The notes under the pieces were generated by a model. That model saw nothing but the letters and a program-made list of their open reading frames with translations. It was not told where the DNA came from and ran no database searches. Positions 1-64,000 of a DNA stretch of 64,000 bases are shown one piece after another; positions within the stretch are counted from its first letter, which is position 1; each line of letters opens with the position of its first letter. Source of the DNA: Felis catus (lineage: Eukaryota). The DNA lies in NCBI RefSeq assembly GCF_018350175.1, contig NC_058369.1, positions 1,116,001 to 1,180,000 on the forward strand. The letters run 5' to 3'. The translations under genes and the position numbers were made by a program.

Positions 1-3000
1 ACAGAAGATTCCAGGTCTTTCACTGCACTGTCTCCCAGTCCCAACCAGGGATTACCATCTCCCCACCCCCATGCCCACCCCTGTTTCCAGCCGCCAGGCA
101 AACTTCTACTCACCCTTCAAAACCCAGTCGTCAACCACTTGCTTGGGGATACCCGCCCGATGTCCCTGCAACCCCCAGTTCCCCAGACCCCAGCCCCTAT
201 CTGTGCTGGACACCAATCCTTTGCTTCCACGGTGCCCCATCCTGGTCCCCAGGTATGTACTGAATTCAGATCCATCCGGAAGAGCCCTTGCAGGGTCCTG
301 GGGCTAGCTCCTGATTTTACAGAAGACACCCGAGACCCAGATATACCTGCGTGTGTACGCACGTGTCCAGGCTAAGCCCCACCCCCAGAGCTGGGCCCCC
401 CATCAGCCTCCCACCCTGTTCTCCAGCAAACTACAGCAACAAGCAGGATCCCCCAGGTGCTCCACGTGGCCGTTTCCAGAAACCTGCAGCGCCCGGGGGG
501 CCGCCAGACCAGAGGCCCTCACACGGCAAGCACACGTGCCCGCTTCCTCAAAAGGCACAAGCCAACAGCAGAAACTCTGGAGGACGCAGCTATCGCGAAG
601 GAGGAGAGCGGTGGCCAGGAGACGTCTCCCTGATTCCCCGGCAGTCCGCCCGGGGGGCTCCAGGCTCCGGTGAGCCCCATGCCTCCTACCCGCTGTCCAT
701 TTCCTTCTTAGCGCCCGGCTGTCTGTCGTGCACCACATCACACCGACCAGTCTGCCCACTGCCCACGCACGCGGAGCAGAAAGAATCCCCGTGCGCACAC
801 CCCTCGACAGCCCCAAGGATTGTTCTGCAAAGGGGATAGGGGCTGCAGAGGGGAGAACGTTCCCGCGGCTCTGTCCACCGAGGGCCCGTGTCATTACTCG
901 CTTCACGGAAGGGATAACTGAGGCCCAGGCGGTACCGCTGACCTGCTGGAGGCCCCCTGCCAGACGGGCTCTCTGCACAACAGAAAGCGGAGCCAGGAAT
1001 GCCCTCATTCGGGGCCACGCACCCCCGCCTTGGCCGCACCTCCTCCCCGAAGCCCCTGGAGAGCCCCCCGCAGCCAGCCCCACGCGGGGGCTGGGTGCTC
1101 AGCACCGCGGGGAGGGGCGCCCCCACCCGCTCCACGAACGGGTGGAGCTCCTCCAAACCGACAACCACGGACCTCCCCAGACACCACTCCGAGTCCCCTG
1201 GGGGCAGGGTCACAGGGCCATAAACAGCTTTATGTGCAGACACAGCGATAGGTGTGTGGCTCCAGACCGGCTCGGGGCATGAAGGCAGGTTTTTTAAGGC
1301 TCCTCGGGCATCCAGAGGACTGCCAGGTGTGGAAAGCTGGGGACTCGGTCCCAGGACGGCCCCTCTCCTCACCGGGGCAGCGGAGCCTCGGAAGACACGA
1401 TCCGACGTCACCAGTGCAGCAGGGTCACAGCCACACGAAAGGACAGCAGGCCTCCTCCAGCTCAGGCCAGGAGGCACGGATTTGCAGCAATTTCCACGTG
1501 TTTCTTCGGATTTGGGGGATCGTCCAATGTTTTTAAAACAAACGTTACCCAAGTCCTGAAAAGAAGTGCTTTGAACAGAGGTAACGCGCAGGCTTCACCG
1601 GCTGGGACTCTGCCCCTGAAACCACAGGCAGGGCGCGCCCGGGGGCCCAGAAAACCCCCACATCTCTCCTCTAATGCCATCCTCACAGAAAACCAGCAAC
1701 GGCACAGCAGAAGCACCACCAAGGGTACCAACGGCTTCTCCCGTGGGAGGCCTGCGCGGCTGGGCCCCTGGGGGCTGCGGCATCTGGGGAGCGGCAGGGG
1801 CTGAAGTTGAAAAACAAAGTAAAGTGGCTGCAGTGAGAGTCAGCCTATGACCAAGGGATACGGGGTGACACCGGGGAACGTCTGTTGTCACTGCGGCCGG
1901 GGTAGGGGCGTCACGACCGGGGGCGCCCAGCACACCCCCCACGGCAGGCCTGGCCCCGAGGACGGGGGACTACTATTCCTCCAACCAGCTTGAGAGCTCC
2001 CACCCAGACCCCGCAGGACGCCCAGCTCAAGCCCACGTGCCCACCAGCGAGCAAACGGTGCAGGGTCCTTGCTCGGCCCGGCCAGGCCTCCAGACACCAG
2101 GCTCTGCCGGGGTTCTCCCGCGGCCTCAGGGCACAGAAACGCTCACAGTGCTGACGGGCCGGACGCAGGAAAGCACACTTCCGTGGTGGGGGAGTCGCCC
2201 CCTGAAACCCACCGGCACCCCGCCCACAGAGGAAGCAGCAGAGGGGCAGCGTGGCCACGCCTCCGGGGCTGCCTGTTCGTTGAGGCCGTGCCCTTCCTGT
2301 CCCGAGTCCGCTCGCGGAGGAAACAGAACCCACCCTCTGCTGGGAGGCCCTATTTCTCTGGCTCCAGCCCCCTCCTCTGCAGGACTCTGTGGGCTCAGAG
2401 CTGCCCTACAGAAGCGGTGCTCGCTCTCGGGGCTCCAGACCACGCAGGGCCTTCAAGGGCCTAAATGTGAAGCCCAGGGGCAGGGCTGCCCCGAGAGCCG
2501 CCACCCCTGCCACGGCCGTGACCGCTCCTGCCTTCCAGCCTGTCCTCGGGTTTCGTGTTCAGATGTCACAATTCTGTGTCTCCCAAGACTCGCTGTGACC
2601 TGCCGGCCCCAGGGCAGAGCGCAGAGCGCTGAGCCTGACACACAGTGGGTGCCCAGGCGGGTGCGAGACACGCAGGTGCTGGGCAGCAGAAACTGGAGGA
2701 AGGTGGTGCGTGGGGCGAGGGCCTGACTGCCCAAACTCAATCCCATAACCCCACTTACCGGCCACGTGCACACAGGAGAGTGGCTTCCCATCTCTGGGCC
2801 TCAGTTTCCTCATCTGTAAAACGGGGACAATCATCCCTACCATTCAGAGTCATAGAGAGCCTGCCCAAGTGCGTGCTGCCGAAACTGGGCAAGATCACAC
2901 CGAAGTTCGGAGGTGGGGATCCTGAATCCCACACTGGGAGGCACGGGGCTGGAGCTGAAGGTCTGGAAGGAACAGGATCCCTGCCCCGGCCCCTCACGGG

Positions 3001-4849
3001 CCTCAGACTCTGCCAAAAGTCTCAGGCGCCCAGCGGCCCAAGACTGGAGGTGCTGGGCCTCACGGGGACCCCAACGCCCCACCTGCAGGCTGCGTCCACC
3101 AAGCACCTTAGCAACGCTGTTGCTTAAAAATGAGACCAAGCAAAGCTGGCCCAGCCCGCCCTGGCAAGAGCGCCTCCCTGTGCACATCTGGACCGCTGCG
3201 GCCTCTTCCGACCCATAGGAAACTGAGCTTGTCAAAATCTGGAGCAGGGGGAAGCTGAAAGGGAGGGAAAGGACTAGGCACACACTCTCCCCTGGCGTCC
3301 TCAGAGGGCAGCGACCCCAGAAGCATGCCACGGAGAAGGAAACAGGGTCAGAGAGGCTGCACGGCAAGGAAGAGGCTGAGCTGGGATTTGGCCCTGCCCC
3401 TCTGCAGGAGAGGCGGCGCTACCAGAAAGCAGGCCTTCCCTCCCCTCCCTCCCCTCTCTCCCCTCCCTCCCTTCCCTGCAAAAAGGAAATGCAGACCCAC
3501 CATGGAAAGGGGTAGACAGCTGCATTTTTCCCCTATAGCAAGTGGGGCCACAGGACTTCCTCACCAAACAGCTCCTAGAAATGATCCTTCAGGAAACTAA
3601 CTGGCCACTCTTGACGTAGAAAGAAATCTGAAAAGTGACTTACCACGGGAGGGACACACGAGGACAGAAATCAACACCCCAGAACGGAAGGCTGGAAGGC
3701 AACATGCAGACTTGGGGCCAAGTCAGAACGTCAGGGGCAAAAGGGAGCGGGCCGGCCCTCTCTGGACTCACCCAGAGGAACCCAAAACCCAGGGGGCTCT
3801 TTGCAAAGCAATGCGTACGACACCAAGAGGCAAACAAACGGAGTCAAGAAACCGCGTCTCCACACGTGAGCTGGGCGCTGACTCCCAGATGCCTCCAACG
3901 TGCTGTCCGCCACCTTCCTGGCCCCCACGAGAGACGGGAGTGATAATGACCCGATGCTGAGGTACCAGGGGGCGCCTCTGTTTTGTCTTCTCAACTGCAG
4001 GTTCCTGACGGCCGCGCCCGTGGCTCGCGGCTCTGAATGCCCCGTGCCCAGAACAGGTGGGGAGCCAGACAACGAACGCTCGCATCTGGCTGTCTGCAAG
4101 CCGTCAGCTGCAGGTGCGGGGGGCTAAACAAACTCGTGCGAGAAATTTAAAAAACCCTACTATTCTTTCCTTGGCAAAATGGGAAAACAGACCTATTATT
4201 TAATCCCAGCCGGCGCACTCCTCTTTCGAAGACGGTTCTGAAATAAAAAACACTGTTCCTGGGGAAAGACAGAGAGGGAATTTGAAACTGAGGCTGAATG
4301 AGGAAGTCTGGGTCTGATGGAAAGGGAGAGCCAGTCCTGAAGGACAGAGATCACCAGCGGGAGCCTGAGTTTCCCTCAGAAGGAATGACACCACTTAATC
4401 CTCCCTCCAAGCCTTTCCCTGTGATGTCCTCCTTGCCCCCACCCCTCCCGGTTCTTAAAGTCTCCGCTGAAATCCCACACCTCCTACAAGAAGCGCTCCC
4501 AGCTTTCACCAAACTCTGCCATGACAATGGCAATCACCGCGAGGATACGACGTGCAGCCCGCTAACATTCTCTGCCCCACCAAAAGAAGGTAATTTCCTG
4601 GGAGCCTATCCGCCCTCCCGTCCCAGTCCCTCGGGTTTGGCTTACTCCCTGTCCAGCTGCGTCGGACACAGGGCTCGACACACAGTAGGTGCTCCTAAGA
4701 CCCTCCCGACCCCACTACTGGAGGCGCGGAGGGGGAACGCAACGCAGCAGCAGACAAGAGCTGCCACAGCACCTGGGGTTGGGGGCGCGGCGGGGACGGT
4801 CACCCCAGCGAGAAACTCGGGTGCGAGTAAAGGCAGGGGGAGTCCTGGG

Positions 4850-5760
4850 CCTGCGGACCAGTGTCACCCGCACTCGTTTCCCGAGCCCCGTGCTCAGCGT
4901 TCGGCCTGCGCTAGCTCACTGCACCCTCGCGACAGCTCTAGGACGGCATGCCCCCTCACGGTTACACCGTACGCTCATGGAAACGGAGGCTCGCACAGAT
5001 CCCGCGACTCGCACCGGGCCCCGGGGTGGGTGGTCCCGGTCCCGGCTGGCGAGACGACGCCCACCAGCGTCCGGAGAGGGGTCTGGGCCGAGAACGGAGG
5101 AGCCAGGAAAGTCCCAGCCGCGGAGTCTAGCCCCGTGGTCGGGGAGCCAAGCCCAGGTCGGGCATTACCTGCCGCGGGGGGCGCCGCTCCACCGCCGACC
5201 AGCGCGCCGGGGCCCCGGGCCCCGCGGTGCCGGAAGTGGCAGTAGGGCCGCCGGCAGGGCCCCCCGGGCGCCCCAGCCCAGTAGGGGCAGTCGATGGCCC
5301 GGAAGAAACCGGTGGAGCGTAGCATGGTCCGTCCCGAAGCGGGACCCCGGCCCGGAGCCGCCCGGGCCCCCGGGCCGCTCACTGGCGCCGCGGTCGCCGC
5401 CGCCCGCGCCTCACGGACCCCGCTGCCGCCATCTTGCTCCGAGGCCCCCGCAGGCCCCCGGGACGCCGCCGCAAGGGACCCCGGGAGCGGCTGCCCGCGG
5501 CGCGCCTGATCAGAAACTCCAGCCCTCGAGGAACCGAGGCGCTTCGCGGACCCGTGGGCAGGGACAGGTGGCCGCGGGGGGAGGGACGGAGGGTGCGGGC
5601 GGCCCCGCCTGCGGCCTCCAGGGGCTTCGCCGGCGCCGCCGCCCGGCCCTGAGCTATGGCAGCAAAGCCATCTTGAGCCCGAGGCCCCGACGGCGCCTGG
5701 GCTGTCTACTGCGCGCCTGATCAAAAAAAAAACAACAACAACAACGAAGTCCGTCAGGAC
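4850..5760 (-). promoter_or_regulatory. REXO1: REXO1 CpG-island promoter / 5'UTR
   Basis: Very CpG-dense. YY1-type motifs GCCGCCATCTTG (~5425-5436) and GCCATCTTG (5667-5675). Confidence 0.8.
5169..5325 (-). CDS. REXO1: REXO1 (RNA exonuclease 1 homolog / Elongin A-binding protein 1) coding exon 1; the rest of the gene lies left of the window
   Basis: Translates [52 protein letters not shown](G), matching the recalled REXO1 N-terminus. 157 nt ending at donor CAG|GTAATG (phase 1). Lies in a CpG island next to KLF16, as on human 19p13.3. Confidence 0.93.
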
Positions 5761-6192
5761 CAGCTGTCATGCATTTGCTATTAATTTGCGTTTTAGGAAC
5801 ACGTTGCCCTGAAGTGCCCCCTGCCGGACGAGGCGAGCCCTACAGGCGCGTCTTGTGCCTGGGAACCTGCTCCGTTTACCCCTAAAGCTTACCTCCGCCC
5901 TGGTGTGCAGCTGACTTGAGTCAATGAGTGCTTCCTTTCTCCCCGCTGGACTCTTGTCCCGGACCCACAAGAATCCCGTTCTCACTCATTCATGTGTTCA
6001 CATAAAATTGCGTGCCTAGTGTATACCAAGATCTACCCTAGATGCTACCTTGACCTGGACAAATGAGGGATATGGTGTGGAGGGGAGGGTCCCTGGAGCC
6101 TGGAGGGTTAGGCCAACATCTTAATGAAAAATTGTAAGAATGCGGCGCCTGGCTGGCTCAGTCGGTGGAGCGAGTGACTCTTGATCTCAGGG

Positions 6193-6326
6193 NNNNNNNN
6201 NNNNNNNNNNNNNNNNNNNNNNNNNNNNNNNNNNNNNNNNNNNNNNNNNNNNNNNNNNNNNNNNNNNNNNNNNNNNNNNNNNNNNNNNNNNNNNNNNNNN
6301 NNNNNNNNNNNNNNNNNNNNNNNNNN
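6193..6326. other. Assembly gap (N run) interrupting a SINE
   Basis: Run of N. Confidence 1.
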
Positions 6327-6359
6327 ATATATGTAAACATATTTATAATCCATACTATG

Positions 6360-6990
6360 TATGTTGGTGGGATTATAAAATGGTGCGGCCAAAATAGTAT
6401 GGTCGTTCCTCAAAAAGTTTAAAAGGGAGCTACCCTATGATACAGCAATCTCACTTCGGGTTGTATATCCAAAAGAATGGGAAGAAGGGTCCCGAAGAGG
6501 TATTTGTACACCCCTGTTCACAGCAGCATAATTCACAACAGCCAAGAGATGGGAACAGCCCTTATCTCTCAACGGGTGAGTGGGTACACAAAATGTGGAT
6601 TGTCCATGTAATGAAGTGTTGTTATTCAGCCTGAAGAAGAAAGGACGTCCTGCCACCTGCCACCACGTGGACGGACCCGGAGGACACTGTGCGCAGTGAC
6701 AGAAGCCAGACACAGAAGGGCAACATCCTGTGTGGCCCAACTCACAGGGGGTCCCTGGAGGAGCCCCGTCCACAGAGACAGAGTAGATGGTGGGAGCCCA
6801 GGAGAGGCCAGGGGACAGGGAGTCGGTGCTTCATGGGGACTGAGTCTCAGTTTGGGGAGGTGGAAAGTTCTGGAGATGGATGGTGGGGGTGGCTGCACAG
6901 CAGTGTGCGTTTGCTTAATGCCAGTGAACTGTACTCTCACAAGTGGTTAAAAGGGAACGTTTTGTTATGTATTTTTACCGCAATTACAAA
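6360..6990 (+). mobile_element. L1M (L1MB-like) 3' end fragment with GC-enriched core
   Basis: Diagnostic segments: 'ctatgatacagcaatctcacttcgggttgtatatccaaaagaat', 'cacagcagcataattcacaacagccaagagatggga', 'agtgacagaagccagacacagaagg', 'aaagttctggagatggatggtgg'. Confidence 0.8.
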
Positions 6991-7789
6991 TTAATTGACT
7001 AAGAAGGACAGTAATGGAGGGCAGGTGGGGTGGAGAGAGTCAGAGATGACTCTCCAGAGGACACGATCTGATTTTTGTCCGAAGTCTGTCTGGTGGCTGG
7101 TCAGTGGGCCCTGAAGGTGGAGAGCCCTTGCCTCTTCGGCCATATCACCGAGAGCCCCTGGTTTCCAAGGCAGTAAGCGTTGACAGCGGAGGGTGCACGG
7201 AATATTGCGGGGGGGATTCTGAGCACAGACACTCTTTCTTGAGCAAGTGTCCAGGCAAGAGGCAGCCTGCGGCTGTGAATGTGTGAGGGTGCTTGTTGTC
7301 CAAACCAAGAGGGCAATGGGGAGCCATAAAGGGTTGGGAGCCACGGAGGAGGATGAAGTGGGGTTTCTCCAATTAACAACCACATTTCTCCCCGAGGGTC
7401 TCCCGCCACGGCAGCCTCACAACATTTTCTATCCCCGACAGCGAACAAATTTTTTTCACATCTGCCTCCTCCCACCCTTCATCGGACTAAGGGAACCTCG
7501 GGGCCAAGGCCCGTGACCACAGGACCCGGCTGGACACAGGACCTAAACACACATCTGTAACATGGATCAATGAATGTTCAAGGAAGGAATGTGTCCTCAG
7601 TTCTAGGCGGGTGCGGAAAACCGCATGTGATGTGTGCTAACTGGGATAAGACTTTAGTGAGTGAAAACAAGAAATGCGGGCAGGGGTGGATGGGACAACA
7701 GGGCATCTTGGACAAATTCTTCCCCGCTTCGTTCCCCTTTTATATTTAGGGGAAGTTCACATTAACAAAACTAATCATTTTATTTTATT

Positions 7790-8120
7790 TTTTAAGACTT
7801 TATTGTTAAGTAACCTCTACCCCTCACATGGGGCTTGAACTTATGACTCTGAGGTCAAGAATCACATGCTCTACCAACTGAGCCACCCAGGTGCCCCCCA
7901 AATTAATCATTTTAAAAGTGAAAATTCAGCACCTGGGTGGCTCAGTCAGTTAGGCATCCGACTTCAGCTCAGGTCATGATCTCACGGTTTGCGAGTCTGA
8001 GCCCCGCATCAAGTTCTCTGCTGACAGCATGGAGCCTGCTTGGGATTTTCGGTCTCTCCCTCTCTCTTTGCCCCGCCTGCATTGGCATTTTCTCTCTCTC
8101 TTAAAAATAAACATTAAAAA
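7790..8120. mobile_element. Two CAN-SINEs (minus ~7790-7898, plus ~7929-8120) inserted in an L1M fragment
   Basis: tRNA-derived head 'cctgggtggctcagtcagtt', (CT)n region and A-rich tail. Confidence 0.85.
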
Positions 8121-8149
8121 ATTACCAAAAAGATAATTACTTGATTTTA

Positions 8150-8560
8150 AAAAGTGAGAATTCAGGGGCATTTGGTACATTCACTGTTCTGTGCAACCAT
8201 CACCTCTGTGTAATTCCAGAATATTCTGAAACCAAAAAGAAACCCCGTCTCCATCAGCCATCATCTCCCCCAGCACGCCCTCCTCCTCCCCGGTCCCCCC
8301 GAGCCCCCCCTCCTGGCCGTGGACGAGCCCGTTCTGGACGTTTCACACACGAGGACTCACACCCCGTGTGGCCTCTCGCGTCTGGTTCCCTCCCTGAGCG
8401 TCGTGTGGTCAGAGTCTGTCCCGCGGCGCGCCTGTGTTCGGGGTCCCGTCCGCGGGGCGCCGGGTGTGGGCACCTCCCTCGTGCTCCCGGCCGTGGGATG
8501 TGCGCGTGCGCGGTGGCCACGGTCATGTCCGCTCACCTGTCAAGGGCACCTGGCTGCCGC
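8150..8560 (-). mobile_element. L1M (L1MB-like) 3' end fragment, GC-rewritten
   Basis: 'attcaggggcatttggtacattcactgttctgtgcaaccatcacctctg' followed by a GC-rich version of the 'ctatggatttgcctattctggacatttcatataaatgg' segment. Confidence 0.75.
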
Positions 8561-8934
8561 GTCTCTGGGCGTTGTGCTCTGTGCTGCTGTGCAGCGTGTG
8601 TTTGTTTTCAATGTGCGTGTTTGGGGACTAGGTTTTTTGAGTGCTGTACTAGTTTTTCAAACGATATAAATCTGTTGCCGCCCATGTTTAAAACTTGGGG
8701 AGACGTTACCTAAAAGCTGCCGTCCCAGCCTCTGTATGAACAGTTGGCCACCCTTGGGTCCAGCGGCCACCTGGGGCCCCGAGGCCCCTCATGCAGGGGT
8801 CTCTCAACACCTGTCATCTCCAATAACAGAAGGGTGAGCCCCTGAGAGTGGTCTGACGGCGCGTGCGAGGTGAAGCGAGGGCCCCCCTCTGCGAGAGCCC
8901 GCCTGGTCTCCATCCACGCCCGAGGATGGCCTTG

Positions 8935-9700
8935 GTCATCCATTCAGCAAATATTCACCGAGTACCTACTATATGCCAGACACAGTGCTAGAAACATCGG
9001 TGAACGAGGCAGAGATCCCGACCCTGGTGGGAGTAGTGTTCTCAATGGGGGAGACAGACAATTGGAAATAAGTAAATGATATAGCATGATTTAAGTGCTA
9101 TGGGGGGGGGGGGGCGGGGGGAGTAGAACAGGGTAGGGGACTAAGAGGTGGTCCGTGTAGTCCTCTGAGGACGGTGGGATATGAACAGTTCTAAAGAGGG
9201 GGAAGGGTATTCCAGGCAGCAGGCACAGTCTGTGCAAAGGCCCTGGGGGCAGTACCAGGCCTGCGTGTTGGAGGAACCGAGGGGAGGTCCGCGGGGCTGG
9301 AGCAGAGTGGGCAAGCGGGAAACACGGGGGAATGGAAGGGATGCAGGGGATGGGGGCAGGTCGCACAGGGCCTTGGGGACTTCCGTGAGGACTTAGGCTT
9401 TCACGGAGGGAGGTGGGAGCCTCCGAGGGCTGCAGGCATTAGGGGGTGGGACCTGACTCGGGTGCTCACCACCGTCCTCTGGTGGCCGCTGAGGGGAGGG
9501 CGGACGGGGGCGGGGCGACGGTGGGACCAAGCGACCCCGGGGACCAGGGTGGGGGAGACTGCCTGAGGAGACGAGGTGGTGGACTGGGTGGACGCCAGGA
9601 CCGGGAACAAGTGGGCAGATTTCGGATCTGAAAACTCCGGGGAGATTTCCTGACGGAAATGGGTGTGGTAGTCAGACTGAGTCAAGGTCAAGGATTTGGG
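8935..9700 (-). mobile_element. L2 LINE 3' fragment
   Basis: 'cattcagcaaatattcaccgagtacctactatatgccagacacagtgctag', 'tgtgcaaaggccctgggg' and 'gagtcaaggtcaaggatttgggcct' are typical antisense L2 segments. Confidence 0.7.
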
Positions 9701-10189
9701 CCTCCGCACCAGGAAACATGGGGGTACCAGTGCCCGAGGTGGGGATGGGACTGGGCGGCCTGGGGGTGAGAGTTGGCACCTTCAGGGTCTGGAGTTGAGG
9801 GTGAGGGCCTGGTGTCGGACCAGGGAGTATCGTCTGCACACAGGGGAGGTGAGCGTACAAGAAGCAAGGCCAGAGGGGAACATTAGCCTGGGGTGGGGGG
9901 GCATGGGGGAGGGTCAGGGGTCCCCGAAGCCGCATGACCAGGGAGTGTCGAGAAGGCAGGAGGGGGACACCTTCGAGCTGTTCGGAGCACGTGGGATGGT
10001 GTCCAAGAGAGACTGGAGGCAGGGGCTGCGTTCCCCGAATTCCAGGAACTCTGCGCAAAGGGGCAGAAAGGCCAGAAGAGCTGGAGAGGGACAGTGGGAC
10101 AGGGGTCCAAGGAGCAACGTCGGCGGCCCTGCGGGGCAGAAGCCAGTAGAAAGGGGGACAAAGTGAAGCAGGAGCCAGGGGGATGCAAC

Positions 10190-10830
10190 AAGGAGGCCGA
10201 CCTCGAGAAAGGGCGAGGGCCCCGCGCCCAGGTTGAGGGCCACCGGCGCGGCCGCCAGGGCCGGACCCCGGACCCCGAGGAGGGCGCGGCGGGAGCCGGC
10301 GGTGCAATGACAGGGGCGGCCGCCAGAGGGCGCAGCCTCCGCCTTCCCCGGGGACGGACTCCGGGGAGGCCCTGGGGAGGGTCTGGCTCCCCGCCCAAGC
10401 CACACCCGCCCTCGGGGCTCGGGAGACCGCTGGAATCTGGGTGTCTATCGCCTAGGAAGGGGTCCGAGACCCTCATCGGCTTCTCGGTGCTCCCGGGGAC
10501 GCCAAGCCCTCACCAAGGGCCCCCCCCCCCGCCTCCAGTCGGGAGCTGGCACACGGCCGGCGTGCGGAACGTGGGCAGCCCCCTGGGCACAGGGGCCAGG
10601 CGGGGCACAGACAGCGGGGGCGGGGGACCCTCTGGGGAGGAGCCCTGTCACGCCCACGAGCAGCCCCAGCGGCGCAGGCTCCCCTGCCGCCCGGCTCCCG
10701 GTGCCGGAAGGGGGCGGGCGCGGGACGCCCCCGGGCGCCGTGTCACCGCGCCTCGGTTGCCGGGTAACCGAGCGGGAAGGAGGGGGGCGCAGCTGCGAGA
10801 GGCGTGGGTGACACGGGACGGCAGCGCGCT
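10190..10830. promoter_or_regulatory. Intergenic CpG island with CTCF consensus and RFX X-box
   Basis: CCGCCAGAGGGCGC at 10320-10333 fits CTCF core CCRSYAGRKGGCRS; GTTGCCGGGTAAC at 10756-10768 is X-box-like. Confidence 0.6.
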
Positions 10831-11060
10831 CTGCTTCCAGCAGCCCCCTCCCCAGGCCTTAGGGCTGAGGGGGCGTCATCCCAAGCCCCCACCAGGTCCC
10901 TAGATTCAGGGCCCCACTGCCTCACTTTCTGCAGCGGGACGCTGGTGACCTGGGGGCTACCCTGTTGCGTGGGACACAGAGACTCAGAGAGTTCTCCGGC
11001 TGAAGGCCAGAGGTGAGAAAGACCACACAGTCACCAGAGTCGGGTTTAAAAAAGGGCTTG

Positions 11061-11066
11061 TTTAAT
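11061..11066 (-). terminator. KLF16: KLF16 polyadenylation signal (ATTAAA)
   Basis: Minus strand reads TGTATTTA-ATTAAA, with an upstream UGUA and a downstream GU-rich tract (GGTGACTGTGTGGTCTTTCT). Gives a ~1.9 kb 3'UTR, similar to human. Confidence 0.7.
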
Positions 11067-12965
11067 TAAATACAAGGAAAAGGCCAGGCAGGGCAGGGTA
11101 AGGTGGGGGGGGGGGGGGCGCCACCTGACAGCACGAGTCCCTTGGGGCCCTCCCCTTGAGATGCCACAGCGAAGTGGCTGGAACCAGGTCCCAGTGACCT
11201 CCAGCTCCTTGGGGGAGGAGGGGCACAGGTCTGGCCAGACCCCTGGACACGGGAGAGGGGCCAGGGACGCGTCCTCGGCCTCCTGGGCCCTCAGACCCAC
11301 ACTTCACGTCCTGTGGACAGGCACCAGCCAGGGATGGGACAATCAGGAGGACGTCCATAAAGACATAAAGGAAAATGGGACCCCAGCCTGCCCCCACAGA
11401 CTAAGGCATCTCAGCAACACTGCTGGCAGGGAGGGTTTAAGGGCACGAATGGGCCAGCCCTGCCAAGATCTGCCCAGAGACTGGGCCCGAAGACCCTTCC
11501 CAGCCCAGCTCCAAAGGGCTTCCCTGGCCTCCTCCCCAGGACCCCAGGCACCCACCCCCTGATCCTGCCAAGGCAGGTCCAGTCCACACCGCCATCCAGA
11601 TCCCCAGCCCCCAGTGGGGAGACAGAAGGGTTCTGGAACACACATGGGTGCCAAAAACCTCCTGCAGCCAACAGTGGGCGATAGGTCCTTTCAGGGTCTT
11701 GGGACAGGGACCCTGGGTCTGTCCCATTCTAGGGCACGGCCCTCAGTCCCTACCCAAAATGAAATCCAACCGAAGCCACAGTGGGAAGACACCAGGAGGG
11801 GTCATGGCGCTTACCCCTCCCTACCATAAGTAGGGATCATACAGACCTTCCCCCCCAACACCCACACCCCCTGAGGACAATGGACCACCCATGGGGCCCA
11901 GATCAAGAAAGGGATTGGCGCCTGAAAAAATATTCTATCCGGTCCAAAAAAGCGAGCTATCCCATGGGGTTCAGGGGTCAGCCCTCATGCTTCCTGCCCT
12001 TGCAAAGCAGGACCTCAACCTCTGGTCCAGGGGCACCTGCAGGGAAGGGCTGCCCGATGCTCAATGACTGTCATGGTCCCAAACAGGAGGGATTGATTGT
12101 CATGTGATGCTATGGAAGGCCAATGCTGGGGACTCTACCCCGAAGGGAGCAGTCCTCACTCACACACTCACACACCCACCCAGAGGGGGGCCGCTCACTG
12201 CCCCCCTCCTTCCTACCAGCAGAGACAGAGGAAAATAAATAAGCAGGCATCTGCCCCAGCCCGTGTTATCCACCTTCCCCAAACGAGAGTCAAAATGCTC
12301 TTTGGAAGAACCCCTTTCTCTCCCTCCCTACCCCAGTTTTAGGAGCAAAACCTGGACCCTACTGCCTCCCCCCTCCCGGCCTCCCCCTTCCCCATCCTGC
12401 CCCCACTGCTGGGGAGCCGGGTGGCAGGGCAGAATCTGTGGACACCTGAGATTGAATACCCGGATGGGGGCGGCTGGAGCCGCACCCCAATTCCCTGAAC
12501 GTCTCCAATGGCTTTCAGTGGGGTGGGGGGCCCCGGGCGGGGTGGGGGTGGGGCCGCGGGAACCCCCGGTTCGTCTATGGCTCTTTGCACACATCATCCC
12601 AACCTGGAGAGGAGGGCTGGGGGGCCAAGTCTGAGCACTGGTTACGTGCCCCTTTCCTGGGCCGCTCCCCCCAGACCCACCCTCTCCGAAGCAGGGAGGC
12701 GGCGATGGGGGGAGGGGAGCGCCGGCCGGCTGCCCACCTGGGGTTCCTGTTTAACACATAGGAAGAGAGTTATCCGACATGGCTATTTACACACACGGGG
12801 CCCCAGCCACCCCTCCTAAGGGCCGCCACCCCCCCCACCCCCCCAGTGTCGGGGACACCGGCTGTCGGTCCGTGGCCCGCCCCGGGCTGTGGACAGCAGG
12901 CGTTTTGCTGGTGCTCCAGGCCCAGGCCCAGCAGGGGTGCGGCAGGGTGGGCTGGACTAGGGCCC

Positions 12966-13267
12966 TTACAGGCCAGAGGGGGCCGGGCTGGGCGCGGGGC
13001 TGGGCGCGGGGCTGCCCGCCAGACTGCAGGGCAGCGAGTCGCTGGGCGAGGTGCTGCGGGCGCCCGGGCGCCGGAGCAGTTCCGGGCGGAAGCCGGGGTG
13101 GCGGCGCGCGTGCTTGGTCAGGTGGTCGCTCCGGGTGAAGCGCTTGGAGCAGAGGGGGCAGGGAAAGCGCTTCTCGCCGGTGTGCGTCCGGTGGTGGCGC
13201 GCCAGCTCGTCGGAGCGCGCGAACTTCTTGTCGCAGCCAGGCCAGTCACAGGCAAAGGGGCGTTCAC
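12966..13267 (-). CDS. KLF16: KLF16 coding exon 2 (zinc fingers 2-3 and Pro/Ser tail)
   Basis: Acceptor ctctgcccag|GT. Translates [56 protein letters not shown]...[15 protein letters not shown], with TAA at 12966-12968. Confidence 0.96.
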
Positions 13268-15299
13268 CTGGGCAGAGGAGGCAGAGGGCAGACAGCGTGG
13301 TCAGTGGGGGGGGGGGGAGGGGGGCGGGGCAACTCGTCCCCCCCCCACCCCCCCGTTCTAGAGGCTGAACTCCGGGCGTGAATTCAACACGTGGAAATGT
13401 GAAGAGGAAAGCCCCACTCACTTCAAGAACCCCTAATTAGTATTCCTGCCCTTTCTTTCCTATGAACTCGTAGTAATTCCACGAGCAGTTTCCGTGCGTT
13501 AAAAGAAGACCGTGCGGAGCCCGAGCCCTTCCAGGCCCGCCCCCGCGGCACCACCGCACCGCCTCCGTGACATCCGTGACAGGGTCTCGCGGTGCACGAG
13601 CCACACACACGTGCGCGCCTGCTCGGAACGCATGCGGGGTTTTGCAGGGGCTTCTCCCGATGCAAATGGATCCCGCCGTCCCCACCTCCACCTCCGCTCT
13701 CCTTTGGAGCTTACCGGAGGCTCTCAGGTGTTCACAACCCGTTGGACCCCTCCTTTTGAAAATGACCACCCCGGACGCAAAGTCGGTGTGGGGGTGCCTG
13801 GGCGGATTCCCGTGGCCCGACGACCCACTGACCCTTGTGGCCCCTCTATGTTTGGAGAACACGTGAAGGGCCTCTAGGGCCACCTGCAGCCCCACACAGG
13901 GGCAGAGGGAGAAGGGCACGAGGCCCAGGAACATACGGCCGCCGGGAAGGGGAGGGCCTGGAGGCCACGGCCACTGGCCTCACCCCGCCCCCGCCCCCGC
14001 AGAACAGACCGTGAGGGGAGGGGCGGACCGCCACCCTGCAACTTCCTCTGCAGACCCCTCCCACCTCCCCGGCTGGCCTCGCCCATCCTGCCGTGAACCC
14101 AACGGCGCTGCCAGCCCCGAGCGCCTGTCCCCACCCACCCCTCGCGTCTGGGGTCTCAGCCCCAGAACGCTTCAGCCCGACCCCCCAGCGAGTATTGTCA
14201 GCATCTCCCCGGCCGACCCGGGAGCTCCGAGGGCCCCACCTCTACGCAGGGTCCACCGGGGACCCCGCCACGCCCCAGGCCAAGGGGTGGTAAGCATCCT
14301 GGAGCTTGCACCCTTGCGCCCCGCGCCGGTCACCTGGAACCCTGGACTCCCCAGGCGTTGCTTTGTCCACGAGTTCTGGAGTGTGTGTGTGGTGGGGGTG
14401 TGGACAGAATGTGGGCACCGATCCGTGATGCCCGCACCCCTGTGCTATATACCCTTTGTGGCACTGGATGGAGCCCCACATAGGAAGGCAGAGCGCTGGA
14501 ATTGGGGGAGGCCACAGAGCGGTCAGGGTGGTCACATCCTGGGTTACATGCTGGCCCTGCAGTGACCCAGGCTGACCTTGTCTCAGGGAACACACCCAGA
14601 AGAAGGTACACGGTCTAGGATCAGAGAAAGGCTCCCCAAACAGGACCGATGGTGGAGGTAACCAGGAGCCAGCAGGAAGGCCCACGGGACAGACCTGTGG
14701 CCGTGGCGGGGAACAGGGTAGGCCAGGAACATCTCTGCTCTGAAAGCTAAGGGACTGTCCCGGGGAGAACCGCTGGGGAGGGGTGGGGGAGGGGAGTAGG
14801 GGTCAGAAGAGGCAGAGGGGCTCCTGCCATCTCCCAGGGCCCAGGAAAGAGCGGGACCAAAACCTCCCCTCCCCCACCCCTTCTTCCTGGCTACCACCAG
14901 CACCAAAGGAGGAGGTGGAGTCCAGCGGTCCCCCCAAGAAGATTTCTTGTGGGTTGCCTGTGGCTCAGGCTCACGCCTGGGGCAGCACATGCCCCAGGAG
15001 ACTGTGAGTCCAGGTGAGCTTGTCACCTACCCCTGGGGGGGAGGGGAGGTTACACAACTATGCCCAAGACCTCGCAGACCCTAAGTCTCTGGGGCTGCAC
15101 CCTTCCCTGGAACAATCCAGAAGGCAGGGGGAGGGGTCTCAGCAAGGGCATCGTCTACGGGAACCACGGCGCTCAAAACAGCCCGGAAAGGACCCCTACC
15201 CCACCTGGATGGCGGAAGGCTTGGATCTGACAGTTCCCCGGGGCTGCAGTCTGGGGGAGGGGAGTCCGGTTTTGGAGGCGGGGCTGCTGGCTTTAGACC

Positions 15300-15810
15300 A
15301 GACCCGGTGCCAGGGGGAGCGGCGCCCCTTCCGAGGGGCGTGCAGTCCTGTCGCCATCTTGCAGGGCGCAGGCGGGGCGGAGGGGGGGCGGGCATCCCGC
15401 TGCTGGCGCGCCCCGCAGTTGGCTCACTTCCCCATTTCGGGCGGCGGGACTAGTACCCGCCTCCCAGCCTCCCCTCCTCCGGCAGTTCTACTTTGCGATG
15501 AGCAGGTTGCAAGAGCGGTGCCAGCGCCCACTGGGGCAGGACACATGCAGCCGCCGGGAACACAGCTGCCGCACGTAGCTCGGTGGCGGCGGGGACAACC
15601 GCAGCCCAGCCGGCCTCGCTCACGTGGTCCCGCTCCCTCTAGGGCGGGGGGGGGGGGGGGGGGGGGTCGGGGTCGACTTGCCGCCGGCTGGACGCCCGCC
15701 AGCCCCGCCCCACAGCCAGTTGCTGGGGCGCTCACGTGCACACGCGGGTGGCGGAGACCTGGGCGCGGAGGCTTCCCGCCGCCCCCACAACGTCGAGCGA
15801 ATGCCTGCAA
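15300..15810. promoter_or_regulatory. CpG-rich candidate intronic enhancer in the KLF16 intron
   Basis: Local CpG enrichment, YY1-like CGCCATCTT (~15352), GC boxes, CACGTG E-boxes at ~15621 and ~15733. Confidence 0.5.
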
Positions 15811-16544
15811 GATACCAGGCCCTGTCACCCTCCCACAGCCCACTAGCCAGGAGGTTGGTGGGGAGCAACCGGGAAGCTCAGAGCCGGAGGGGACCCTAGG
15901 TACGGCCACCGGCTGCCCCAAAGCAGACTGGAACAGGGACTAGAGGAAGATGTGGTGGGCGGGGCCCTGGTGGACATAACCTTTTGACTTGGGCTGGGGT
16001 GACCTCGGGACAGTTGGGGCCACCACAGTGCCGTGCAGGCTCAGAAAAACGGAGGCCAAGAGGTCCTGAGACCTGATACAGGACACAGCAAAGGTGGTCC
16101 CTGAGCCAGGACGGCTTGGCCTGCGTGGGGTGGGTGCCCCACCTCCCCCCCCCCCCCCCGCAGGGCCAGGGGCCAAGGACCAGGGCTCTGACAACTAACC
16201 TTCACCGTGACCTCCTGAGGTCATCCCTAGGGGTAGGGAGGGGTGTCTGCCAACTGACCGGAACAAACGCCCACCTACCAGGAAGACTGCATGGGGGAGG
16301 ACAAGTGAGGGAGCACTCTCGCAGAGCTACAGAAGGCGGGGAGCAGCTGAGACTACCTGAAAACGGCCCCTAAGTAGTCCAGAAAGAGCCCAGAGAGCAG
16401 TTCTGGAAATACAGCAGAAAGGTGGAAAACAGATGCTGAGGTCTGGAGAGCAGGGCAGGGGGTCCCCTTCAAGTAGCCATTATGGCTTTACAAAGACCAG
16501 CCCACGGGAGGCTTGTCTATTCTGCGATTTTGTTTCAGAGTTTT

Positions 16545-16840
16545 TAAGTGATCTCTACACCCAATGTGGGGCTCAATCTCACCCCGAGACGAAGAGTTCC
16601 ATGCTCCACCTACTGAGCCGGCCAGGTGCCCCGTTCTGGGATTTTATTATTATTATTTCCTTAATTTATTTAAGAAAGGGAGGGTGCAGAAGCGAGGGGG
16701 GACAGGGAGGCAGAGGGAAAGCGAGAGAGAATCCCAAGCAGGTTCTGTGCGGTCAGCTCCATCCCCGGAACTGTGAGACCACGACCTGAGCTGAGATCAA
16801 GAGTCAGACGCTCAACTGACTGAGCCACCAAAACGCCCCA
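16545..16840 (-). mobile_element. Two tandem CAN-SINEs
   Basis: Reverse-complement SINE heads ('tgagccggccaggtgcccc', 'ctgactgagccacc'). Confidence 0.8.
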
Positions 16841-18855
16841 TGTTCTGTGATTTTAACCACCCCTGGGCCCTGCCCCCGAAAAGCCAAGGCTTCCCACCTA
16901 CCCCACCCCACATCCCAGCTCCTCCCATAGGGTTCCCCTTTCAAGCACTGTGTTGTTGCCACGAAAACCAAGGCAGGCATCCCCCAGCCATCTCTCTATC
17001 CCTCACCTTGGCCTGCGTGGTACCGGGCAGCAAATCCCATCAGTAAGGCCTTCACAATATCTCCAGACCCCACCCTGGCTCTAGACTCCAGCTCCTGCCT
17101 GGACTGGTGCAGTAGCCCATAGGCTTGGGGCTGAGCCGCCCAGTCTTTGGGCTGCTGGCTTAACTGTTGGTTCATCATGCGGTTCACCCCTCCTCCCCGC
17201 CCTGCCCCCACCCCCCCAGGTGGGGGCTCCCACCACCATTTGTTTAAAGGGCCAACCACGTGCAGCCCCTCATCCCCCCTTCCTCCTTGAAGACCCACAC
17301 TGCCATCACCCGCCTGGCACCCAGACGGGCATCCTTGGCATGGGGGCTCTTGGTGCCTGGGGATGAGAGGGTAACACCGCCCCCAGCCACCCCCTCACCC
17401 CCCCGCCCAGCATGTGTGATGGGCAGAACAGTGCTGGGCAAGGGTGACAGTGAGGGCCGGCCCTCCAGCCCTCACTCCCCTGGCGGCCGGCTCCTGGAAC
17501 TGGTATCACTTGCCCGCTCCCAGGCCATCTGGGCCACGTTTATCAGGGAGCCTGGGCGGGGGTGGTTATCGCCCCCCACAATGTTGGGGGCCCTCCCGCA
17601 CTCCCCAGTTATAGCACGGGCACCTAAAGTCAGTTCCAGCTGCTCTCTGCACCCTGCCTGCTGCAGAAGGGAGTTCACAGGCCACCCCCACCCCCTCCGG
17701 CCTGGCAGTGTCCTACCCTGCCCCCTGTAAGCCACCAGTCTCCTGAACCCCACCTGTCCTTACAGGAGCTCACAGCTCTGCCAGGGGGAGAGGGTGGGGT
17801 CTACGTCGGCTCAGCCCTGGGAGGACGATGCCTGCTTCCCCTCCTGGCCTCAGTTTCCCCATCTGCTTCTCCCCTGGGGGGGGCTCTTCAGCAAAGAATA
17901 CCACCTCTGCTGCCCTGCCCCCCTTTGGGCTGCTCAGTCAGAAAAACTAGGGTTCACCCTAGCCACCTCCTACTCTCCGGGTCCTGGGGCTTCTTACTTG
18001 GCCCCGGTTTATGGGTTGGCCCACCCCTCTCCCTCCCCTACCACAGCCCTCCTCAACCCCTCTCCCGGGACCCTAATCCCTGCTCCATAAACGGATTTTC
18101 CTCTGCAAAGCCGGGCCTGCCTTCCTGCCCACCCTCCACCCTGCCCTTGGGATTAAATGGAACCCTTCACCTGCTCTGACCCTCCCCACCTCACTTCTCC
18201 ACCTCATCCTCAAAACTCATGCCCCAGGGCCCTTGCCCCCATCCCCTGAGGCCAGGGTGTGGTCCCCTCTCTGGGGACACACCCCTTCCTGCCCCACAGG
18301 ACCCCATCCTATCAGCTGAGAAGCCTCTTCCTCCATCACTGCCACTGTCACCCCCTCCCAAGGTTCCAGGATATAAGGGCACAGGGACTGGGCTCTCCCC
18401 ACAGTACCTTGCACCACCCTGGACCCTTACTGATTTTCCTCAAACTTAAGGAGAGAGGGTTTTAGAGTAAAACAGGGGGTCTCTCCTGGTGGATGACCTT
18501 GCAACTCCCCCAGGGGACATCTGTCATTGGTCGCAACCGGGTACGTTCCTGGGATTCCTGGGATGGAGTGAGCAAGGCCAGGGATGTTGCGGAACTCCCC
18601 AAGGTGCCCAGGACGCCCCACAGAGAATGGCATCAGCTGTGCCCCGGGGATCAGACCTTGGCCTAGAAGTTCCACTTCCAGATCTGACTCCCTCTTGCCA
18701 GGAAGGAGCCTGAGACCCCAGAAGGCGCAGGGCTCACCGCGTGCTCAGAGCTGGGGGCTCTGGGGCAGGGGAGCAGTCCGGATCTGGAGGTTGGGAGAGC
18801 AGGGAGCAGCCAGCCAGCCTCTCCTCCCACCCCCGCCCCATCTCCTCTCATCTCC

Positions 18856-18869
18856 GTATCCATAGCAAC
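18856..18869. promoter_or_regulatory. RFX X-box
   Basis: GTATCCATAGCAAC matches the 14-bp X-box consensus GTNNCCATRGNAAC. Confidence 0.5.
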
Positions 18870-21360
18870 AGCGTCAACTTCTCCTGAAGCTTCCGAAGTG
18901 CCTGCCCACCCCACACAGGAGAGCTCTGTGCCGGGGCTGCAGGCCAGGCCCCGGGGGAGCACAGGACAGCCCTGCCCCTGCAGCTGGGTGGCCCTCTGAA
19001 AGACTCCACTGCCCTCCCAGACTCACCACCCCCAAGCCAAGCGGAGCAGGGACGGTGGGGGTACCACACTTGGCCCTGGCCAGGCACCTGATCCCAGTCT
19101 GTTCATCTGTAAAATGGAGCTAGGCTGGGATTGGAGTTCATTCCCTTTACTAAGAGGAGGAGTGAACCTCAGGCAGAGCAGGGGGAGACAGGCCTCTGGG
19201 GACAATCGGCAGACAGCTGACCTCTAATTATTCTTCCTCGTCACATCTGTCCCCAGGCCAGCCCCTGTGAATGGGCAACACCAAGCTAGCCTTGGGGCAC
19301 CAGGGACAGGCATGGCTTCCCCACCCCCAAGCCAGGTATAACAGCAGCGACTCCCCCCACCCCCAACTAGGTGCCAGAAAAGCTACGCGGGGCTCTGTGG
19401 TCGGGGGGGGGGGGTCACAGATACACTGAACCCACAGTCTTAAGCAGACAAGTGTGTGGAACCCTCGAGAAACGGAACACCAGGGGTGCCTAAGTCCAGG
19501 ATTTCCAATCTCAGGAATAGCAGGGTTGGCCCAGGAGCTGCGTTCTCTGGGTCCCCACACCATAATTATGAAAGAGGGCTTTGGGAGAGGATACCCGGAG
19601 GTACCGTTCCCACTGGCACTAGGGATCCATCCAGGGAGGCCACCCTCCCCTGGGACACTCCCCGGATAAGCCCAATTTTCTCGTTTAAAACACGGATGAC
19701 AACATTGGCATCCTGGGCCCAGTAAGGAGTCCCTCCTCTCCCAGGGCTTAGGGAGACGGCCGCCACTGCCTGGGGGCCCATGGAGGCTCTGAAGCACTCC
19801 AGGACACCCTAGAGGAGGGTCTCTTGGGAGCTGCTGTAGGCGGTGGCCTGGCCACCCCCTTCAACCGACCCAGAAGGGAAAAGCAAATCAGTGCACCAGA
19901 GCCTCGCCAGGCAACAATTACCTAGGACAGGCGGAGGAATACAGTGGGAGAAACAAAGTCCCTCTCTGGCTGGCCTCCCGCTCCAGCACCCCCATTGTTC
20001 AGACAGGCAAACTCACCTAGCAGGAGCCAGAGCTCTGCCCTGACCCCAGCCCCCCACCCAGAGAGGAATCTGCCCTCAGATCCACATAAAGATGCCTCTC
20101 TGTGTTCACGGCCCCCCAGGTGTCCCTCATACACGCCTCAGTGCCTCAAAGTGTAGGTAACACCCAGGGACTGCTCAGAAAAGGACAGAGGATCCTGCAG
20201 GAAATACAGACCCTCCCCCCTCAAGTCTGCCCTGGCTGCCCTGTCCTGCCTTATGCCCACTAGCAAGCAGAGCCTGTATGTCCCTGTGGACAGGATGGGG
20301 ACTGAACAAGACATGAGGCGGGGAGGGGGGCAGAGCAGGGAGGAGGGCGCCTGGCATCCGAGGCCTTGCAAATGGCCTGAGGCTGCCCCACCATGTCCCC
20401 ACCACACCACTATGGCCAGCCCTGCTTTCTTGCCCTCTCTCCACAATGAGAGTGTGTCCACAGAGCCAGTGTTGCGACACGAGAAACAGTGACGTTCAGA
20501 AGGCAGACTTGCGTGAGCCCTTTACACAGACGAAAAAACTGAGCTCCGGAATAGGCCTCGTGCTGGAGAGGGGCAGGGCTGGAATCGAAGTACATCCTCA
20601 CAGCCGGTGGCCAGATGCCCACCGCCAGGGCAGGACCGCCTTCCACACTCAAGCCCAGGCCAGCCACCAAGACCCACCTTCGCCCTGACACCCCAAACTC
20701 CCAGCTGGAGAGCATTCTCAGCGTCGAGGGTGGTGGACCCAGAGGGGGACAAGGGAGGGGGTGACAGGGTGATGACGGCGGCCCTGCCTCAGACTCCTCC
20801 AGGCGTCCCCTCGCCGCACCCCCCCCCCCCCGCTCGGCTGTGAGAGGTGACAAATGTCGCTGAACCCTCCCCCAAAGCCTGCCTCCAAACGCGATGAGGA
20901 CCTGACTCCCTCAAGGGTCCCCTTTCAAATCCCTCTCCCCACCCCACCCCGACTCTGGCCCCAACCCTCACTCTCAGCCCCGCCCTCCGCCGTATTAAAA
21001 CTCATAAGTAAAAAAAAAAAAAAAAACAAAAAAACGCGCGGGCACCCCCCCCACCCCGGCTCCCGCGCCAGGCGCTCTGCTGCCCTCGGGGGTGAATCCT
21101 CGATGCCACCCCGGAGGCGGCGGCGCGGCTCCTCCTCCCTCTCCAGATAGGGAAACTGAGACAAGGAAAGGAAAACACAACCATCTCAGAGCTACGTGCT
21201 CCAACCACAGTATCCACTCCCCAGACCCAAACGCCACAGGAAATTAAGGAGAAACGGAGCCGAGGGGGGGAGGGGACGGTCCGGGAGCCCCGATCCCGCC
21301 CACGGACCCCATCGCGCCGCGCGCCCCGAGAGCGCCTGCAGCCACCACCGTCGCGCCCGC

Positions 21361-21508
21361 NNNNNNNNNNNNNNNNNNNNNNNNNNNNNNNNNNNNNNNN
21401 NNNNNNNNNNNNNNNNNNNNNNNNNNNNNNNNNNNNNNNNNNNNNNNNNNNNNNNNNNNNNNNNNNNNNNNNNNNNNNNNNNNNNNNNNNNNNNNNNNNN
21501 NNNNNNNN
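21361..21508. other. Assembly gap (KLF16 intron 5' end)
   Basis: Run of N. Confidence 1.
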
Positions 21509-21563
21509 GGGGAAGGGGCGCAGGAGACCGCGCGCGCGCGCGGGACAGGGGAGCGGGGCTCAC

Positions 21564-22029
21564 CTGTGTGCGTCCGCAGGTGCGACTTGAGGTGTGAGGA
21601 CTTGTAGTACGCCTTGGCGCAGCCCGGGAAGGGACAGCGGTGGCTCTTGGCGGCGGCGGGCGCGGCGCCGGGGGCGCGGCCGGAGGACGGGGNNNNNNNN
21701 NNNNNNNNNNNNNNNNNNNNNNNNNNNNNNNNNNNNNNNNNNNNNNNNNNNNNNNNNNNNNNNNNNNNNNNNNNNNNNNNNNNNNNNNNNNNNNNNNNNN
21801 NNNNNNNNNNNNNNNNNNNNNNNNNNNNNNNNNNNGCGGCGGGGGGCGGCGGTGGCGGGCCCGGGGGCCCGGGTGGGGCGGCCTCGCGGCGCGGCGCGCG
21901 CACCTCCAAGCCGGCGGCGGGGCCCGCGCCCTCGGGGCCCGGTCGCCCGCGGTGCACCACCGCGCCGGAGGAGATGGCCATGAGCACGTCGGCAGCGAAG
22001 TAATCCACGCACGCCACGGCCGCCGACAT
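21564..22029 (-). CDS. KLF16: KLF16 coding exon 1 (Sin3-interaction domain and zinc finger 1); interrupted by N gap 21693-21835
   Basis: [51 protein letters not shown]...[30 protein letters not shown](G). Donor ACAG|GTGAGC in phase 1 matches exon 2. Confidence 0.95.
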
Positions 22030-23000
22030 GCCGGGCAAAGGCGCGCGGCGCGGGCCGAGCGGGCTGAAAGGAGGCGGCGGGAGCGGTGCCCGTCCGGCCG
22101 GCGGCGGCTGCTCGAGTGCGGGAGGCGGAGGAGGAGGAGGAGGAGGAGGAGGAGGCCGGCGCGCGCCGCCGCCGCCGCCGCCCGCGCTCGGCCCGCCCCG
22201 CCCCGCCTGACGCGCCCTGACGCACCGGAGCCCGCGGGGGCGGCCGCGGCCCGCCCCGCCCGGAGGACGCCCCCTCGGGGCGCGCGGCCACGCCCCCCGC
22301 CCGGCGCGCCCTCCACCGCCCTGCCAGCGGCGCGCGGCCGCCGGGGGCGGGGTCCGGGCCGAAGGAGCCGCCCCCGGCGCGCCCACTCCGGCCCTGGAGC
22401 GCGCCCCCGCCTGCTTCTCCAAGCGCGCCCTCCCCACGCGGGCCCCCAGCCAGAGACCCCGCCTCCGTAACCCGCGGCGCGCGCCCCCGGGCCCTTCTCG
22501 GAGTACCCCCTCCCCACGCCGGCAAGCTCCGCCCTCCCCCGGTATGATCCTCCCTCCCGGGAGCGCTCCGCCCCGTCCCGGCACGTCCCTCCTTCCCTCC
22601 CCGGACGGCCCCACCCCCTCCCGGCGCAGCCCTCCCTCCCTTCCCGGCGCGCGCCCCGCCCCCTCGCGGGCGCGCCCACCCCACGCCAGGGCGCGCGGCC
22701 GGCGGGAGCCCGCCCCTACCCCGGACGCTTCCACCCCGGCCCCGGGCGCGCCCCCGTTCTCGATGGGGGAGGGCTTCGCTCCCCACGTGGCCGGGTGGGG
22801 GTGCGGAAGCGGCCAGCCCCGCCCCCCGGCCACGTGCGCGACCCTTCCCCCCCTCTTCTCTCCCCCGACCTGGGCCCTGCCGGACCGCGTTCCCCTTAGT
22901 TCCTTCGTCCCCTTCTGCGGGAATCCCTCTCGCCTTTCCCGGAGCCCCGCGGCTGGACAAGGGAGGAGTGGGGCGCCCCGCCCAGTGAACCTGCATTCGT
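22030..23000 (-). promoter_or_regulatory. KLF16: KLF16 CpG-island promoter / 5'UTR
   Basis: Extreme CpG density, many GC boxes, GCCACGCCCCC at 22287-22297, CACGTG at 22784 and 22831, (GGA)n tract at ~22127-22154. Confidence 0.85.
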
Positions 23001-24939
23001 CTCTCTTCCTGCGCCCCGCTCACGGGTGGGGAAGGCCGGTGTCCGCTGGAGGAGGAGCGGGGTCGGGGCATCGGGAAGAGGAGACGGGTGGGGTTGCAAA
23101 GGGCCGGGCTCGGGACCCCTCGGCGAGGCAGAGCATTCCGGCCCGGCGGTACACAAGGGCTGGGAACATCGTTCCCCGACGCTGGGCAGGGATCCTTGGG
23201 ACTCGGAGGGGAAAAGTGGGGCCTGTGGAAGCCCTGAGGACGTCCAGGCCAGGGAGTTCGACAGCGGCTAGGACGCAGATGGCCGGGGTCAGCCTAGCCA
23301 GCAGTCTGAGGCGGGGGGGGGGATCACGCGGAAGTGGGGCAAGGTGGCCCCCTCCCTGGTGACGATAGCACCGCCCCTTCCTAAGCTGGCTGTGAGGGCC
23401 TTGCAATGGCCAGGGTGGGCTCCTGGGAACAGAGCTGCTTGCCCGCGTGTGGACAGAGGCTGGAACCCTGGCCCCATCCTCGACTGTCTTCCCTCGGCCT
23501 CTCCCTGAGTCCCCCACCCTGCACGTGGCCGTACTGAGGAGGGCGGGAGAGGGACACACGGCAGACTGAAGGCCGCAGAGATGAACAGCCCCTTTGACAG
23601 GCCGTGGACCATCCCGGTGGGCACTGGGAGCCCTCGTTCCTGCCGGCCTGGGGCCCCTGGGCCTCTAAAGGTCTAGGAGGTGAACCACCTGGGCGGGTTC
23701 CCCAGTCTCCCAGCAACTCAGCAGCCCTCAGGGGCCTGAGACATCCCCTCCACACACACCCCTAGGTGCTGCCCAGTCTTTACAGAAAGGGCCCTCCAAG
23801 TTCAGACGAGGCAAGAAGCACCTTGAGGCTCCCCCACCCACAGCTCGCACCGGGCACTTCGGCAACGACCAGCACAAGAAAGAGGCCAGGAATCATTTGT
23901 TGCTTCCAGGGATGTTTATTGAGCTCAGAGCCATTCCCCCCAGCATCTTGCCCTCAAGGGGCTCAAGGTCTAGGGCAAGGCAGCTGGGAGTCAGATCAGG
24001 GCATAGGTGGTAGGTGGGCACCGACCTACAGAGTGGAAGAAGAGGGGGGTGGTTGGGGAAACGTGGCATCAGCAGCCCCACCTGGGGCCTGGAGCACGCG
24101 GTCCCCCCAGCAGGTGTGGGTCGAGGCCACACTCAGGGCAGAGGCAGGCACCTTCTTGCAGAGGATGTGAGCAAAGCGGTCAGGGCTGCGTCCTGGTTGT
24201 TCCCCACAGGGTGGCCCCACAAGTCGTTACTCCTGGCGGTGATCGGGATCTCAGACCTCATCTGTGGGCTGTGCCGGCCGCTCTGTGGGCAGGAGTCCCT
24301 GCGTGGGAGCCCGTGCGGCACCCGCGGGACCTGTGCTCAGTTGTCACCCGCACAGCTCGACCATCCCTGCCCCACTCTGACCCCATGCGCACCTCTGCCT
24401 CATTTCGTCACTGTTCTCACTACGACCCTACAAGTGGCATCCCCATTTCACAGATGAGGACACCAAGGCTGGGGGAGAACAGCGAAGTGGCCTGCCCGTG
24501 GGCAAAGCTGAGGCAGCACAGGGTTTGGGGAAAATAACAGAGGCGGCCTGAGTGCACACCTGCTGGGACACCCACGGCAAGCAGTGCATTCTTTCTTCTA
24601 CCTCAGTTTCCTCACCCGTGACTGGGGGCCGGTCTCTACCCTGCCCTGATGGTTCCCAAGGGGTCAGGAGGGCTCTCACCCGGCTGCAAGACCCAAGCAG
24701 GGCAGGGGGCAGTCACTAGCTGTGGAAGGGAGGGACTCCTGGGGGCACAGGTGAGCGGAGAGTTCCAAAAAGTGGGGGCGTCCCTGCTGCGGATGCCCCA
24801 GACCGTGTGCCCACAAGGAAGGTGCCCCAGATAGGTCAGGGTCAGAATCAAAGCTCCAGTGTGCGAATGTGTGTATACACGTGCTGGAATGACCTTAGCT
24901 TTTTTTTTTTTTTTTAAGTGAAGACTTTCTTTTTAATAG

Positions 24940-26600
24940 TTTTTTTTTTTTTTTTTTTATGTTTAAATATTTTGAGAGAGGGAGAGGGTGACAATCCCAA
25001 GCAGGTTCTGTGCTGTCAGCGCAGAGCCTGGCTTGGGGCTCAAACCCACAAACCGTGAGATCATGACCTGAGCCGAAATCAAGAGTCAGATGCTTGGCTG
25101 ACTGAGCCACCCAGGCACCCATTGAAATAGTTTTAATCATACTTTATGCAATTCAACTTTTTTGGGAACCCGTGTGTATGTATTATTTGTTCTCTTTAAA
25201 TGTCAGCAGGTACCTAAACAGTGCAATTACAGGCCATGTGTCCTTTCTTTTTTATGGTTTTCTATATGAAAATTTCTTTTCTAAACACATCCCTCCCACT
25301 GAAGTGTAGGATGTACTCCGGGACTCGATTCCAGAGAACAGAGCAGGGAAGGGGAGGGCAGTAACCTGACTGTGGGGAGGCCTGGTAGACCCCACCTTAG
25401 CCAGGTGGTCAAGATCAAGGTCAAACTCAGGATGATGTCCGGGGAGCATCAAGGACTCTTGATGGGAGGTGACAAAAAGGACACCTCGACTCTATGTTCT
25501 TCCCCCAAACCCATAACCCTCATGTAGCCTCAGACAAGGCCCGGGTCAGGGGACATCTTAGAAAACCCCTGACTAGTCCCCAACACTGTCAAGGTCATGA
25601 AACACAAGAAACATGAAGGAGTGTCCTATTTTAAGAGACTAAGGAGACAAAATGGGTAAACAGCATGAGGGATGCCGGAACAGAATAGGACATTAGTGAA
25701 ACAACTGGAATACAGTTTGGAGTGTGGTTAACGCTAACGCACGTGAACTTCTTGGTTCCGACAAGAGGTTAACATGAGGGGCACCAGGTGAGACGTAGGT
25801 GGGACTCACTGCTGTCTTTTCTGTAGAGCCCAAAGTATTCCGAGATGAAGGGTTTTTAAATGTTTATTTCAGAGAGAGAGAGAGCAAGATGGGGAGGGGC
25901 AGAGAGAGAAAATGCCAAGAAGGCTCCCTGCCGTCAGGGCAGAGCCATACGCGGGGCTCAGCCTCGCGTGAGATCCTGACCTGAGCCCAAATCAAGAGTT
26001 GAACGCTCAACTGACGGAGCCACCCAGGCACCCCTGAAATTTAAAAAAAAATTTTTTTTTAACATTTATTCATCTTTGAGAAACAGAGCATGAACAAGGG
26101 AGGATCAGAGAGAGAGGGGGAGACTTAGAATCCGAAGCAGGCTCCAGGCTCTGAGCTGTCAGCCCAGAGCCCGACATGGGGCTCGAACTCACGAACCTTG
26201 AGATCATGACCCGAGCCGGAGTCGGACACTCAACCGACTGAGCCACCCAGGTGCCCCTGAAATTTTTTTTAAGTAATGTCTACACCCAACATGGGGCTCG
26301 GTCGAACTCACAACCCTGAGATCAAGAAGTTGCAGGCTGCACTGGCTGAGTCAGCCAGGTGCCCCCAAGATGAAAATTTTATTTAAAAAAAAATTATTAA
26401 CTTTTATTTATTTTTAAGAGAGAGAAACAGAGACAGAGCACAAGCAGGGGAGGGGCAGAGAGAGAGGGAGACACAGAATCCAAAGCAGGCTGCAGGCTCC
26501 AAGCTGTCAGCACAGAGCCAGACACAGGGCTTGAACCTACGAACTGTGGGATCACAACCTGAGCGGAAGTCGGACACTCAACCGACTGAGCCCCCCAGGC
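24940..26600. mobile_element. Repeat cluster: CAN-SINEs (minus, ~24960-25120 and four tandem copies at 25860-26600) around an L1MC-like 3' fragment (~25270-25850)
   Basis: SINE heads and tails; L1MC-like 'caccttagccaggtggtcaagatcaa', 'cccccaaacccataaccc', 'actgtcaaggtcatgaaacacaagaaa'. Confidence 0.75.
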
Positions 26601-28398
26601 TGAAAGATGAAAACTTACAAGCAAACAGGGTACAGGGTCCTAAGGTATCGGGAGTTTGCCAGGGAGGCACCACGGAGTTTTTACACCCCCCTGCTTCGTC
26701 TTGTCAAAACTAAATGTACTCCTTGACCCACCGGTTCCACTCCTAAAAAGGTACCCCCCAAATACTCACACGGAACCAGGCAGGTCTGCATATTGTCGCA
26801 TCGTTTGCAATGGGAAAAAAGAAGGCACGAGCCCAAACATGGGTTCCTCAGTTCTGGAGACCGTGGCTGTGGGAGGACAGGCTGCAGAGCGACATGACAG
26901 CCCTTCCCTAAGGCCCTGTCCTCCTCTCACCCCGGGGCTGGGCAGTGGCCACGGAGGGTACCCCGGCTCAGCATCCCTGAGCGACAGCGGCCAGGCCCCG
27001 ACCACCCAGGCCCGACGGGCACGCGCTATGGACACACCGGTGGCTCTGGTGTGTGTTCTGCCCGGTGCCACGCACTGGGGTGTGACAGCACAGAGCCCGC
27101 TGTCCGGCAGGGGCACGTGTGTGTCCAGAGACTGAGCACCCCGGGAGCCCAGGGCCTAAGCCCAGCTGGGATCCCCGAGACTTCTCCTCCTGGGCCATGT
27201 CCCTTGTAAGTGGGGACGGTGGGGACAGCCACCCCGGTGGCCCAGAGTTGGCTTGAGACAGGAGTGCTGAGTGTAAGGGAAGGGGATCCTGACGCTGGGT
27301 TGGCATCCCCAGCTAGGGGGCCCCCCCAGCTCCCAGGTGGGTCCCGCACCCCGACGGGTAACCCGCCCCGCAGGAGCACCCAGGCCTGGGATCAGGGTGC
27401 TCAGTAGGGGCACCACCAGAGGCCCCGTCTCCGGTCCGGGCCCTGCTGGGCAAGTGCTCCTCCAGCAGCCGGCCACTGTCTGGAGGGAACGGGGTGCTCT
27501 GCCGGAATCCTGCCCCCCCCGCCCCCCCCCTCCGCAGTTCACGCGGAGATGGGCGGAGACAGAAAGCAGCCAGGGTTCCACCATCTCCCTCGCGATGACG
27601 CGGGGAAGCAGGGTCGCCAGGGGCAAGGAGAGGTTGGACGGACCGGCCCTCGGGTGCTGGGGACCCCGCACGAAGTCCGGTCTGGGCTCCACGGCCGGGG
27701 CGAGCGGCACCCACACTGCCCCAGACCCGCCCCTCGAAAGGGGCCCGCGCCCGGCGAGGCAGCTGTGTCTGTCACCCCCCACGCAGGCTGTGGGCCCCGG
27801 GGTCTCCGGGCCCCGGGGCGAGCCCAGGCCACGCGACCCAGGGGCCCGCGTCTGAGGTGTGCCGGGTCAGGTGTCTCGGGGGGGGAGGGGGGGGGGACCA
27901 AAGGTGCCGGTGAGCCGCGGGGCGCCCTGCCGGGGTGCGCGCTAAGGGACCTGCCGGGCAGCAGGGGAAGGCTGCCGCCGGGTGTGCACACATGTGTTCT
28001 GGAAAATCCACAAAATGGAGAACCGAAAGTTGGCCCTTCTCCCAGGCAGCCTGGCCCATGGGCCATACCAAGCAGAAAGGAAGGGGGGGCGCATCCTGGA
28101 ATGTACCACAGGCTTCCCCCCATCACTGCTCCGGCATGGCCCAACCCCTCCCCAACTCCCCCACCCCCCCACCCCCAGTCTAGGGGCTGAGGGTGAGCCT
28201 TCCCAGGGCTCCACATGGAAAGAGGAGACCGCGGAGCCCGGGGGCCACAGAGGCCTGCCTTAGTTTATCCCTTCTGAGCAATGGGCAAGACCAGAGGAGA
28301 AAAGCAGGGTGAGCACTCCCCAAGGGCCGGTGCTATTCAAGTCAGACTGAGAACAGCCACCTGCGTCGACCCAGGTCACCACTGTGCCCTGTGCATGG

Positions 28399-28400
<2 letters not shown>

Positions 28401-28439
<39 letters not shown>
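28401..28439 (+). repeat. Poly-G homopolymer (39 G)
   Basis: Direct. Confidence 0.9.
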
Positions 28440-28440
<1 letters not shown>

Positions 28441-28849
28441 GGGCAAACACTGAAGCTTTCAGAGTCCTTTCTATGAGACCGTCACATGGAACTAGCATTG
28501 TGCGTGATATATCCAAGTCCAAGTTGAGAGTCCTCCCTGGACTTTAACGAGCAGAGGCGGGGTCTTGGGACCCTCGGTAAAGAAGGCAGTGGAGTTCGGA
28601 GAACTGCGACAGCACAGAGTCTGGGGACAGACCACTCACACTAGTGCGATAAAGGCAACACTTCCCCCACTCATGCCCTGTCTCTCTCTCTCTGTGTCAA
28701 AAATAAATAAATATGAAAAAAAAAACTTTAAAAAAAGGCAACACTTCAGTAGGGGCGGGAGTGGCCTCTGCCAGAAATGGACTTGGGGTGAATGATTTGG
28801 GGGGGGGGGGGGACACGTTGCTGGTTCCCACCGCACTCCTTCCCAGAAG

Positions 28850-30350
28850 CACTTTCCAAAATTACACCAAAAATTTAAATCTATATTTAAAAAAGAAACC
28901 ATTACATTTCGAGAAAAATACATCCAATGTTTCATCATCTTGGAGTAGAGAAAATATTTCTGAGCATGACACAAAATGAAGGAGCCATAAATGAAAAAAA
29001 ACTAGTAATGACTAATAATGATTTCAAATGCTTGGCCAAATAACTATGAATTTTTTAGAAATAAAAGGAAAAAACACAGTCCGAGTCAAAAACAAATTAC
29101 AGATTGAGGGGGAAAAAAACTTTAAACAGGAAATAGGCTAATTTCCTTCATATGTAAAGTGCTCTTAGAAAACAATAACACCACCGACCCAATGGAAAAA
29201 TGGTTGAAGAACATAAAATACACATGGCTTTTAAACATATACATGTTGGGGCGCCTCGGTGGCTCAGTCGGTTTAAGCATCTGGCTTCGGCTCAGGTCAT
29301 GATCTCATGGTTTGGGGGTTTGAGCCCCACGTCGGGCTTTGTGCTCACAGCTCAGACCCTGGACCTGCTTCAGATTCTGTGTCTCCCTCTCTCTGCCTCT
29401 CCCCTGCTCGTTCTCTCTCTCTCAAAAATAAACATTAAAAAAATTAAAAATAAATAAATATATACATGTTTATATGTACAGACTTTCCAGTTTTGAAATG
29501 ACTATACCATAAAAATAAATCTGACAAAACCATTGAGATGTTTGATTGTACTTCTAGGAAACCCAAACAAAGCTACGATGAAATACTACTTTGGGGCGCC
29601 TGGGTGGGTGTCAGTTAAGTGTCCGACTTCAGCTCAGGTCATATCTCACAGTCCGTGGGTTCCAGCCCCAGGTCGGGCTCTGTGCTGACAGCTCAGGGCC
29701 TGAAACCTGCTTCGGATCCTGTGTCTCCCTCTCTCCTCTGCCCCTCCCCCGCTCACATTCTGTCTTGCTGTATCAAAAAAAATAAATAAATGTAAAAAAA
29801 TAAAAATAAAAAAATACTATTTTACGCCTACCAGATCTGCAAAATCAAGCATCAGGTGCAGGACCCTAGGCCCCTCCTTTGGTGGTGGGAGGCAATTTGG
29901 TATGACCTGTTGAGAGATCACACAGGCATTTAGAGACCTACGAAAAGCCCTTTGACCTAGCACTCCTGCACTAAAGAATTTAGCCTACAAAAACATTCCT
30001 ACTTGGGTACAAAGACTTTTGTACAAGGATAATCGGTCTAGCGTTGCTTATTACAAAAAGCCTAGAAAGAACCTAAATTTCTACCCAATTATAGGACTAA
30101 CACAATATGGTGCTTCAATGCAAACAAACGACCTAGATCTCTACGTCAGAACACGAACAATGCTCTCCAAGCTATGCTGAGTAACAGGATCCCATGTACA
30201 GTGAGCAGAGTTTTGTATAAATACACTGGATGCACAAACATAGGTTTTCTGTGTTAACATATAAGAAACTGCCCCAGGAAAGGCGAGCCAGGTCTTGGAG
30301 GTCAGGGGTCGGAAGGATGCCAAGTTTTCACCCAACACCGTTACAAACTC
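28850..30350 (+). mobile_element. Old L1M(E)-like fragment with two inserted CAN-SINEs (~29248-29460, ~29592-29815)
   Basis: AT-rich island with 'acccaatggaaaaatgg', 'ccctttgacctagcactcc' and 'tgtacaaggat...aacctaaat' L1 3' motifs. Confidence 0.65.
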
Positions 30351-30779
30351 CAACTTTTTTACTCTGTGTATCTGAAAACATTTTTGTTCCAATTCTAAGC
30401 AAATTGCTTTCAACTTGATGCATTTGTGGATCCCGGACTCTCAGGGAGTTTGCATTCTGATGGGATCAAAAGACAACATGCTCTGTGACAAGTGCAGCAC
30501 CTCGGGGTGGGGGGGGGGGAGCACGAGGGGACGGATGCACTTTGGGGAAGAAATACTGTAGCAAGAAACATTAGCCATGCTGGGGTCATCCGCACGAAGC
30601 CCGGACGTAGTGAGGGCATATCAGTCACAAAGACCAACCCGAGCAAAGGCCCTGTGGTGGGAAGGGCGGAGGAGAGCTGGGCCCCTAGACTACTCCAGCG
30701 AGTACACATCTCACGTCCAGTTTTGCTTGTAGGCGTCCCTTCTTATCACAAATGACACTAGACTCCCAGCAAGAGGGCC

Positions 30780-31300
30780 GGGCCTGGGCTCCACCGGCAG
30801 GGTGGGCCCCGAGAGTAGCCTGAAGGGGGTGGGGGGGACCCCTCGCGCCGTCGGCGGCCGGTCACCCCGCCACGGTGGCAGCAGCCTGCGCGCTCTGAGC
30901 ACCCCGAGCCCCGAGTCCCACAGGCGCGCGGCCCCGCTCGGCGTCCATTCCGCTGGCCCCGGACACTCCCGCTCCGCGCGTGGGGAAGACGAGGCGCGCA
31001 GGAGGACGCGGGAGCCGGGCGGGCTGACGGGGTCCGAGCCGCCGCCACTTACCACCGACGCCGCCACCTCCTCCGGGATCCGGCCGCCGCCGCCGCCGCC
31101 GCCGCCGCCGAGCGCGCGAAAGCCGCCTCTTCCGTTTCCGCCCTGGCCCCACCCCTCTCGGCGTCGCCCCGCCCCTGGACCGAAGTACCTCCCCCCCCTC
31201 CCTTAAAGGGGCCGCGAAACCCAGGAAGCCCCGGACTAGGGCAATGTGGAAGCAGCTCTGGGTCCTGGCCTCGCCACCGCCTGGTGCCGCAACACACGCT
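30780..31300 (-). promoter_or_regulatory. Orphan CpG-island promoter with candidate first exon (~31140 to 31053)
   Basis: Minus strand reads CGGAAACGGAAG (ETS), TTTCGCGC (E2F), (CGG)9, then donor GTG|GTAAGT at 31053/31052. Confidence 0.6.
31083..31109 (+). repeat. (GCC)9 trinucleotide repeat
   Basis: Direct. Confidence 0.95.
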
Positions 31301-31988
31301 GAGCTGCCAGGAATGACAGGCCTTCCCGCTCTAGGGTGGCGCAGAGGGCACTCCAGGAGCTGGTGGTGAGTGGGCCTCTAGCTGAGGTCCAGGGAGACCC
31401 TGGCTCAGCCCTGCATTCAATGACACCCCAGGAGGACATAGCTCGGATGGCCCCAGCCCTAGTCCCGTTTCCTGGAGAGCCCCTACGGGGGGCTCTCTGT
31501 GGGGGTCCGGGAACGGGGAATGAGGGGGGGGGTTATAGGGGACACCTAGGATGGGCGGGACAATTAGGGCAGCCCTGAGGTTGCACTGTATCTCCCAGAC
31601 CTCAACATCCTCTTCTACTACATGGGAACGGGTGACCTTACCGGGGCGCCAGAACAGGCTGACCTCAGACCCACTGTTGCCACCCCTGGTATGCTGGGAG
31701 CCCACCACCCTCCCAGGAGGCGCACCGGAGAAGGCAGGCACGGGTCCCGGGTTCAAAAGCTGCCTTACCCCTCCATCACCACCCAAGAAACCAGGAGCCT
31801 CAAGGGGTGCCTCGGCTGGGCCTCAAAGCCCAACCCTTCTTCCACAGTGGCAGTGGCTTGACCTCTGCATTTGTGCCGAAATGTCCTGGAAGTTTAGGGG
31901 CGAAGCCCAGCTCCCTCTTCCAACTCGCTGGGCCCTGGGAGAGCGCGCACGAACCACGAAAGGGAGAGGAATCCTAAAATTTTAAATC

Positions 31989-31994
31989 TTTAAT
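31989..31994 (-). terminator. ABHD17A: ABHD17A polyadenylation signal (ATTAAA)
   Basis: ATTAAA ~230 nt after the stop, followed by A/T-rich then U-rich sequence. Confidence 0.75.
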
Positions 31995-32224
31995 TTGTGT
32001 TCACGTTTTTCCTTCTTTCTGCTTCCAAAAGGAAAGGAGAGCGTAGCTCCGCGCCTGTACATCGTCCACGGCCCCTGGGCTGGGGCAGGTCCCGGCCCCC
32101 TAACCCTCCAGCTGCCTCGGAGGACCGGGGTGCCCGAGGGTTCACATGCAGCCCCCGGGCCGGGGCGGGGGCAAGGTCCAGGCGCCGCCTTATTGCTGAA
32201 GTCCCGGTGCGGCTCCGGGCTAGG

Positions 32225-32470
32225 CTAGGCGNNNNNNNNNNNNNNNNNNNNNNNNNNNNNNNNNNNNNNNNNNNNNNNNNNNNNNNNNNNNNNNNNNNNN
32301 NNNNNNNNNNNNNNNNNNNNNNNNNNNNNNNNNNNNNNNNNNNNNNNNNNNNNNNNNNNNNNNNNNNNNNNNNNNNNNNNNNNNNNNGCCCGTGGGAGAA
32401 GTCGATTACTTCGTCCTCCGTGCCGTGGATGATGAGCACCGGTGACGTGATCTTGGACACCTTCTCGATG
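32225..32470 (-). CDS. ABHD17A: ABHD17A last coding exon (partly in N gap 32232-32387)
   Basis: Acceptor ccctacag|C. Translates [27 protein letters not shown] (catalytic Asp region). After the gap, C GCC TAG fits the expected ...RA* end. Confidence 0.88.
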
Positions 32471-32569
32471 CTGTAGGGCAGGGCGCGTCAAGTCTGGAAG
32501 CAGCGCCCGCCCCGCGGAAGCCCCGCCCCCGGCCTCCCGCCCCGCCCCCCCCACCCTCCCCTCTCTCAC

Positions 32570-32749
32570 TTGGGGAACGCATCGAAGCAGTAGGTCTTCT
32601 TGGTGTCAGGGAAGGCAACGCGCATGCCTGAGGTGAGCGGCGAGTGCAGCACCACTGCAGCGCACTCGTAGCGAGAGGCCAGGTCCACGGTGGGCACCGT
32701 GCCGATGCTCTGCCCATACAGGACGATGCTGTCCGGGCTGATGCCGTAC
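32570..32749 (-). CDS. ABHD17A: ABHD17A coding exon carrying the nucleophile elbow
   Basis: 180 nt, AG/GT flanked. [59 protein letters not shown] contains GxSxG. Confidence 0.95.
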
Positions 32750-34100
32750 CTGGCAGTGGGGCAGGGTCAGCCGCGTCCAGCAGCAGCCTGGGCGAGTGAG
32801 CTGCATGCGCGCGCGCACAACCCCCCCCCCCCCCCCCCCCCCCCCCCCGCCTGCCCTCCTGGGGCAGTCCCCCCTCCAACCTTCCTGCACAGCCTCCAAG
32901 CAGTAGGGTTGGGCCCAGTGACAAGCCCCCTACCCCCACCCCTGTCCCCATTAATGAACAAGTCTGCTCAGTAGGAAAGTAGGGCCTGGGTAGGTGTGCA
33001 GACAGGTGGCCCTAACCCTGCCTCACCAACAGTACCAATTTGGACCACACATGCCGAGTGCCCTTGGTGAGGGCCCCAAGGCCACGCCTGGGCTCCTGGG
33101 GGCAGGGCAGGCCCTGAGGCCTCTCCTGCTCTCCACCCCCCAACACCTACCCCCCACAAACACACTTGCCCAGGGACACACCCAGTTCCCAGTAGCACAT
33201 AGGGAACAGGTCCCTCCTGGCATTCCTCGCCCATCCCTTAGCCACGGGAAGTCATGGCAGTCATGCCCCCTGCCTTATCGGCCCCTTGGTTGCAGCCCCT
33301 TGGTGTCGGCACGTCCACCTTATCACAACACCGGCAGACCAAGAAGAGTGTCTCCCGCAGGCTGGTGGGCACCACCTCCTTCTCGGGGCACCTTCCCTAC
33401 AGCGTGGCCGGGTCCCGAGCCTCCTCAGCACCAGCTCCCACGTCCAGGCCCCAGCCTCTTCCCCCACCCTGCCACCACCCCCAAGAGTCTCACCCTCCAC
33501 CCCCAGCACAGCTGATCCAGCCCCAAGACAACTCCACAGCCTGCAAATGCCCGTTCCCATCTGGCTGGGGACCCACTAGCCACCCTCCCCAGGTACGAGG
33601 CCTCCACAGACCTGGACCCCAACATACCAAGGGAACACCCCTCTGCTACACCTCATCTGTGCAGCCCACCCAGGCACCAAGAGTCCACCTCCCTGTCCAC
33701 CCAGGGGCCGTCCACACCTGTCTCTGTCCCGGCGACCTTCCAGGTTAACAATCGCCTGGCCCTGAGCTTCAGGAATGCCACGTGGCCTTCTGCCTGCCAC
33801 CCCGCCGCTCCTCCTCAGCCTGCTCCCCGGACACGGAAGCTACCACTGCACTGAGCACCAGCCGGTCCAGCCCTAACACTCGGACACACGAGAGGCAGAC
33901 GGAGAAGCAAATCTTCCCCAGGCCTCCCCAGCCCCTGGTCACCAGTGGGGCCCAAGCCTCCTGCCCTCCTACTGATTCTCTCTCTGCGGGATCAGGTCTC
34001 TGGAGGACGGTGCTGGCCACAGGACAGATGGGCTGGATGGACAGAGCTCAGATCCCTCACACCACAGTGCAGTGTGGTTCTGCCAGCCACCAGCAGCCAG

Positions 34101-34504
34101 CAGGAGCAGCACCAGGGACTGAGGACCAGCACCAGCAGCAGGAGCAGCACAAGGGACTGAGGACCAGCACCACCGGCAGGAGCAGCACAAGGGACTGAGG
34201 ACCAACACCGCCAGCAGGAGCAGCACAAGGGACTGAGGACCAACACCGCCAGCAGGAGCAGCACAAGGGACTGAGGACTAGCACCATCGGCAGGAGCAGC
34301 ACAAGGGACTGAGGACCAACACCGCCAGCAGGAACAGCACAAGGGACTGAGGACCAGCACCGCCAGCAGGAGCAGCACCAGGGACTGAGGACCAGCACCA
34401 CCAGCAGGAGCAGCACAAGGGACTGAGGACCAGCACCACCGGCAGGAGCAGCACCAGGGACTGAGGACCAGCACCGCCGGCAGGAGCAGCACCAGGGACT
34501 GAGG
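34101..34504 (+). repeat. 38-bp minisatellite (~10.6 copies) in an ABHD17A intron
   Basis: Unit CAGGAGCAGCAC(A/C)AGGGACTGAGGACCAGCACC(A/G)CC(A/G)G starts at 34101, 34139, 34177 ... 34481. Confidence 0.95.
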
Positions 34505-35524
34505 AAGCCGAGGACAGCACGTACCTGCACCACGCTGCCCACGCTTGGTCCCCAGTGCCAGGGCTGTGCCAGGGGACCCCACTCCTGGGGCCTGCAGCAG
34601 GAACTGCCTGGTGCATCACTTGGGCAACCAGGGTCCCCACCTCCCCAGGCCAAGCTGACTTTGGTCCCTGCAGGAATGGTCGGGGGGGGGGGGGGAGTGG
34701 CAGGTCGGGCAGGCAGGGCTGAGATGGGGCAGCCCCAGCCCCAAGAAGGCAGTGGACAGGGCCCCGTGTCTGGGAGGGCCAGAGTCAGGGTGGCCTCCTT
34801 CCAGAGGAATCTCTGGGCTCAGCGACCAAGCAAATGAGCTTCAGTGAGAGAGGAAGGGGGCTGTCTGGGATCTAAATAAACAGGATTGGGGGGGGGGGTG
34901 TCCAGGGAAGGGGGCTTGGCCGAGGCCCTGGTGGCCCTCAGTCAAGCACAGAGGTATGTGCCTCTGCTTGCTAGCCTCCCACCGGCCCCCAGATGCTGTG
35001 CTGGACACCAAACTGCCTGACAGAACCTTCTGGAACTCTTCAGAACCCTCTAGGCCCAGAGGAGCCCTGCCCTGAGGAGGAGGCCACCGTCAGTGGCCAT
35101 GCATGCCTCACGGGTCAGCCCTGAGAACCATGACAGAGCAGCCCTACTCCTCCCTGCACCCCAAATGCTCCCTGGCCCCAGGACTCTGAGTATTTTCTCA
35201 GAGCCCACACAGCCCACCTCCTGGGCCCAGGTCCTCTATCCACCCCGTGCAGGCAGAGCCCCCACTCCCCTAGGTACAGCCCATCTATACCCCTGCCGGA
35301 CAAGGGGTTCCCGGGAGGGGAGGGCAGATCTGAAGACTGCCCGCCCCACCTCCCCGCACACCAGCATGCCTGTCGCCACACCAAGGGGACACACGTCAGA
35401 CCTCACCCTGCCGCCCAGTGTGGCCGCTGATGGCCCTCTCCTGAGGACCACCCCCCAGGGCCTCCCCAGGGAGGCCGGCCTGAGGCCCCGGGTGCTCACC
35501 CGCTACGCCCCACACACAGCTCAC

Positions 35525-35719
35525 CTGGTGCGCAGCGCCTGCCAGGCGGCGTCGATGTCGGCATACAGGTTCTTCTCGGAGGGCTTGCCCGAGCTCACGC
35601 CGTAGCCAGAGTAGTCGTAGGAGAAGATGTTGCAGTTGATGCGCGAGCCCAGGCCGATGTAGAAGCTGCTCATCTGGCCCAGGTCCACCGCGTTGCCGTG
35701 CGAGAAGAGAACCGTGTAC
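35525..35719 (-). CDS. ABHD17A: ABHD17A coding exon
   Basis: 195 nt with [68 protein letters not shown]. Confidence 0.96.
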
Positions 35720-36917
35720 CTGGGGGGTCGGGGCGGGGGGGGGGGGGAGGTCAGAGGGCAAGGGAGGCTCCCAGCCGCCCCGTGGACGAGAGCACCAATG
35801 CGGGAGAGAGGCCGCCTCTGCCACAAAGTGGCCTGGCTCCTCTGGCCATGAGGGCTTCCCCTCCGTGAAGGGGGACTGCTGGCCATGGCCTCAGCACAGG
35901 GTGGACCCACGGCTCAGCAAGTCAGTGACCGCCGCACCTCTATTGCCCAGGGACAGCAGCTCTCTCCTCTGGAATCACTCCTTTTAGAGGGACTCTGACA
36001 GCCCAAGGATGGCATGCACGTGTGCCCGCTGCCTGGAACCTTCCAGAGAATGAGACAGCGGCTGCTCCTCTCGACAGCCGGCCCCCACCCTTGCCCCCAC
36101 AAACGAACCAGATCAACCCCTGTTCACACCATCTCCTCCCCTCCTACAGAACATGACCCCAAAACTCATTTCCGCCCTGCCATGCTGCTGGCCATCAGGA
36201 CCTGCCCCAGGTCAGCCCGACAGGCTGGATCCTGGCCAACGCACTCCTACAGTCTTCTTCCTGCAGCACCCCTGGGCCCCAGCCTAGCTAAAAGGTAAAA
36301 GCTTGCCCTTTGAGCTCAGATCTGGACTCAGACCCCGCCCGGTCTAAAGGCAGAGACACCTCTTTCCCGCTGTCTACTCAAGGAAGAGCTGTGCCTCCGG
36401 GCTTCAAGGACACTCTAAATGAGGAGGCAGACTTGGCCTGAGCCACCTGCCAGGCCTCAAGTGCCCTGGCCCTGAAGCAGATGCCAAGTCCTCACTGAGC
36501 ACCAAGCACCCAGGAGCCCTTCCCTGGGCAGGTGAGCACGGAGACCCTGAAGCAGGCGGCTCCTTGTCAGGCAGGTGCGACAAGGCCACCCAGGAACCCC
36601 CCCCCAACAGCCCCAGGGTACTCCTCCGTGACGGGGCTGGGGCTGCACGTGGCAGGGCACTCGCCAGTAAGGGCCCAGGCAGTCCCACGTGGCTCTGCTC
36701 TTGGTGGATCCCATTTGCCACCCCTTTGGCAACAAGAATCCCCGGGGCACCTGCGCCGCCTGACGGGCTTTCGCCCCGGCTCCGGCCTGTGGGGAACGGC
36801 CTCCGGCGGGACACCAGGGGCCCGAGGACGGGACACATTCTGCTTCTGCACCGGGAACCTCTCGGGCCTCCCTCCGGGCACTGTCCGGACCCCGTGCCGT
36901 CCTTCCGTGACGCTCAC

Positions 36918-37249
36918 CTGGCGCCGGGCACGCAGCGCACGTACATGCAGGAGACGCGGTTGCCCCGGCTGCTCTTGGTCAGGAAGACCTCGATGGTGTC
37001 CAGCTCGCGCTGGCTGTACTGGAAATCAGCACGCTCCATCAGGTGGAGCTTCCAGCGCCCCGGGCTGCCGGCGGAGGCCCGCAGGGTCCCCGAGGGGGCG
37101 GCCCCAGCTCCACCGGGCCCCGGCTCGGGCTCGGGCACCAGCGAGTAGGTAGGCTCCGGCGGCAGGAAGGCGAGCTTGGCAGCAATGCGGCCGGGGCAGG
37201 GCGGGCAGCAGAAAAGGCAGCAGAGCTCGCTCACTGACAGGCCGTTCAT
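36918..37249 (-). CDS. ABHD17A: ABHD17A first coding segment (exon 2 begins at 37439); depalmitoylase with N-terminal Cys cluster
   Basis: [37 protein letters not shown]...YVRCVPGA(R). Donor CAG|GTGAGC; upstream acceptor ttccctctgcag|G at 37440/37439. Confidence 0.96.
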
Positions 37250-38859
37250 GGCGGGCGCCGGGCCCCAGGGCGGGCCTCGCTTGGCAGGGGAGGGGTGGGG
37301 GTGCTCTGAGATGCGGGCAGGGCGGAGGGCAGCCCCCAGCCACTGCCCCAGACGAGAGCCCCCTTAGGAGGCTGCAGCCCAGCCCCATCGTGGTCCAAGC
37401 CGAGCCCTCGGGAGCCTCGCAGCCTTGCGTCTCCACGTCCTGCAGAGGGAAACCCTGGGGAGGGGGGGGGGAAGCGAGAAACGGGGTTCCCTCGGGGTTC
37501 CGCTGGGACACGGTGACCCGATCTTGTCTGTACCAAGCCTCTCGGCCTTCCCCGCAGCCCAGTCCACCCTCTCCCACTCAAACTGGTCCGCTCTCGGCCC
37601 CATGGGCCTGGGGGCTCAGCTCGTCATCCACAGGGACCACGTACCCCCCATATGCCCTTTGTGGGACCCAAAGCCAACCGGACCCCCACCTGCTGCACCC
37701 TTTCCCAGCATGCAGTCACCAACTCTTGCCAGGTAAGCCCCCCCAGTCAGCCCAGCCTCGGCCAGCAGGCTGTACTGGGCAATCAGACCCCTGGCTCACG
37801 CCAGCTCTCCCCCACACAGCCCCTGCTCTGGGCGCAGAGAGACCCCGGTGCTCTCCCTACGCCTCTGTTCACACAGCCGGCCCAGACTCCCCCACCCCCC
37901 CAGCCCATCTCCAGGCCATCCTTCAAGGATTCATCTGCCACCAACCCCAGGTGACACACCGCAGCCAAGGCAAGGACAGACTGCCAACTGAAGGGACTCG
38001 GACCCAAGAGCATGCTCACAGGGGCCGGGCCTCGAGGGGCAGGACTGCAACGTCCAGAGACAGTGGAGCCCAGGCAGAGGAAATACAAGAAACAAAGGCT
38101 CTGGTAACAAAAGCAGGATACATCTAGAGGCTGGGAAGGCCTACTGAGCTCGGACAATGGCTGGGCCCTGTGCTGGGGCCAGGCTGCGGGGGAGGGGGGC
38201 ACTGGAGCCCTAATGGCTTCCTTCTCCAGCTCAACGGAGGGCTCTGTGACCTTGGGCAAGGCTCCTTCCTTCCCTGGGCCTCAGTTTCCTCACCTACTGG
38301 GGAAGACAACACTGCCTCCCACGGGGACTTAGTGAGAAGTAGGTGGTGGACGGGGGGGCGTGGCTCAGAGGCGGCACAGTAAGTCACAGACTACAGCTAA
38401 ATCACTAACAGTCCCACAGGGAGTTGCCAACAGAGACTGTAAGAAATACAAAGCCTTGAGAAAATAACTACTTACTAGGCTTTTCCTTACAGACTGGAAC
38501 GCTCACAACTCACTTTCAGCAGCACAGCACCTTGGCACACGCAGTTTTGGGGCCGTGGCATTTGAAAACCACCGGGCCGGGGACACACAGATTCAGGGCG
38601 GACCAGAGCAGGCTGAGGCCCAGAGACACACGTGCTCCCTCTGGGCCTGTGATCTGGTGCCAAGGTCAGGAGAGAGCCACAGCCACAGCCTGAGTTTGCC
38701 CAGAGTCTGGGCACACAGGAGGGAGTGGGAGGGCCCAGGTGGGGACACCAGGAGGGGACACCAGGCAGCTTCCAGGGTCCCTGAACTCGCAGGTGGGACG
38801 CACACTTTACGTGCAAGCATCCTTTGGAGGACAGAGTCTATCGTACCTGTTCTCAGGTA

Positions 38860-39040
38860 AGAGTTTGTCCCCAGGACACCTGCCAACTCCTGGGGACACT
38901 TTGGGTTGTGACAAGTGGGGAAGGGTGTTCGCATTCCTGAGGGGGTGGGGGCCAGAGATGCTGATGGACGCTCTCCAGAGCACAGGATGTCCTCCCCCAT
39001 TACCCCAAGGGAGTTATCCGTCCCCAAGTGTCAACCAGTC
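38860..39040 (-). mobile_element. MER20-like DNA transposon
   Basis: 'ggggacactttgggttgtgacaag...ggccagagatgctg...cacaggat...ccccaagtgtcaa'. Confidence 0.6.
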
Positions 39041-40549
39041 AACCAAGCCCAGGCGGCTTCAATGTCTTCTCAGATCCAGGGCCAAACAGCAACACTGCCC
39101 TGGTGCTGGGGAAGCTTAGAGGGTCTGGAGTTGGGGCAGCACAGCAAAGACTGCTTTTGAGAGAAGGCCTGGCTGAGAGTCCGTGGGCAGGCAGGAGCCC
39201 CCCGCAACCCGGGAAATGAAGGGGCACACCAAGGTGGAGAAGCCCCACTGCCCAAGCCAGAGACACAGCATGGCATCCTCCGCTCCCCCTCTGCCGGGGC
39301 CTGATGGGTCTCCATCCAACCAACGCCCGGTCCACGCAGCCACCACCTTGCACCTGGACGGCTGTGCGGTCCTGTTCATTGCCCGCCCGCACTCTCCCCC
39401 AGCAGCCACAGGATCCCTCTCCCGGCACAAACCTGAGATAAGAAAGCACACCTTTTCTCTGGACGCCCTCTGGCTTCCTGCCACTTCCAGGTGGAAACTG
39501 AAGCCTTGCCACAGCCTGCCAGGGCCCACCTCTGCGGCCTCACTCCCCCTCGACCTCCCCAGACAAGCCAGAGCCCAGGCAGTTGCCCAGCCAGGGACCC
39601 CCTCCCCGATCTCCACTGGCCAGCCCTTGCCCCCTGTCCTGCCCACCCTTCAGATCAACCTCCCAGCGCCCCTGGAGAGGCCTTCCAAACCACGGGGAGA
39701 TCCCACAAGCTCTCCTGGTTCCAGTCTGTCCCCACAGCACCTGCCACAGCTTGTATTTACCTGTCTGACCACCCCCGACAGCAATCAAAGAGAAACCCCA
39801 TGAGGGCAGGACAGCTACCTGTTCTTATCCAGTGAACCCTGGCTGAACAAGAGAGCAAGTGACAAGAGGTAAAGAGAAAAGAGGGAAGCTAGTCTGCCAG
39901 CTTTGACAGGGAAGGAGGACAGTCTTTTCTTAGGCCATGAACGCCTGGGGCCTCCCGTGCGACATTTATGAGTGTCCCTAGGCATGCCCTGCGAGCGGCA
40001 ATTCGGTCCACGAGCGCGGACTGGGCACTCTGCCGCCAGGCCCCGTAAGGGCTGCTGGTGTTCTGAGCACCAACGAGGAAACAAACAACCGCGATACTCG
40101 AGGATGACCTAAATACGCTCGGCCTGGCGGCACCTCACCCAGCCAGTCAGGGTGGGAAAGCTGCCTGGAGTAAGGTGCAGTCTGAGAGGTGCACAGAAAG
40201 TGACCGAGTGGCAAGGAACAGGGCACTGCAAAACCCCAGAAGTGGCGGCGAGTTCCAGGAACTGCAGATCTCCCTGTCGAGCGGACGCTGGGAGGAAGAG
40301 GTGAGCAGAGGGGTCCCAGAGGGAGCCAGGGCTGGGTCAGGCTGGGTCAGGCCGCGCCCGTGAGCCCTGCTGCAGAGTTTGGACTTCATCCTGGAGGAAA
40401 CGGGGAGCCCTGGAGTCCTGGGCGGAGCATGGACGGGCACCACGGGTTAGGGGCTGCGGTACGTCCCCTGGCTGCAACCTGGAGATCAAACTGGAGCGAA
40501 GACCGGGAAGCCTACCCCGGTGTCCCAGGCGGCCAGAGGACGCCCGCGA

Positions 40550-41400
40550 AGGGGTACAGGCGTCCGGGAGACGTTTAGGAAGGAGGACTCCGCTAAGGGA
40601 TGCTGCGGCGGGCCCGGGTGTCGGGCTGGGGCGGGAAACTAGGTAGAGTCCGCGACTCGGACGGCCCCGGCCCGGAGGCGGGGGCCGCGTCACCAGAGGA
40701 GTGGGCGCTCACCCCACATCCGAGACCTCAAAGGACCGGGGGACAGGGCTCTGCCGGGGTCGCCACGTTGGCCCGCGGTCCCGGTCCCCGGTCGGCGGGT
40801 CCTACAGCCGGGACCGCGGCCTCCCCAGCAGTGAGGGGTCTCGGGGGCGTCCCACCCGGCTGTCCCGGCCTCGCGGGCAGGCCCAGCTCCCCAAACGGCC
40901 GCGGGCGGCACCGAGGTCTCCCCGCGCCGCCGCGCTCGCCCCTGTTCGGCACTCACCGCCGCGGCCCGCGCCCCCCGGCCCCGGGGCCGCGCTCCATGGC
41001 TCCCGGCCGCCGCCCGTGCGTCCGTCGGTCCCTCGGCACCCCGGCCCGGCCTCCTGCGCCGCCGCCGCCGCCGCCGCACCCCCACAGGCGGAAATGAGCC
41101 TCGATCCCGCCACCGCCCCGGAAGTGACGCAAGGTACGCGCGGGGGCCGAGGGGCTGCGGACAGGCGCTGGCGCTGCAGGCGTCCGGGGACCGGGGGGCG
41201 GGCTTGGAGGCGGGGGCGAGCGTGGAGTAGGCGGGGCCTAGTTATGGTTGGTGGATGTGGGCTTGGGGGCGGGCCTGGCTCGCTGGTGGGGCGGGGCATG
41301 GGGGGTGGGCGGGTTCGGCTGCCGTGGGCGGGCGTGGCAGGGCGCGCGGGGCGGAGTTAAGGGTTGCAGCCCAGGTTTTCCGCAGAGACACGGCCATTCA
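40550..41400 (-). promoter_or_regulatory. ABHD17A: ABHD17A CpG-island promoter and exon 1 (~41100 to 40957)
   Basis: Donor GCG|GTGAGT at 40957/40956; ETS-CRE composite CCGGAAGTGACGCA at 41118-41131; multiple GC boxes. Confidence 0.85.
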
Positions 41401-41419
41401 TTCGTTCTTTCACTCATTC

Positions 41420-42580
41420 CGGGGCCAGGAGTAGAGTGAGGCGAGTGAGGCACTCGCTTCGGAACGAAATTTACAGAGGCGCCAGAAAACTCTGTAATCA
41501 AGATAAAAATAGTAATGGACTATCAAAAAATAAAATTTTACTAGAGCCAGGGCCCTGACAGGGTGAGGACGGCGAGGCAAGGTCATGCTAGTGCAGGGTC
41601 TGGTCCTACCTTTTTAAAAATCTTAATATTTTGTCCATCGTGGATTATTTTGCATTCGTTTCAGCTTTTTATTTTTTTATTTTTATACTGTTTTAAGTGT
41701 ATTTATTTATTTTGAAAGAGAGAGAGAGTGAGCACAAGCAGGGGAGGGACACACACAGAGAGAGAGAATCCCAAGCTGGCTCTGCACTGTCAGCACGGAG
41801 CCCGACTAGGGGCCTGAACCCACGAACCGTGAGATCATGACCGGAGCCCAAGTCGTTCGCTCAACCGACTGAGCCACCCAGGTGCCCCTAGTTTCAGCTT
41901 TTAAAATATTGGATTAAAATACTATGTGGGTGGCAGTCAGTTAAGCATCTGACTTCAGTTCAGGTCATGATCTCACGGTTTGTGGGTTCTTCGAGCCCCG
42001 CGTCAGGCTCAGTGCTGACAGCTCAGAGCCTGGAACCTGCTTCGGATTCTGTGTCTCCCTCTCTCCCTGCCCTTCCCTGCTCACACTCTCTCCCTTTCTG
42101 TCCAAAAATAAATAAATGTTTAAAATTTTTTAAAAAATAAGGGGCGCCTGGGTGGCGCGGTCGGTTAAGCGTCCGACTTCAGCCAGGTCACGATCTCGCG
42201 GTCCGTGAGTTCGAAACCCCGCGTCAGGCTCTGGGCTGATGGCTCAGAGCCTGGAGCCTGTTCCTGATTCTGTGTCTCCCTCTCTCTCTGCCCCTCCCCC
42301 GTTCATACTCTGTCTCTCTCTGTCCCAAAAATAAATAAACGTTGAAAAAAAATTAAAAAAAAAATACTATGAACCTTGGGGCGCCTGGCTGCCTCAGTTG
42401 AGCGGGGCATTTGACTCTCAATCTCAGGGTCTTGAGTTCAAGCCCCACATTGCACATCAAGCCTACTCTGAAGAAAGAAATGCACAAGCTTTGAGTCTTC
42501 GTAGATGAGCTTTTTCTTTGTGTCCCTTAAACTTTGTGCCTTCAGGGAGTGCTTCCTGCCCCGGCCCTAGTCCAGTCTCA
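41420..42580. mobile_element. MER96B-like hAT element split by four CAN-SINE insertions
   Basis: Left end 'ggggccaggagtagagtgaggcgagtgaggcactcg' and inverted right end 'gagtgcttcctgccccggccctagtccagtct'. SINEs at ~41700-41888 (-), 41928-42135, 42141-42365 and 42378-42475 (+). Confidence 0.65.
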
Positions 42581-43549
42581 GCTCCCGCTGCAGGGAGGGA
42601 GCAGAACATTAAACAAGGAAGGAACAGAAGCTGAATAAGGATGAGAGTTGGGAGCCAACTGGGGAACGTGGCGGAAGTTTACTGATGAGCCTCTGTTGAG
42701 AGGGTGATCAGGCCCAGCCTTCAGAAGAGGTGACAGGGACGGAGGCAGAGTCTGCAGAAGCCAACAGAGCCCAGCCTGGAGGCAGGATTGTGAATTAGTT
42801 GGACGGCCCTGCCCTTCCAGGCCTCCACTCTGCCCCCTCTGCCTGCATGCAGGACTTTTCCAGCTCAAAAATGCTCCCACCACAAGCCCCAGCTCCCTCT
42901 TCTCCCCAGGGACTCTAATCTTCAGTTTTGTTTACAGAGATAAGCCTGAAGCTCTGGGCTTCCCAGCCAGCCCTCCCCCAGGCCCCAGATCTCTGGACAG
43001 GGGCCAGAAGAGGACCTGGGCTCGGGGGTCCAGGCTGCCCAGGGTGGCTTCCTGTGATTTCCTCTGGCCACCTTCCCCAGCTGTGTGTCAGGGGGCTGTC
43101 CAGAGGGGCCCCACAGTGCCCCTGCCCAGCTGCCTCCGTCAAGCTCAAGTTCCTCTGAACTCCAAAGGTCACAACTATGCCAGGTTCCTTGATGTCCTCG
43201 TGACTTCTCTGAGCAGGAAGAGGCTTGTCCACAGCCTCCTTCTCCAGCCCTCCTTCCTCTCCTGCCCCTCTCCCTGTGGGCTGCACCAATATGCCTCAAG
43301 GGGAATGCTGCCGGTTACGAGTGAAAAGGGGGGAGGGGGGATGAGGCTCCATTCCCACCCAAATGAGATCTGCTGAGCTCGGTGAGCTTCCCCCACTGAC
43401 CAGAGCAAACTCTGCAAAGACACAAGCACTGCTGTAAACCTCCCAGTGTTTCAGTACAGTCACCTCCATTTTCCTCCCTTCCCAAGGGTCCTGGGTGGTC
43501 CAGACGCCAGCCCATTTTTTCCTACCCCTTCAGCCCCAGCCATGCTGGC

Positions 43550-46500
43550 CTTCCCAAGTTTGTTCCTGCCTCAGGGCCTTTGCACCAGCAGCACCTACTG
43601 CTTGCGGTGCCCTGTCCCCAGATAGCCCCGCGGCCAACATCTTCTCATTTCAGGCCTCAGGCCTCGCTCGCACATCACCTCCTCAGAGAGCCCACCCTGA
43701 CCACCCCCAGCCAGAGTCCTTACCACGTGCACCGCCATCCCGTGGCCTCATTTATTTCCATCATAGAACTTACCATTTGTGATCTTTTATTTACATTTAT
43801 TTATTTTAAGAGAGAAAGAGAGAGAGTCAGAGAGAGAGAAACCCAAGCAGGCTTTGTACTGTCAGCACAGAGCCCAATGTGAGGCTCAATTCCACAAACA
43901 GTGGGCTCATGACCTGAGCCGGACCCACAACTGACCGAACCACCCAGGCACCCCGATCTCTGGTCATTCTGGGGGGTTGTTTCCTTGAATATCCCATCTT
44001 CCCCACATGCCATGAGCTCCTTAGGGCAGCGACCCAGGCTCTCGTTCACCATGTCCCCAACTGTCCCCCATGATGTCTGACAAATGTGTGGATGCATGAC
44101 ACTTGGGATGAGGATAATCCGACGGCTTTTGTGAGCATCTGAGCGGCACCCAGCATAGATCTCAAGCGGTCTTGACCCTGGACTTCTTCTCCTCTGCTGA
44201 CCTGAGACACAGCCTGGGTCACAGGAGTCAATGGTCTTAAAAATGCTCCTACCCTGGAGCCCTGAATTCCAACCAAGTGCCATCCAATAAGGAACGTATT
44301 AGCCCCATGTGGCTATTTAAATTTAAATGAATTGATTAAAAGTAGGGGCCCCTGGGTGGCTCAGTCCCTTGAGCCTCGGACTTCAGCTCAGGTCATGATC
44401 TCACAGTTCGTGAGTTCAAGCCCTGCATCAGGCTCTGTGCTGACAGCTCGGAGCCTGGAGCCTGCTTCTGATTCTGTGTCTCCCTCTCTCTGCCCCTTCC
44501 CCGCTCATGCTCTGTCTCTCTCTGTCTCTCAAAGATGAATAAACATTTAAAAAAAAGTTTTAATGAATTGATTAGAAGTAAATAAAATTTGGGCTGCCTG
44601 GGTGGCTCAGTTGGTTAAGCCTCTGACTCTTGATTTTGGCTCAGGTCATGATCTTGTGGTTCCTGGGATCGAGTCCCGCATTGGGCTCTGGCAGTCTGCT
44701 TGGGATTCTCTGTCTCCCTCTCTCTCTGCCCCTCCCCTGCTCACGTGCCTGAGTGCACACGCTCTCTCTCTCTGTCTCTCAAAAATAAAAAATAAACACT
44801 AAAAAAGTAAATAAAATTTAAAATTCAGTTCTTCAGTTGCAAGGACCCATTTCAAGTGTTCAAGAGCCACAGGGCAGCTGGTAGCTCCCAGATGATACAG
44901 ATAGAGAATGTGTCCATCGCCCAGAAAGTTCAAGAAGCATCGACCTAGCCAGTGAGCTCCAAGAGGAAAGGTATCTGTGTCTGTTTTGTTCCTGGTTGTA
45001 TTTCCAGTGCCTGAGTCAGGTTTTAACATTCAGTAAGTGCTCAATAAATGTTGATGGAAGGAGAGAAGGGAGGGTGGGAGGGGAGGAAAAGAATTCTCCT
45101 TCTCAGGATCTAAGCAAATAATACAGAAAGAGGGCGGCTAATTCTGCCCATAGCTGTCCATCCCTGCATTAGTTACAACGGTGAAGCACATAACGACGTC
45201 CTCAAAGCGTAGCAGGCGACAGAATTAAAAAAATCGTGGTCTACTCTTGATTTCAAAATTAAAAAACACAAACAAGCAAAAATGCAGCCCTGTGATATGG
45301 AGACCAATACAAGGCTCTTTGGGTTTTGTTTTTTATTTGTTTGCTTGTTTACTTATAAAACATTTTTTAATGTTTATTTATTTTTGAGAGACAGACAGAG
45401 CGCAAGCAGGGGAGGGGCAGAGAGAGAGACACACACAGAATCCGAAGCAGGCTCCAGGCTCTGAGCCATCAGCACAGAGCCCGACGCAGGGCTCGAACCC
45501 ACAAACCGCAAGATCCTGACCGGAGCTGAAGTCGGATGCTTAACCGACCGAGCCACCCAGGCGCCCCTGTTTGTTTGTTTTTAATATTTTATGTTTACTT
45601 GCATTTATATAGGAAATATACTTGCATGGTTCAAAATAAAGGGTCCGGGAGACAACGCATAAAGTGTCCTGCTTTCGGTCCTGTCTCCCAGGACAAGGAT
45701 GATCCCATCCCAAGGCAGCCAATGTTCAGTTGCTTCTGTTTCTGTGCTGGGAAATCTATGCATCTGTGTGCACCCGGGAGCAGGTGCAAAGAGATCCTCC
45801 CTCATTTTAAAAACTCTTAAACACGCATAGTAGCCTTCAGCCAACACTGCACGGGTGGTCACTTCTGCCTTGGCCCAGCCGCAACCTTCTCGTGCAACCC
45901 CCAGGCTGGTCCACCGCTTGGGGACTCCCATCCCCTCCTGATGAACGAACAGAAACGACATGTGGGGCATTGCACACTGGTGGGCGGGGACCAGCAGGGA
46001 AGATCCCTGGAGGCAGAGGATTCCAGGGAGGAGGTCGAAGGTCCGGGAAATGAAGAACCCACAGGTCCCCCTCTGAGAAAAACACGCCACCATGAGAACG
46101 GCCAGCAGTGCAGGGAGATGAGATTTCTGGTGGCTGTTTTCCGTTCTTTGCACTTTGGTGTGGCTTTTGAGTTTGTTTGGGTCTTGCTTGGCAGAGGATG
46201 GGTTTGACTGTTATGATCAGGCGGAGGCTGAAATAAAATGAAATGGCTTAAAGAAGACTGGCCGTTAAAAAAATTAAAGTGGGGGGGGCGCCTGGGTGGC
46301 TCAGTCGGTTGAGCACCCGACTGCGGCTCAGGTCATGATCTCACAGCTCGCGAGTTCGAGCCCCGCGTCGGGCTCTGTGCTGACAGCTCGGAGCCTGGGG
46401 CCTGCTTCCGATTCTGTGTCTCCCTCTCCCTCTGCCCCTGACCCACTCACATTCTGTCTCTGTCTCTCTTAAAAATAAATAAACATTAAAAAATTAAAAA

Positions 46501-46720
46501 AAAATTAATGTTGGGGCCCCCGGGTGGCTCAGTTGGTTAAGCGTCCGACTTCAGCTCAGGTCACGATCTCGGGGTTCGTGAGTTCAAGTCCCGCGTCAGG
46601 CTCTGCACTGACAGCTTGCTCGGAGCCTGGAGGCTGCCCTTGGAGGCTGCTTCTCTCTGCCCCTCCCCCGCTCACACTCTCTCTGTCTCTCTCAAAAATA
46701 AATAAACATTAAAAAAAATT
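43550..46720. mobile_element. Repeat cluster: L2 fragments, MER3-like element (~44275-44945) and six CAN-SINEs
   Basis: L2 'cagggcctttgcacc' and 'cagtaagtgctcaataaatgttg'; MER3 'ccatgtggctatttaaatttaaa...aaattcagttcttcagttgc...atttcaagtgttcaagagccac'; SINE heads at 44345, 44591, 46286, 46513 (+) and ending 43955, 45568 (-). Confidence 0.75.
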
Positions 46721-46804
46721 TTTTTAATTAATGTTTAGACTTCTTGGCATCTGCCCAAGAGTGAGAGCAGGGACTTGAACCGGGGAACACACCTGCCACG
46801 AAAG

Positions 46805-47155
46805 TTAGGACGTCCTGCCACCTGCCACCGCGTGGAGGGACCCGGAGGACACTGTGTGCGGTGACAGAAGCCAGACAGAGAAGGACACGTCCCGCGTGAC
46901 CCCACGCACAGGGGGTCCCCAGAAGAGTCCCATCCACAGAGACAGAAAGCAGATGGTGGGAGCCAGGGGTGGGGCAGGGGGCGGGGAGTCCGTGCTTCAT
47001 GGGGACAGGGTCTTGGTCTGGGGAGATGGAAAGTTCTGGAGACGGATGGTGGGGGCTGCTGCACCACAGTGTGACTGCGCCTGATGCCGCTGATCTGTGT
47101 GCTTGGAAAGGGTTCAGATGGTGAATTTGATGTTATGTGTATTTAACCACAGTAA
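46805..47155 (+). mobile_element. L1M (L1MB-like) 3' end, GC-rewritten
   Basis: Near-identical core to 6642-6719; ends 'gatggtgaatttgatgttatgtgtatttaaccacagtaaa'. Confidence 0.75.
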
Positions 47156-47209
47156 AGTAGATAAATACAAGTTTATGGAGCCACGAGGTATGGGGAGAGC
47201 CCCAGATGT

Positions 47210-47410
47210 TCAGGGCGGCACCAACTTCGGGGGGCTGGGACCTGTGCAGTCGCCCAGAGCCTCAGGCTCCGAAGGGTCCCACTCGTGGTTTATTGCTCTG
47301 TGGCTGCTGTCTTGAAATTCCTACTGATTTTTGAACAAAAAAATTTCATTTTGAAATTTTCAAAATTTTCATTTTGGACTGCGATCTGCAAATTACGTGG
47401 CCGCTCCTGG
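47210..47410. mobile_element. MER91A-like hAT MITE
   Basis: 'gacctgtgcagtcgcccagagcc...ggtttattgctctgtggctgctgtcttgaaattcctac...caaattacgtggccgctcctg'. Confidence 0.55.
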
Positions 47411-47729
47411 TTTGTGGAATGGATAGGGAAGCCCAAATTCCGGGTCTGGGGCCCTAGAAACACCCCAACTTGCAAGTCTGTCTTTACCCGACCCTGAGAG
47501 GACAGAGCGAGCGAGACCCAGTCAGGAAGTGGGCTCCTGACAGGGGTGAGGAAGGAAGTGGGGGGTGACTTAAAATAGCACCACTCACCCAGCTGCCTAG
47601 GGGTGGGGTGGGGAGGGGGGGCTACACAGGAGGGGGCACCAGGAGGCCAGGGACTTCCCAGGAAGCCTCTCCCGGGAATCCAGCCCTCTCCTTCTCCCAA
47701 GTTGGCCAGACTCCTCACCCCTGCCCCAC

Positions 47730-47880
47730 CCATGCCTCCTGTCCCTCCTGGGCCTCCTGTCCCTTCTGTTCCACTGCCCTTCCTGTCCCTCCTGTCCCCC
47801 TCTCCTCGTGTCCCTCCTGTCCCACTGCCCCTCCTGCCCCTCCTGCCCCTCCTGTCCTCTGTCCCTCCTGTCTGTCCCAC
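47730..47880 (+). repeat. Pyrimidine-rich degenerate ~9-mer repeat (CCTGTCCCT)
   Basis: Direct. Confidence 0.8.
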
Positions 47881-47937
47881 TGCAGGAGTAGGGCTTGGAA
47901 GCAGAGAAGGAGGTGCTGGGAGGAGCCCCTGGGAGCT

Positions 47938-48995
47938 TGTATTAGTCGGGGTTCTCCAGAGAAACAGAACCACAAGACATATAAGAATATGAGAATGCAG
48001 CGGGCGCCTGGGTGGCTCAGTTGGTTAAACGTCCAACTTCAGCTCAGGTCATGGTCTCATGGCTCGTGGGTTTGAGCCCCTCGTCGGGCTCTGTGCTGAC
48101 AGCTCAGAGCCTGGAGCCTGTTTCAGATTCTGTGTCTCCCTCTCTCTCTGCCCTTCCCCCACTCGTGCTCTGTCTCCTTCTGTCTCTCAAAAATACATGC
48201 CAAAAAGGTTTAAAAAAACAAAAAAGAATATGAGAATGGGATGCCTGGGTGGCTCAGTCAGTTAAGTGTCCAAATCTTTTTTTTTTTTTAAAGTTAATTT
48301 ATTTATTTTGAGGGAGAGGTGGGGGTGCAGAGAGAGGGAATACAGAATCCCAGGCAGCCTCCGTGTCCAGAGTCCAATGCAGGGCTGGAACTCACAAAGG
48401 TGAGATCACGACCTGAGCCGGAATCAAGAGTCTGGCATTTAACCATCTGAGCCACCCAGGCGCCCCTTAAACGTCCAAATCTTGATCTTGGCTCAGGTCA
48501 CGATCTCACTGTTTGTGAGATCGAGCCCCGAGTCAGGCTCTGTGCTGTGCTCACGGCTCAGAGCCTGGAGCCTGCTTCGGATTCTGTGTCTCCCTCTCTC
48601 TCTGCCCCTCCCCCGTTCTTGCTCACATTCTCTCTCTCAAAAAAAAAAAAAAAAAAAAAAAAAGAACATGAGAACGGCTATACGGACGGGGACTTACTAT
48701 GAGGAATTGGACCGTGCAGTTATGGAGGCTGGAAGTCCCACGATCTGTCATCCACAGGCTGGGGACCCGGGAGGGGCTGGTGGTGTGGGTCCCAGGCCGG
48801 GGCTCAGCCTCAGTGCCCAGGCAGAAGACACAAATTCTCCCTCCCTTCACATTCTTTCGAGTTCAGGTCCGTGACCGACTGGAGGATGCCCACTCAGCAG
48901 GGGGTGGTGTCTCTGCTCTGCTGAGGCCACCAACACGCGTCATAATCTCGTCCAGAAACATCCTCGCAGACACACCTGGAAATAACATTTAGACA
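47938..48995. mobile_element. MLT2-like ERVL LTR containing three stacked or nested CAN-SINEs
   Basis: 'tgtattagtcggggttctccagagaaacagaacca' ... 'tatgaggaattggaccgtgcagttatggaggctggaagtcccacgatctg' ... 'catcctcgcagacacacctggaaataacattta'. Confidence 0.75.
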
Positions 48996-49199
48996 ACGAA
49001 GATATGCCTTAGAAAGTAGCGTGCATGTATCTCACCTGCATAGCTTAGTCAAAGTACACACGCACAGGCCGAGCTAGGCAGGCAGCACGAAGGGGTGGGG
49101 TTGCCGGGGCCTGGGGAGGGTGGGCACGGGTGGGGCACAGGGCAATTTTAGGGAGTGAAACAACTCTATGGTGCGGACGTGTCTATAACACGGGTGGGG

Positions 49200-49520
49200 G
49201 AGCTGGTCACACGCCCTGTCTCCTAGAGCTGGGGGGTCTGAGATCAGGGTGTCTGCCGTTTTCTCCTGAGGTCGCTCTCCTCGGTGTATGGGTGCTGTCT
49301 TCTCCCAGTGTCCCCACAGGGTCATCCCTCTGTGTGCCTCTGTGTCCCCGTCTCCTCTTGTTATGAGAACACCGGTCACACTGGATCAGGGCCGCCCTTG
49401 TGACCTCGTTTTAATGTAATCACCTCTTTAAAGATTCCGTGTTTAAACAGTCACATTCTGAGCTCTTGGCAGGTTCAAGGTATAAATGGGGGGCGGGGCG
49501 CAGTTAGGTCTATAACAGGT
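49200..49520. mobile_element. MLT1-like MaLR LTR fragment
   Basis: 'tctcctcttgttatgagaacaccggtcacactggatcagggcc...tgacctcgttttaatgtaatcacctctttaaaga...cagtcacattctgag'. Confidence 0.7.
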
Positions 49521-50059
49521 GCTTATCTATTCAGGAGTTGATTTGCGTGGTCAGAGAATATGCATGAATATAGCTTTAACGGAAACTGCCGAAGGGTTTT
49601 GCAAAGTGCCGGCACTCTCTGGCTCTCTTGGCTTCTCCTCCGTGAACCTCTGAGTTCACCAAACTCCAACCTGCAGGATCTTGTCCCTGCTTTGACTATG
49701 CTGAGCCAGGCTCCGCCTCAGGACCTTTGCACTGGCTGTTCCCCATGCACGGAATGCTCTCCCACAGAAAACATTGCATTGTTTGGGGCTGTGGGAAAGT
49801 GTCACCTCCATAGAGATGTCTTCCCTGACCACTTCGTGTACCTTAGCCTTTCAGTCCCTGTGAAGGCCACACCTGCCTCCAGCCCTCCGCGGAATACTCA
49901 CCCCAACGGCACGACCTCTCCCTTCTTTTGTCCTCCTTGACTGTCATCTGTCCCCTTCCATTGCTCAGGAGCTCTGCTGGGCAAGGATCAAGTCTGTTTT
50001 CCAGAGCCCTGTGTCTAGAGCCCAGGAAAGGAGCTGGTGCATAGTAGGTGCTCAATAAT

Positions 50060-51416
50060 CATTGTCACCTCCACATCTTGAGTCATCAGGGAAATGCAAA
50101 CCCAAAGCATACTGAGATGATTCTTCACACCTGCTAGGACAGCTACCTTCAAAAAGACAGGCCATCGGGGCGCCTGGGTGGCTCAGTCGGTTGGGCGGCC
50201 GACTTCGGCTCAGGTCATGATCTCGCAGTTCGTGAGTTCGAGCCCTGCGTCGGGATCTGTGCTGACGGCTCAGAGCCTGGAGCCTGCTTCGGATTCTGTG
50301 TCTCCCTCTCTCTCTGCCCCTCCCCCGTTCATGCTCTATCTCTCTCTGTCTCAAAAATAAATAAACGTTAAAAAACAAAAAAAAAGGCCGTAACAAGTGC
50401 TGGTGAGGGTACGGACACGTCAGAACCCTCGCACACAGGCAGGTGGAGGCCCGAAACGGTGTAGTCGCTGCGGAAAACAGGCCGGCTGCTCCTCCGAGGG
50501 TTAAACACGGAGTTGCCATCCGATCCAGCGAATGAAAGCACATGTCCGCACACAAACTTGTGCACACGTGTTCCCAGAAGCACTACTTGCAATGGCCAAG
50601 AAGTGGACGCAGCCCAAATGTTCACCCTTTGATGAACGGAATGTGGTCCAGCGCGCTGGAATAGTATTCAGCTGTAAAAAGGAGAGGCATGCTGGCACAC
50701 AGAGGGGGTGAGCCCTGAGAACATCACACTCGGTGAAAGGAGACACAAAGGGACAGATGCTGTGTGTCCCACTCACATGAAATGTCCAGAAGGAGCAAAT
50801 CCGTAGAGTCAGGGGAATTGGTGGGTGTCAGGGGTCTGGTGTGGAGGGTGACTGCTGATGCAGTCTTTTCAGAGAGATGAAAATGTTCTGAAATACATTA
50901 TGGCCACGGATGCACAGCTCTGCGAATGTACTAAAAATCACTGAACTGTACACACTTTAAATTTTTTTTAACGTTTATTTATTTTTGAGACAGAGAGAGA
51001 CAGAGCATGAACGGGGGAGGGGCAGAGAGAGAGGGAGACACAGAATCCGAAACAGGCTCCAGGCTCGGAGCCGTCAGCACAGAGCCCGACACGGGGCTCG
51101 AACTCACGGACTGCGAGATCGTGACCTGAGCCGAAGTCGGCTGCTCAACCGACTGAGCCCCCCAGGCGCCCCTGAACTGTACACTTTAAATGGGTGAATT
51201 TTTTGGTAAGTTTTTATTTATTTAAGTAATCTCTACACCTAGCGTGGGGCAGGAGTTCACCACCGAGATCAAGAGCCGCACGCTCCACTGACCGAGAAGC
51301 CCGGGGCCCCTAAATGGGTGAATTGTATGGTATGTGAATTCTATCTTTATACAGATGTTGCAGAAATTGATAATTGTGTCTAATTACTTAATTTTTTAAG
51401 TTCATTTATACATTCT

Positions 51417-51450
<34 letters not shown>

Positions 51451-52275
51451 AAGAGAGCAGGGAAGAGGCAGAGAGAGGGCAAGAGAGCAAATCCAAAGCA
51501 GCACACAGGGCTCAAGCCCACCAACCGTGAGACCATGACCTGATCCAATATGAAGAGTCACGTGCTTAACCGACTGGGTCACCCAGGTGCCTCTAATTAC
51601 TCAATTTTTGAATATAAGGCCAAAGGAGCCAGGTCCCCTCCCTCTCCAGCCCCTGAAGGTCAGTAATGACTCTGACCCCAGCATCAGAGTTCCCCAAATG
51701 TGGATCCACTGAACTCACTTGCCTATGACCCTTTCTGTAGAGCTGGGACCTGGGTCAAGAGAGCAAGAAGCTCAAGTTGGGTCCCAAATTTACAAGACGC
51801 AAAAACAAAAACAAAACAGTCATGGAGGTAAATACTATTTTATTATTTTTTTTTAACTTTTTTTTTTTTTTTTTGAGACAGAGAGAGACAGAGCATGAAC
51901 GGGGGAGGGGCAGAGAGAGAGGGAGACACAGAATCGGAAGCAGGCTCCAGGCTCTGAGCCATCATCCCAGAGCCCGACGCGGGGCTCGAACTCACGGACC
52001 GCGGGATCGTGACCTGAGCTGAAGTCGGCCGCTTAACCGACTGAGCCACCCAGGCGCCCCTGTAAATACCATTTTATTGGAATATATTTAAAAATCAAAG
52101 GTAATGCAAAAACAACAACAACAACACCCCACAGTCTTGAAGATAACATTAAAAAAAATATTTTTTACATTTATCATTCATTTTTGAGAGACAGGCTCTG
52201 AGCTGTCAGCACAGAGTCCGACGCGGGGCTCGAACCCCAAAAGGACAAGATCACGACCTGAGCGGAAATCGGAGG
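50060..52275. mobile_element. L1M 3' fragment (plus, ~50060-51360) with multiple CAN-SINEs, several with clear TSDs
   Basis: 'catcagggaaatgcaaacccaaagcatactgagat'; SINE at 50962-51173 flanked by tgaactgtaca(ca)ctttaaa; SINE at 51845-52060 flanked by gtaaatacyattttatt. Confidence 0.8.
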
Positions 52276-52339
52276 CAGAGATAACATGTTAAATAAAAGC
52301 GGGTAGCAGGGACTGAGTTGCTTCGTCTGAGAAAGGAAA

Positions 52340-52850
52340 AGTGGTGGCGGCTGAGGACCTGCAGACTCACCTCCAGGCAGGCCAGTCCGGCGGTGGGCGG
52401 GGCGCTCTGCAAGCCCCGCCCCCCCAAGCCGCAGCCCCGCCCCTGTCCCCACCCAGCCGGCGCCGAGCCAGGGCTTGCCTGCAGGCGCAGATCCCGAGCA
52501 GCGCCCTGGAGGCCCCGCCCCAGCCCTTCCATCACTCGCCGCTACACGCCTCTCGGCCAATAGGACCTGGCTACCGCTGCCTGATGGCCAATAGAAATTG
52601 CTCTTCCAGAGCGGGGGCGGGATGTGGCGCAAGTCCCTCCCCGTAGCTTCGGGGCCACGCGGGATCCACGTCGGGACGTAGAGGACCGAGCTTTGGCGGG
52701 GTACAGGGGCAAGGGGATTCTTCCAACCCCTGACGCGGGGCACTGCCTTCTCCTGAGGAAGGGCCCCTATTGCCCCAAGTAGATATCGCCAAGTCGGAGA
52801 AGAGCCTCCGTTTTTCGGGGCGGGGTCTGCCGCCGAATAGACCCTCCTGC
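52340..52850 (-). promoter_or_regulatory. Orphan CpG-rich promoter-like element with tandem CCAAT boxes and a minus-strand donor
   Basis: GGCCAATAG twice (CCAAT at 52557 and 52588, 31 bp apart), multiple GGGGCGGGG, donor GAG|GTGAGT at 52371/52370. Confidence 0.5.
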
Positions 52851-53029
52851 CCCCCACCCCAGACCCGGGGTTTGGGTCTCTCCTTGGCCTGGCTTGTCCC
52901 TGTCTTTGCAACAGCCGAAGGCGAATGGGTGCTGTCATCATTCCAACTTACAGGTGGGGAAACTGAGGCTCGGAGCCCCAGGACCCTAGTCCAGGGTCCC
53001 TCACCATGGTTAGTACATTGTGGGCTCTG

Positions 53030-53335
53030 GGCAGGATTTCTTAACTTTGGCACTATTGACACTTGGGGTGGATGATTCTTGCTTATATGGGATTCAGCAG
53101 CATCCCTGGCTCCCACCCACTCTATGCCAGGAACACCCCTAGTCGTGAGGACCACGGACATCTTCAGACATTGCAAACGTGGGGGAGCAAAGTTACTGAT
53201 TCTCAGGGCCTGGTTCTCAAAGTCAAGAGCACTGGAACCCCCGGGGGGTGGGGGGCAACCCAGAATTCTGATTCGGCGGGTCTGAGTCAGGGCCCAAGAG
53301 GCTGCATTTCTAAAGGAGTTCAGGTTGTACCTGGT
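53030..53335. mobile_element. MER20-like and MER5-like DNA transposon fragments
   Basis: 'ttaactttggcactattgacacttgggg...agcagcatccctggctcccacccactctatgccag'; 'ttctgattcggcgggtctgagtcagggcccaagaggctgcatttctaa'. Confidence 0.6.
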
Positions 53336-53629
53336 GTCGCTGAGAGGCCCGCTACCAACAAGCCACCCCTGCTTCGCTGAGTGACCTGGAGGAGGCAAGG
53401 CCCCTCAGATGGGGAGGGGGGGGGCGAGGCTGTGGGTGTGGATGCTTTAGGGAGCCCTCAAATAACTGCACAGCTTATCAGGACTGAGGCCAGGGATGCA
53501 GACATGCTGCCTTTAGTAGGTGAGTGAGATGGTGCCCACGCGATTCTTAGCGGTTGGGGAGGCTACACGGGGCTCTTAAGGGGATGTGTGAGCGATCCCG
53601 TCTGTCTTGTTTTGTTTCTTTTCAAAACT

Positions 53630-56345
53630 ATTTATTTATTTTTGGGAGAACACAATCGGAAGAGGAGCAGAGAGAGGGGGACAGGGGATCTGAAGTGGGC
53701 TCTGAGCTGACAGCACGGACCCCCCCCCCAATGTGGGGCTTGAACTCACAAACTGCGAGATCGTGATCTGAGCTGAAGTCAGACATTCAACCGACTGAGC
53801 CACCCAGACGCCTCTACTTTTTAAATTTTTTTTAAAGATGGATTAATGATTTTGAGGCCTTTTAAAAAAGTTTAGTTATTTATTTTGAGACAGAGAGCAA
53901 ACAAAAGGGCAGAGAGAGAGAGAGAGAGACAGAGAGACAGAGAGACAGAGAGAGAGAGAGGGAGGGAGAGAAAGAATCCCAAGCAGGCCCCAAGCTGTCA
54001 GCACAGAGCCCAGTGTTGGGCTCGATCTCACCAACTGTGAGATCATGACCTGAGCCGAAACCAAGAGTTGAATGCTAACCAACTGAATCACCAGGTGCTT
54101 CTGTTTTCTCTTTATTTATTTTTAATATTAAAAAAAAATTATTTTGGGGGTACCTGGGTGGCTCAGTCGGTTAAGTGTCTTGACTTCGGCTCAGGTCATG
54201 GTCTCACGGTTCATGAGCTCGAGCCCCGCGTCGGGCCCCAAGCGGACAGTTCACAGCCTGCTTGGGATCCTCTCCCTCTCTCTCTGCCCCTCCTCCAATC
54301 ATGCTCTCTCTCTCTCTCTTTCTCCCTCAAAAATAAACATTAAAAATTTTTCTAGGGCGCCTGGGTGGCTCAGTCGGTTAAGTGGCCGACCTCGGCTCAG
54401 GTCATGATCTCACGGTCCGTGAGTTCGAGCCCCGCGTCGGGCTCTGTGCTGACAGCTCAGAGCCTGGAGCCTGTTTCAGATTCTGTGTCTCCCTCTCTCT
54501 GACCCTCCCCTGTTCATGCTCTGTCTCTCTCTGTCTCAAAAATAAATAAATGTTAGAAAAAAATTTAAAAAACAAAAATAAAAAAAAAATAAAAATTTTT
54601 CTAAAAATTTAAAATAAAAATTTAAAGTAAAAATGTATTTATTTAAAATAAATAATTTTAGTTGATTCATCTTAAATACATAATTTTAATTAATTAATTT
54701 TATTAATTTAATTAATGAATTTATTTTTGAGAGCCCCCCCTCTTGGGCTCAGCGCTACCCTTAGCATGCAGACTCTGTGCTGACTTTTGTGAGAAGGATT
54801 TGGGCGGGCGGGGAGAGGTCTACTTTGGTTTTTCCCATTCAGACTGGAGTTTTTTGTGTTGATGCAGGGATGCGTTTTACAGGCCACATGTCTGCAACAG
54901 CCTGACCGCAGTATCCCCTGAGGGAGGGGGCCTTGCACCGCAGACAGGTGGTTTGGGCAGAGGATTTCAGAGAAGGTGCCCATTCCTGTCCTGGAAGGCG
55001 ATGGAGGTGGCACAGAGACAGGACGTAGGAAGGCAAAGATGACTTCTTTTTACCCTGTATGTCTTTCTTTTTTTTTTTTTTTTTTTAATTTTTTTTTTTT
55101 TTCAACATTTATTTTTGGGACAGAGAGAGACAGAGCATGAACGGGGGAGGGGCAGAGAGAGAGGGAGACATAGAATCGGAAACAGGCTCCAGGCTCCAAG
55201 CCATCAGCCCAGAGCCTGACGCGGGGCTGGAACTCACGGACCGCGAGATCGTGACCTGGCTGAAGTCGGACGCTTAACCGACTGCGCCACCCAGGCGCCC
55301 CTGTATGTCTTTCTTTGTTTTTCCTTTGGAGGTGAATTTCACATAAGATAAAGTTAGCTGTTTTAGAGGGTCCCATTCAGTGGTGCAGAGAGCACATGCA
55401 CACTGTTGCACACGCATCAACTCTTATCTTGTCATAGAACATTTTTATCACCCCAGAAGGAAATCCCATACCCCTTTGCAGCCCCTCGCCACTGCCCCTC
55501 CCCCAGCCCCTGGCTCCCAGTTTGTACTATGTACATTGTATTTATGTATTTATTTATGTATTTAATGTTTATTGATGGGGGGGGGGTGCAGTGACAGAGG
55601 AAGACACAGAATCTGAAGCAGGCTCCAGGCTCTGAGCTGTCAGCACAGCCCGACACGGGGCTGGAACCCACGAACTGTCAGATCATGACCTGCGCTGAAA
55701 TCAGACACTTCACCAACTGAGCCACCCCCCCCACTAAATTGTTAAAAAATTTTTTTTTAATGTTTTTATTTATTTTTGAGACAGAGAGAGACAGAGCATG
55801 AGCAGGAGAGAGAGAGGGAGACACAGAATCCGAAACAGGCTCCAGGCTCCGAGCTGTCAGCACAGAGCCTGACGCGGGGCTCGAACTCACGGACTGTGAG
55901 ATCATGACCTGAGCTGAACTCAGTTGCTTAACCGACTGAGCGCCCCATAAATTGTTTTAAATAATAAAAAAATAGGCAGAAAAATACATTGAGGAGTTTC
56001 ATTTTTTATATGCAGAAAATCTATTCTTTGCTTTTAATATGCCTATCAAACACCATGAAAATTTTTAAAAAATCCGCAAAAGGGGCTCTACATGAGTCTG
56101 AGGGACACCTCCAGGGGTGGAGAGATCTGTGTAACAAAAAACATGGAGCACCTGCATGGCTCAGTCAGTTAAGCTTCTGACTTCAACTCAGGCCATGAGC
56201 TCACCATTCATAGATTCTAGAGCCCCGTGTCAGGCTCTGTGCTGACAGAGCCTGGAGCGTGCTTCTGATTCTGTGTCTCCCTCTCTCTCTGCTCACACTC
56301 TTGTCTGTCTCTCTCTCAAAAATGAATAAACGTTAAAAAAAAAAA
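53630..56345. mobile_element. Dense CAN-SINE (SINEC_Fc-type) cluster of ~8 copies; young copy at 55066-55301 has TSD tgtatgtctttct
   Basis: Full-length felid-type SINE sequences in both orientations. Confidence 0.88.
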
Positions 56346-56724
56346 AGCCCGAACACTAAAGGACATATTAATCTGAGTTTTTATTTGTAAGAGAAAAAGG
56401 AAAGTGACCAGCTGTGAGCAGCATTGTTTCCTGGGATGTTGTTTTCACCAGGAATAAACGCGGACATCACGATGCTTTGCAAACTAAGAGAAACACCTGC
56501 GGATTGATTCTCAGGGCCCCGCAGGGTTGAGGGACATGGTGGCAGCTAGGGTTCTCCCCTGCAGCCACCCCCTCCGTGGATAGACATCTGACAGATGGGG
56601 GGGGGGGGTTCCTTGGTTCTTGCAGGAAGTAAGCATCCAGAAAATGGAATTCCAGTACCCTCCCTCCCCCGCCCAGGGTGCTTTTAGAGCTGTATTTTTC
56701 TCTTTACTCAGCAACGGGGTTAAA

Positions 56725-56925
56725 CCAGGGTCGTCCAACCTCTGCTCTGTGGACATTTGGGGTTGCTTGTGTTGCGGGCGTCCTGTGCACCGCAGGGTGT
56801 TTAGGGACATCCCTGGCCTCCCGGTTTTGATGCCATTTGATGGTAAGCGCACCCCCAGTTGTAACAACCACAAATGTCCCCAGACATTGGCCAATGTCGC
56901 ATTGCCCCTGGTTGAGAACCGCTGG
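56725..56925 (+). mobile_element. MER20 DNA transposon
   Basis: 'tccaacctctgctctgtggacatttgggg...cctgtgcaccgcagggtgtttag...cccagttgtaacaaccacaaatgtccccagacatt...ctggttgagaaccgctg'. Confidence 0.75.
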
Positions 56926-57229
56926 GTTAAATCTGTTTAACTAGAATGAATAACTGGAGTTGCTCGTAAGTTAGGACGTTTTGCCTAAAAGAGTCAAGAG
57001 GTCCCCTTCATCTACTGTACAGATGGGAAAACTGAGGCCAAGCATCGCCCAGTCCTAGACCCTTATGGGAACCTGACCCATCCATCTGGGTCTCTGGGGA
57101 CAGCCCTTTTAGGAGCCACGTGGCAGCAGCAACCTGGGCTGGGGGAGCGTCACAGCGGGGGTCGTGTGCCCCTCTGCCTCAGTCCCCCTACTCTGACTCC
57201 CTAAACGGCAGCCAAGGTTTTCTTTTTCT

Positions 57230-57720
57230 GGCCGCCCGCAGGAGGTCTTGAACCCTCAACTCCGCGCTCACCCGCTCTCGAGAGAAGGGCGGCGCTCGGC
57301 GGCCAGGCGCGCAGCCTTGTGGGGATTGTAGTCCGGACCCCGCCCCAGTCCCGCGCCGACCCCGCCCCTGGAACTACGCTCCCGTCGTGCCGCGCGGCGC
57401 AGGCGGAGGCGGGGCAGCGGTCGGTTGCTAAGACTTGTGAGGCGCAGTCCTCGCGTGCGGCTCTTCAGGTAAGCGCGCGGACCCGGGGGCTCGGTTCTCT
57501 CGGTCCCGGCTCCCACGGGCGGCGAGCCGGGGCAGTCAAGGAGAGCCTCGGCTGGCGTGGGGGCGCCGGCCGCGCGGGGCGCGAGGAGGCAGTCGGGGGC
57601 ATCCGCTCGTGTGCGCGTGCGCGCGGGGCGCCCGGGCCGCGGGCCGCCGCTCCCCGCGCCCGTCGACCTTTTGCGCGTGCGCGCGCCCCTGCGGCCGGCG
57701 GTGGAGGCCCCGTACAGCCA
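57230..57720 (+). promoter_or_regulatory. SCAMP4: SCAMP4/ADAT3 shared CpG-island promoter and non-coding exon 1 (ends 57468)
   Basis: ZNF143-type ACTACAATCCC (minus, 57322-57332), GC boxes, donor CAG|GTAAGC at 57468/57469. Human ADAT3 and SCAMP4 share exon 1. SCAMP4 coding exons lie beyond the window, so this assignment rests on synteny. Confidence 0.75.
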
Positions 57721-57724
57721 GCTG

Positions 57725-57878
57725 NNNNNNNNNNNNNNNNNNNNNNNNNNNNNNNNNNNNNNNNNNNNNNNNNNNNNNNNNNNNNNNNNNNNNNNNNNNN
57801 NNNNNNNNNNNNNNNNNNNNNNNNNNNNNNNNNNNNNNNNNNNNNNNNNNNNNNNNNNNNNNNNNNNNNNNNNNNNNN
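57725..57878. other. Assembly gap in the CpG island
   Basis: Run of N. Confidence 1.
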
Positions 57879-58383
57879 GGTCATCGCGGCCAGCCCTCTG
57901 CCTCCGGTCCTCCCTTTCACTAGCTTCCCGCCAGCTGCTGGCGTCTTAAACGTTGGTAAACGTGGCAAACATTAAACTTTCCTGATATTGAAAGAGTGGG
58001 TTTTCGAGGCCTTCTCTTACCCTGGCTCCGCGGATAAGGGGTCTCCTACCACACCCCACATGCCCAGTGTTCGCGAACCGTCACACACAGAGGGGCCGTT
58101 TGCAGGGTGGCCAGGTTGGGCAGGTGAAGCGCAGGACGCGCCGGGAGGTTAGAATTCCGTGTACACGACAAGCGATGTCCATGTTCGCGTCAAGCCCCAG
58201 AGCTTGCAAGGGACCCCACCGCGCTCGCAAATTCTGCGCATGTCCAGAATTCGAATTTAGCGGCCGCACTCCAATGGGGAATTTGTTAGGGATGCAGGTG
58301 GTGGCAGCCAAGCCCTGGAAACTGTATTGGAATCCAGCAGCTACCGCCCTGTGGGCGTGTGTGAGGCTCTGGCCCTCTGTTCC

Positions 58384-58593
58384 TTCTGCTCAGGACTCCC
58401 CACCCTGCTTCCCCTGCCTTCCGGGTCCAGCTGGGGTCACCGCCTCCGAGGAGCCCTCCTGGACTGCCCACCACAGGGCACTAGCCCTCGGAGATTCTGC
58501 CAAGGACTCCCCACCCTGCCTCACCTGCCTTCTGGGTCCAGCTGGGGTCACCGCCTCCGAGGAGCCTTCCCATACTGCCCACCACAGGGCACT
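58384..58593 (+). repeat. Local tandem duplication, 111-bp period, ~1.9 copies
   Basis: 'ttctgc..aggactccccaccctgc...gggtccagctggggtcaccgcctccgaggagcc...actgcccaccacagggcact' at 58384 and 58495. Confidence 0.9.
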
Positions 58594-59404
58594 GCGCCCC
58601 CTGGGAGCTGTACCCTGGGACAGCGTGGAGCTCATGTGGCTTTTCTCAGCCTTGGGAGGTGGGGATGGGTTCCCATTTCTCAGAGGGGGCACTGAGGGTG
58701 GGGTCTAGGGCAGGTGCCCAAGGTCTCCCAGGCAGGGAACAGCTGGGCTGGGTGTGGACTTCTAGGACAGGGCAGGACACACACCCAGGTCCGGGTTCCG
58801 GCCTGCCTTCGTCACCCAGGGACAAGATGAGGCCTCGAGCCTACGCTTTCCTGGGTGTATAAATGCCATTTTCTGTCTCCCTCCCAGAGCCAGTTGCCCC
58901 GTATCTTCGGGGGGTCCCGGAGCACCCGTGCTTCCAGCGGGGAGGTGCCTAAGCTGCCAAGGGGGCTTGAGGTTAGGGTCCCGTCTCCCTGGTCCAGCAC
59001 ACCCTCTGGGGGCCGCCGATGCTGTTAGTGCTCCCGGCCCCCGGACTCCTGCACCAGAGGCAGAGGCGCTGCAACCAGAAATGAAAACAGGCGGTTCTGA
59101 GCCCGCCGCGGCTGTCCTTGGAGATGCCAGGGTGGGGACTGAGCTGGGCGAGACCAGCAGAGTGTGTGGGGGGTAGAGGCAGCCAGGTGCCTGGAGCTGG
59201 GGACTCATCTGGGGCTTTGGGGACAGAGGAGGAGCCCAGGTCCGGCAGCCGACCCCATCCTGCCCCACATCCCTGGGCGTGTTTATACAGAACACACGCG
59301 CGTGGACACTGCTTGCAGCCGTGCTGGCACTCCCCCCAGGGCGTTGGGGTTGGGGGTTCAGGCGGGTCACTGTTTCCTGAAACCGCTTCTTTGTTTTTCT
59401 TTCA

Positions 59405-59586
59405 TTTTTTTTTTTTATTTCTTAAAGTTTATTTAGTTTGAGAGAGCGGGATGGGGGCAGAGAGAGAATCCCAAGCAGGCTCCACACTGTCAGTGCAGAG
59501 CCCAACATGGGACTCGAACTCACGAGCCGTGAGATCTTGACCTGAGCTGAAGTCAGCGCTTAACCGTCTGAGCCACCAGGTGCCCT
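59405..59586 (-). mobile_element. CAN-SINE
   Basis: Poly-T followed by the reverse SINE body. Confidence 0.85.
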
Positions 59587-59889
59587 GAAGCTGCTGCTTT
59601 CTTATCTGTGGGGGAGGCTCAGGGCCCCTGCCCTACACAGGGGCTCCGAAGGCAGAGGCGGTGAGCTGGCCCGCCTGGCCAGAGCCTGGTCAGATCGCGA
59701 CTCTGCCTGCCTGTGGCCCCAGGCGAGGCCTTGCACCCCACAGAGCCTTGTCTTTGTCCTGCGGAACGGGGACAGTTCCAGGAGCTCCCTCCTGTGTCAC
59801 TGGGAGGACACGTGGCGGGGAGCGCACCAGTGGTTGGGCCTCGCGTGGAGTCTGCTGACCTCGCGCCTGCCCCGTGTCCCTCCCCCTCC

Positions 59890-60450
59890 CTGCTTCTCTA
59901 GCAGCCTTACTGCTTTGCGGCTCACCCGTTTAAAGCCTCCGGCTCTGGGGTTTTCAGTACCTCCGCAGGGGTGCCGAACTCTCCTCGCTGTCTTCTTACA
60001 GAAACCTCCATGCCCCCCCCCAGAGGAAGCCTCGTCCCCATCACCAGTCACTCCTCCATCCCCTCCCTGGCTCCCGCGAGCCCCCTTCCCGTCCGTGGAC
60101 GAGCCCGTTCCGGACGTTTCACACACGTGGACTCACACCCCGCGTGGCCTCTCGTGTCGGGTTCCCTCCCTGAGCGTCGTGTGTTCGGGGTCCGTCTGCG
60201 GGGCGGCGGGGGTGGGCGCCTCGCTCCTACTCGCGGCCGAGGGACGTGAACCTTTCGCGGTGGACACGCGTATCCGTCCGTTCATCCATTGAAGGGCGCT
60301 TGTGCTGTATCCGCCGTCTGGCTGCTGTGAACACACGTGTGCGGGGTTCTTTGTGGACGTGTGTTCTCGGCTCTCGTGGGCACACGCCTGGGCGTGGAGG
60401 GGACCGGTCACTGGCTCACACGGTGACTGTGCTGCGACTTTTCCCTCTTC
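59890..60450 (-). mobile_element. L1M (L1MB-like) 3' end, strongly GC-rewritten
   Basis: Core near-identical to 8317-8407; continues 'gttcatccattgaagggcgcttgtgctgtatccgccgtctggctgctgtgaacac'. Confidence 0.7.
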
Positions 60451-61029
60451 TGCCTCAGAGCTGGCGCCCCCGCCGGCGGCGTCCCCCTGACAGCCCCCCG
60501 TTGCCTGTGTTACTCAGCGGCTGTGCTCCTGGAGGACAGGTGAGACGGTGTGTTTTGCCGTGGAGACAGTGGGAGCCTCGTGACCGGTGCGGGCCGTGGG
60601 GTCCTGAGCGTGGTGTGTGCTGGGAGCAGATTCAGGGTCGGTGCCGCGGGCCCTGCCGGGCACAGCACTGGGAGCGCACGCGGGGCCCCTCTCCGCTCTC
60701 TGCCTCTCGTGGCTGCCACGGGCCCCCCCGATTCTGTGCGTTTGTCAAATTTGTATCATGAGCCTAGGACGGACCGCGGTGGGTGAGGGTGCCCTGTGCC
60801 CTCCAGCGGGCCCGACTGATGAATAAGTGGGGATCTGGGCGGCTCAGGCACATCAGAGAGGGTGAAAGCCCCCAGCTGTAAGATGATCCCAGCACTTTCC
60901 TGTCCACGGGGAAGGGGCAGAGGGCTGGTCCACCCCAGGACTCCAGAGGACGGTGTGTTCTGGGCACACGGTGGCACCTTTGATGCCTCTGAATCTCGTC
61001 GATGGGACCAGTGGTTTAGCTCCGATGTA

Positions 61030-61230
61030 ACCCGAGGCGGTGCTGACCGACGGGGTTATGACGCGGGGTACGCACGAAACGCTAAGCGTTTTAGAAGCCG
61101 TGTTTCCAAAAGTGCAAAGAAACAGGTGAAATTCACTGTAAAGATGCGTTCGCTTAACCTGAAACACGGAACGTGAGCACCCGAGCGCGTAGTCAGCGTG
61201 AAGACGCTTCACGAGACCGCTCACGTTCAC
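61030..61230. mobile_element. MER33-like hAT element with pervasive AT->GC substitution
   Basis: Colinear by eye with the recalled MER33 consensus, anchored by 'aaagaaacaggtgaaatt'. Confidence 0.7.
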
Positions 61231-61457
61231 CCGTGGCACCTCGCACAGGGAGAAAAGGATGCCAGTGATGGCTTAAGCTCTGCAGACCAAGAGTTAGTAG
61301 GATCTGAGGGCGAGCGCGGCCGGCCGGTGGTGCGCGTCGCGTGGGCGGAGCTCCCGGACTTCGGATTCCGCACGCTGGGACCTGGGACGGACTCCTGCGG
61401 CTGACGGATGATGCTCTGCCCCGATCTCTGTCTCCCACAGTCGGAGCCCCACTGAGG

Positions 61458-62528
61458 ATGGACCCCGCCCCGGGCCTCGCGGAGCAGCATGGGGACGAGG
61501 AGGCCGCGAGCCCCCAGCCAGCGCCTGCGCCGTGGCAAGCCCTCCCGGTCCTGTCCGAGCAGCAGTCCCAGGACGTGGAGCTGGTGCTGGCCTACGCCGC
61601 GCCCGTCCTCGACAAGCGTCAGACCTCGCGCCTCCTCAAGGAGGTGTCGGCCGTGCACCCGCTGCCCGCCCAGCCTCACCTCAAGAGGGTGCGGCCCAGC
61701 CGCGATGCCAGCCGCCCGCACGCACTGGAGATACTGCTGTGCCTGGCGGGGCCGGCGCCGGGTGCACGATCGCTGGCCGAGCTCCTCCCGCGGCCGGCCG
61801 TGGACCCTCGCGGCCTGGGGCAGCCCTTCCTGGTGCCCGTGCCCGCCCGGCCGCCCCTGACCAGAGGCCAGTTCGAGGAGGCGCGCGCCCACTGGCCCAC
61901 ATCCTTCCACGAGGACAGGCAGGTGGCCCGTGCCCTGGCCGGACGGCTCTTCTCGGTGCAGGAGCAGGCGGCGATGCAGGGCCACATGGAGCGGGCCGTG
62001 TGGGCGGCGCAGCAGGCGGCCGCCAGGGGCCTGAGGGCCGTGGGGGCGGTGGTGGTGGACCCGTCCTCGGGCCGCGTGCTGGCCACCGGCCATGACTGCA
62101 GCAGCGCGGCCAGCCCCCTGCTGCATGCCACCATGGTGTGCATCGACCTGGTGGCCCGGGGCCAGGGGCGCGGCGCCTACGACCTCCGCCCCTACCCTGC
62201 CTGCTCCTTCGCCCCGGCCGTCGTCGTCCCCCAGGGCGTCCGCGCGGGCTCTGTGCGCAAGCTGGAGGAGGACGGGGACGCGCGCGGGGACAGCCTGCCC
62301 TACGTGTGCACCGGCTATGATCTCTACGTCACCCGCGAGCCCTGTGCCATGTGCGCCATGGCCCTGGTACACTCCCGCGTGCAGCGCGTCTTCTATGGGG
62401 CGCCGTCGCCCGACGGTGCGCTGGGCACCCGCTTCCGCATCCACGCCCGGCCGGACCTCAACCACCGCTTCCAGGTGTTCCGTGGTGTTCTGGAAGCCCA
62501 GTGCCGCCGGCTGCACCCCTTCGTGTAG
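61458..62528 (+). CDS. ADAT3: ADAT3, non-catalytic subunit of the tRNA A34 deaminase (356 aa, single coding exon, nested in SCAMP4 intron 1)
   Basis: MDPAPGL...[39 protein letters not shown]...[14 protein letters not shown]...[26 protein letters not shown]...[14 protein letters not shown]. Kozak AGGATGG; acceptor tctcccacag| at 61440. Confidence 0.97.
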
Positions 62529-62896
62529 GCGGCAGCGCCCGCCGGACCCCGGGCCCCGGGCCGGGCTCTCCCCTGGCCTCTCAGCCTCCCGGCAGACTCC
62601 ACCGGTGGGCCCCTGCGTCCCTCCTCGTCCCGGCCGTGATCCTGCCGGTCAGTTGTAGGGACGTTCGCGTCCCCCAGCCCGGAGCCAGACCCTGTGCTGT
62701 CTCCACCGGTGTGTGGGGACGCATCTGTGCCCAACCGAGCTCTTCCCTGGGCTTGAGCCTAGCGGGGGTCCGGCCCGGGCCGGGGAGCTGGGCACTCGGA
62801 CTTCCTTCCTCCAGCTGCCCTTTGCCCCCAGCCCGAGGGTCCACTGGGACGGTGTCCCCTGTGTGTCAGGTGTCACAGAGCGGCTCTACATGTGAA

Positions 62897-62902
62897 AATA
62901 AA
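62897..62902 (+). terminator. ADAT3: ADAT3 polyadenylation signal (intronic relative to SCAMP4)
   Basis: AATAAA ~370 nt after the stop, with GU-rich 'gtcggtgtctgttg' downstream. Confidence 0.85.
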
Positions 62903-64000
62903 CACCCCCAAACCAGGTCGGTGTCTGTTGACAGAGGCATGGGGCCGTGGTGGCCGAGGGTACCTGGGTTGGAGTGACCGCTTCCTCCAGGGTGCGGGGT
63001 TTGTACAGGGGGAGGGGAGCTTCTGAGCCAAGTGGGGCAAGAGCGTGGCCCTGGGAGTGGGGCCTCTGCCTGTGTGCTACGTCTGGAAGGGCGTGGCCGA
63101 CCAGCGTGTGTTTACGCTAGGGTGTAGCCTGCCGGCCTGACTCACCCCACCGAAAGGCTCCTTCCCGTCAGCCTGTCTCCTGACCTTCACAGATGGCCAG
63201 AGGGGGTGAGCCGGGGGTCTGCCGCAGAGCAGGTAGTGCTAGGAGCGACGTGTGTCCCTTCAGCAGCTGTGCGTGATTGGATCACCAGGCCAGCTTCGCC
63301 CTGAGCCCGCCGTGGAGCCCGGGGTATTTGCTCCCAGCCCGTCCTAGCCCCTGGGGCCGGGGCAGGGGGTCTGCCCTCGAGCTAGTGCAGTGGATGGGTG
63401 GTGTGGGCGGGAGGGTCTCGGGGGCGTGGACCCTGGAGACTCACTGGAACCTTCTCACCTGGGCTGTGCGTGAGAAAGACGTCTGTGGGTTCCCATCCCC
63501 CTGCCCGCCTCCAGGTACGGTTCCCTTGCCCACGCCGGGCTTACCTGTGCCATGAGGCCCTGGTGGGTGCTGGGCAAGGCCACGCTGTGGCTCATTTCCT
63601 GGAGATGGCGGTGCCCACCCGCAAAGCCCTCGGGGACCGGCGTGTTCTCATCGGGTGTGTGTGTTAGTGCCAGCCTGGTACGTGGGGCCACTGTGTGACA
63701 CCAGCTCACGTGGCTGCACGTAGAAGGGCCGCTGGGGTGCCACGTGCTTGGCTCGGGTCGTGACGCGATCCTCAGCTCTGCAAGGCTTGCAGGGGTGACA
63801 ACTGCAGGCCAGAGAGGTTGTGTGACCACGTGTCACATAGCAGTGAGCGCGAACCCAGTTCTCAGTGTCTCACAAGTTGGGCTTTGTGGCCCTGAGGAGG
63901 TGCTCAGAGCCAGTCAAGGATAAAGCGAAAGCCTGGGGGGTGGGGAGGGCATGGGGTAGGTTTGGGGGGGGGTCCCAGGAACATTTTGGCTCTGGCCGGT

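What the first reader, a model, noticed from the sequence alone, without database searches (positions are those of the whole stretch)
8317..60183. Ancient L1M 3'-end copies 52 kb apart share a ~94% identical GC-rewritten core (pair A)
Seen in sequence: 8317-8407 and 60093-60183 align without gaps over 91 nt with 5 mismatches (ccgtggacgagcccgttcYggacgtttcacacacgWggactcacaccccgYgtggcctctcgYgtcKggttccctccctgagcgtcgtgtg). Both differ massively, and in the same AT->GC direction, from the recalled L1MB segment (ctatggatttgcctattctggacatttcatataaatggaatcatac...). Established: L1MB elements predate the eutherian radiation, so independent copies should be far more divergent and CpG-depleted. Inference: either concerted evolution by non-allelic GC-biased conversion among dead L1 copies, or an uncatalogued younger carnivore repeat derived from an L1MB tail.
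Basis: partly seen in the sequence, partly recalled or inferred. Interest (0 to 1): 0.7.

Follow-up and report, generated by a model that had tools for sequence, protein, structure and literature searches.

The report
Chromosome-end domain homogenising dead repeats
In the last 5-6 million bases of one cat-family chromosome, about a hundred scattered, long-dead jumping-gene fragments carry the same GC-rich patch inside otherwise unrelated old copies, and a second species carries its own version, most likely because DNA repair has kept copying the patch between them over far longer distances and in far older repeats than such copying is known for.

Summary
The 91-nt pair is real (5 mismatches) but is only two members of a family. 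A 26-nt motif from it has 89 of 89 genome-wide matches in the first 4.6 Mb of contig C2 (KLF16/ADAT3-like region of a felid). Each copy is an old, independently truncated L1M tail; its flanks are 55-65% alike, while its central ~170 nt is 85-92% alike and shares transversions and deletions. Independent GC drift (null 0.63-0.70), a young transposon and assembly error are rejected. A second L1M subfamily carries a different patch (55 of 55 matches within 6.5 Mb). LTR-like, L2-like and, more weakly, MER20-like repeats show the same local sharing; young SINEs and eight other GC-rich chromosome-end samples do not. Contigs of a second organism pile on the core only, with 8 near-fixed differences: species-specific concerted evolution. 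Best reading: GC-biased non-allelic gene conversion across a megabase domain, with no distance decay for family A. What confines it is unknown. The scan earlier noted only single GC-rewritten L1 fossils and converted pairs. Ten literature searches found no such domain; Dfam and human or dog orthologues could not be checked.

The parts
8150..8570 (-). Old L1M 3' tail hosting family-A patch, copy 1 (L1 sense strand inferred to be minus; the subfamily label L1MB is recalled)
8290..8511 (.). Family-A converted tract, copy 1 (approximate ends); includes a 29-nt extra segment right after the core
8317..8407 (+). 91-nt core of the finding, 20 of 20 family-A diagnostic sites
59926..60325 (-). Old L1M 3' tail hosting family-A patch, copy 2
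60071..60243 (.). Family-A converted tract, copy 2 (approximate ends); contigs of organisms A, B and C pile up only here
60093..60183 (+). 91-nt core of the finding, 20 of 20 family-A diagnostic sites
6537..6957 (+). L1M tail of a different subfamily carrying the family-B patch (22 of 26 B sites); opposite orientation to the A copies
46792..47130 (+). Second family-B copy (24 of 26 B sites), 83% like the first over 293 nt
50591..50990 (+). Unconverted L1M tail in the same window (2 of 20 A sites); internal control whose best matches lie all over the genome
12969..13436 (-). Context: C2H2 zinc-finger exon (KLF16-like, name recalled)
61308..62525 (+). Context: deaminase ORF (ADAT3-like, name recalled); with the former it suggests synteny with human 19p13.3

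Best explanation
The patch is one shared GC-rich tract found in about 110 old, separately inserted L1M tails in the terminal ~4.6 Mb of one felid chromosome, most likely written into them by repeated GC-biased non-allelic gene conversion between dispersed dead copies. Shown: confinement, old independent hosts, tapered tracts, shared indels and transversions, patchwork variants, parallel families, species-specific near-fixed differences. Inferred steps: (1) one copy was first rewritten towards GC by a local recombination hotspot, as single L1 fossils are at other chromosome ends; (2) break repair, probably meiotic, used non-allelic copies up to megabases away as templates, and GC-favouring mismatch repair made the GC-rich haplotype the usual winner, carrying neutral deletions along; (3) rising identity made further conversion easier, so a core formed and its shoulders spread outward, separately for each repeat subfamily; (4) sweeps went on independently after lineages split. 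What makes this domain permissive (high break density, spatial clustering of the chromosome end, or hotspots seeded by the patches themselves) is untested.
For: Confinement: 40 of 40, 13 of 13, 89 of 89 with reversed-pattern control 0; an unconverted copy from the same window hits all over the genome. Profile in 19 copies from an unbiased census: core 0.85, peak 0.90, flanks 0.65 and 0.55, against 0.74, 0.72 and 0.68 for 24 ordinary copies. Shared non-convergent marks: 1-nt deletion in 92 of 94 A copies vs 0 of 15 controls, 2-nt deletion in 64 of 75 vs 1 of 20; 9 of 26 W-to-S changes in the core are the same transversion. Independent hosts: 5'-side homology ends scatter from 301 to 858 on the consensus in 55 of 56 copies. 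Patchwork: 65 of 66 variant pairs show all four combinations; C2:1760334 has a B-type flank with an A-type core. GC bias: departures from the family consensus are 10.7% W-to-S against 2.4% non-CpG S-to-W. Penetrance: 26 of 29 tails in 264 kb are A or B. Parallel families: B; LTR-like; L2-like; MER20-like. Second organism: 71 contigs of run X21 lie on the core and almost nowhere else, with 8 differences at 83-100% of its depth against 0-7% in X3; six are T-to-G/C at sites where the felid keeps the ancestral base. Family B loses identity with distance (Mantel rho 0.25, p 0.001).
Against: Family A shows no distance decay from under 20 kb to over 2 Mb (Mantel rho -0.03, p 0.68, 99 copies), and 11 of 12 variants are not spatially clustered, whereas published TE conversion falls off within about 10 kb. 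Young SINEs in the domain, the easiest substrates, show no domain-specific variants (0 of 465 tests pass Bonferroni). An AT-rich block inside the domain holds 0 converted of 7 L1 tails, one of them an unconverted old-type copy. 38 of 64 ancestral A/T sites in the core stay A/T, and organism B differs at only about 8 sites, which could mean selection. No orthologous insertion site was compared between species, and no conversion event or break hotspot was observed directly.
Confidence: 0.8

Rival explanations
1. Conversion is the vehicle but selection is the driver: the patches are binding sites for a domain-specific protein (regulatory, structural or meiotic-pairing), refined and spread as in Drosophila miranda ISX elements.
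For: Slow change of the consensus between organisms A and B, whose unique flanks do not lay at 80%; retained A/T sites; SINEs spared; an E-box hexamer in 59 of 99 A and 15 of 37 B copies vs 2 of 24 controls, and a G4-like run in 76 of 99, 21 of 37 and 4 of 24.
Against: Families A and B share no new word longer than 9 nt, and at least four unrelated repeat types are affected. Changes are overwhelmingly W-to-S (81 of 87 substitutions), as non-adaptive GC bias predicts. The motifs are expected by-products of GC rewriting.
Confidence: 0.1
2. A local master template (RNA or cDNA from a transcribed copy acting in cis) overwrote old copies by homologous replacement, as Tf2 cDNA does in fission yeast.
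For: Star-like family without distance decay; cDNA-mediated conversion is documented.
Against: It would need separate masters for two L1M subfamilies, an LTR-like, an L2-like and a DNA-transposon-like family, each with its own range. Variants recombine freely. No RNA data were examined.
Confidence: 0.06
3. A younger carnivore repeat derived from a GC-rich L1M tail spread by retrotransposition.
For: High core identity; copies in both orientations (44 forward, 45 reverse). Dfam was not checked.
Against: Flanks are more diverged than those of ordinary old copies; ends are variable; only 3 of 29 tails in the census lack a patch; confinement to one chromosome end; parallel families.
Confidence: 0.02
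4. Each copy drifted to the same sequence independently under strong allelic GC-biased conversion.
For: L1M copies at other GC-rich ends are GC-shifted too (core GC up to 0.63).
Against: Those copies diverge from each other (17 pairs, 0.40-0.65). Simulated independent rewriting gives 0.625 +/- 0.04 (maximum 0.78 of 20,000) or 0.70 with a context model fitted to the family (maximum 0.86), against a mean of 0.85. Shared deletions and two different patches at the homologous position cannot converge.
Confidence: 0.01

Closest known systems
Non-allelic gene conversion between transposon copies (Alu, LTR): Fawcett and Innan 2019, PMC6598467 (parts 1-2 of 4 read); Doronina et al. 2021, PMC8230782 (passages)
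   Same: Mosaic diagnostic sites, reduced divergence between dead copies, cross-subfamily chimeras.
   Different: There it is rare (about 0.0005% homoplasy in Alu), favours young copies of 89-100% identity and acts within about 10 kb. Here it reaches 26 of 29 old copies in a census, whose flanks are 55-65% alike, spans megabases without decay for family A, affects several families in one domain and spares young SINEs.
ISX elements on the Drosophila miranda neo-X (Ellison and Bachtrog 2015, PMC4384637; abstract and outline)
   Same: Dozens of dispersed dead TE copies on one chromosome share derived variants spread by conversion.
   Different: ISX is young, two selected sites are involved and a binding protein is known. 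Here dozens of sites in very old repeats were replaced, with a GC bias, and no protein is known.
gBGC tracts, PRDM9-independent hotspots and orphan CpG islands (Joseph et al. 2024, PMC11161765, passages; Kocher et al. 2024, PMC11170920, passages)
   Same: A/T-to-G/C rewriting and CpG gain in short tracts; cat is among the species with much overlap of orphan islands and gBGC tracts.
   Different: Those are allelic, single-locus processes, and the passages read do not mention sharing between paralogues. Joseph et al. report a deficit of default-hotspot activity in some felids.
Local repeats of the Firre locus (Hacisuleyman et al. 2016, PMC4820808; passages)
   Same: Repeats confined to one genomic locality; conversion is suggested as a cause of lineage divergence.
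   Different: Those are locus-scale, non-transposon units. Here the units are patches inside genome-wide ancient transposons over 5-6 Mb of gene-rich DNA.

Membership tests
Concerted evolution by non-allelic gene conversion | Internal tract more alike between paralogues than its flanks, with variable ends | tested here: met
   (tract median 166 nt, 10-90% range 124-192)
Concerted evolution by non-allelic gene conversion | Shared derived states that cannot be recurrent (indels, transversions) and mosaic haplotypes | tested here: met
Concerted evolution by non-allelic gene conversion | Copies more alike within than between species | tested here: met
   8 near-fixed differences in organism B; one run only, species and genomic location of its contigs unknown
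Concerted evolution by non-allelic gene conversion | Same host insertion at orthologous sites in outgroups | not testable with these tools
   No other mammalian genome is held; organism B's flanks did not lay at 80%
Alu-type short-range TE conversion | Rate falls with distance within about 10 kb | tested here: not met
   family A flat from under 20 kb to over 2 Mb; family B declines only beyond 2 Mb
Alu-type short-range TE conversion | Young, highly identical copies most affected | tested here: not met
   164 domain vs 275 outside SINE copies, no significant domain-specific variant
GC-biased gene conversion | Excess of W-to-S over S-to-W changes, including transversions | tested here: met
GC-biased gene conversion | Coincidence with meiotic break or recombination hotspots | not testable with these tools
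   No hotspot, PRDM9 or sperm-methylation data available
Young L1-derived retrotransposon family | Uniform identity along the whole element and shared ends | tested here: not met
Young L1-derived retrotransposon family | Genome-wide dispersal | tested here: not met
Young L1-derived retrotransposon family | Target-site duplications around the unit; an existing Dfam or Repbase consensus | not tested
   No TSD search was run; the libraries are not available here
L1MB-type LINE 3' end (host) | Homology to the genome-wide old L1M tail | tested here: met
   outer flanks follow a consensus of 15 scattered copies; the subfamily name is recalled, not assigned by a library
Selected binding-site network (ISX-like) | A bound protein and improved binding of the derived haplotype | not testable with these tools
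   Only motif counts were made

The most novel reading that the evidence does not exclude
The distal arm of this chromosome (human 19p13.3 synteny) is a long-lived mammalian 'conversion compartment': a multi-megabase domain where germline repair routinely uses non-allelic templates regardless of distance, so that at least five ancient repeat families evolve in concert like rDNA, manufacture hundreds of near-identical CpG-rich patches that may seed their own breaks or pairing, and do so separately in each lineage, perhaps also in the syntenic region of other mammals including humans.
Probability: 0.4. Interest if true: 0.92.

Novelty: new variant of a known kind. Interest (0 to 1): 0.82.

Why it matters
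Old interspersed repeats are treated as independent neutral clocks, and ectopic conversion is thought to fade with divergence and distance. A gene-rich domain in which most old copies were overwritten across megabases would break both assumptions. It gives a natural assay for where and how the germline uses non-allelic templates, shows GC-biased conversion acting as molecular drive across paralogues, offers a route to mass-produce matching CpG-rich elements, and predicts misdated or misnamed repeats and rearrangement-prone sites in this region. It is directly testable with existing multi-species alignments.

Tried and rejected
Assembly artefact: rejected (in one search contigs of X3 and X15 match both unique flanks without differences, though no single piece spans the stretch). 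Search bias towards C2: rejected. Independent GC convergence: rejected. Special relation of the two copies of pair A: rejected. Unusual DNA hairpin in the tract: none, z -0.13. A third L1M patch family at C2:1741247: only 2 matches, not a family. Domain-specific SINE variants: none. Long motif shared by A and B: none above 9 nt. MER20-like family: locally enriched and GC-shifted but only 0.66-0.74 alike, with just 3 outside copies as control, so weak evidence. Three 50-kb blocks at 2.75, 3.2 and 3.85 Mb held no detectable L1M tail and were uninformative; so did three of the eight other-end blocks. Run X24 (organism C, shallow) carries organism-A-like variants and was not used as independent support. 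Earlier-finding look-ups by sequence and nearby place found nothing. Literature searches found no description of such a domain. The cat hotspot preprint 10.1101/028043 was seen only as a search listing. No supplements were consulted, and subscription papers and repeat libraries are outside these searches.
Full report
Observation. The two 91-nt stretches align without gaps with 5 mismatches, and their homology continues at about 68% over 428 nt. The window is felid DNA by its SINE content (family label recalled) at C2:1,116,001-1,180,000 of a 169-Mb contig. A zinc-finger exon and a deaminase ORF (2 of 71 ORFs scanned had Pfam hits) fit KLF16 and ADAT3, hence human 19p13.3 synteny (recalled). 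Twenty runs from 11 studies of organism A hold the second copy with its flanks.

It is a family, confined to one chromosome end. All 40 scored matches of the core (127 candidates) lie on C2 below 4.6 Mb at 91-97%. An exact 27-mer gives 13 of 13, and a 26-mer with up to 2 mismatches gives 89 of 89, 44 forward and 45 reverse, reversed control 0; 65 of these lie below 2 Mb. That motif catches 15 of 19 census copies, so the family numbers about 110. A looser pattern gives 29 of 30 there and one on C27. An unconverted L1M tail from the same window finds its 39 best partners across the genome at 67-83%, so the search is not biased. Pair A ranks 68 of 4464 pairs.

Anatomy. A reference was built from 15 of 29 scattered ordinary copies. 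Against it, 47 family-A copies follow the ordinary sequence in the outer flanks and depart from it together in the middle. Of 98 diagnostic columns, 58 are W-to-S transitions, 23 W-to-S transversions, 6 other substitutions and 11 gaps; pairwise identity peaks at 0.92 and falls below 0.5 within about 150 nt. Because those copies were picked by core similarity, I repeated this on an unbiased census of 264 kb of contiguous DNA: 29 tails, of which 19 A, 7 B and 3 other. The 19 A copies are 0.85 alike in the core and 0.65 and 0.55 in the flanks; 24 ordinary copies give 0.74, 0.72 and 0.68. Tracts have a median length of 166 nt. Host homology ends at scattered points on the L1 5' side, 301-858 in 55 of 56 copies with enough context, as expected of separate old insertions.

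Not convergence. Independent rewriting gives 0.625 +/- 0.04, or 0.70 with a context model fitted to the family. A 1-nt deletion is in 92 of 94 A copies and 0 of 15 controls; a 2-nt deletion is in 64 of 75 and 1 of 20. In eight blocks (420 kb) at other chromosome ends of similar GC, 14 tails were found; many are GC-shifted, but 17 within-block pairs are only 0.40-0.65 alike, and neither these nor 8 tails from 16 single 10-kb samples carry patch A or B.

Parallel families. A second L1M subfamily carries a different patch of about 300 nt at the homologous place; its motif gives 55 of 55 matches at C2 0.47-6.45 Mb. Hosts and patches mostly match (89 of 99 A copies have A-type left flanks, 9 undetermined; 36 of 37 B copies B-type), but C2:1760334 joins a B-type flank to an A-type core. 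An LTR-like repeat has 36 of 37 matches below 4.04 Mb, with 14 copies 0.84-0.89 alike over 200 nt and 0.53-0.63 at the edges. An L2-like repeat has its 18 best and 27 of 40 matches at 2.4-6.4 Mb. A MER20-like repeat has 24 of 24 at 0.37-3.66 Mb but only 0.66-0.74 identity. These family names are recalled. With SINEs and the L1M segment masked, an all-against-all search gives 106 nodes in 763 kb of domain against 15 in 730 kb outside, where the groups of three or more are AT-rich L1 coding sequence; the domain sample was partly fetched around known copies, so this contrast is inflated. Beyond 4.4 Mb, 0 of 28 census tails are A and 3 are B. Five of 6 B copies beyond 4.9 Mb keep a T that 5 of 49 inner copies have (read), as if newer sweeps had not reached the margin.

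Second species. Laid at 80% likeness, contigs of X3 and X15 (organism A) cover the unique flanks once and pile on the tract. Run X21 (organism B, none of the sampled words shared) gives 71 contigs almost only on the tract and none on the left flank. At 8 positions 83-100% of its depth differs, against 0-7% in X3: six are T-to-C/G where the felid keeps the ordinary base, one keeps the ordinary base where the felid has C, and one is G-to-C. Of 46 derived positions in this interval, only five show 45% or more other letters in X21 among the 40 rows shown (8 rows were not shown, and the 80% cut-off favours similar copies). So most of the patch likely predates the split, and each lineage has since fixed its own changes across paralogues. 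This rests on one run, and where organism B's copies lie is unknown.

Dynamics. Departures from the family-A consensus are 10.7% at W sites towards S, 2.4% at non-CpG S sites towards W, and 7.4% CpG transitions (99 copies). Several variants segregate among copies at 14-43% and recombine freely (65 of 66 pairs show four combinations). GC-neutral divergence is 1.0-1.2% in the core, against 4.8% in the same copies' flanks and 2.8% in controls (the controls helped build the reference, so theirs is an underestimate). The last overwrite therefore lies, on average, roughly a quarter to two fifths of the way back to insertion, tens of millions of years if these L1s predate the eutherian radiation (recalled).

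Results against a simple conversion model. Family A has no distance decay (rho -0.03, p 0.68), while B has some (rho 0.25, p 0.001). Young SINEs are untouched. An AT-rich block at 2.2 Mb has 0 of 7 tails converted. 38 of 64 ancestral A/T sites persist in the core. The tract folds no better than shuffles. A G4-like run lies beside the core in 76 of 99 A copies against 4 of 24 controls, which may be cause or by-product.

Mechanism and verdict. I commit to GC-biased non-allelic conversion with founder sweeps (0.8). Confinement, tract anatomy, shared marks and species specificity are shown; the meiotic origin, the direction of transfer and the cause of confinement are inferred. Published TE conversion is rare, short-range and favours young copies; ISX is the closest multi-copy case; gBGC papers describe single loci. 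Ten searches found no megabase domain of this kind. Earlier notes of this scan describe single rewritten L1 fossils and converted pairs. The process is known, but its scale, age, penetrance and domain restriction appear undescribed: new variant of a known kind, interest 0.82.

Noticed in passing
window 6537-6957 and 46792-47130; C2 0.31-6.45 Mb: Family B: a second, longer homogenised GC-rich patch in another L1M subfamily, often ending sharply on one side.
   Followed up: yes
L121:1873-2158 (C2:1181873-1182158): LTR-like ancient repeat with a ~200-nt GC-rich shared tract; 36 of 37 matches within C2 below 4.04 Mb.
   Followed up: partly
L105:1160-1266 (C2:3145755-3145861): L2-like repeat whose 18 best matches all lie at C2 2.4-6.4 Mb, a range shifted from that of family A.
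   Followed up: partly
L134:3805-3943 (C2:1683805-1683943): MER20-like repeat, dense in the domain (44 copies in 563 kb sampled), GC-shifted, moderately homogenised.
   Followed up: partly
L314 (C2 about 1760334): Chimera: family-B-type left flank joined to a family-A core.
   Followed up: partly
L305:350-406 and L278:669-725: Several A copies carry a short internal duplication in the right shoulder of the tract.
   Followed up: no
C2:1185990-1186157 and C2:1259140-1259306: A 168-nt pair 73 kb apart at 93% identity, not assigned to any family.
   Followed up: no
window 34024-34593: 38-nt minisatellite of about 15 units.
   Followed up: no
window 50167-50375 and 50964-51172: Inverted SINE pair 95% complementary, 588 nt apart, one arm abutting the unconverted L1M tail.
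   Followed up: no
C2:2200001-2250000 and 4800001-5350000: AT-rich, L1-rich blocks interrupt or bound the GC-rich domain; family A stops near 4.6 Mb while family B continues past them.
   Followed up: partly

Follow-up and report, generated by a model that had tools for sequence, protein, structure and literature searches.

The window analysed here is a stretch of 64,000 nt of Felis catus DNA (NC_058369.1, positions 1,116,001 to 1,180,000), which carries ABHD17A on its minus strand. The gene name was taken from an earlier, sequence-only reading of this DNA, and the row for the human orthologue in a published ORF catalogue agrees with it. The leader is split between a first exon and the head of exon 2 (Table 1), while hydrolase exons lie further downstream, near 35700, 32720 and 32415. 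We place the 5′ end of the cat transcript tentatively near 41123, i.e. 126 nt upstream of the first leader AUG (AUG1), given that the RefSeq transcripts hold 126 nt before AUG1 in human and 128 nt in mouse; the predicted junction of intron 1 was carried over from the same transcripts. An ETS-type motif stands at this putative 5′ end, with a row of GC boxes above it, both assigned by consensus sequence.

Table 1. Features of the ABHD17A leader, in positions of the window
Feature	Positions	Strand	Remarks
ABHD17A exon 1, main CDS absent	40957..41123	-	GT donor after 40957; 5′ end by human/mouse RefSeq
uORF1, exon-1 piece (41 nt)	40957..40997	-	AUG1 at 40997; strong context (-3 G, +4 G)
Intron 1, up to likely acceptor 37455	37455..40956	-	GT..AG; sequence and orthology
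uORF1, likely exon-2 piece (91 nt)	37364..37454	-	Closed by TAA at 37366-37364; human piece also 91 nt
AG of the earlier reading	37440..37441	-	Frame-preserving; 15 nt downstream of the likely acceptor; possible lineage-specific second acceptor
uORF2 (120 codons)	37026..37388	-	Stop at 37028-37026; out of frame across the main CDS start
AUG-free spacer (114 nt)	37250..37363	-	From uORF1 stop to main AUG; main frame open
ABHD17A first coding piece	36918..37249	-	Main AUG at 37249 (-3 G, +4 A); runs to the exon-2 donor

The leader contains two upstream AUGs, both in strong context. The second one (AUG2; A at -3, G at +4) stands in another frame, 25 nt ahead of the point where the uORF1 stop ends, and the uORF that it opens extends 224 nt into the main CDS, out of frame with it. 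The earlier reading had described most of this layout, and its account agrees with the DNA for the strong context of AUG1 at 40997, the TAA upstream of the main AUG (a gap of 114 nt, given as about 115), the 120 codons that run from AUG2 in a separate frame into the CDS and end at 37026, and the GCCATGA context of the main AUG. It had missed that uORF1 and the main CDS share one frame, with a single TAA between them. A leader of this length and composition (349 nt, 79% GC) is expected to hold 1.6 AUGs and actually holds 2, so the case has to be built on conservation and not on this genome alone.

Exon 2 had been proposed to begin at 37439, which leads to a uORF1 of 38 codons. The GT donor after 40957 is present and this splice does read 38 codons, but the acceptor is most likely 37455|37454 rather than 37440|37439, which makes a uORF1 of 43 codons (41 + 91 = 132 nt) likelier. 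The AG ending at 37455 lies 15 nt upstream of the other AG, is the first one past the pyrimidine tract, and has 95% pyrimidines in its tract against 80% for the acceptor at 37440. The exon pieces of the human orthologue measure 41 and 91 nt, identical to the cat uORF1 when spliced at 37454. Moreover, the AG at 37440..37441 was replaced in all seven orthologous sequences compared (P0001/P0004, counted once, P0005, P0006, P0007, P0008, P0010 and human), some of which may be close relatives; in P0007 one codon is inserted next to the acceptor site. The uORF1 stop occupies the same position in P0005 and P0006. Since frame and stop are kept with either acceptor, the uORF architecture stands in both cases.

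The human orthologue of uORF1 is catalogued as translated, under the name c19riboseqorf6, in the GENCODE Ribo-seq ORF tables (Sandmann 2023, PMC10032668), and is also called translated in the tables of Ji 2015 (PMC4739776); this evidence consists of published Ribo-seq tables from human cells, with one row per set. Start, intron position, length and stop are common to cat and human, with two exon pieces (41 + 91 nt), 43 codons and 31 of 43 residues identical without gaps (hand count), and the mouse uORF1 has 42 codons. In the cat DNA uORF1 has a strong context and ends before the main AUG, and the human and mouse rows show that it is conserved. When neutral drift was simulated, AUG1, the open frame and the stop were jointly retained without a frameshift in 0.1-8% of the simulations (assumed distances 0.45-0.15). 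The claim of a real, spliced frame thus holds, as it is spliced and translated in human cells, but the frame is not unlisted, being already c19riboseqorf6. The catalogue entry has no mechanism attached and does not list uORF2; it is labelled 'primatomorpha - young' by a protein-similarity score (PMC10032668), whereas mouse and cat keep uORF1, indicating that it is older than this label. A literature search found no mention of c19riboseqorf6 in main texts, and ABHD17A was absent from the supplement of PMC10123092 and from 12 of the 17 supplement files of PMC12391379.

The nesting of AUG2 in uORF1, visible in the cat DNA as the earlier reading had described it, is also kept elsewhere. Four of the four mammalian lineages whose translations span this site, a biased sample from outside human and mouse, keep AUG2 together with a -3 purine and a +4 G, the flanks being read from codons. 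Three of these four lineages have a further AUG within uORF1, as would be expected if uORF1 shields its interior. This retention is weak evidence: by chance it is put at 3-17% for four independent lineages (assumed distances 0.33-0.15), and the real lineages are not independent; the segment around AUG2 is conserved at base level throughout, with a human-mouse Ks of 0.22. The spacer measures 114, 150, 114 and 93 nt in the four lineages, always a multiple of 3, but the search preferred sequences with an open uORF2 frame, and the kept frame relation is therefore biased. The human ABHD17A leader contains two uAUG ORFs of adequate context and no ATF4-like arrangement, which fits the nesting of AUG2.

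We propose, with a probability of roughly 0.5, that these two uAUGs, the second inside the frame of the first, act as a constitutive dampener of ABHD17A of the PLK4 type. Most ribosomes would initiate at AUG1 and, while translating the spliced 43-codon uORF1, would pass over AUG2; a minority of them would reinitiate 114 nt further on, at the main AUG, and ribosomes leaking past AUG1 would be captured by uORF2, with the net effect that ABHD17A output is kept low. The function would likely lie in the act of uORF translation rather than in either peptide. The acceptor used in cat, initiation at AUG2, reinitiation and low ABHD17A output are all steps that we infer.

In PLK4, a strong 30-codon uORF1 diverts ribosomes from a uORF2 that overlaps the CDS in another frame, and the main ORF is reached by reinitiation; uORF2 buffers leak-through, the dampening is constitutive, and the peptides are not the function (Phan 2022, PMC9296005). 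ABHD17A likewise has an out-of-frame uORF2 overlapping the CDS, an AUG2 that cannot be reached after uORF1, and a uORF1 that is translated according to the Ribo-seq calls for its human orthologue. Similarly, uORF2 of ABHD17A has no translation call in the tables of either human catalogue (PMC10032668, PMC4739776), and uORF2 of PLK4 was barely detectable until uORF1 was mutated (PMC9296005). However, AUG2 of PLK4 lies 13 nt past the uORF1 stop and is skipped since reinitiation is not yet possible there (PMC9296005), whereas AUG2 of ABHD17A lies inside uORF1 and would thus be passed over by elongating ribosomes at any ternary-complex level. The ABHD17A uORF1 is also longer (43 against 30 codons) and spliced, and the PLK4 logic rests on reporters and mice (PMC9296005), while ABHD17A is known from sequence and published tables. 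The mechanism is therefore already published for PLK4, and ABHD17A adds the nested geometry of AUG2, not a new kind of mechanism. The shield-and-trap idea of the sequence-only reading is plausible in its logic, which reporters demonstrated for PLK4 (PMC9296005), but its 38 codons, the novelty of uORF1, the switch and the microprotein are not supported.

Other dual-uORF leaders are less close. ATF4 shares a reinitiation-type uORF1 and an inhibitory overlapping uORF2, but there uORF2 follows a very short uORF1, and it is through delayed reinitiation that the main ORF is induced (PMC9296005); in ABHD17A the inhibitory uORF begins before uORF1 has ended, and the human leader scored 0 as Atf4-like, in agreement with the earlier statement that the layout differs from ATF4. 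In the ORF35-37 mRNA of KSHV, the 11-codon uORF2 overlaps a downstream AUG and carries ribosomes past it to reinitiate further on, as proposed here for ABHD17A, but that mRNA is viral and bicistronic, and the skipped ORF encodes a real protein and is no trap (Kronstad 2013, PMC3561293). TRPM7 also has two conserved uORFs, one within the other and one overlapping the CDS, with the nesting reversed: the overlapping inhibitor comes first and encloses the short uORF (PMC4227784).

Reinitiation falls with uORF length, which makes the 43 codons of uORF1 long for the proposed route; one study put the half-length of eIF3 loss at 12 codons, and in another eIF3 was retained to 60. In a toy model with an assumed capture of 0.9 per AUG, reinitiation provided 64-96% of the output, and with a capture of 0.7 and low reinitiation most output came via double leaky scanning. 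By the same model, loss of AUG1 would raise uORF2 translation at the expense of the main ORF only where reinitiation outweighs the leak past AUG2. Knockdown of Denr in mouse cells changed the translation efficiency (TE) of Abhd17a by a log2 fold of -0.31 (p 0.26, adjusted 1.0), and the change for Eif2d, also in mouse cells, was +0.08, neither being significant; DENR acts in only a fraction of reinitiation events. These points bear on a simpler account, which we consider rather unlikely, that repression comes from uORF1 alone, as an ordinary conserved uORF, that ABHD17A arises through leaky scanning or is made from shorter transcripts, and that AUG2 is simply carried along in a conserved segment. 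Besides the length of uORF1 and the non-significant DENR effect, it agrees with the fact that only uORF1 is catalogued in the human sets, that the A of AUG2 is a uORF1 wobble base whose retention is within reach of chance, and that uORF2 plays a minor role in PLK4 as well (PMC9296005). On the other hand, leaky scanning must then get past two strong AUGs, and AUG2 is retained in all four readable lineages.

A switch operated by the integrated stress response is very improbable. An in-silico score for p-eIF2α targets places human ABHD17A slightly above the cut-off (0.726 against 0.7; table S4 of PMC12303066), but in arsenite-treated HEK293T cells, the one line covered and with low counts, its coding reads fell from 83 to 9, with a TE fold of 0.11 against a median 5.4-fold fall and a Z of -1.22 against a threshold of 4, indicating that the mRNA is neither resistant nor significantly hypersensitive. 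The main ORF was thus neither induced nor spared in these data, and the nesting of AUG2 takes away the delayed-reinitiation choice of ATF4. Together with the non-significant DENR and eIF2D effects, this speaks against the translational switch that the earlier reading had put forward. Its suggestion of an Arg/Trp-rich microprotein fares little better, and a functional or sequence-dependent stalling peptide from uORF1 appears quite improbable. Positions 26-40 have 14 of 15 residues identical to human (hand count, in a window chosen after the fact), which drift reaches in 0.1-7% of cases (assumed distances 0.33-0.15), and the identity is 28/30 in P0005 and 25/30 in P0006. However, 31 of 43 identical residues is what base-level conservation predicts (P 0.31-0.68 at distances of 0.2-0.15), and no purifying selection on the peptide emerged from the human-mouse Ka/Ks of 0.87 or from PhyloCSF (-50 in primates, -329 in mammals). 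With 0 mass spectrometry studies in the 2023 table (PMC10032668), these values make a functional microprotein unlikely.

The uORFs might also act mainly through nonsense-mediated decay (NMD) of the ABHD17A mRNA. The stops of uORF1 and uORF2 lie 446 and 108 nt upstream of the exon-2 junction, both beyond the 55 nt of the 50-55 nt rule, and more introns follow exon 2. Against this, the arsenite data contain ABHD17A RNA in abundance (1255 reads), and among seven papers that mention both ABHD17A and NMD none stood out as linking the two; we regard decay as the main route as highly improbable. Decay is compatible with a PLK4-type dampener, and both can coexist. Hardly credible is an N-terminally extended ABHD17A made from AUG1 by read-through of the single TAA. 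uORF1 is in the CDS frame, the spacer is open, and its length is a multiple of 3 in four lineages (a biased set), but the translated spacer was unmatched by any protein of 260-2000 aa among 63 candidates, a weak test, and the likeness within the spacer is frame-shifted in two lineages. UAA is moreover the least leaky stop.

ABHD17A strips palmitate from PSD-95 and N-Ras (PMC12303066), and for this reason its dose matters. If the PLK4-type dampener operates, more enzyme would be made once both uAUGs are blocked or edited, and its amount would shift in opposite directions with human variants at AUG1, AUG2 or the TAA. The leader would then be a second worked case of the PLK4 logic, with a shield geometry independent of the timing of reinitiation. 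A bolder view, which we think unlikely, is that ABHD17A would be the first cellular mRNA with a nested shield of tested grade, in which a mammal-wide, intron-split uORF covers a trap AUG. Its output would hang on reinitiation after a long uORF and would fall with more leaky scanning or eIF2α phosphorylation; in neurons this would couple the local translation state to PSD-95/N-Ras palmitoylation, and a similar uAUG in ABHD17C would point to family-wide control.

Local RNA structure was unremarkable, as none of 21 sliding 60-nt windows folded better than shuffles (lowest z -0.57). Leader ancestry shared with ABHD17C was rejected, because the alignment score of 69 was matched by 70 of 200 shuffles. 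A metagenome scan gave 37 loci with best identities of 33-60% and no mammalian orthologue. A genome search for a retrocopy with the spliced leader found only this locus and ABHD17C, and an extra locus (L043) is 89% like ABHD17B.

The uORF pair in the ABHD17A leader is real, and the length of uORF1, the spliced upstream ORF, is corrected here to a likely 43 codons. As the sequence-only reading had claimed, the minus-strand ABHD17A start, the first upstream AUG (AUG1), the second (AUG2, which starts uORF2 within uORF1) and the overlap of uORF2 with the coding sequence (CDS) were all found in the sequence. AUG2 lies 25 nt upstream of the end of the uORF1 stop, and uORF1 is in frame with the CDS. 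The 349-nt leader holds two AUGs against 1.6 expected from composition, so that a single genome shows nothing beyond chance, and sequence analysis found no special RNA structure in it. The human and mouse RefSeq transcripts begin 126 and 128 nt before AUG1, respectively; the position matching the human start, 41123, carries what we take to be an ETS-type motif, with presumed GC boxes above it.

Upstream ORFs and start codons of the ABHD17A leader (window positions)
Feature	Position	Strand	Details
AUG1	40997	minus	G at -3, G at +4
AUG2	37388	minus	A at -3, G at +4
Main AUG of ABHD17A	37249	minus	G at -3, A at +4
uORF1 stop TAA	37366-37364	minus	114 nt before main AUG
uORF2	AUG2 37388 to stop 37028-37026	minus	120 codons, out-of-frame overlap with CDS

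The junction proposed earlier, 40957|37439, does give an open frame of 38 codons, but a likelier acceptor gives 43. An alternative AG 15 nt upstream ends at 37455 and has no other AG between it and its tract of 95% pyrimidine, whereas the 37439 acceptor has an 80% tract and another AG in between. Splicing to 37454 yields 43 codons in two exon pieces, 41 and 91 nt long, exactly what the GENCODE Ribo-seq set lists for the human orthologue (PMC10032668), and the human ORF listed by Ji 2015 has the identical 132-nt two-exon structure (PMC4739776). Among three candidate proteins in the uORF1 frame, two matched at 28/30 and 25/30 residues from the 37454 acceptor through the same stop, and at just 2/17 and 1/17 upstream of it; the residue spelling the 37439 AG was altered in all seven orthologous sequences. 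Taken together, the tract, the human exon pieces, the protein matches and the altered residue suggest that 37454 is the ancestral acceptor. The AG at 37439 is probably a local addition that might act as a minor acceptor, use of which would preserve the uORF1 frame.

uORF1 is already catalogued, and hence known. Its human row in PMC10032668 (c19riboseqorf6, type uORF) gives 0 MS studies, PhyloCSF of -50 in primates and -329 in mammals, and the age label 'primatomorpha - young', a label that comes from applying a cut-off on protein similarity to non-primates, while ORF structure was checked within primatomorpha only. The entry of Ji 2015 calls it translated and also conserved in mouse at 129 nt, with human-mouse Ka 0.19, Ks 0.22 and Ka/Ks 0.87 (PMC4739776). 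Mouse and the window genome, that of a non-primate mammal with carnivore-like SINE tails, both keep the uORF1 start, length and stop, and we regard the label as an example of under-called age for short uORFs. In neutral simulations at assumed distances of 0.15-0.45, start, open frame, stop and freedom from frameshifts were jointly retained in 7.8% to 0.1%, a rarity which argues that the structure of uORF1 is under constraint. The peptide shows none, since its gap-free 31/43 identity to human (hand count) is expected from drift (P 0.68 at distance 0.15, 0.31 at 0.2). A stretch picked after inspection is identical at 14 of 15 residues, which drift gives in 0.1-7%; it surrounds AUG2, so that a base-level element explains its conservation equally well.

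With uORF2 as the query, one search gave 2 matches among 210 candidates and another 12 representatives, the search being biased toward open frames. Four of these 12 alignments span AUG2 (database proteins P0001 with its cluster mate P0004, P0007, P0008 and P0010); the other eight match only the CDS-overlapping part or start downstream, and were not counted. All four retain the AUG2 methionine, within ORFs called from starts further upstream, and run into the CDS in an unchanged frame, their spacers being 114, 150, 114 and 93 nt long; an extra AUG lies within uORF1 in three of these lineages. The spacers of P0007 and P0010 show frame-shifted likeness, indicating that the uORF2 peptide is not conserved. 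The chance of four independent AUG2 retentions is 3-17% at distances of 0.33-0.15, and the lineages are related. For the human canonical leader, the row in table S4 of PMC12303066 reports two adequate-context uAUG ORFs and Atf4-like 0, which fits nesting and also a second uORF ending within the leader; the single ABHD17A row in each human catalogue (PMC10032668, PMC4739776) holds no overlapping uORF.

We put at roughly 0.5 the probability that the leader is a constitutive dampener of ABHD17A, in which uORF1 translation would carry ribosomes past AUG2 and those leaking past AUG1 would be caught by uORF2. Two strong AUGs in series would allow little double leak-through, and so reinitiation after uORF1 could supply most ABHD17A output. 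In a toy model with assumed values, reinitiation made up 64-96% with capture set to 0.9 and 13-88% with AUG1 capture set to 0.7, and the AUG1 mutant is predicted to fall below wild type only where reinitiation exceeds the leak past AUG2. Such shielding is known, the logic put forward earlier having been published for PLK4. There, a strong 30-codon uORF1 shields an overlapping uORF2 from ribosomes; when AUG1 is mutated, uORF2 goes up 15-fold and the main ORF falls to background, while uORF2 itself contributes little, as a buffer (PMC9296005). PLK4 is probably the closest working likeness, ABHD17A having its layout and, from the human orthologue, uORF1 translation, although the PLK4 AUG2 lies 13 nt after the uORF1 stop rather than within uORF1. 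Skipping of an AUG through elongation over it has been demonstrated for KSHV uORF2 (PMC3561293), and the nesting described for the TRPM7 leader is the reverse (PMC4227784). Unlike the ATF4 type, ABHD17A has neither an inhibitory uORF downstream of the uORF1 stop nor a main ORF spared under arsenite. No paper on the mechanism of this leader was found in the open-licence literature, and ABHD17A had no entry in the supplement sections of PMC10123092 and part of PMC12391379.

Two points count against the dampener: longer uORFs are described as giving less reinitiation (PMC10275272), and in mouse, Abhd17a is a significant target of neither DENR (-0.31, p 0.26) nor eIF2D (+0.08, p 0.79). A plain repressor in which AUG2 is a passenger ranks second, as a less probable reading. 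Lower still stands a stress switch controlling ABHD17A output. The in-silico stress-induction score listed in PMC12303066 (0.726) is at odds with the sole measurement found, arsenite in HEK293T, in which the PMC4383229 row gives coding reads falling from 83 to 9, a TE fold of 0.11 against a median fall of 5.4-fold, and a Z of -1.22 (threshold 4). Also below the plain repressor, and unlikely, are a functional uORF1 peptide, read-through, and mRNA decay via the uORF stops, for which stops 446 and 108 nt above an exon junction are far enough to make it a candidate.

A third-frame TGA overlaps the main AUG (AUGA, window 37248-37251, minus), so that shifting the leader by a single base would convert an upstream ORF into a stop-start overlap. 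An in-frame Met71 codon (37039, minus; C at -3, G at +4) lies within uORF2, and ABHD17A initiated there would lack the N-terminal cysteine cluster.

At the ABHD17C locus (L002:1213-1305, G000:C15), a strong-context uAUG has the same six upstream bases as AUG1 and lies 56 nt below a presumed ETS-type motif. The uORF that this uAUG opens has 30 codons and stops 187 nt short of the main AUG, and a second AUG is absent. Alignment of the ABHD17C and ABHD17A leaders did not exceed shuffles (score reached by 70/200), and the human catalogue rows of PMC10032668 include none for ABHD17C. Another locus, L043 (G000:C13:30292998-30296123), resembles the first coding exon of ABHD17B at 89%, carries an in-frame TAG and has a next-exon-like piece ~135 nt on; it is probably a processed ABHD17B pseudogene. 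The third exon of ABHD17A (window 35519-35718) has 95.5% DNA identity to ABHD17C over 200 nt, against 67% in the adjacent coding part, both being very GC-rich; convergent codon bias or gene conversion are candidate causes of this likeness between old paralogues.
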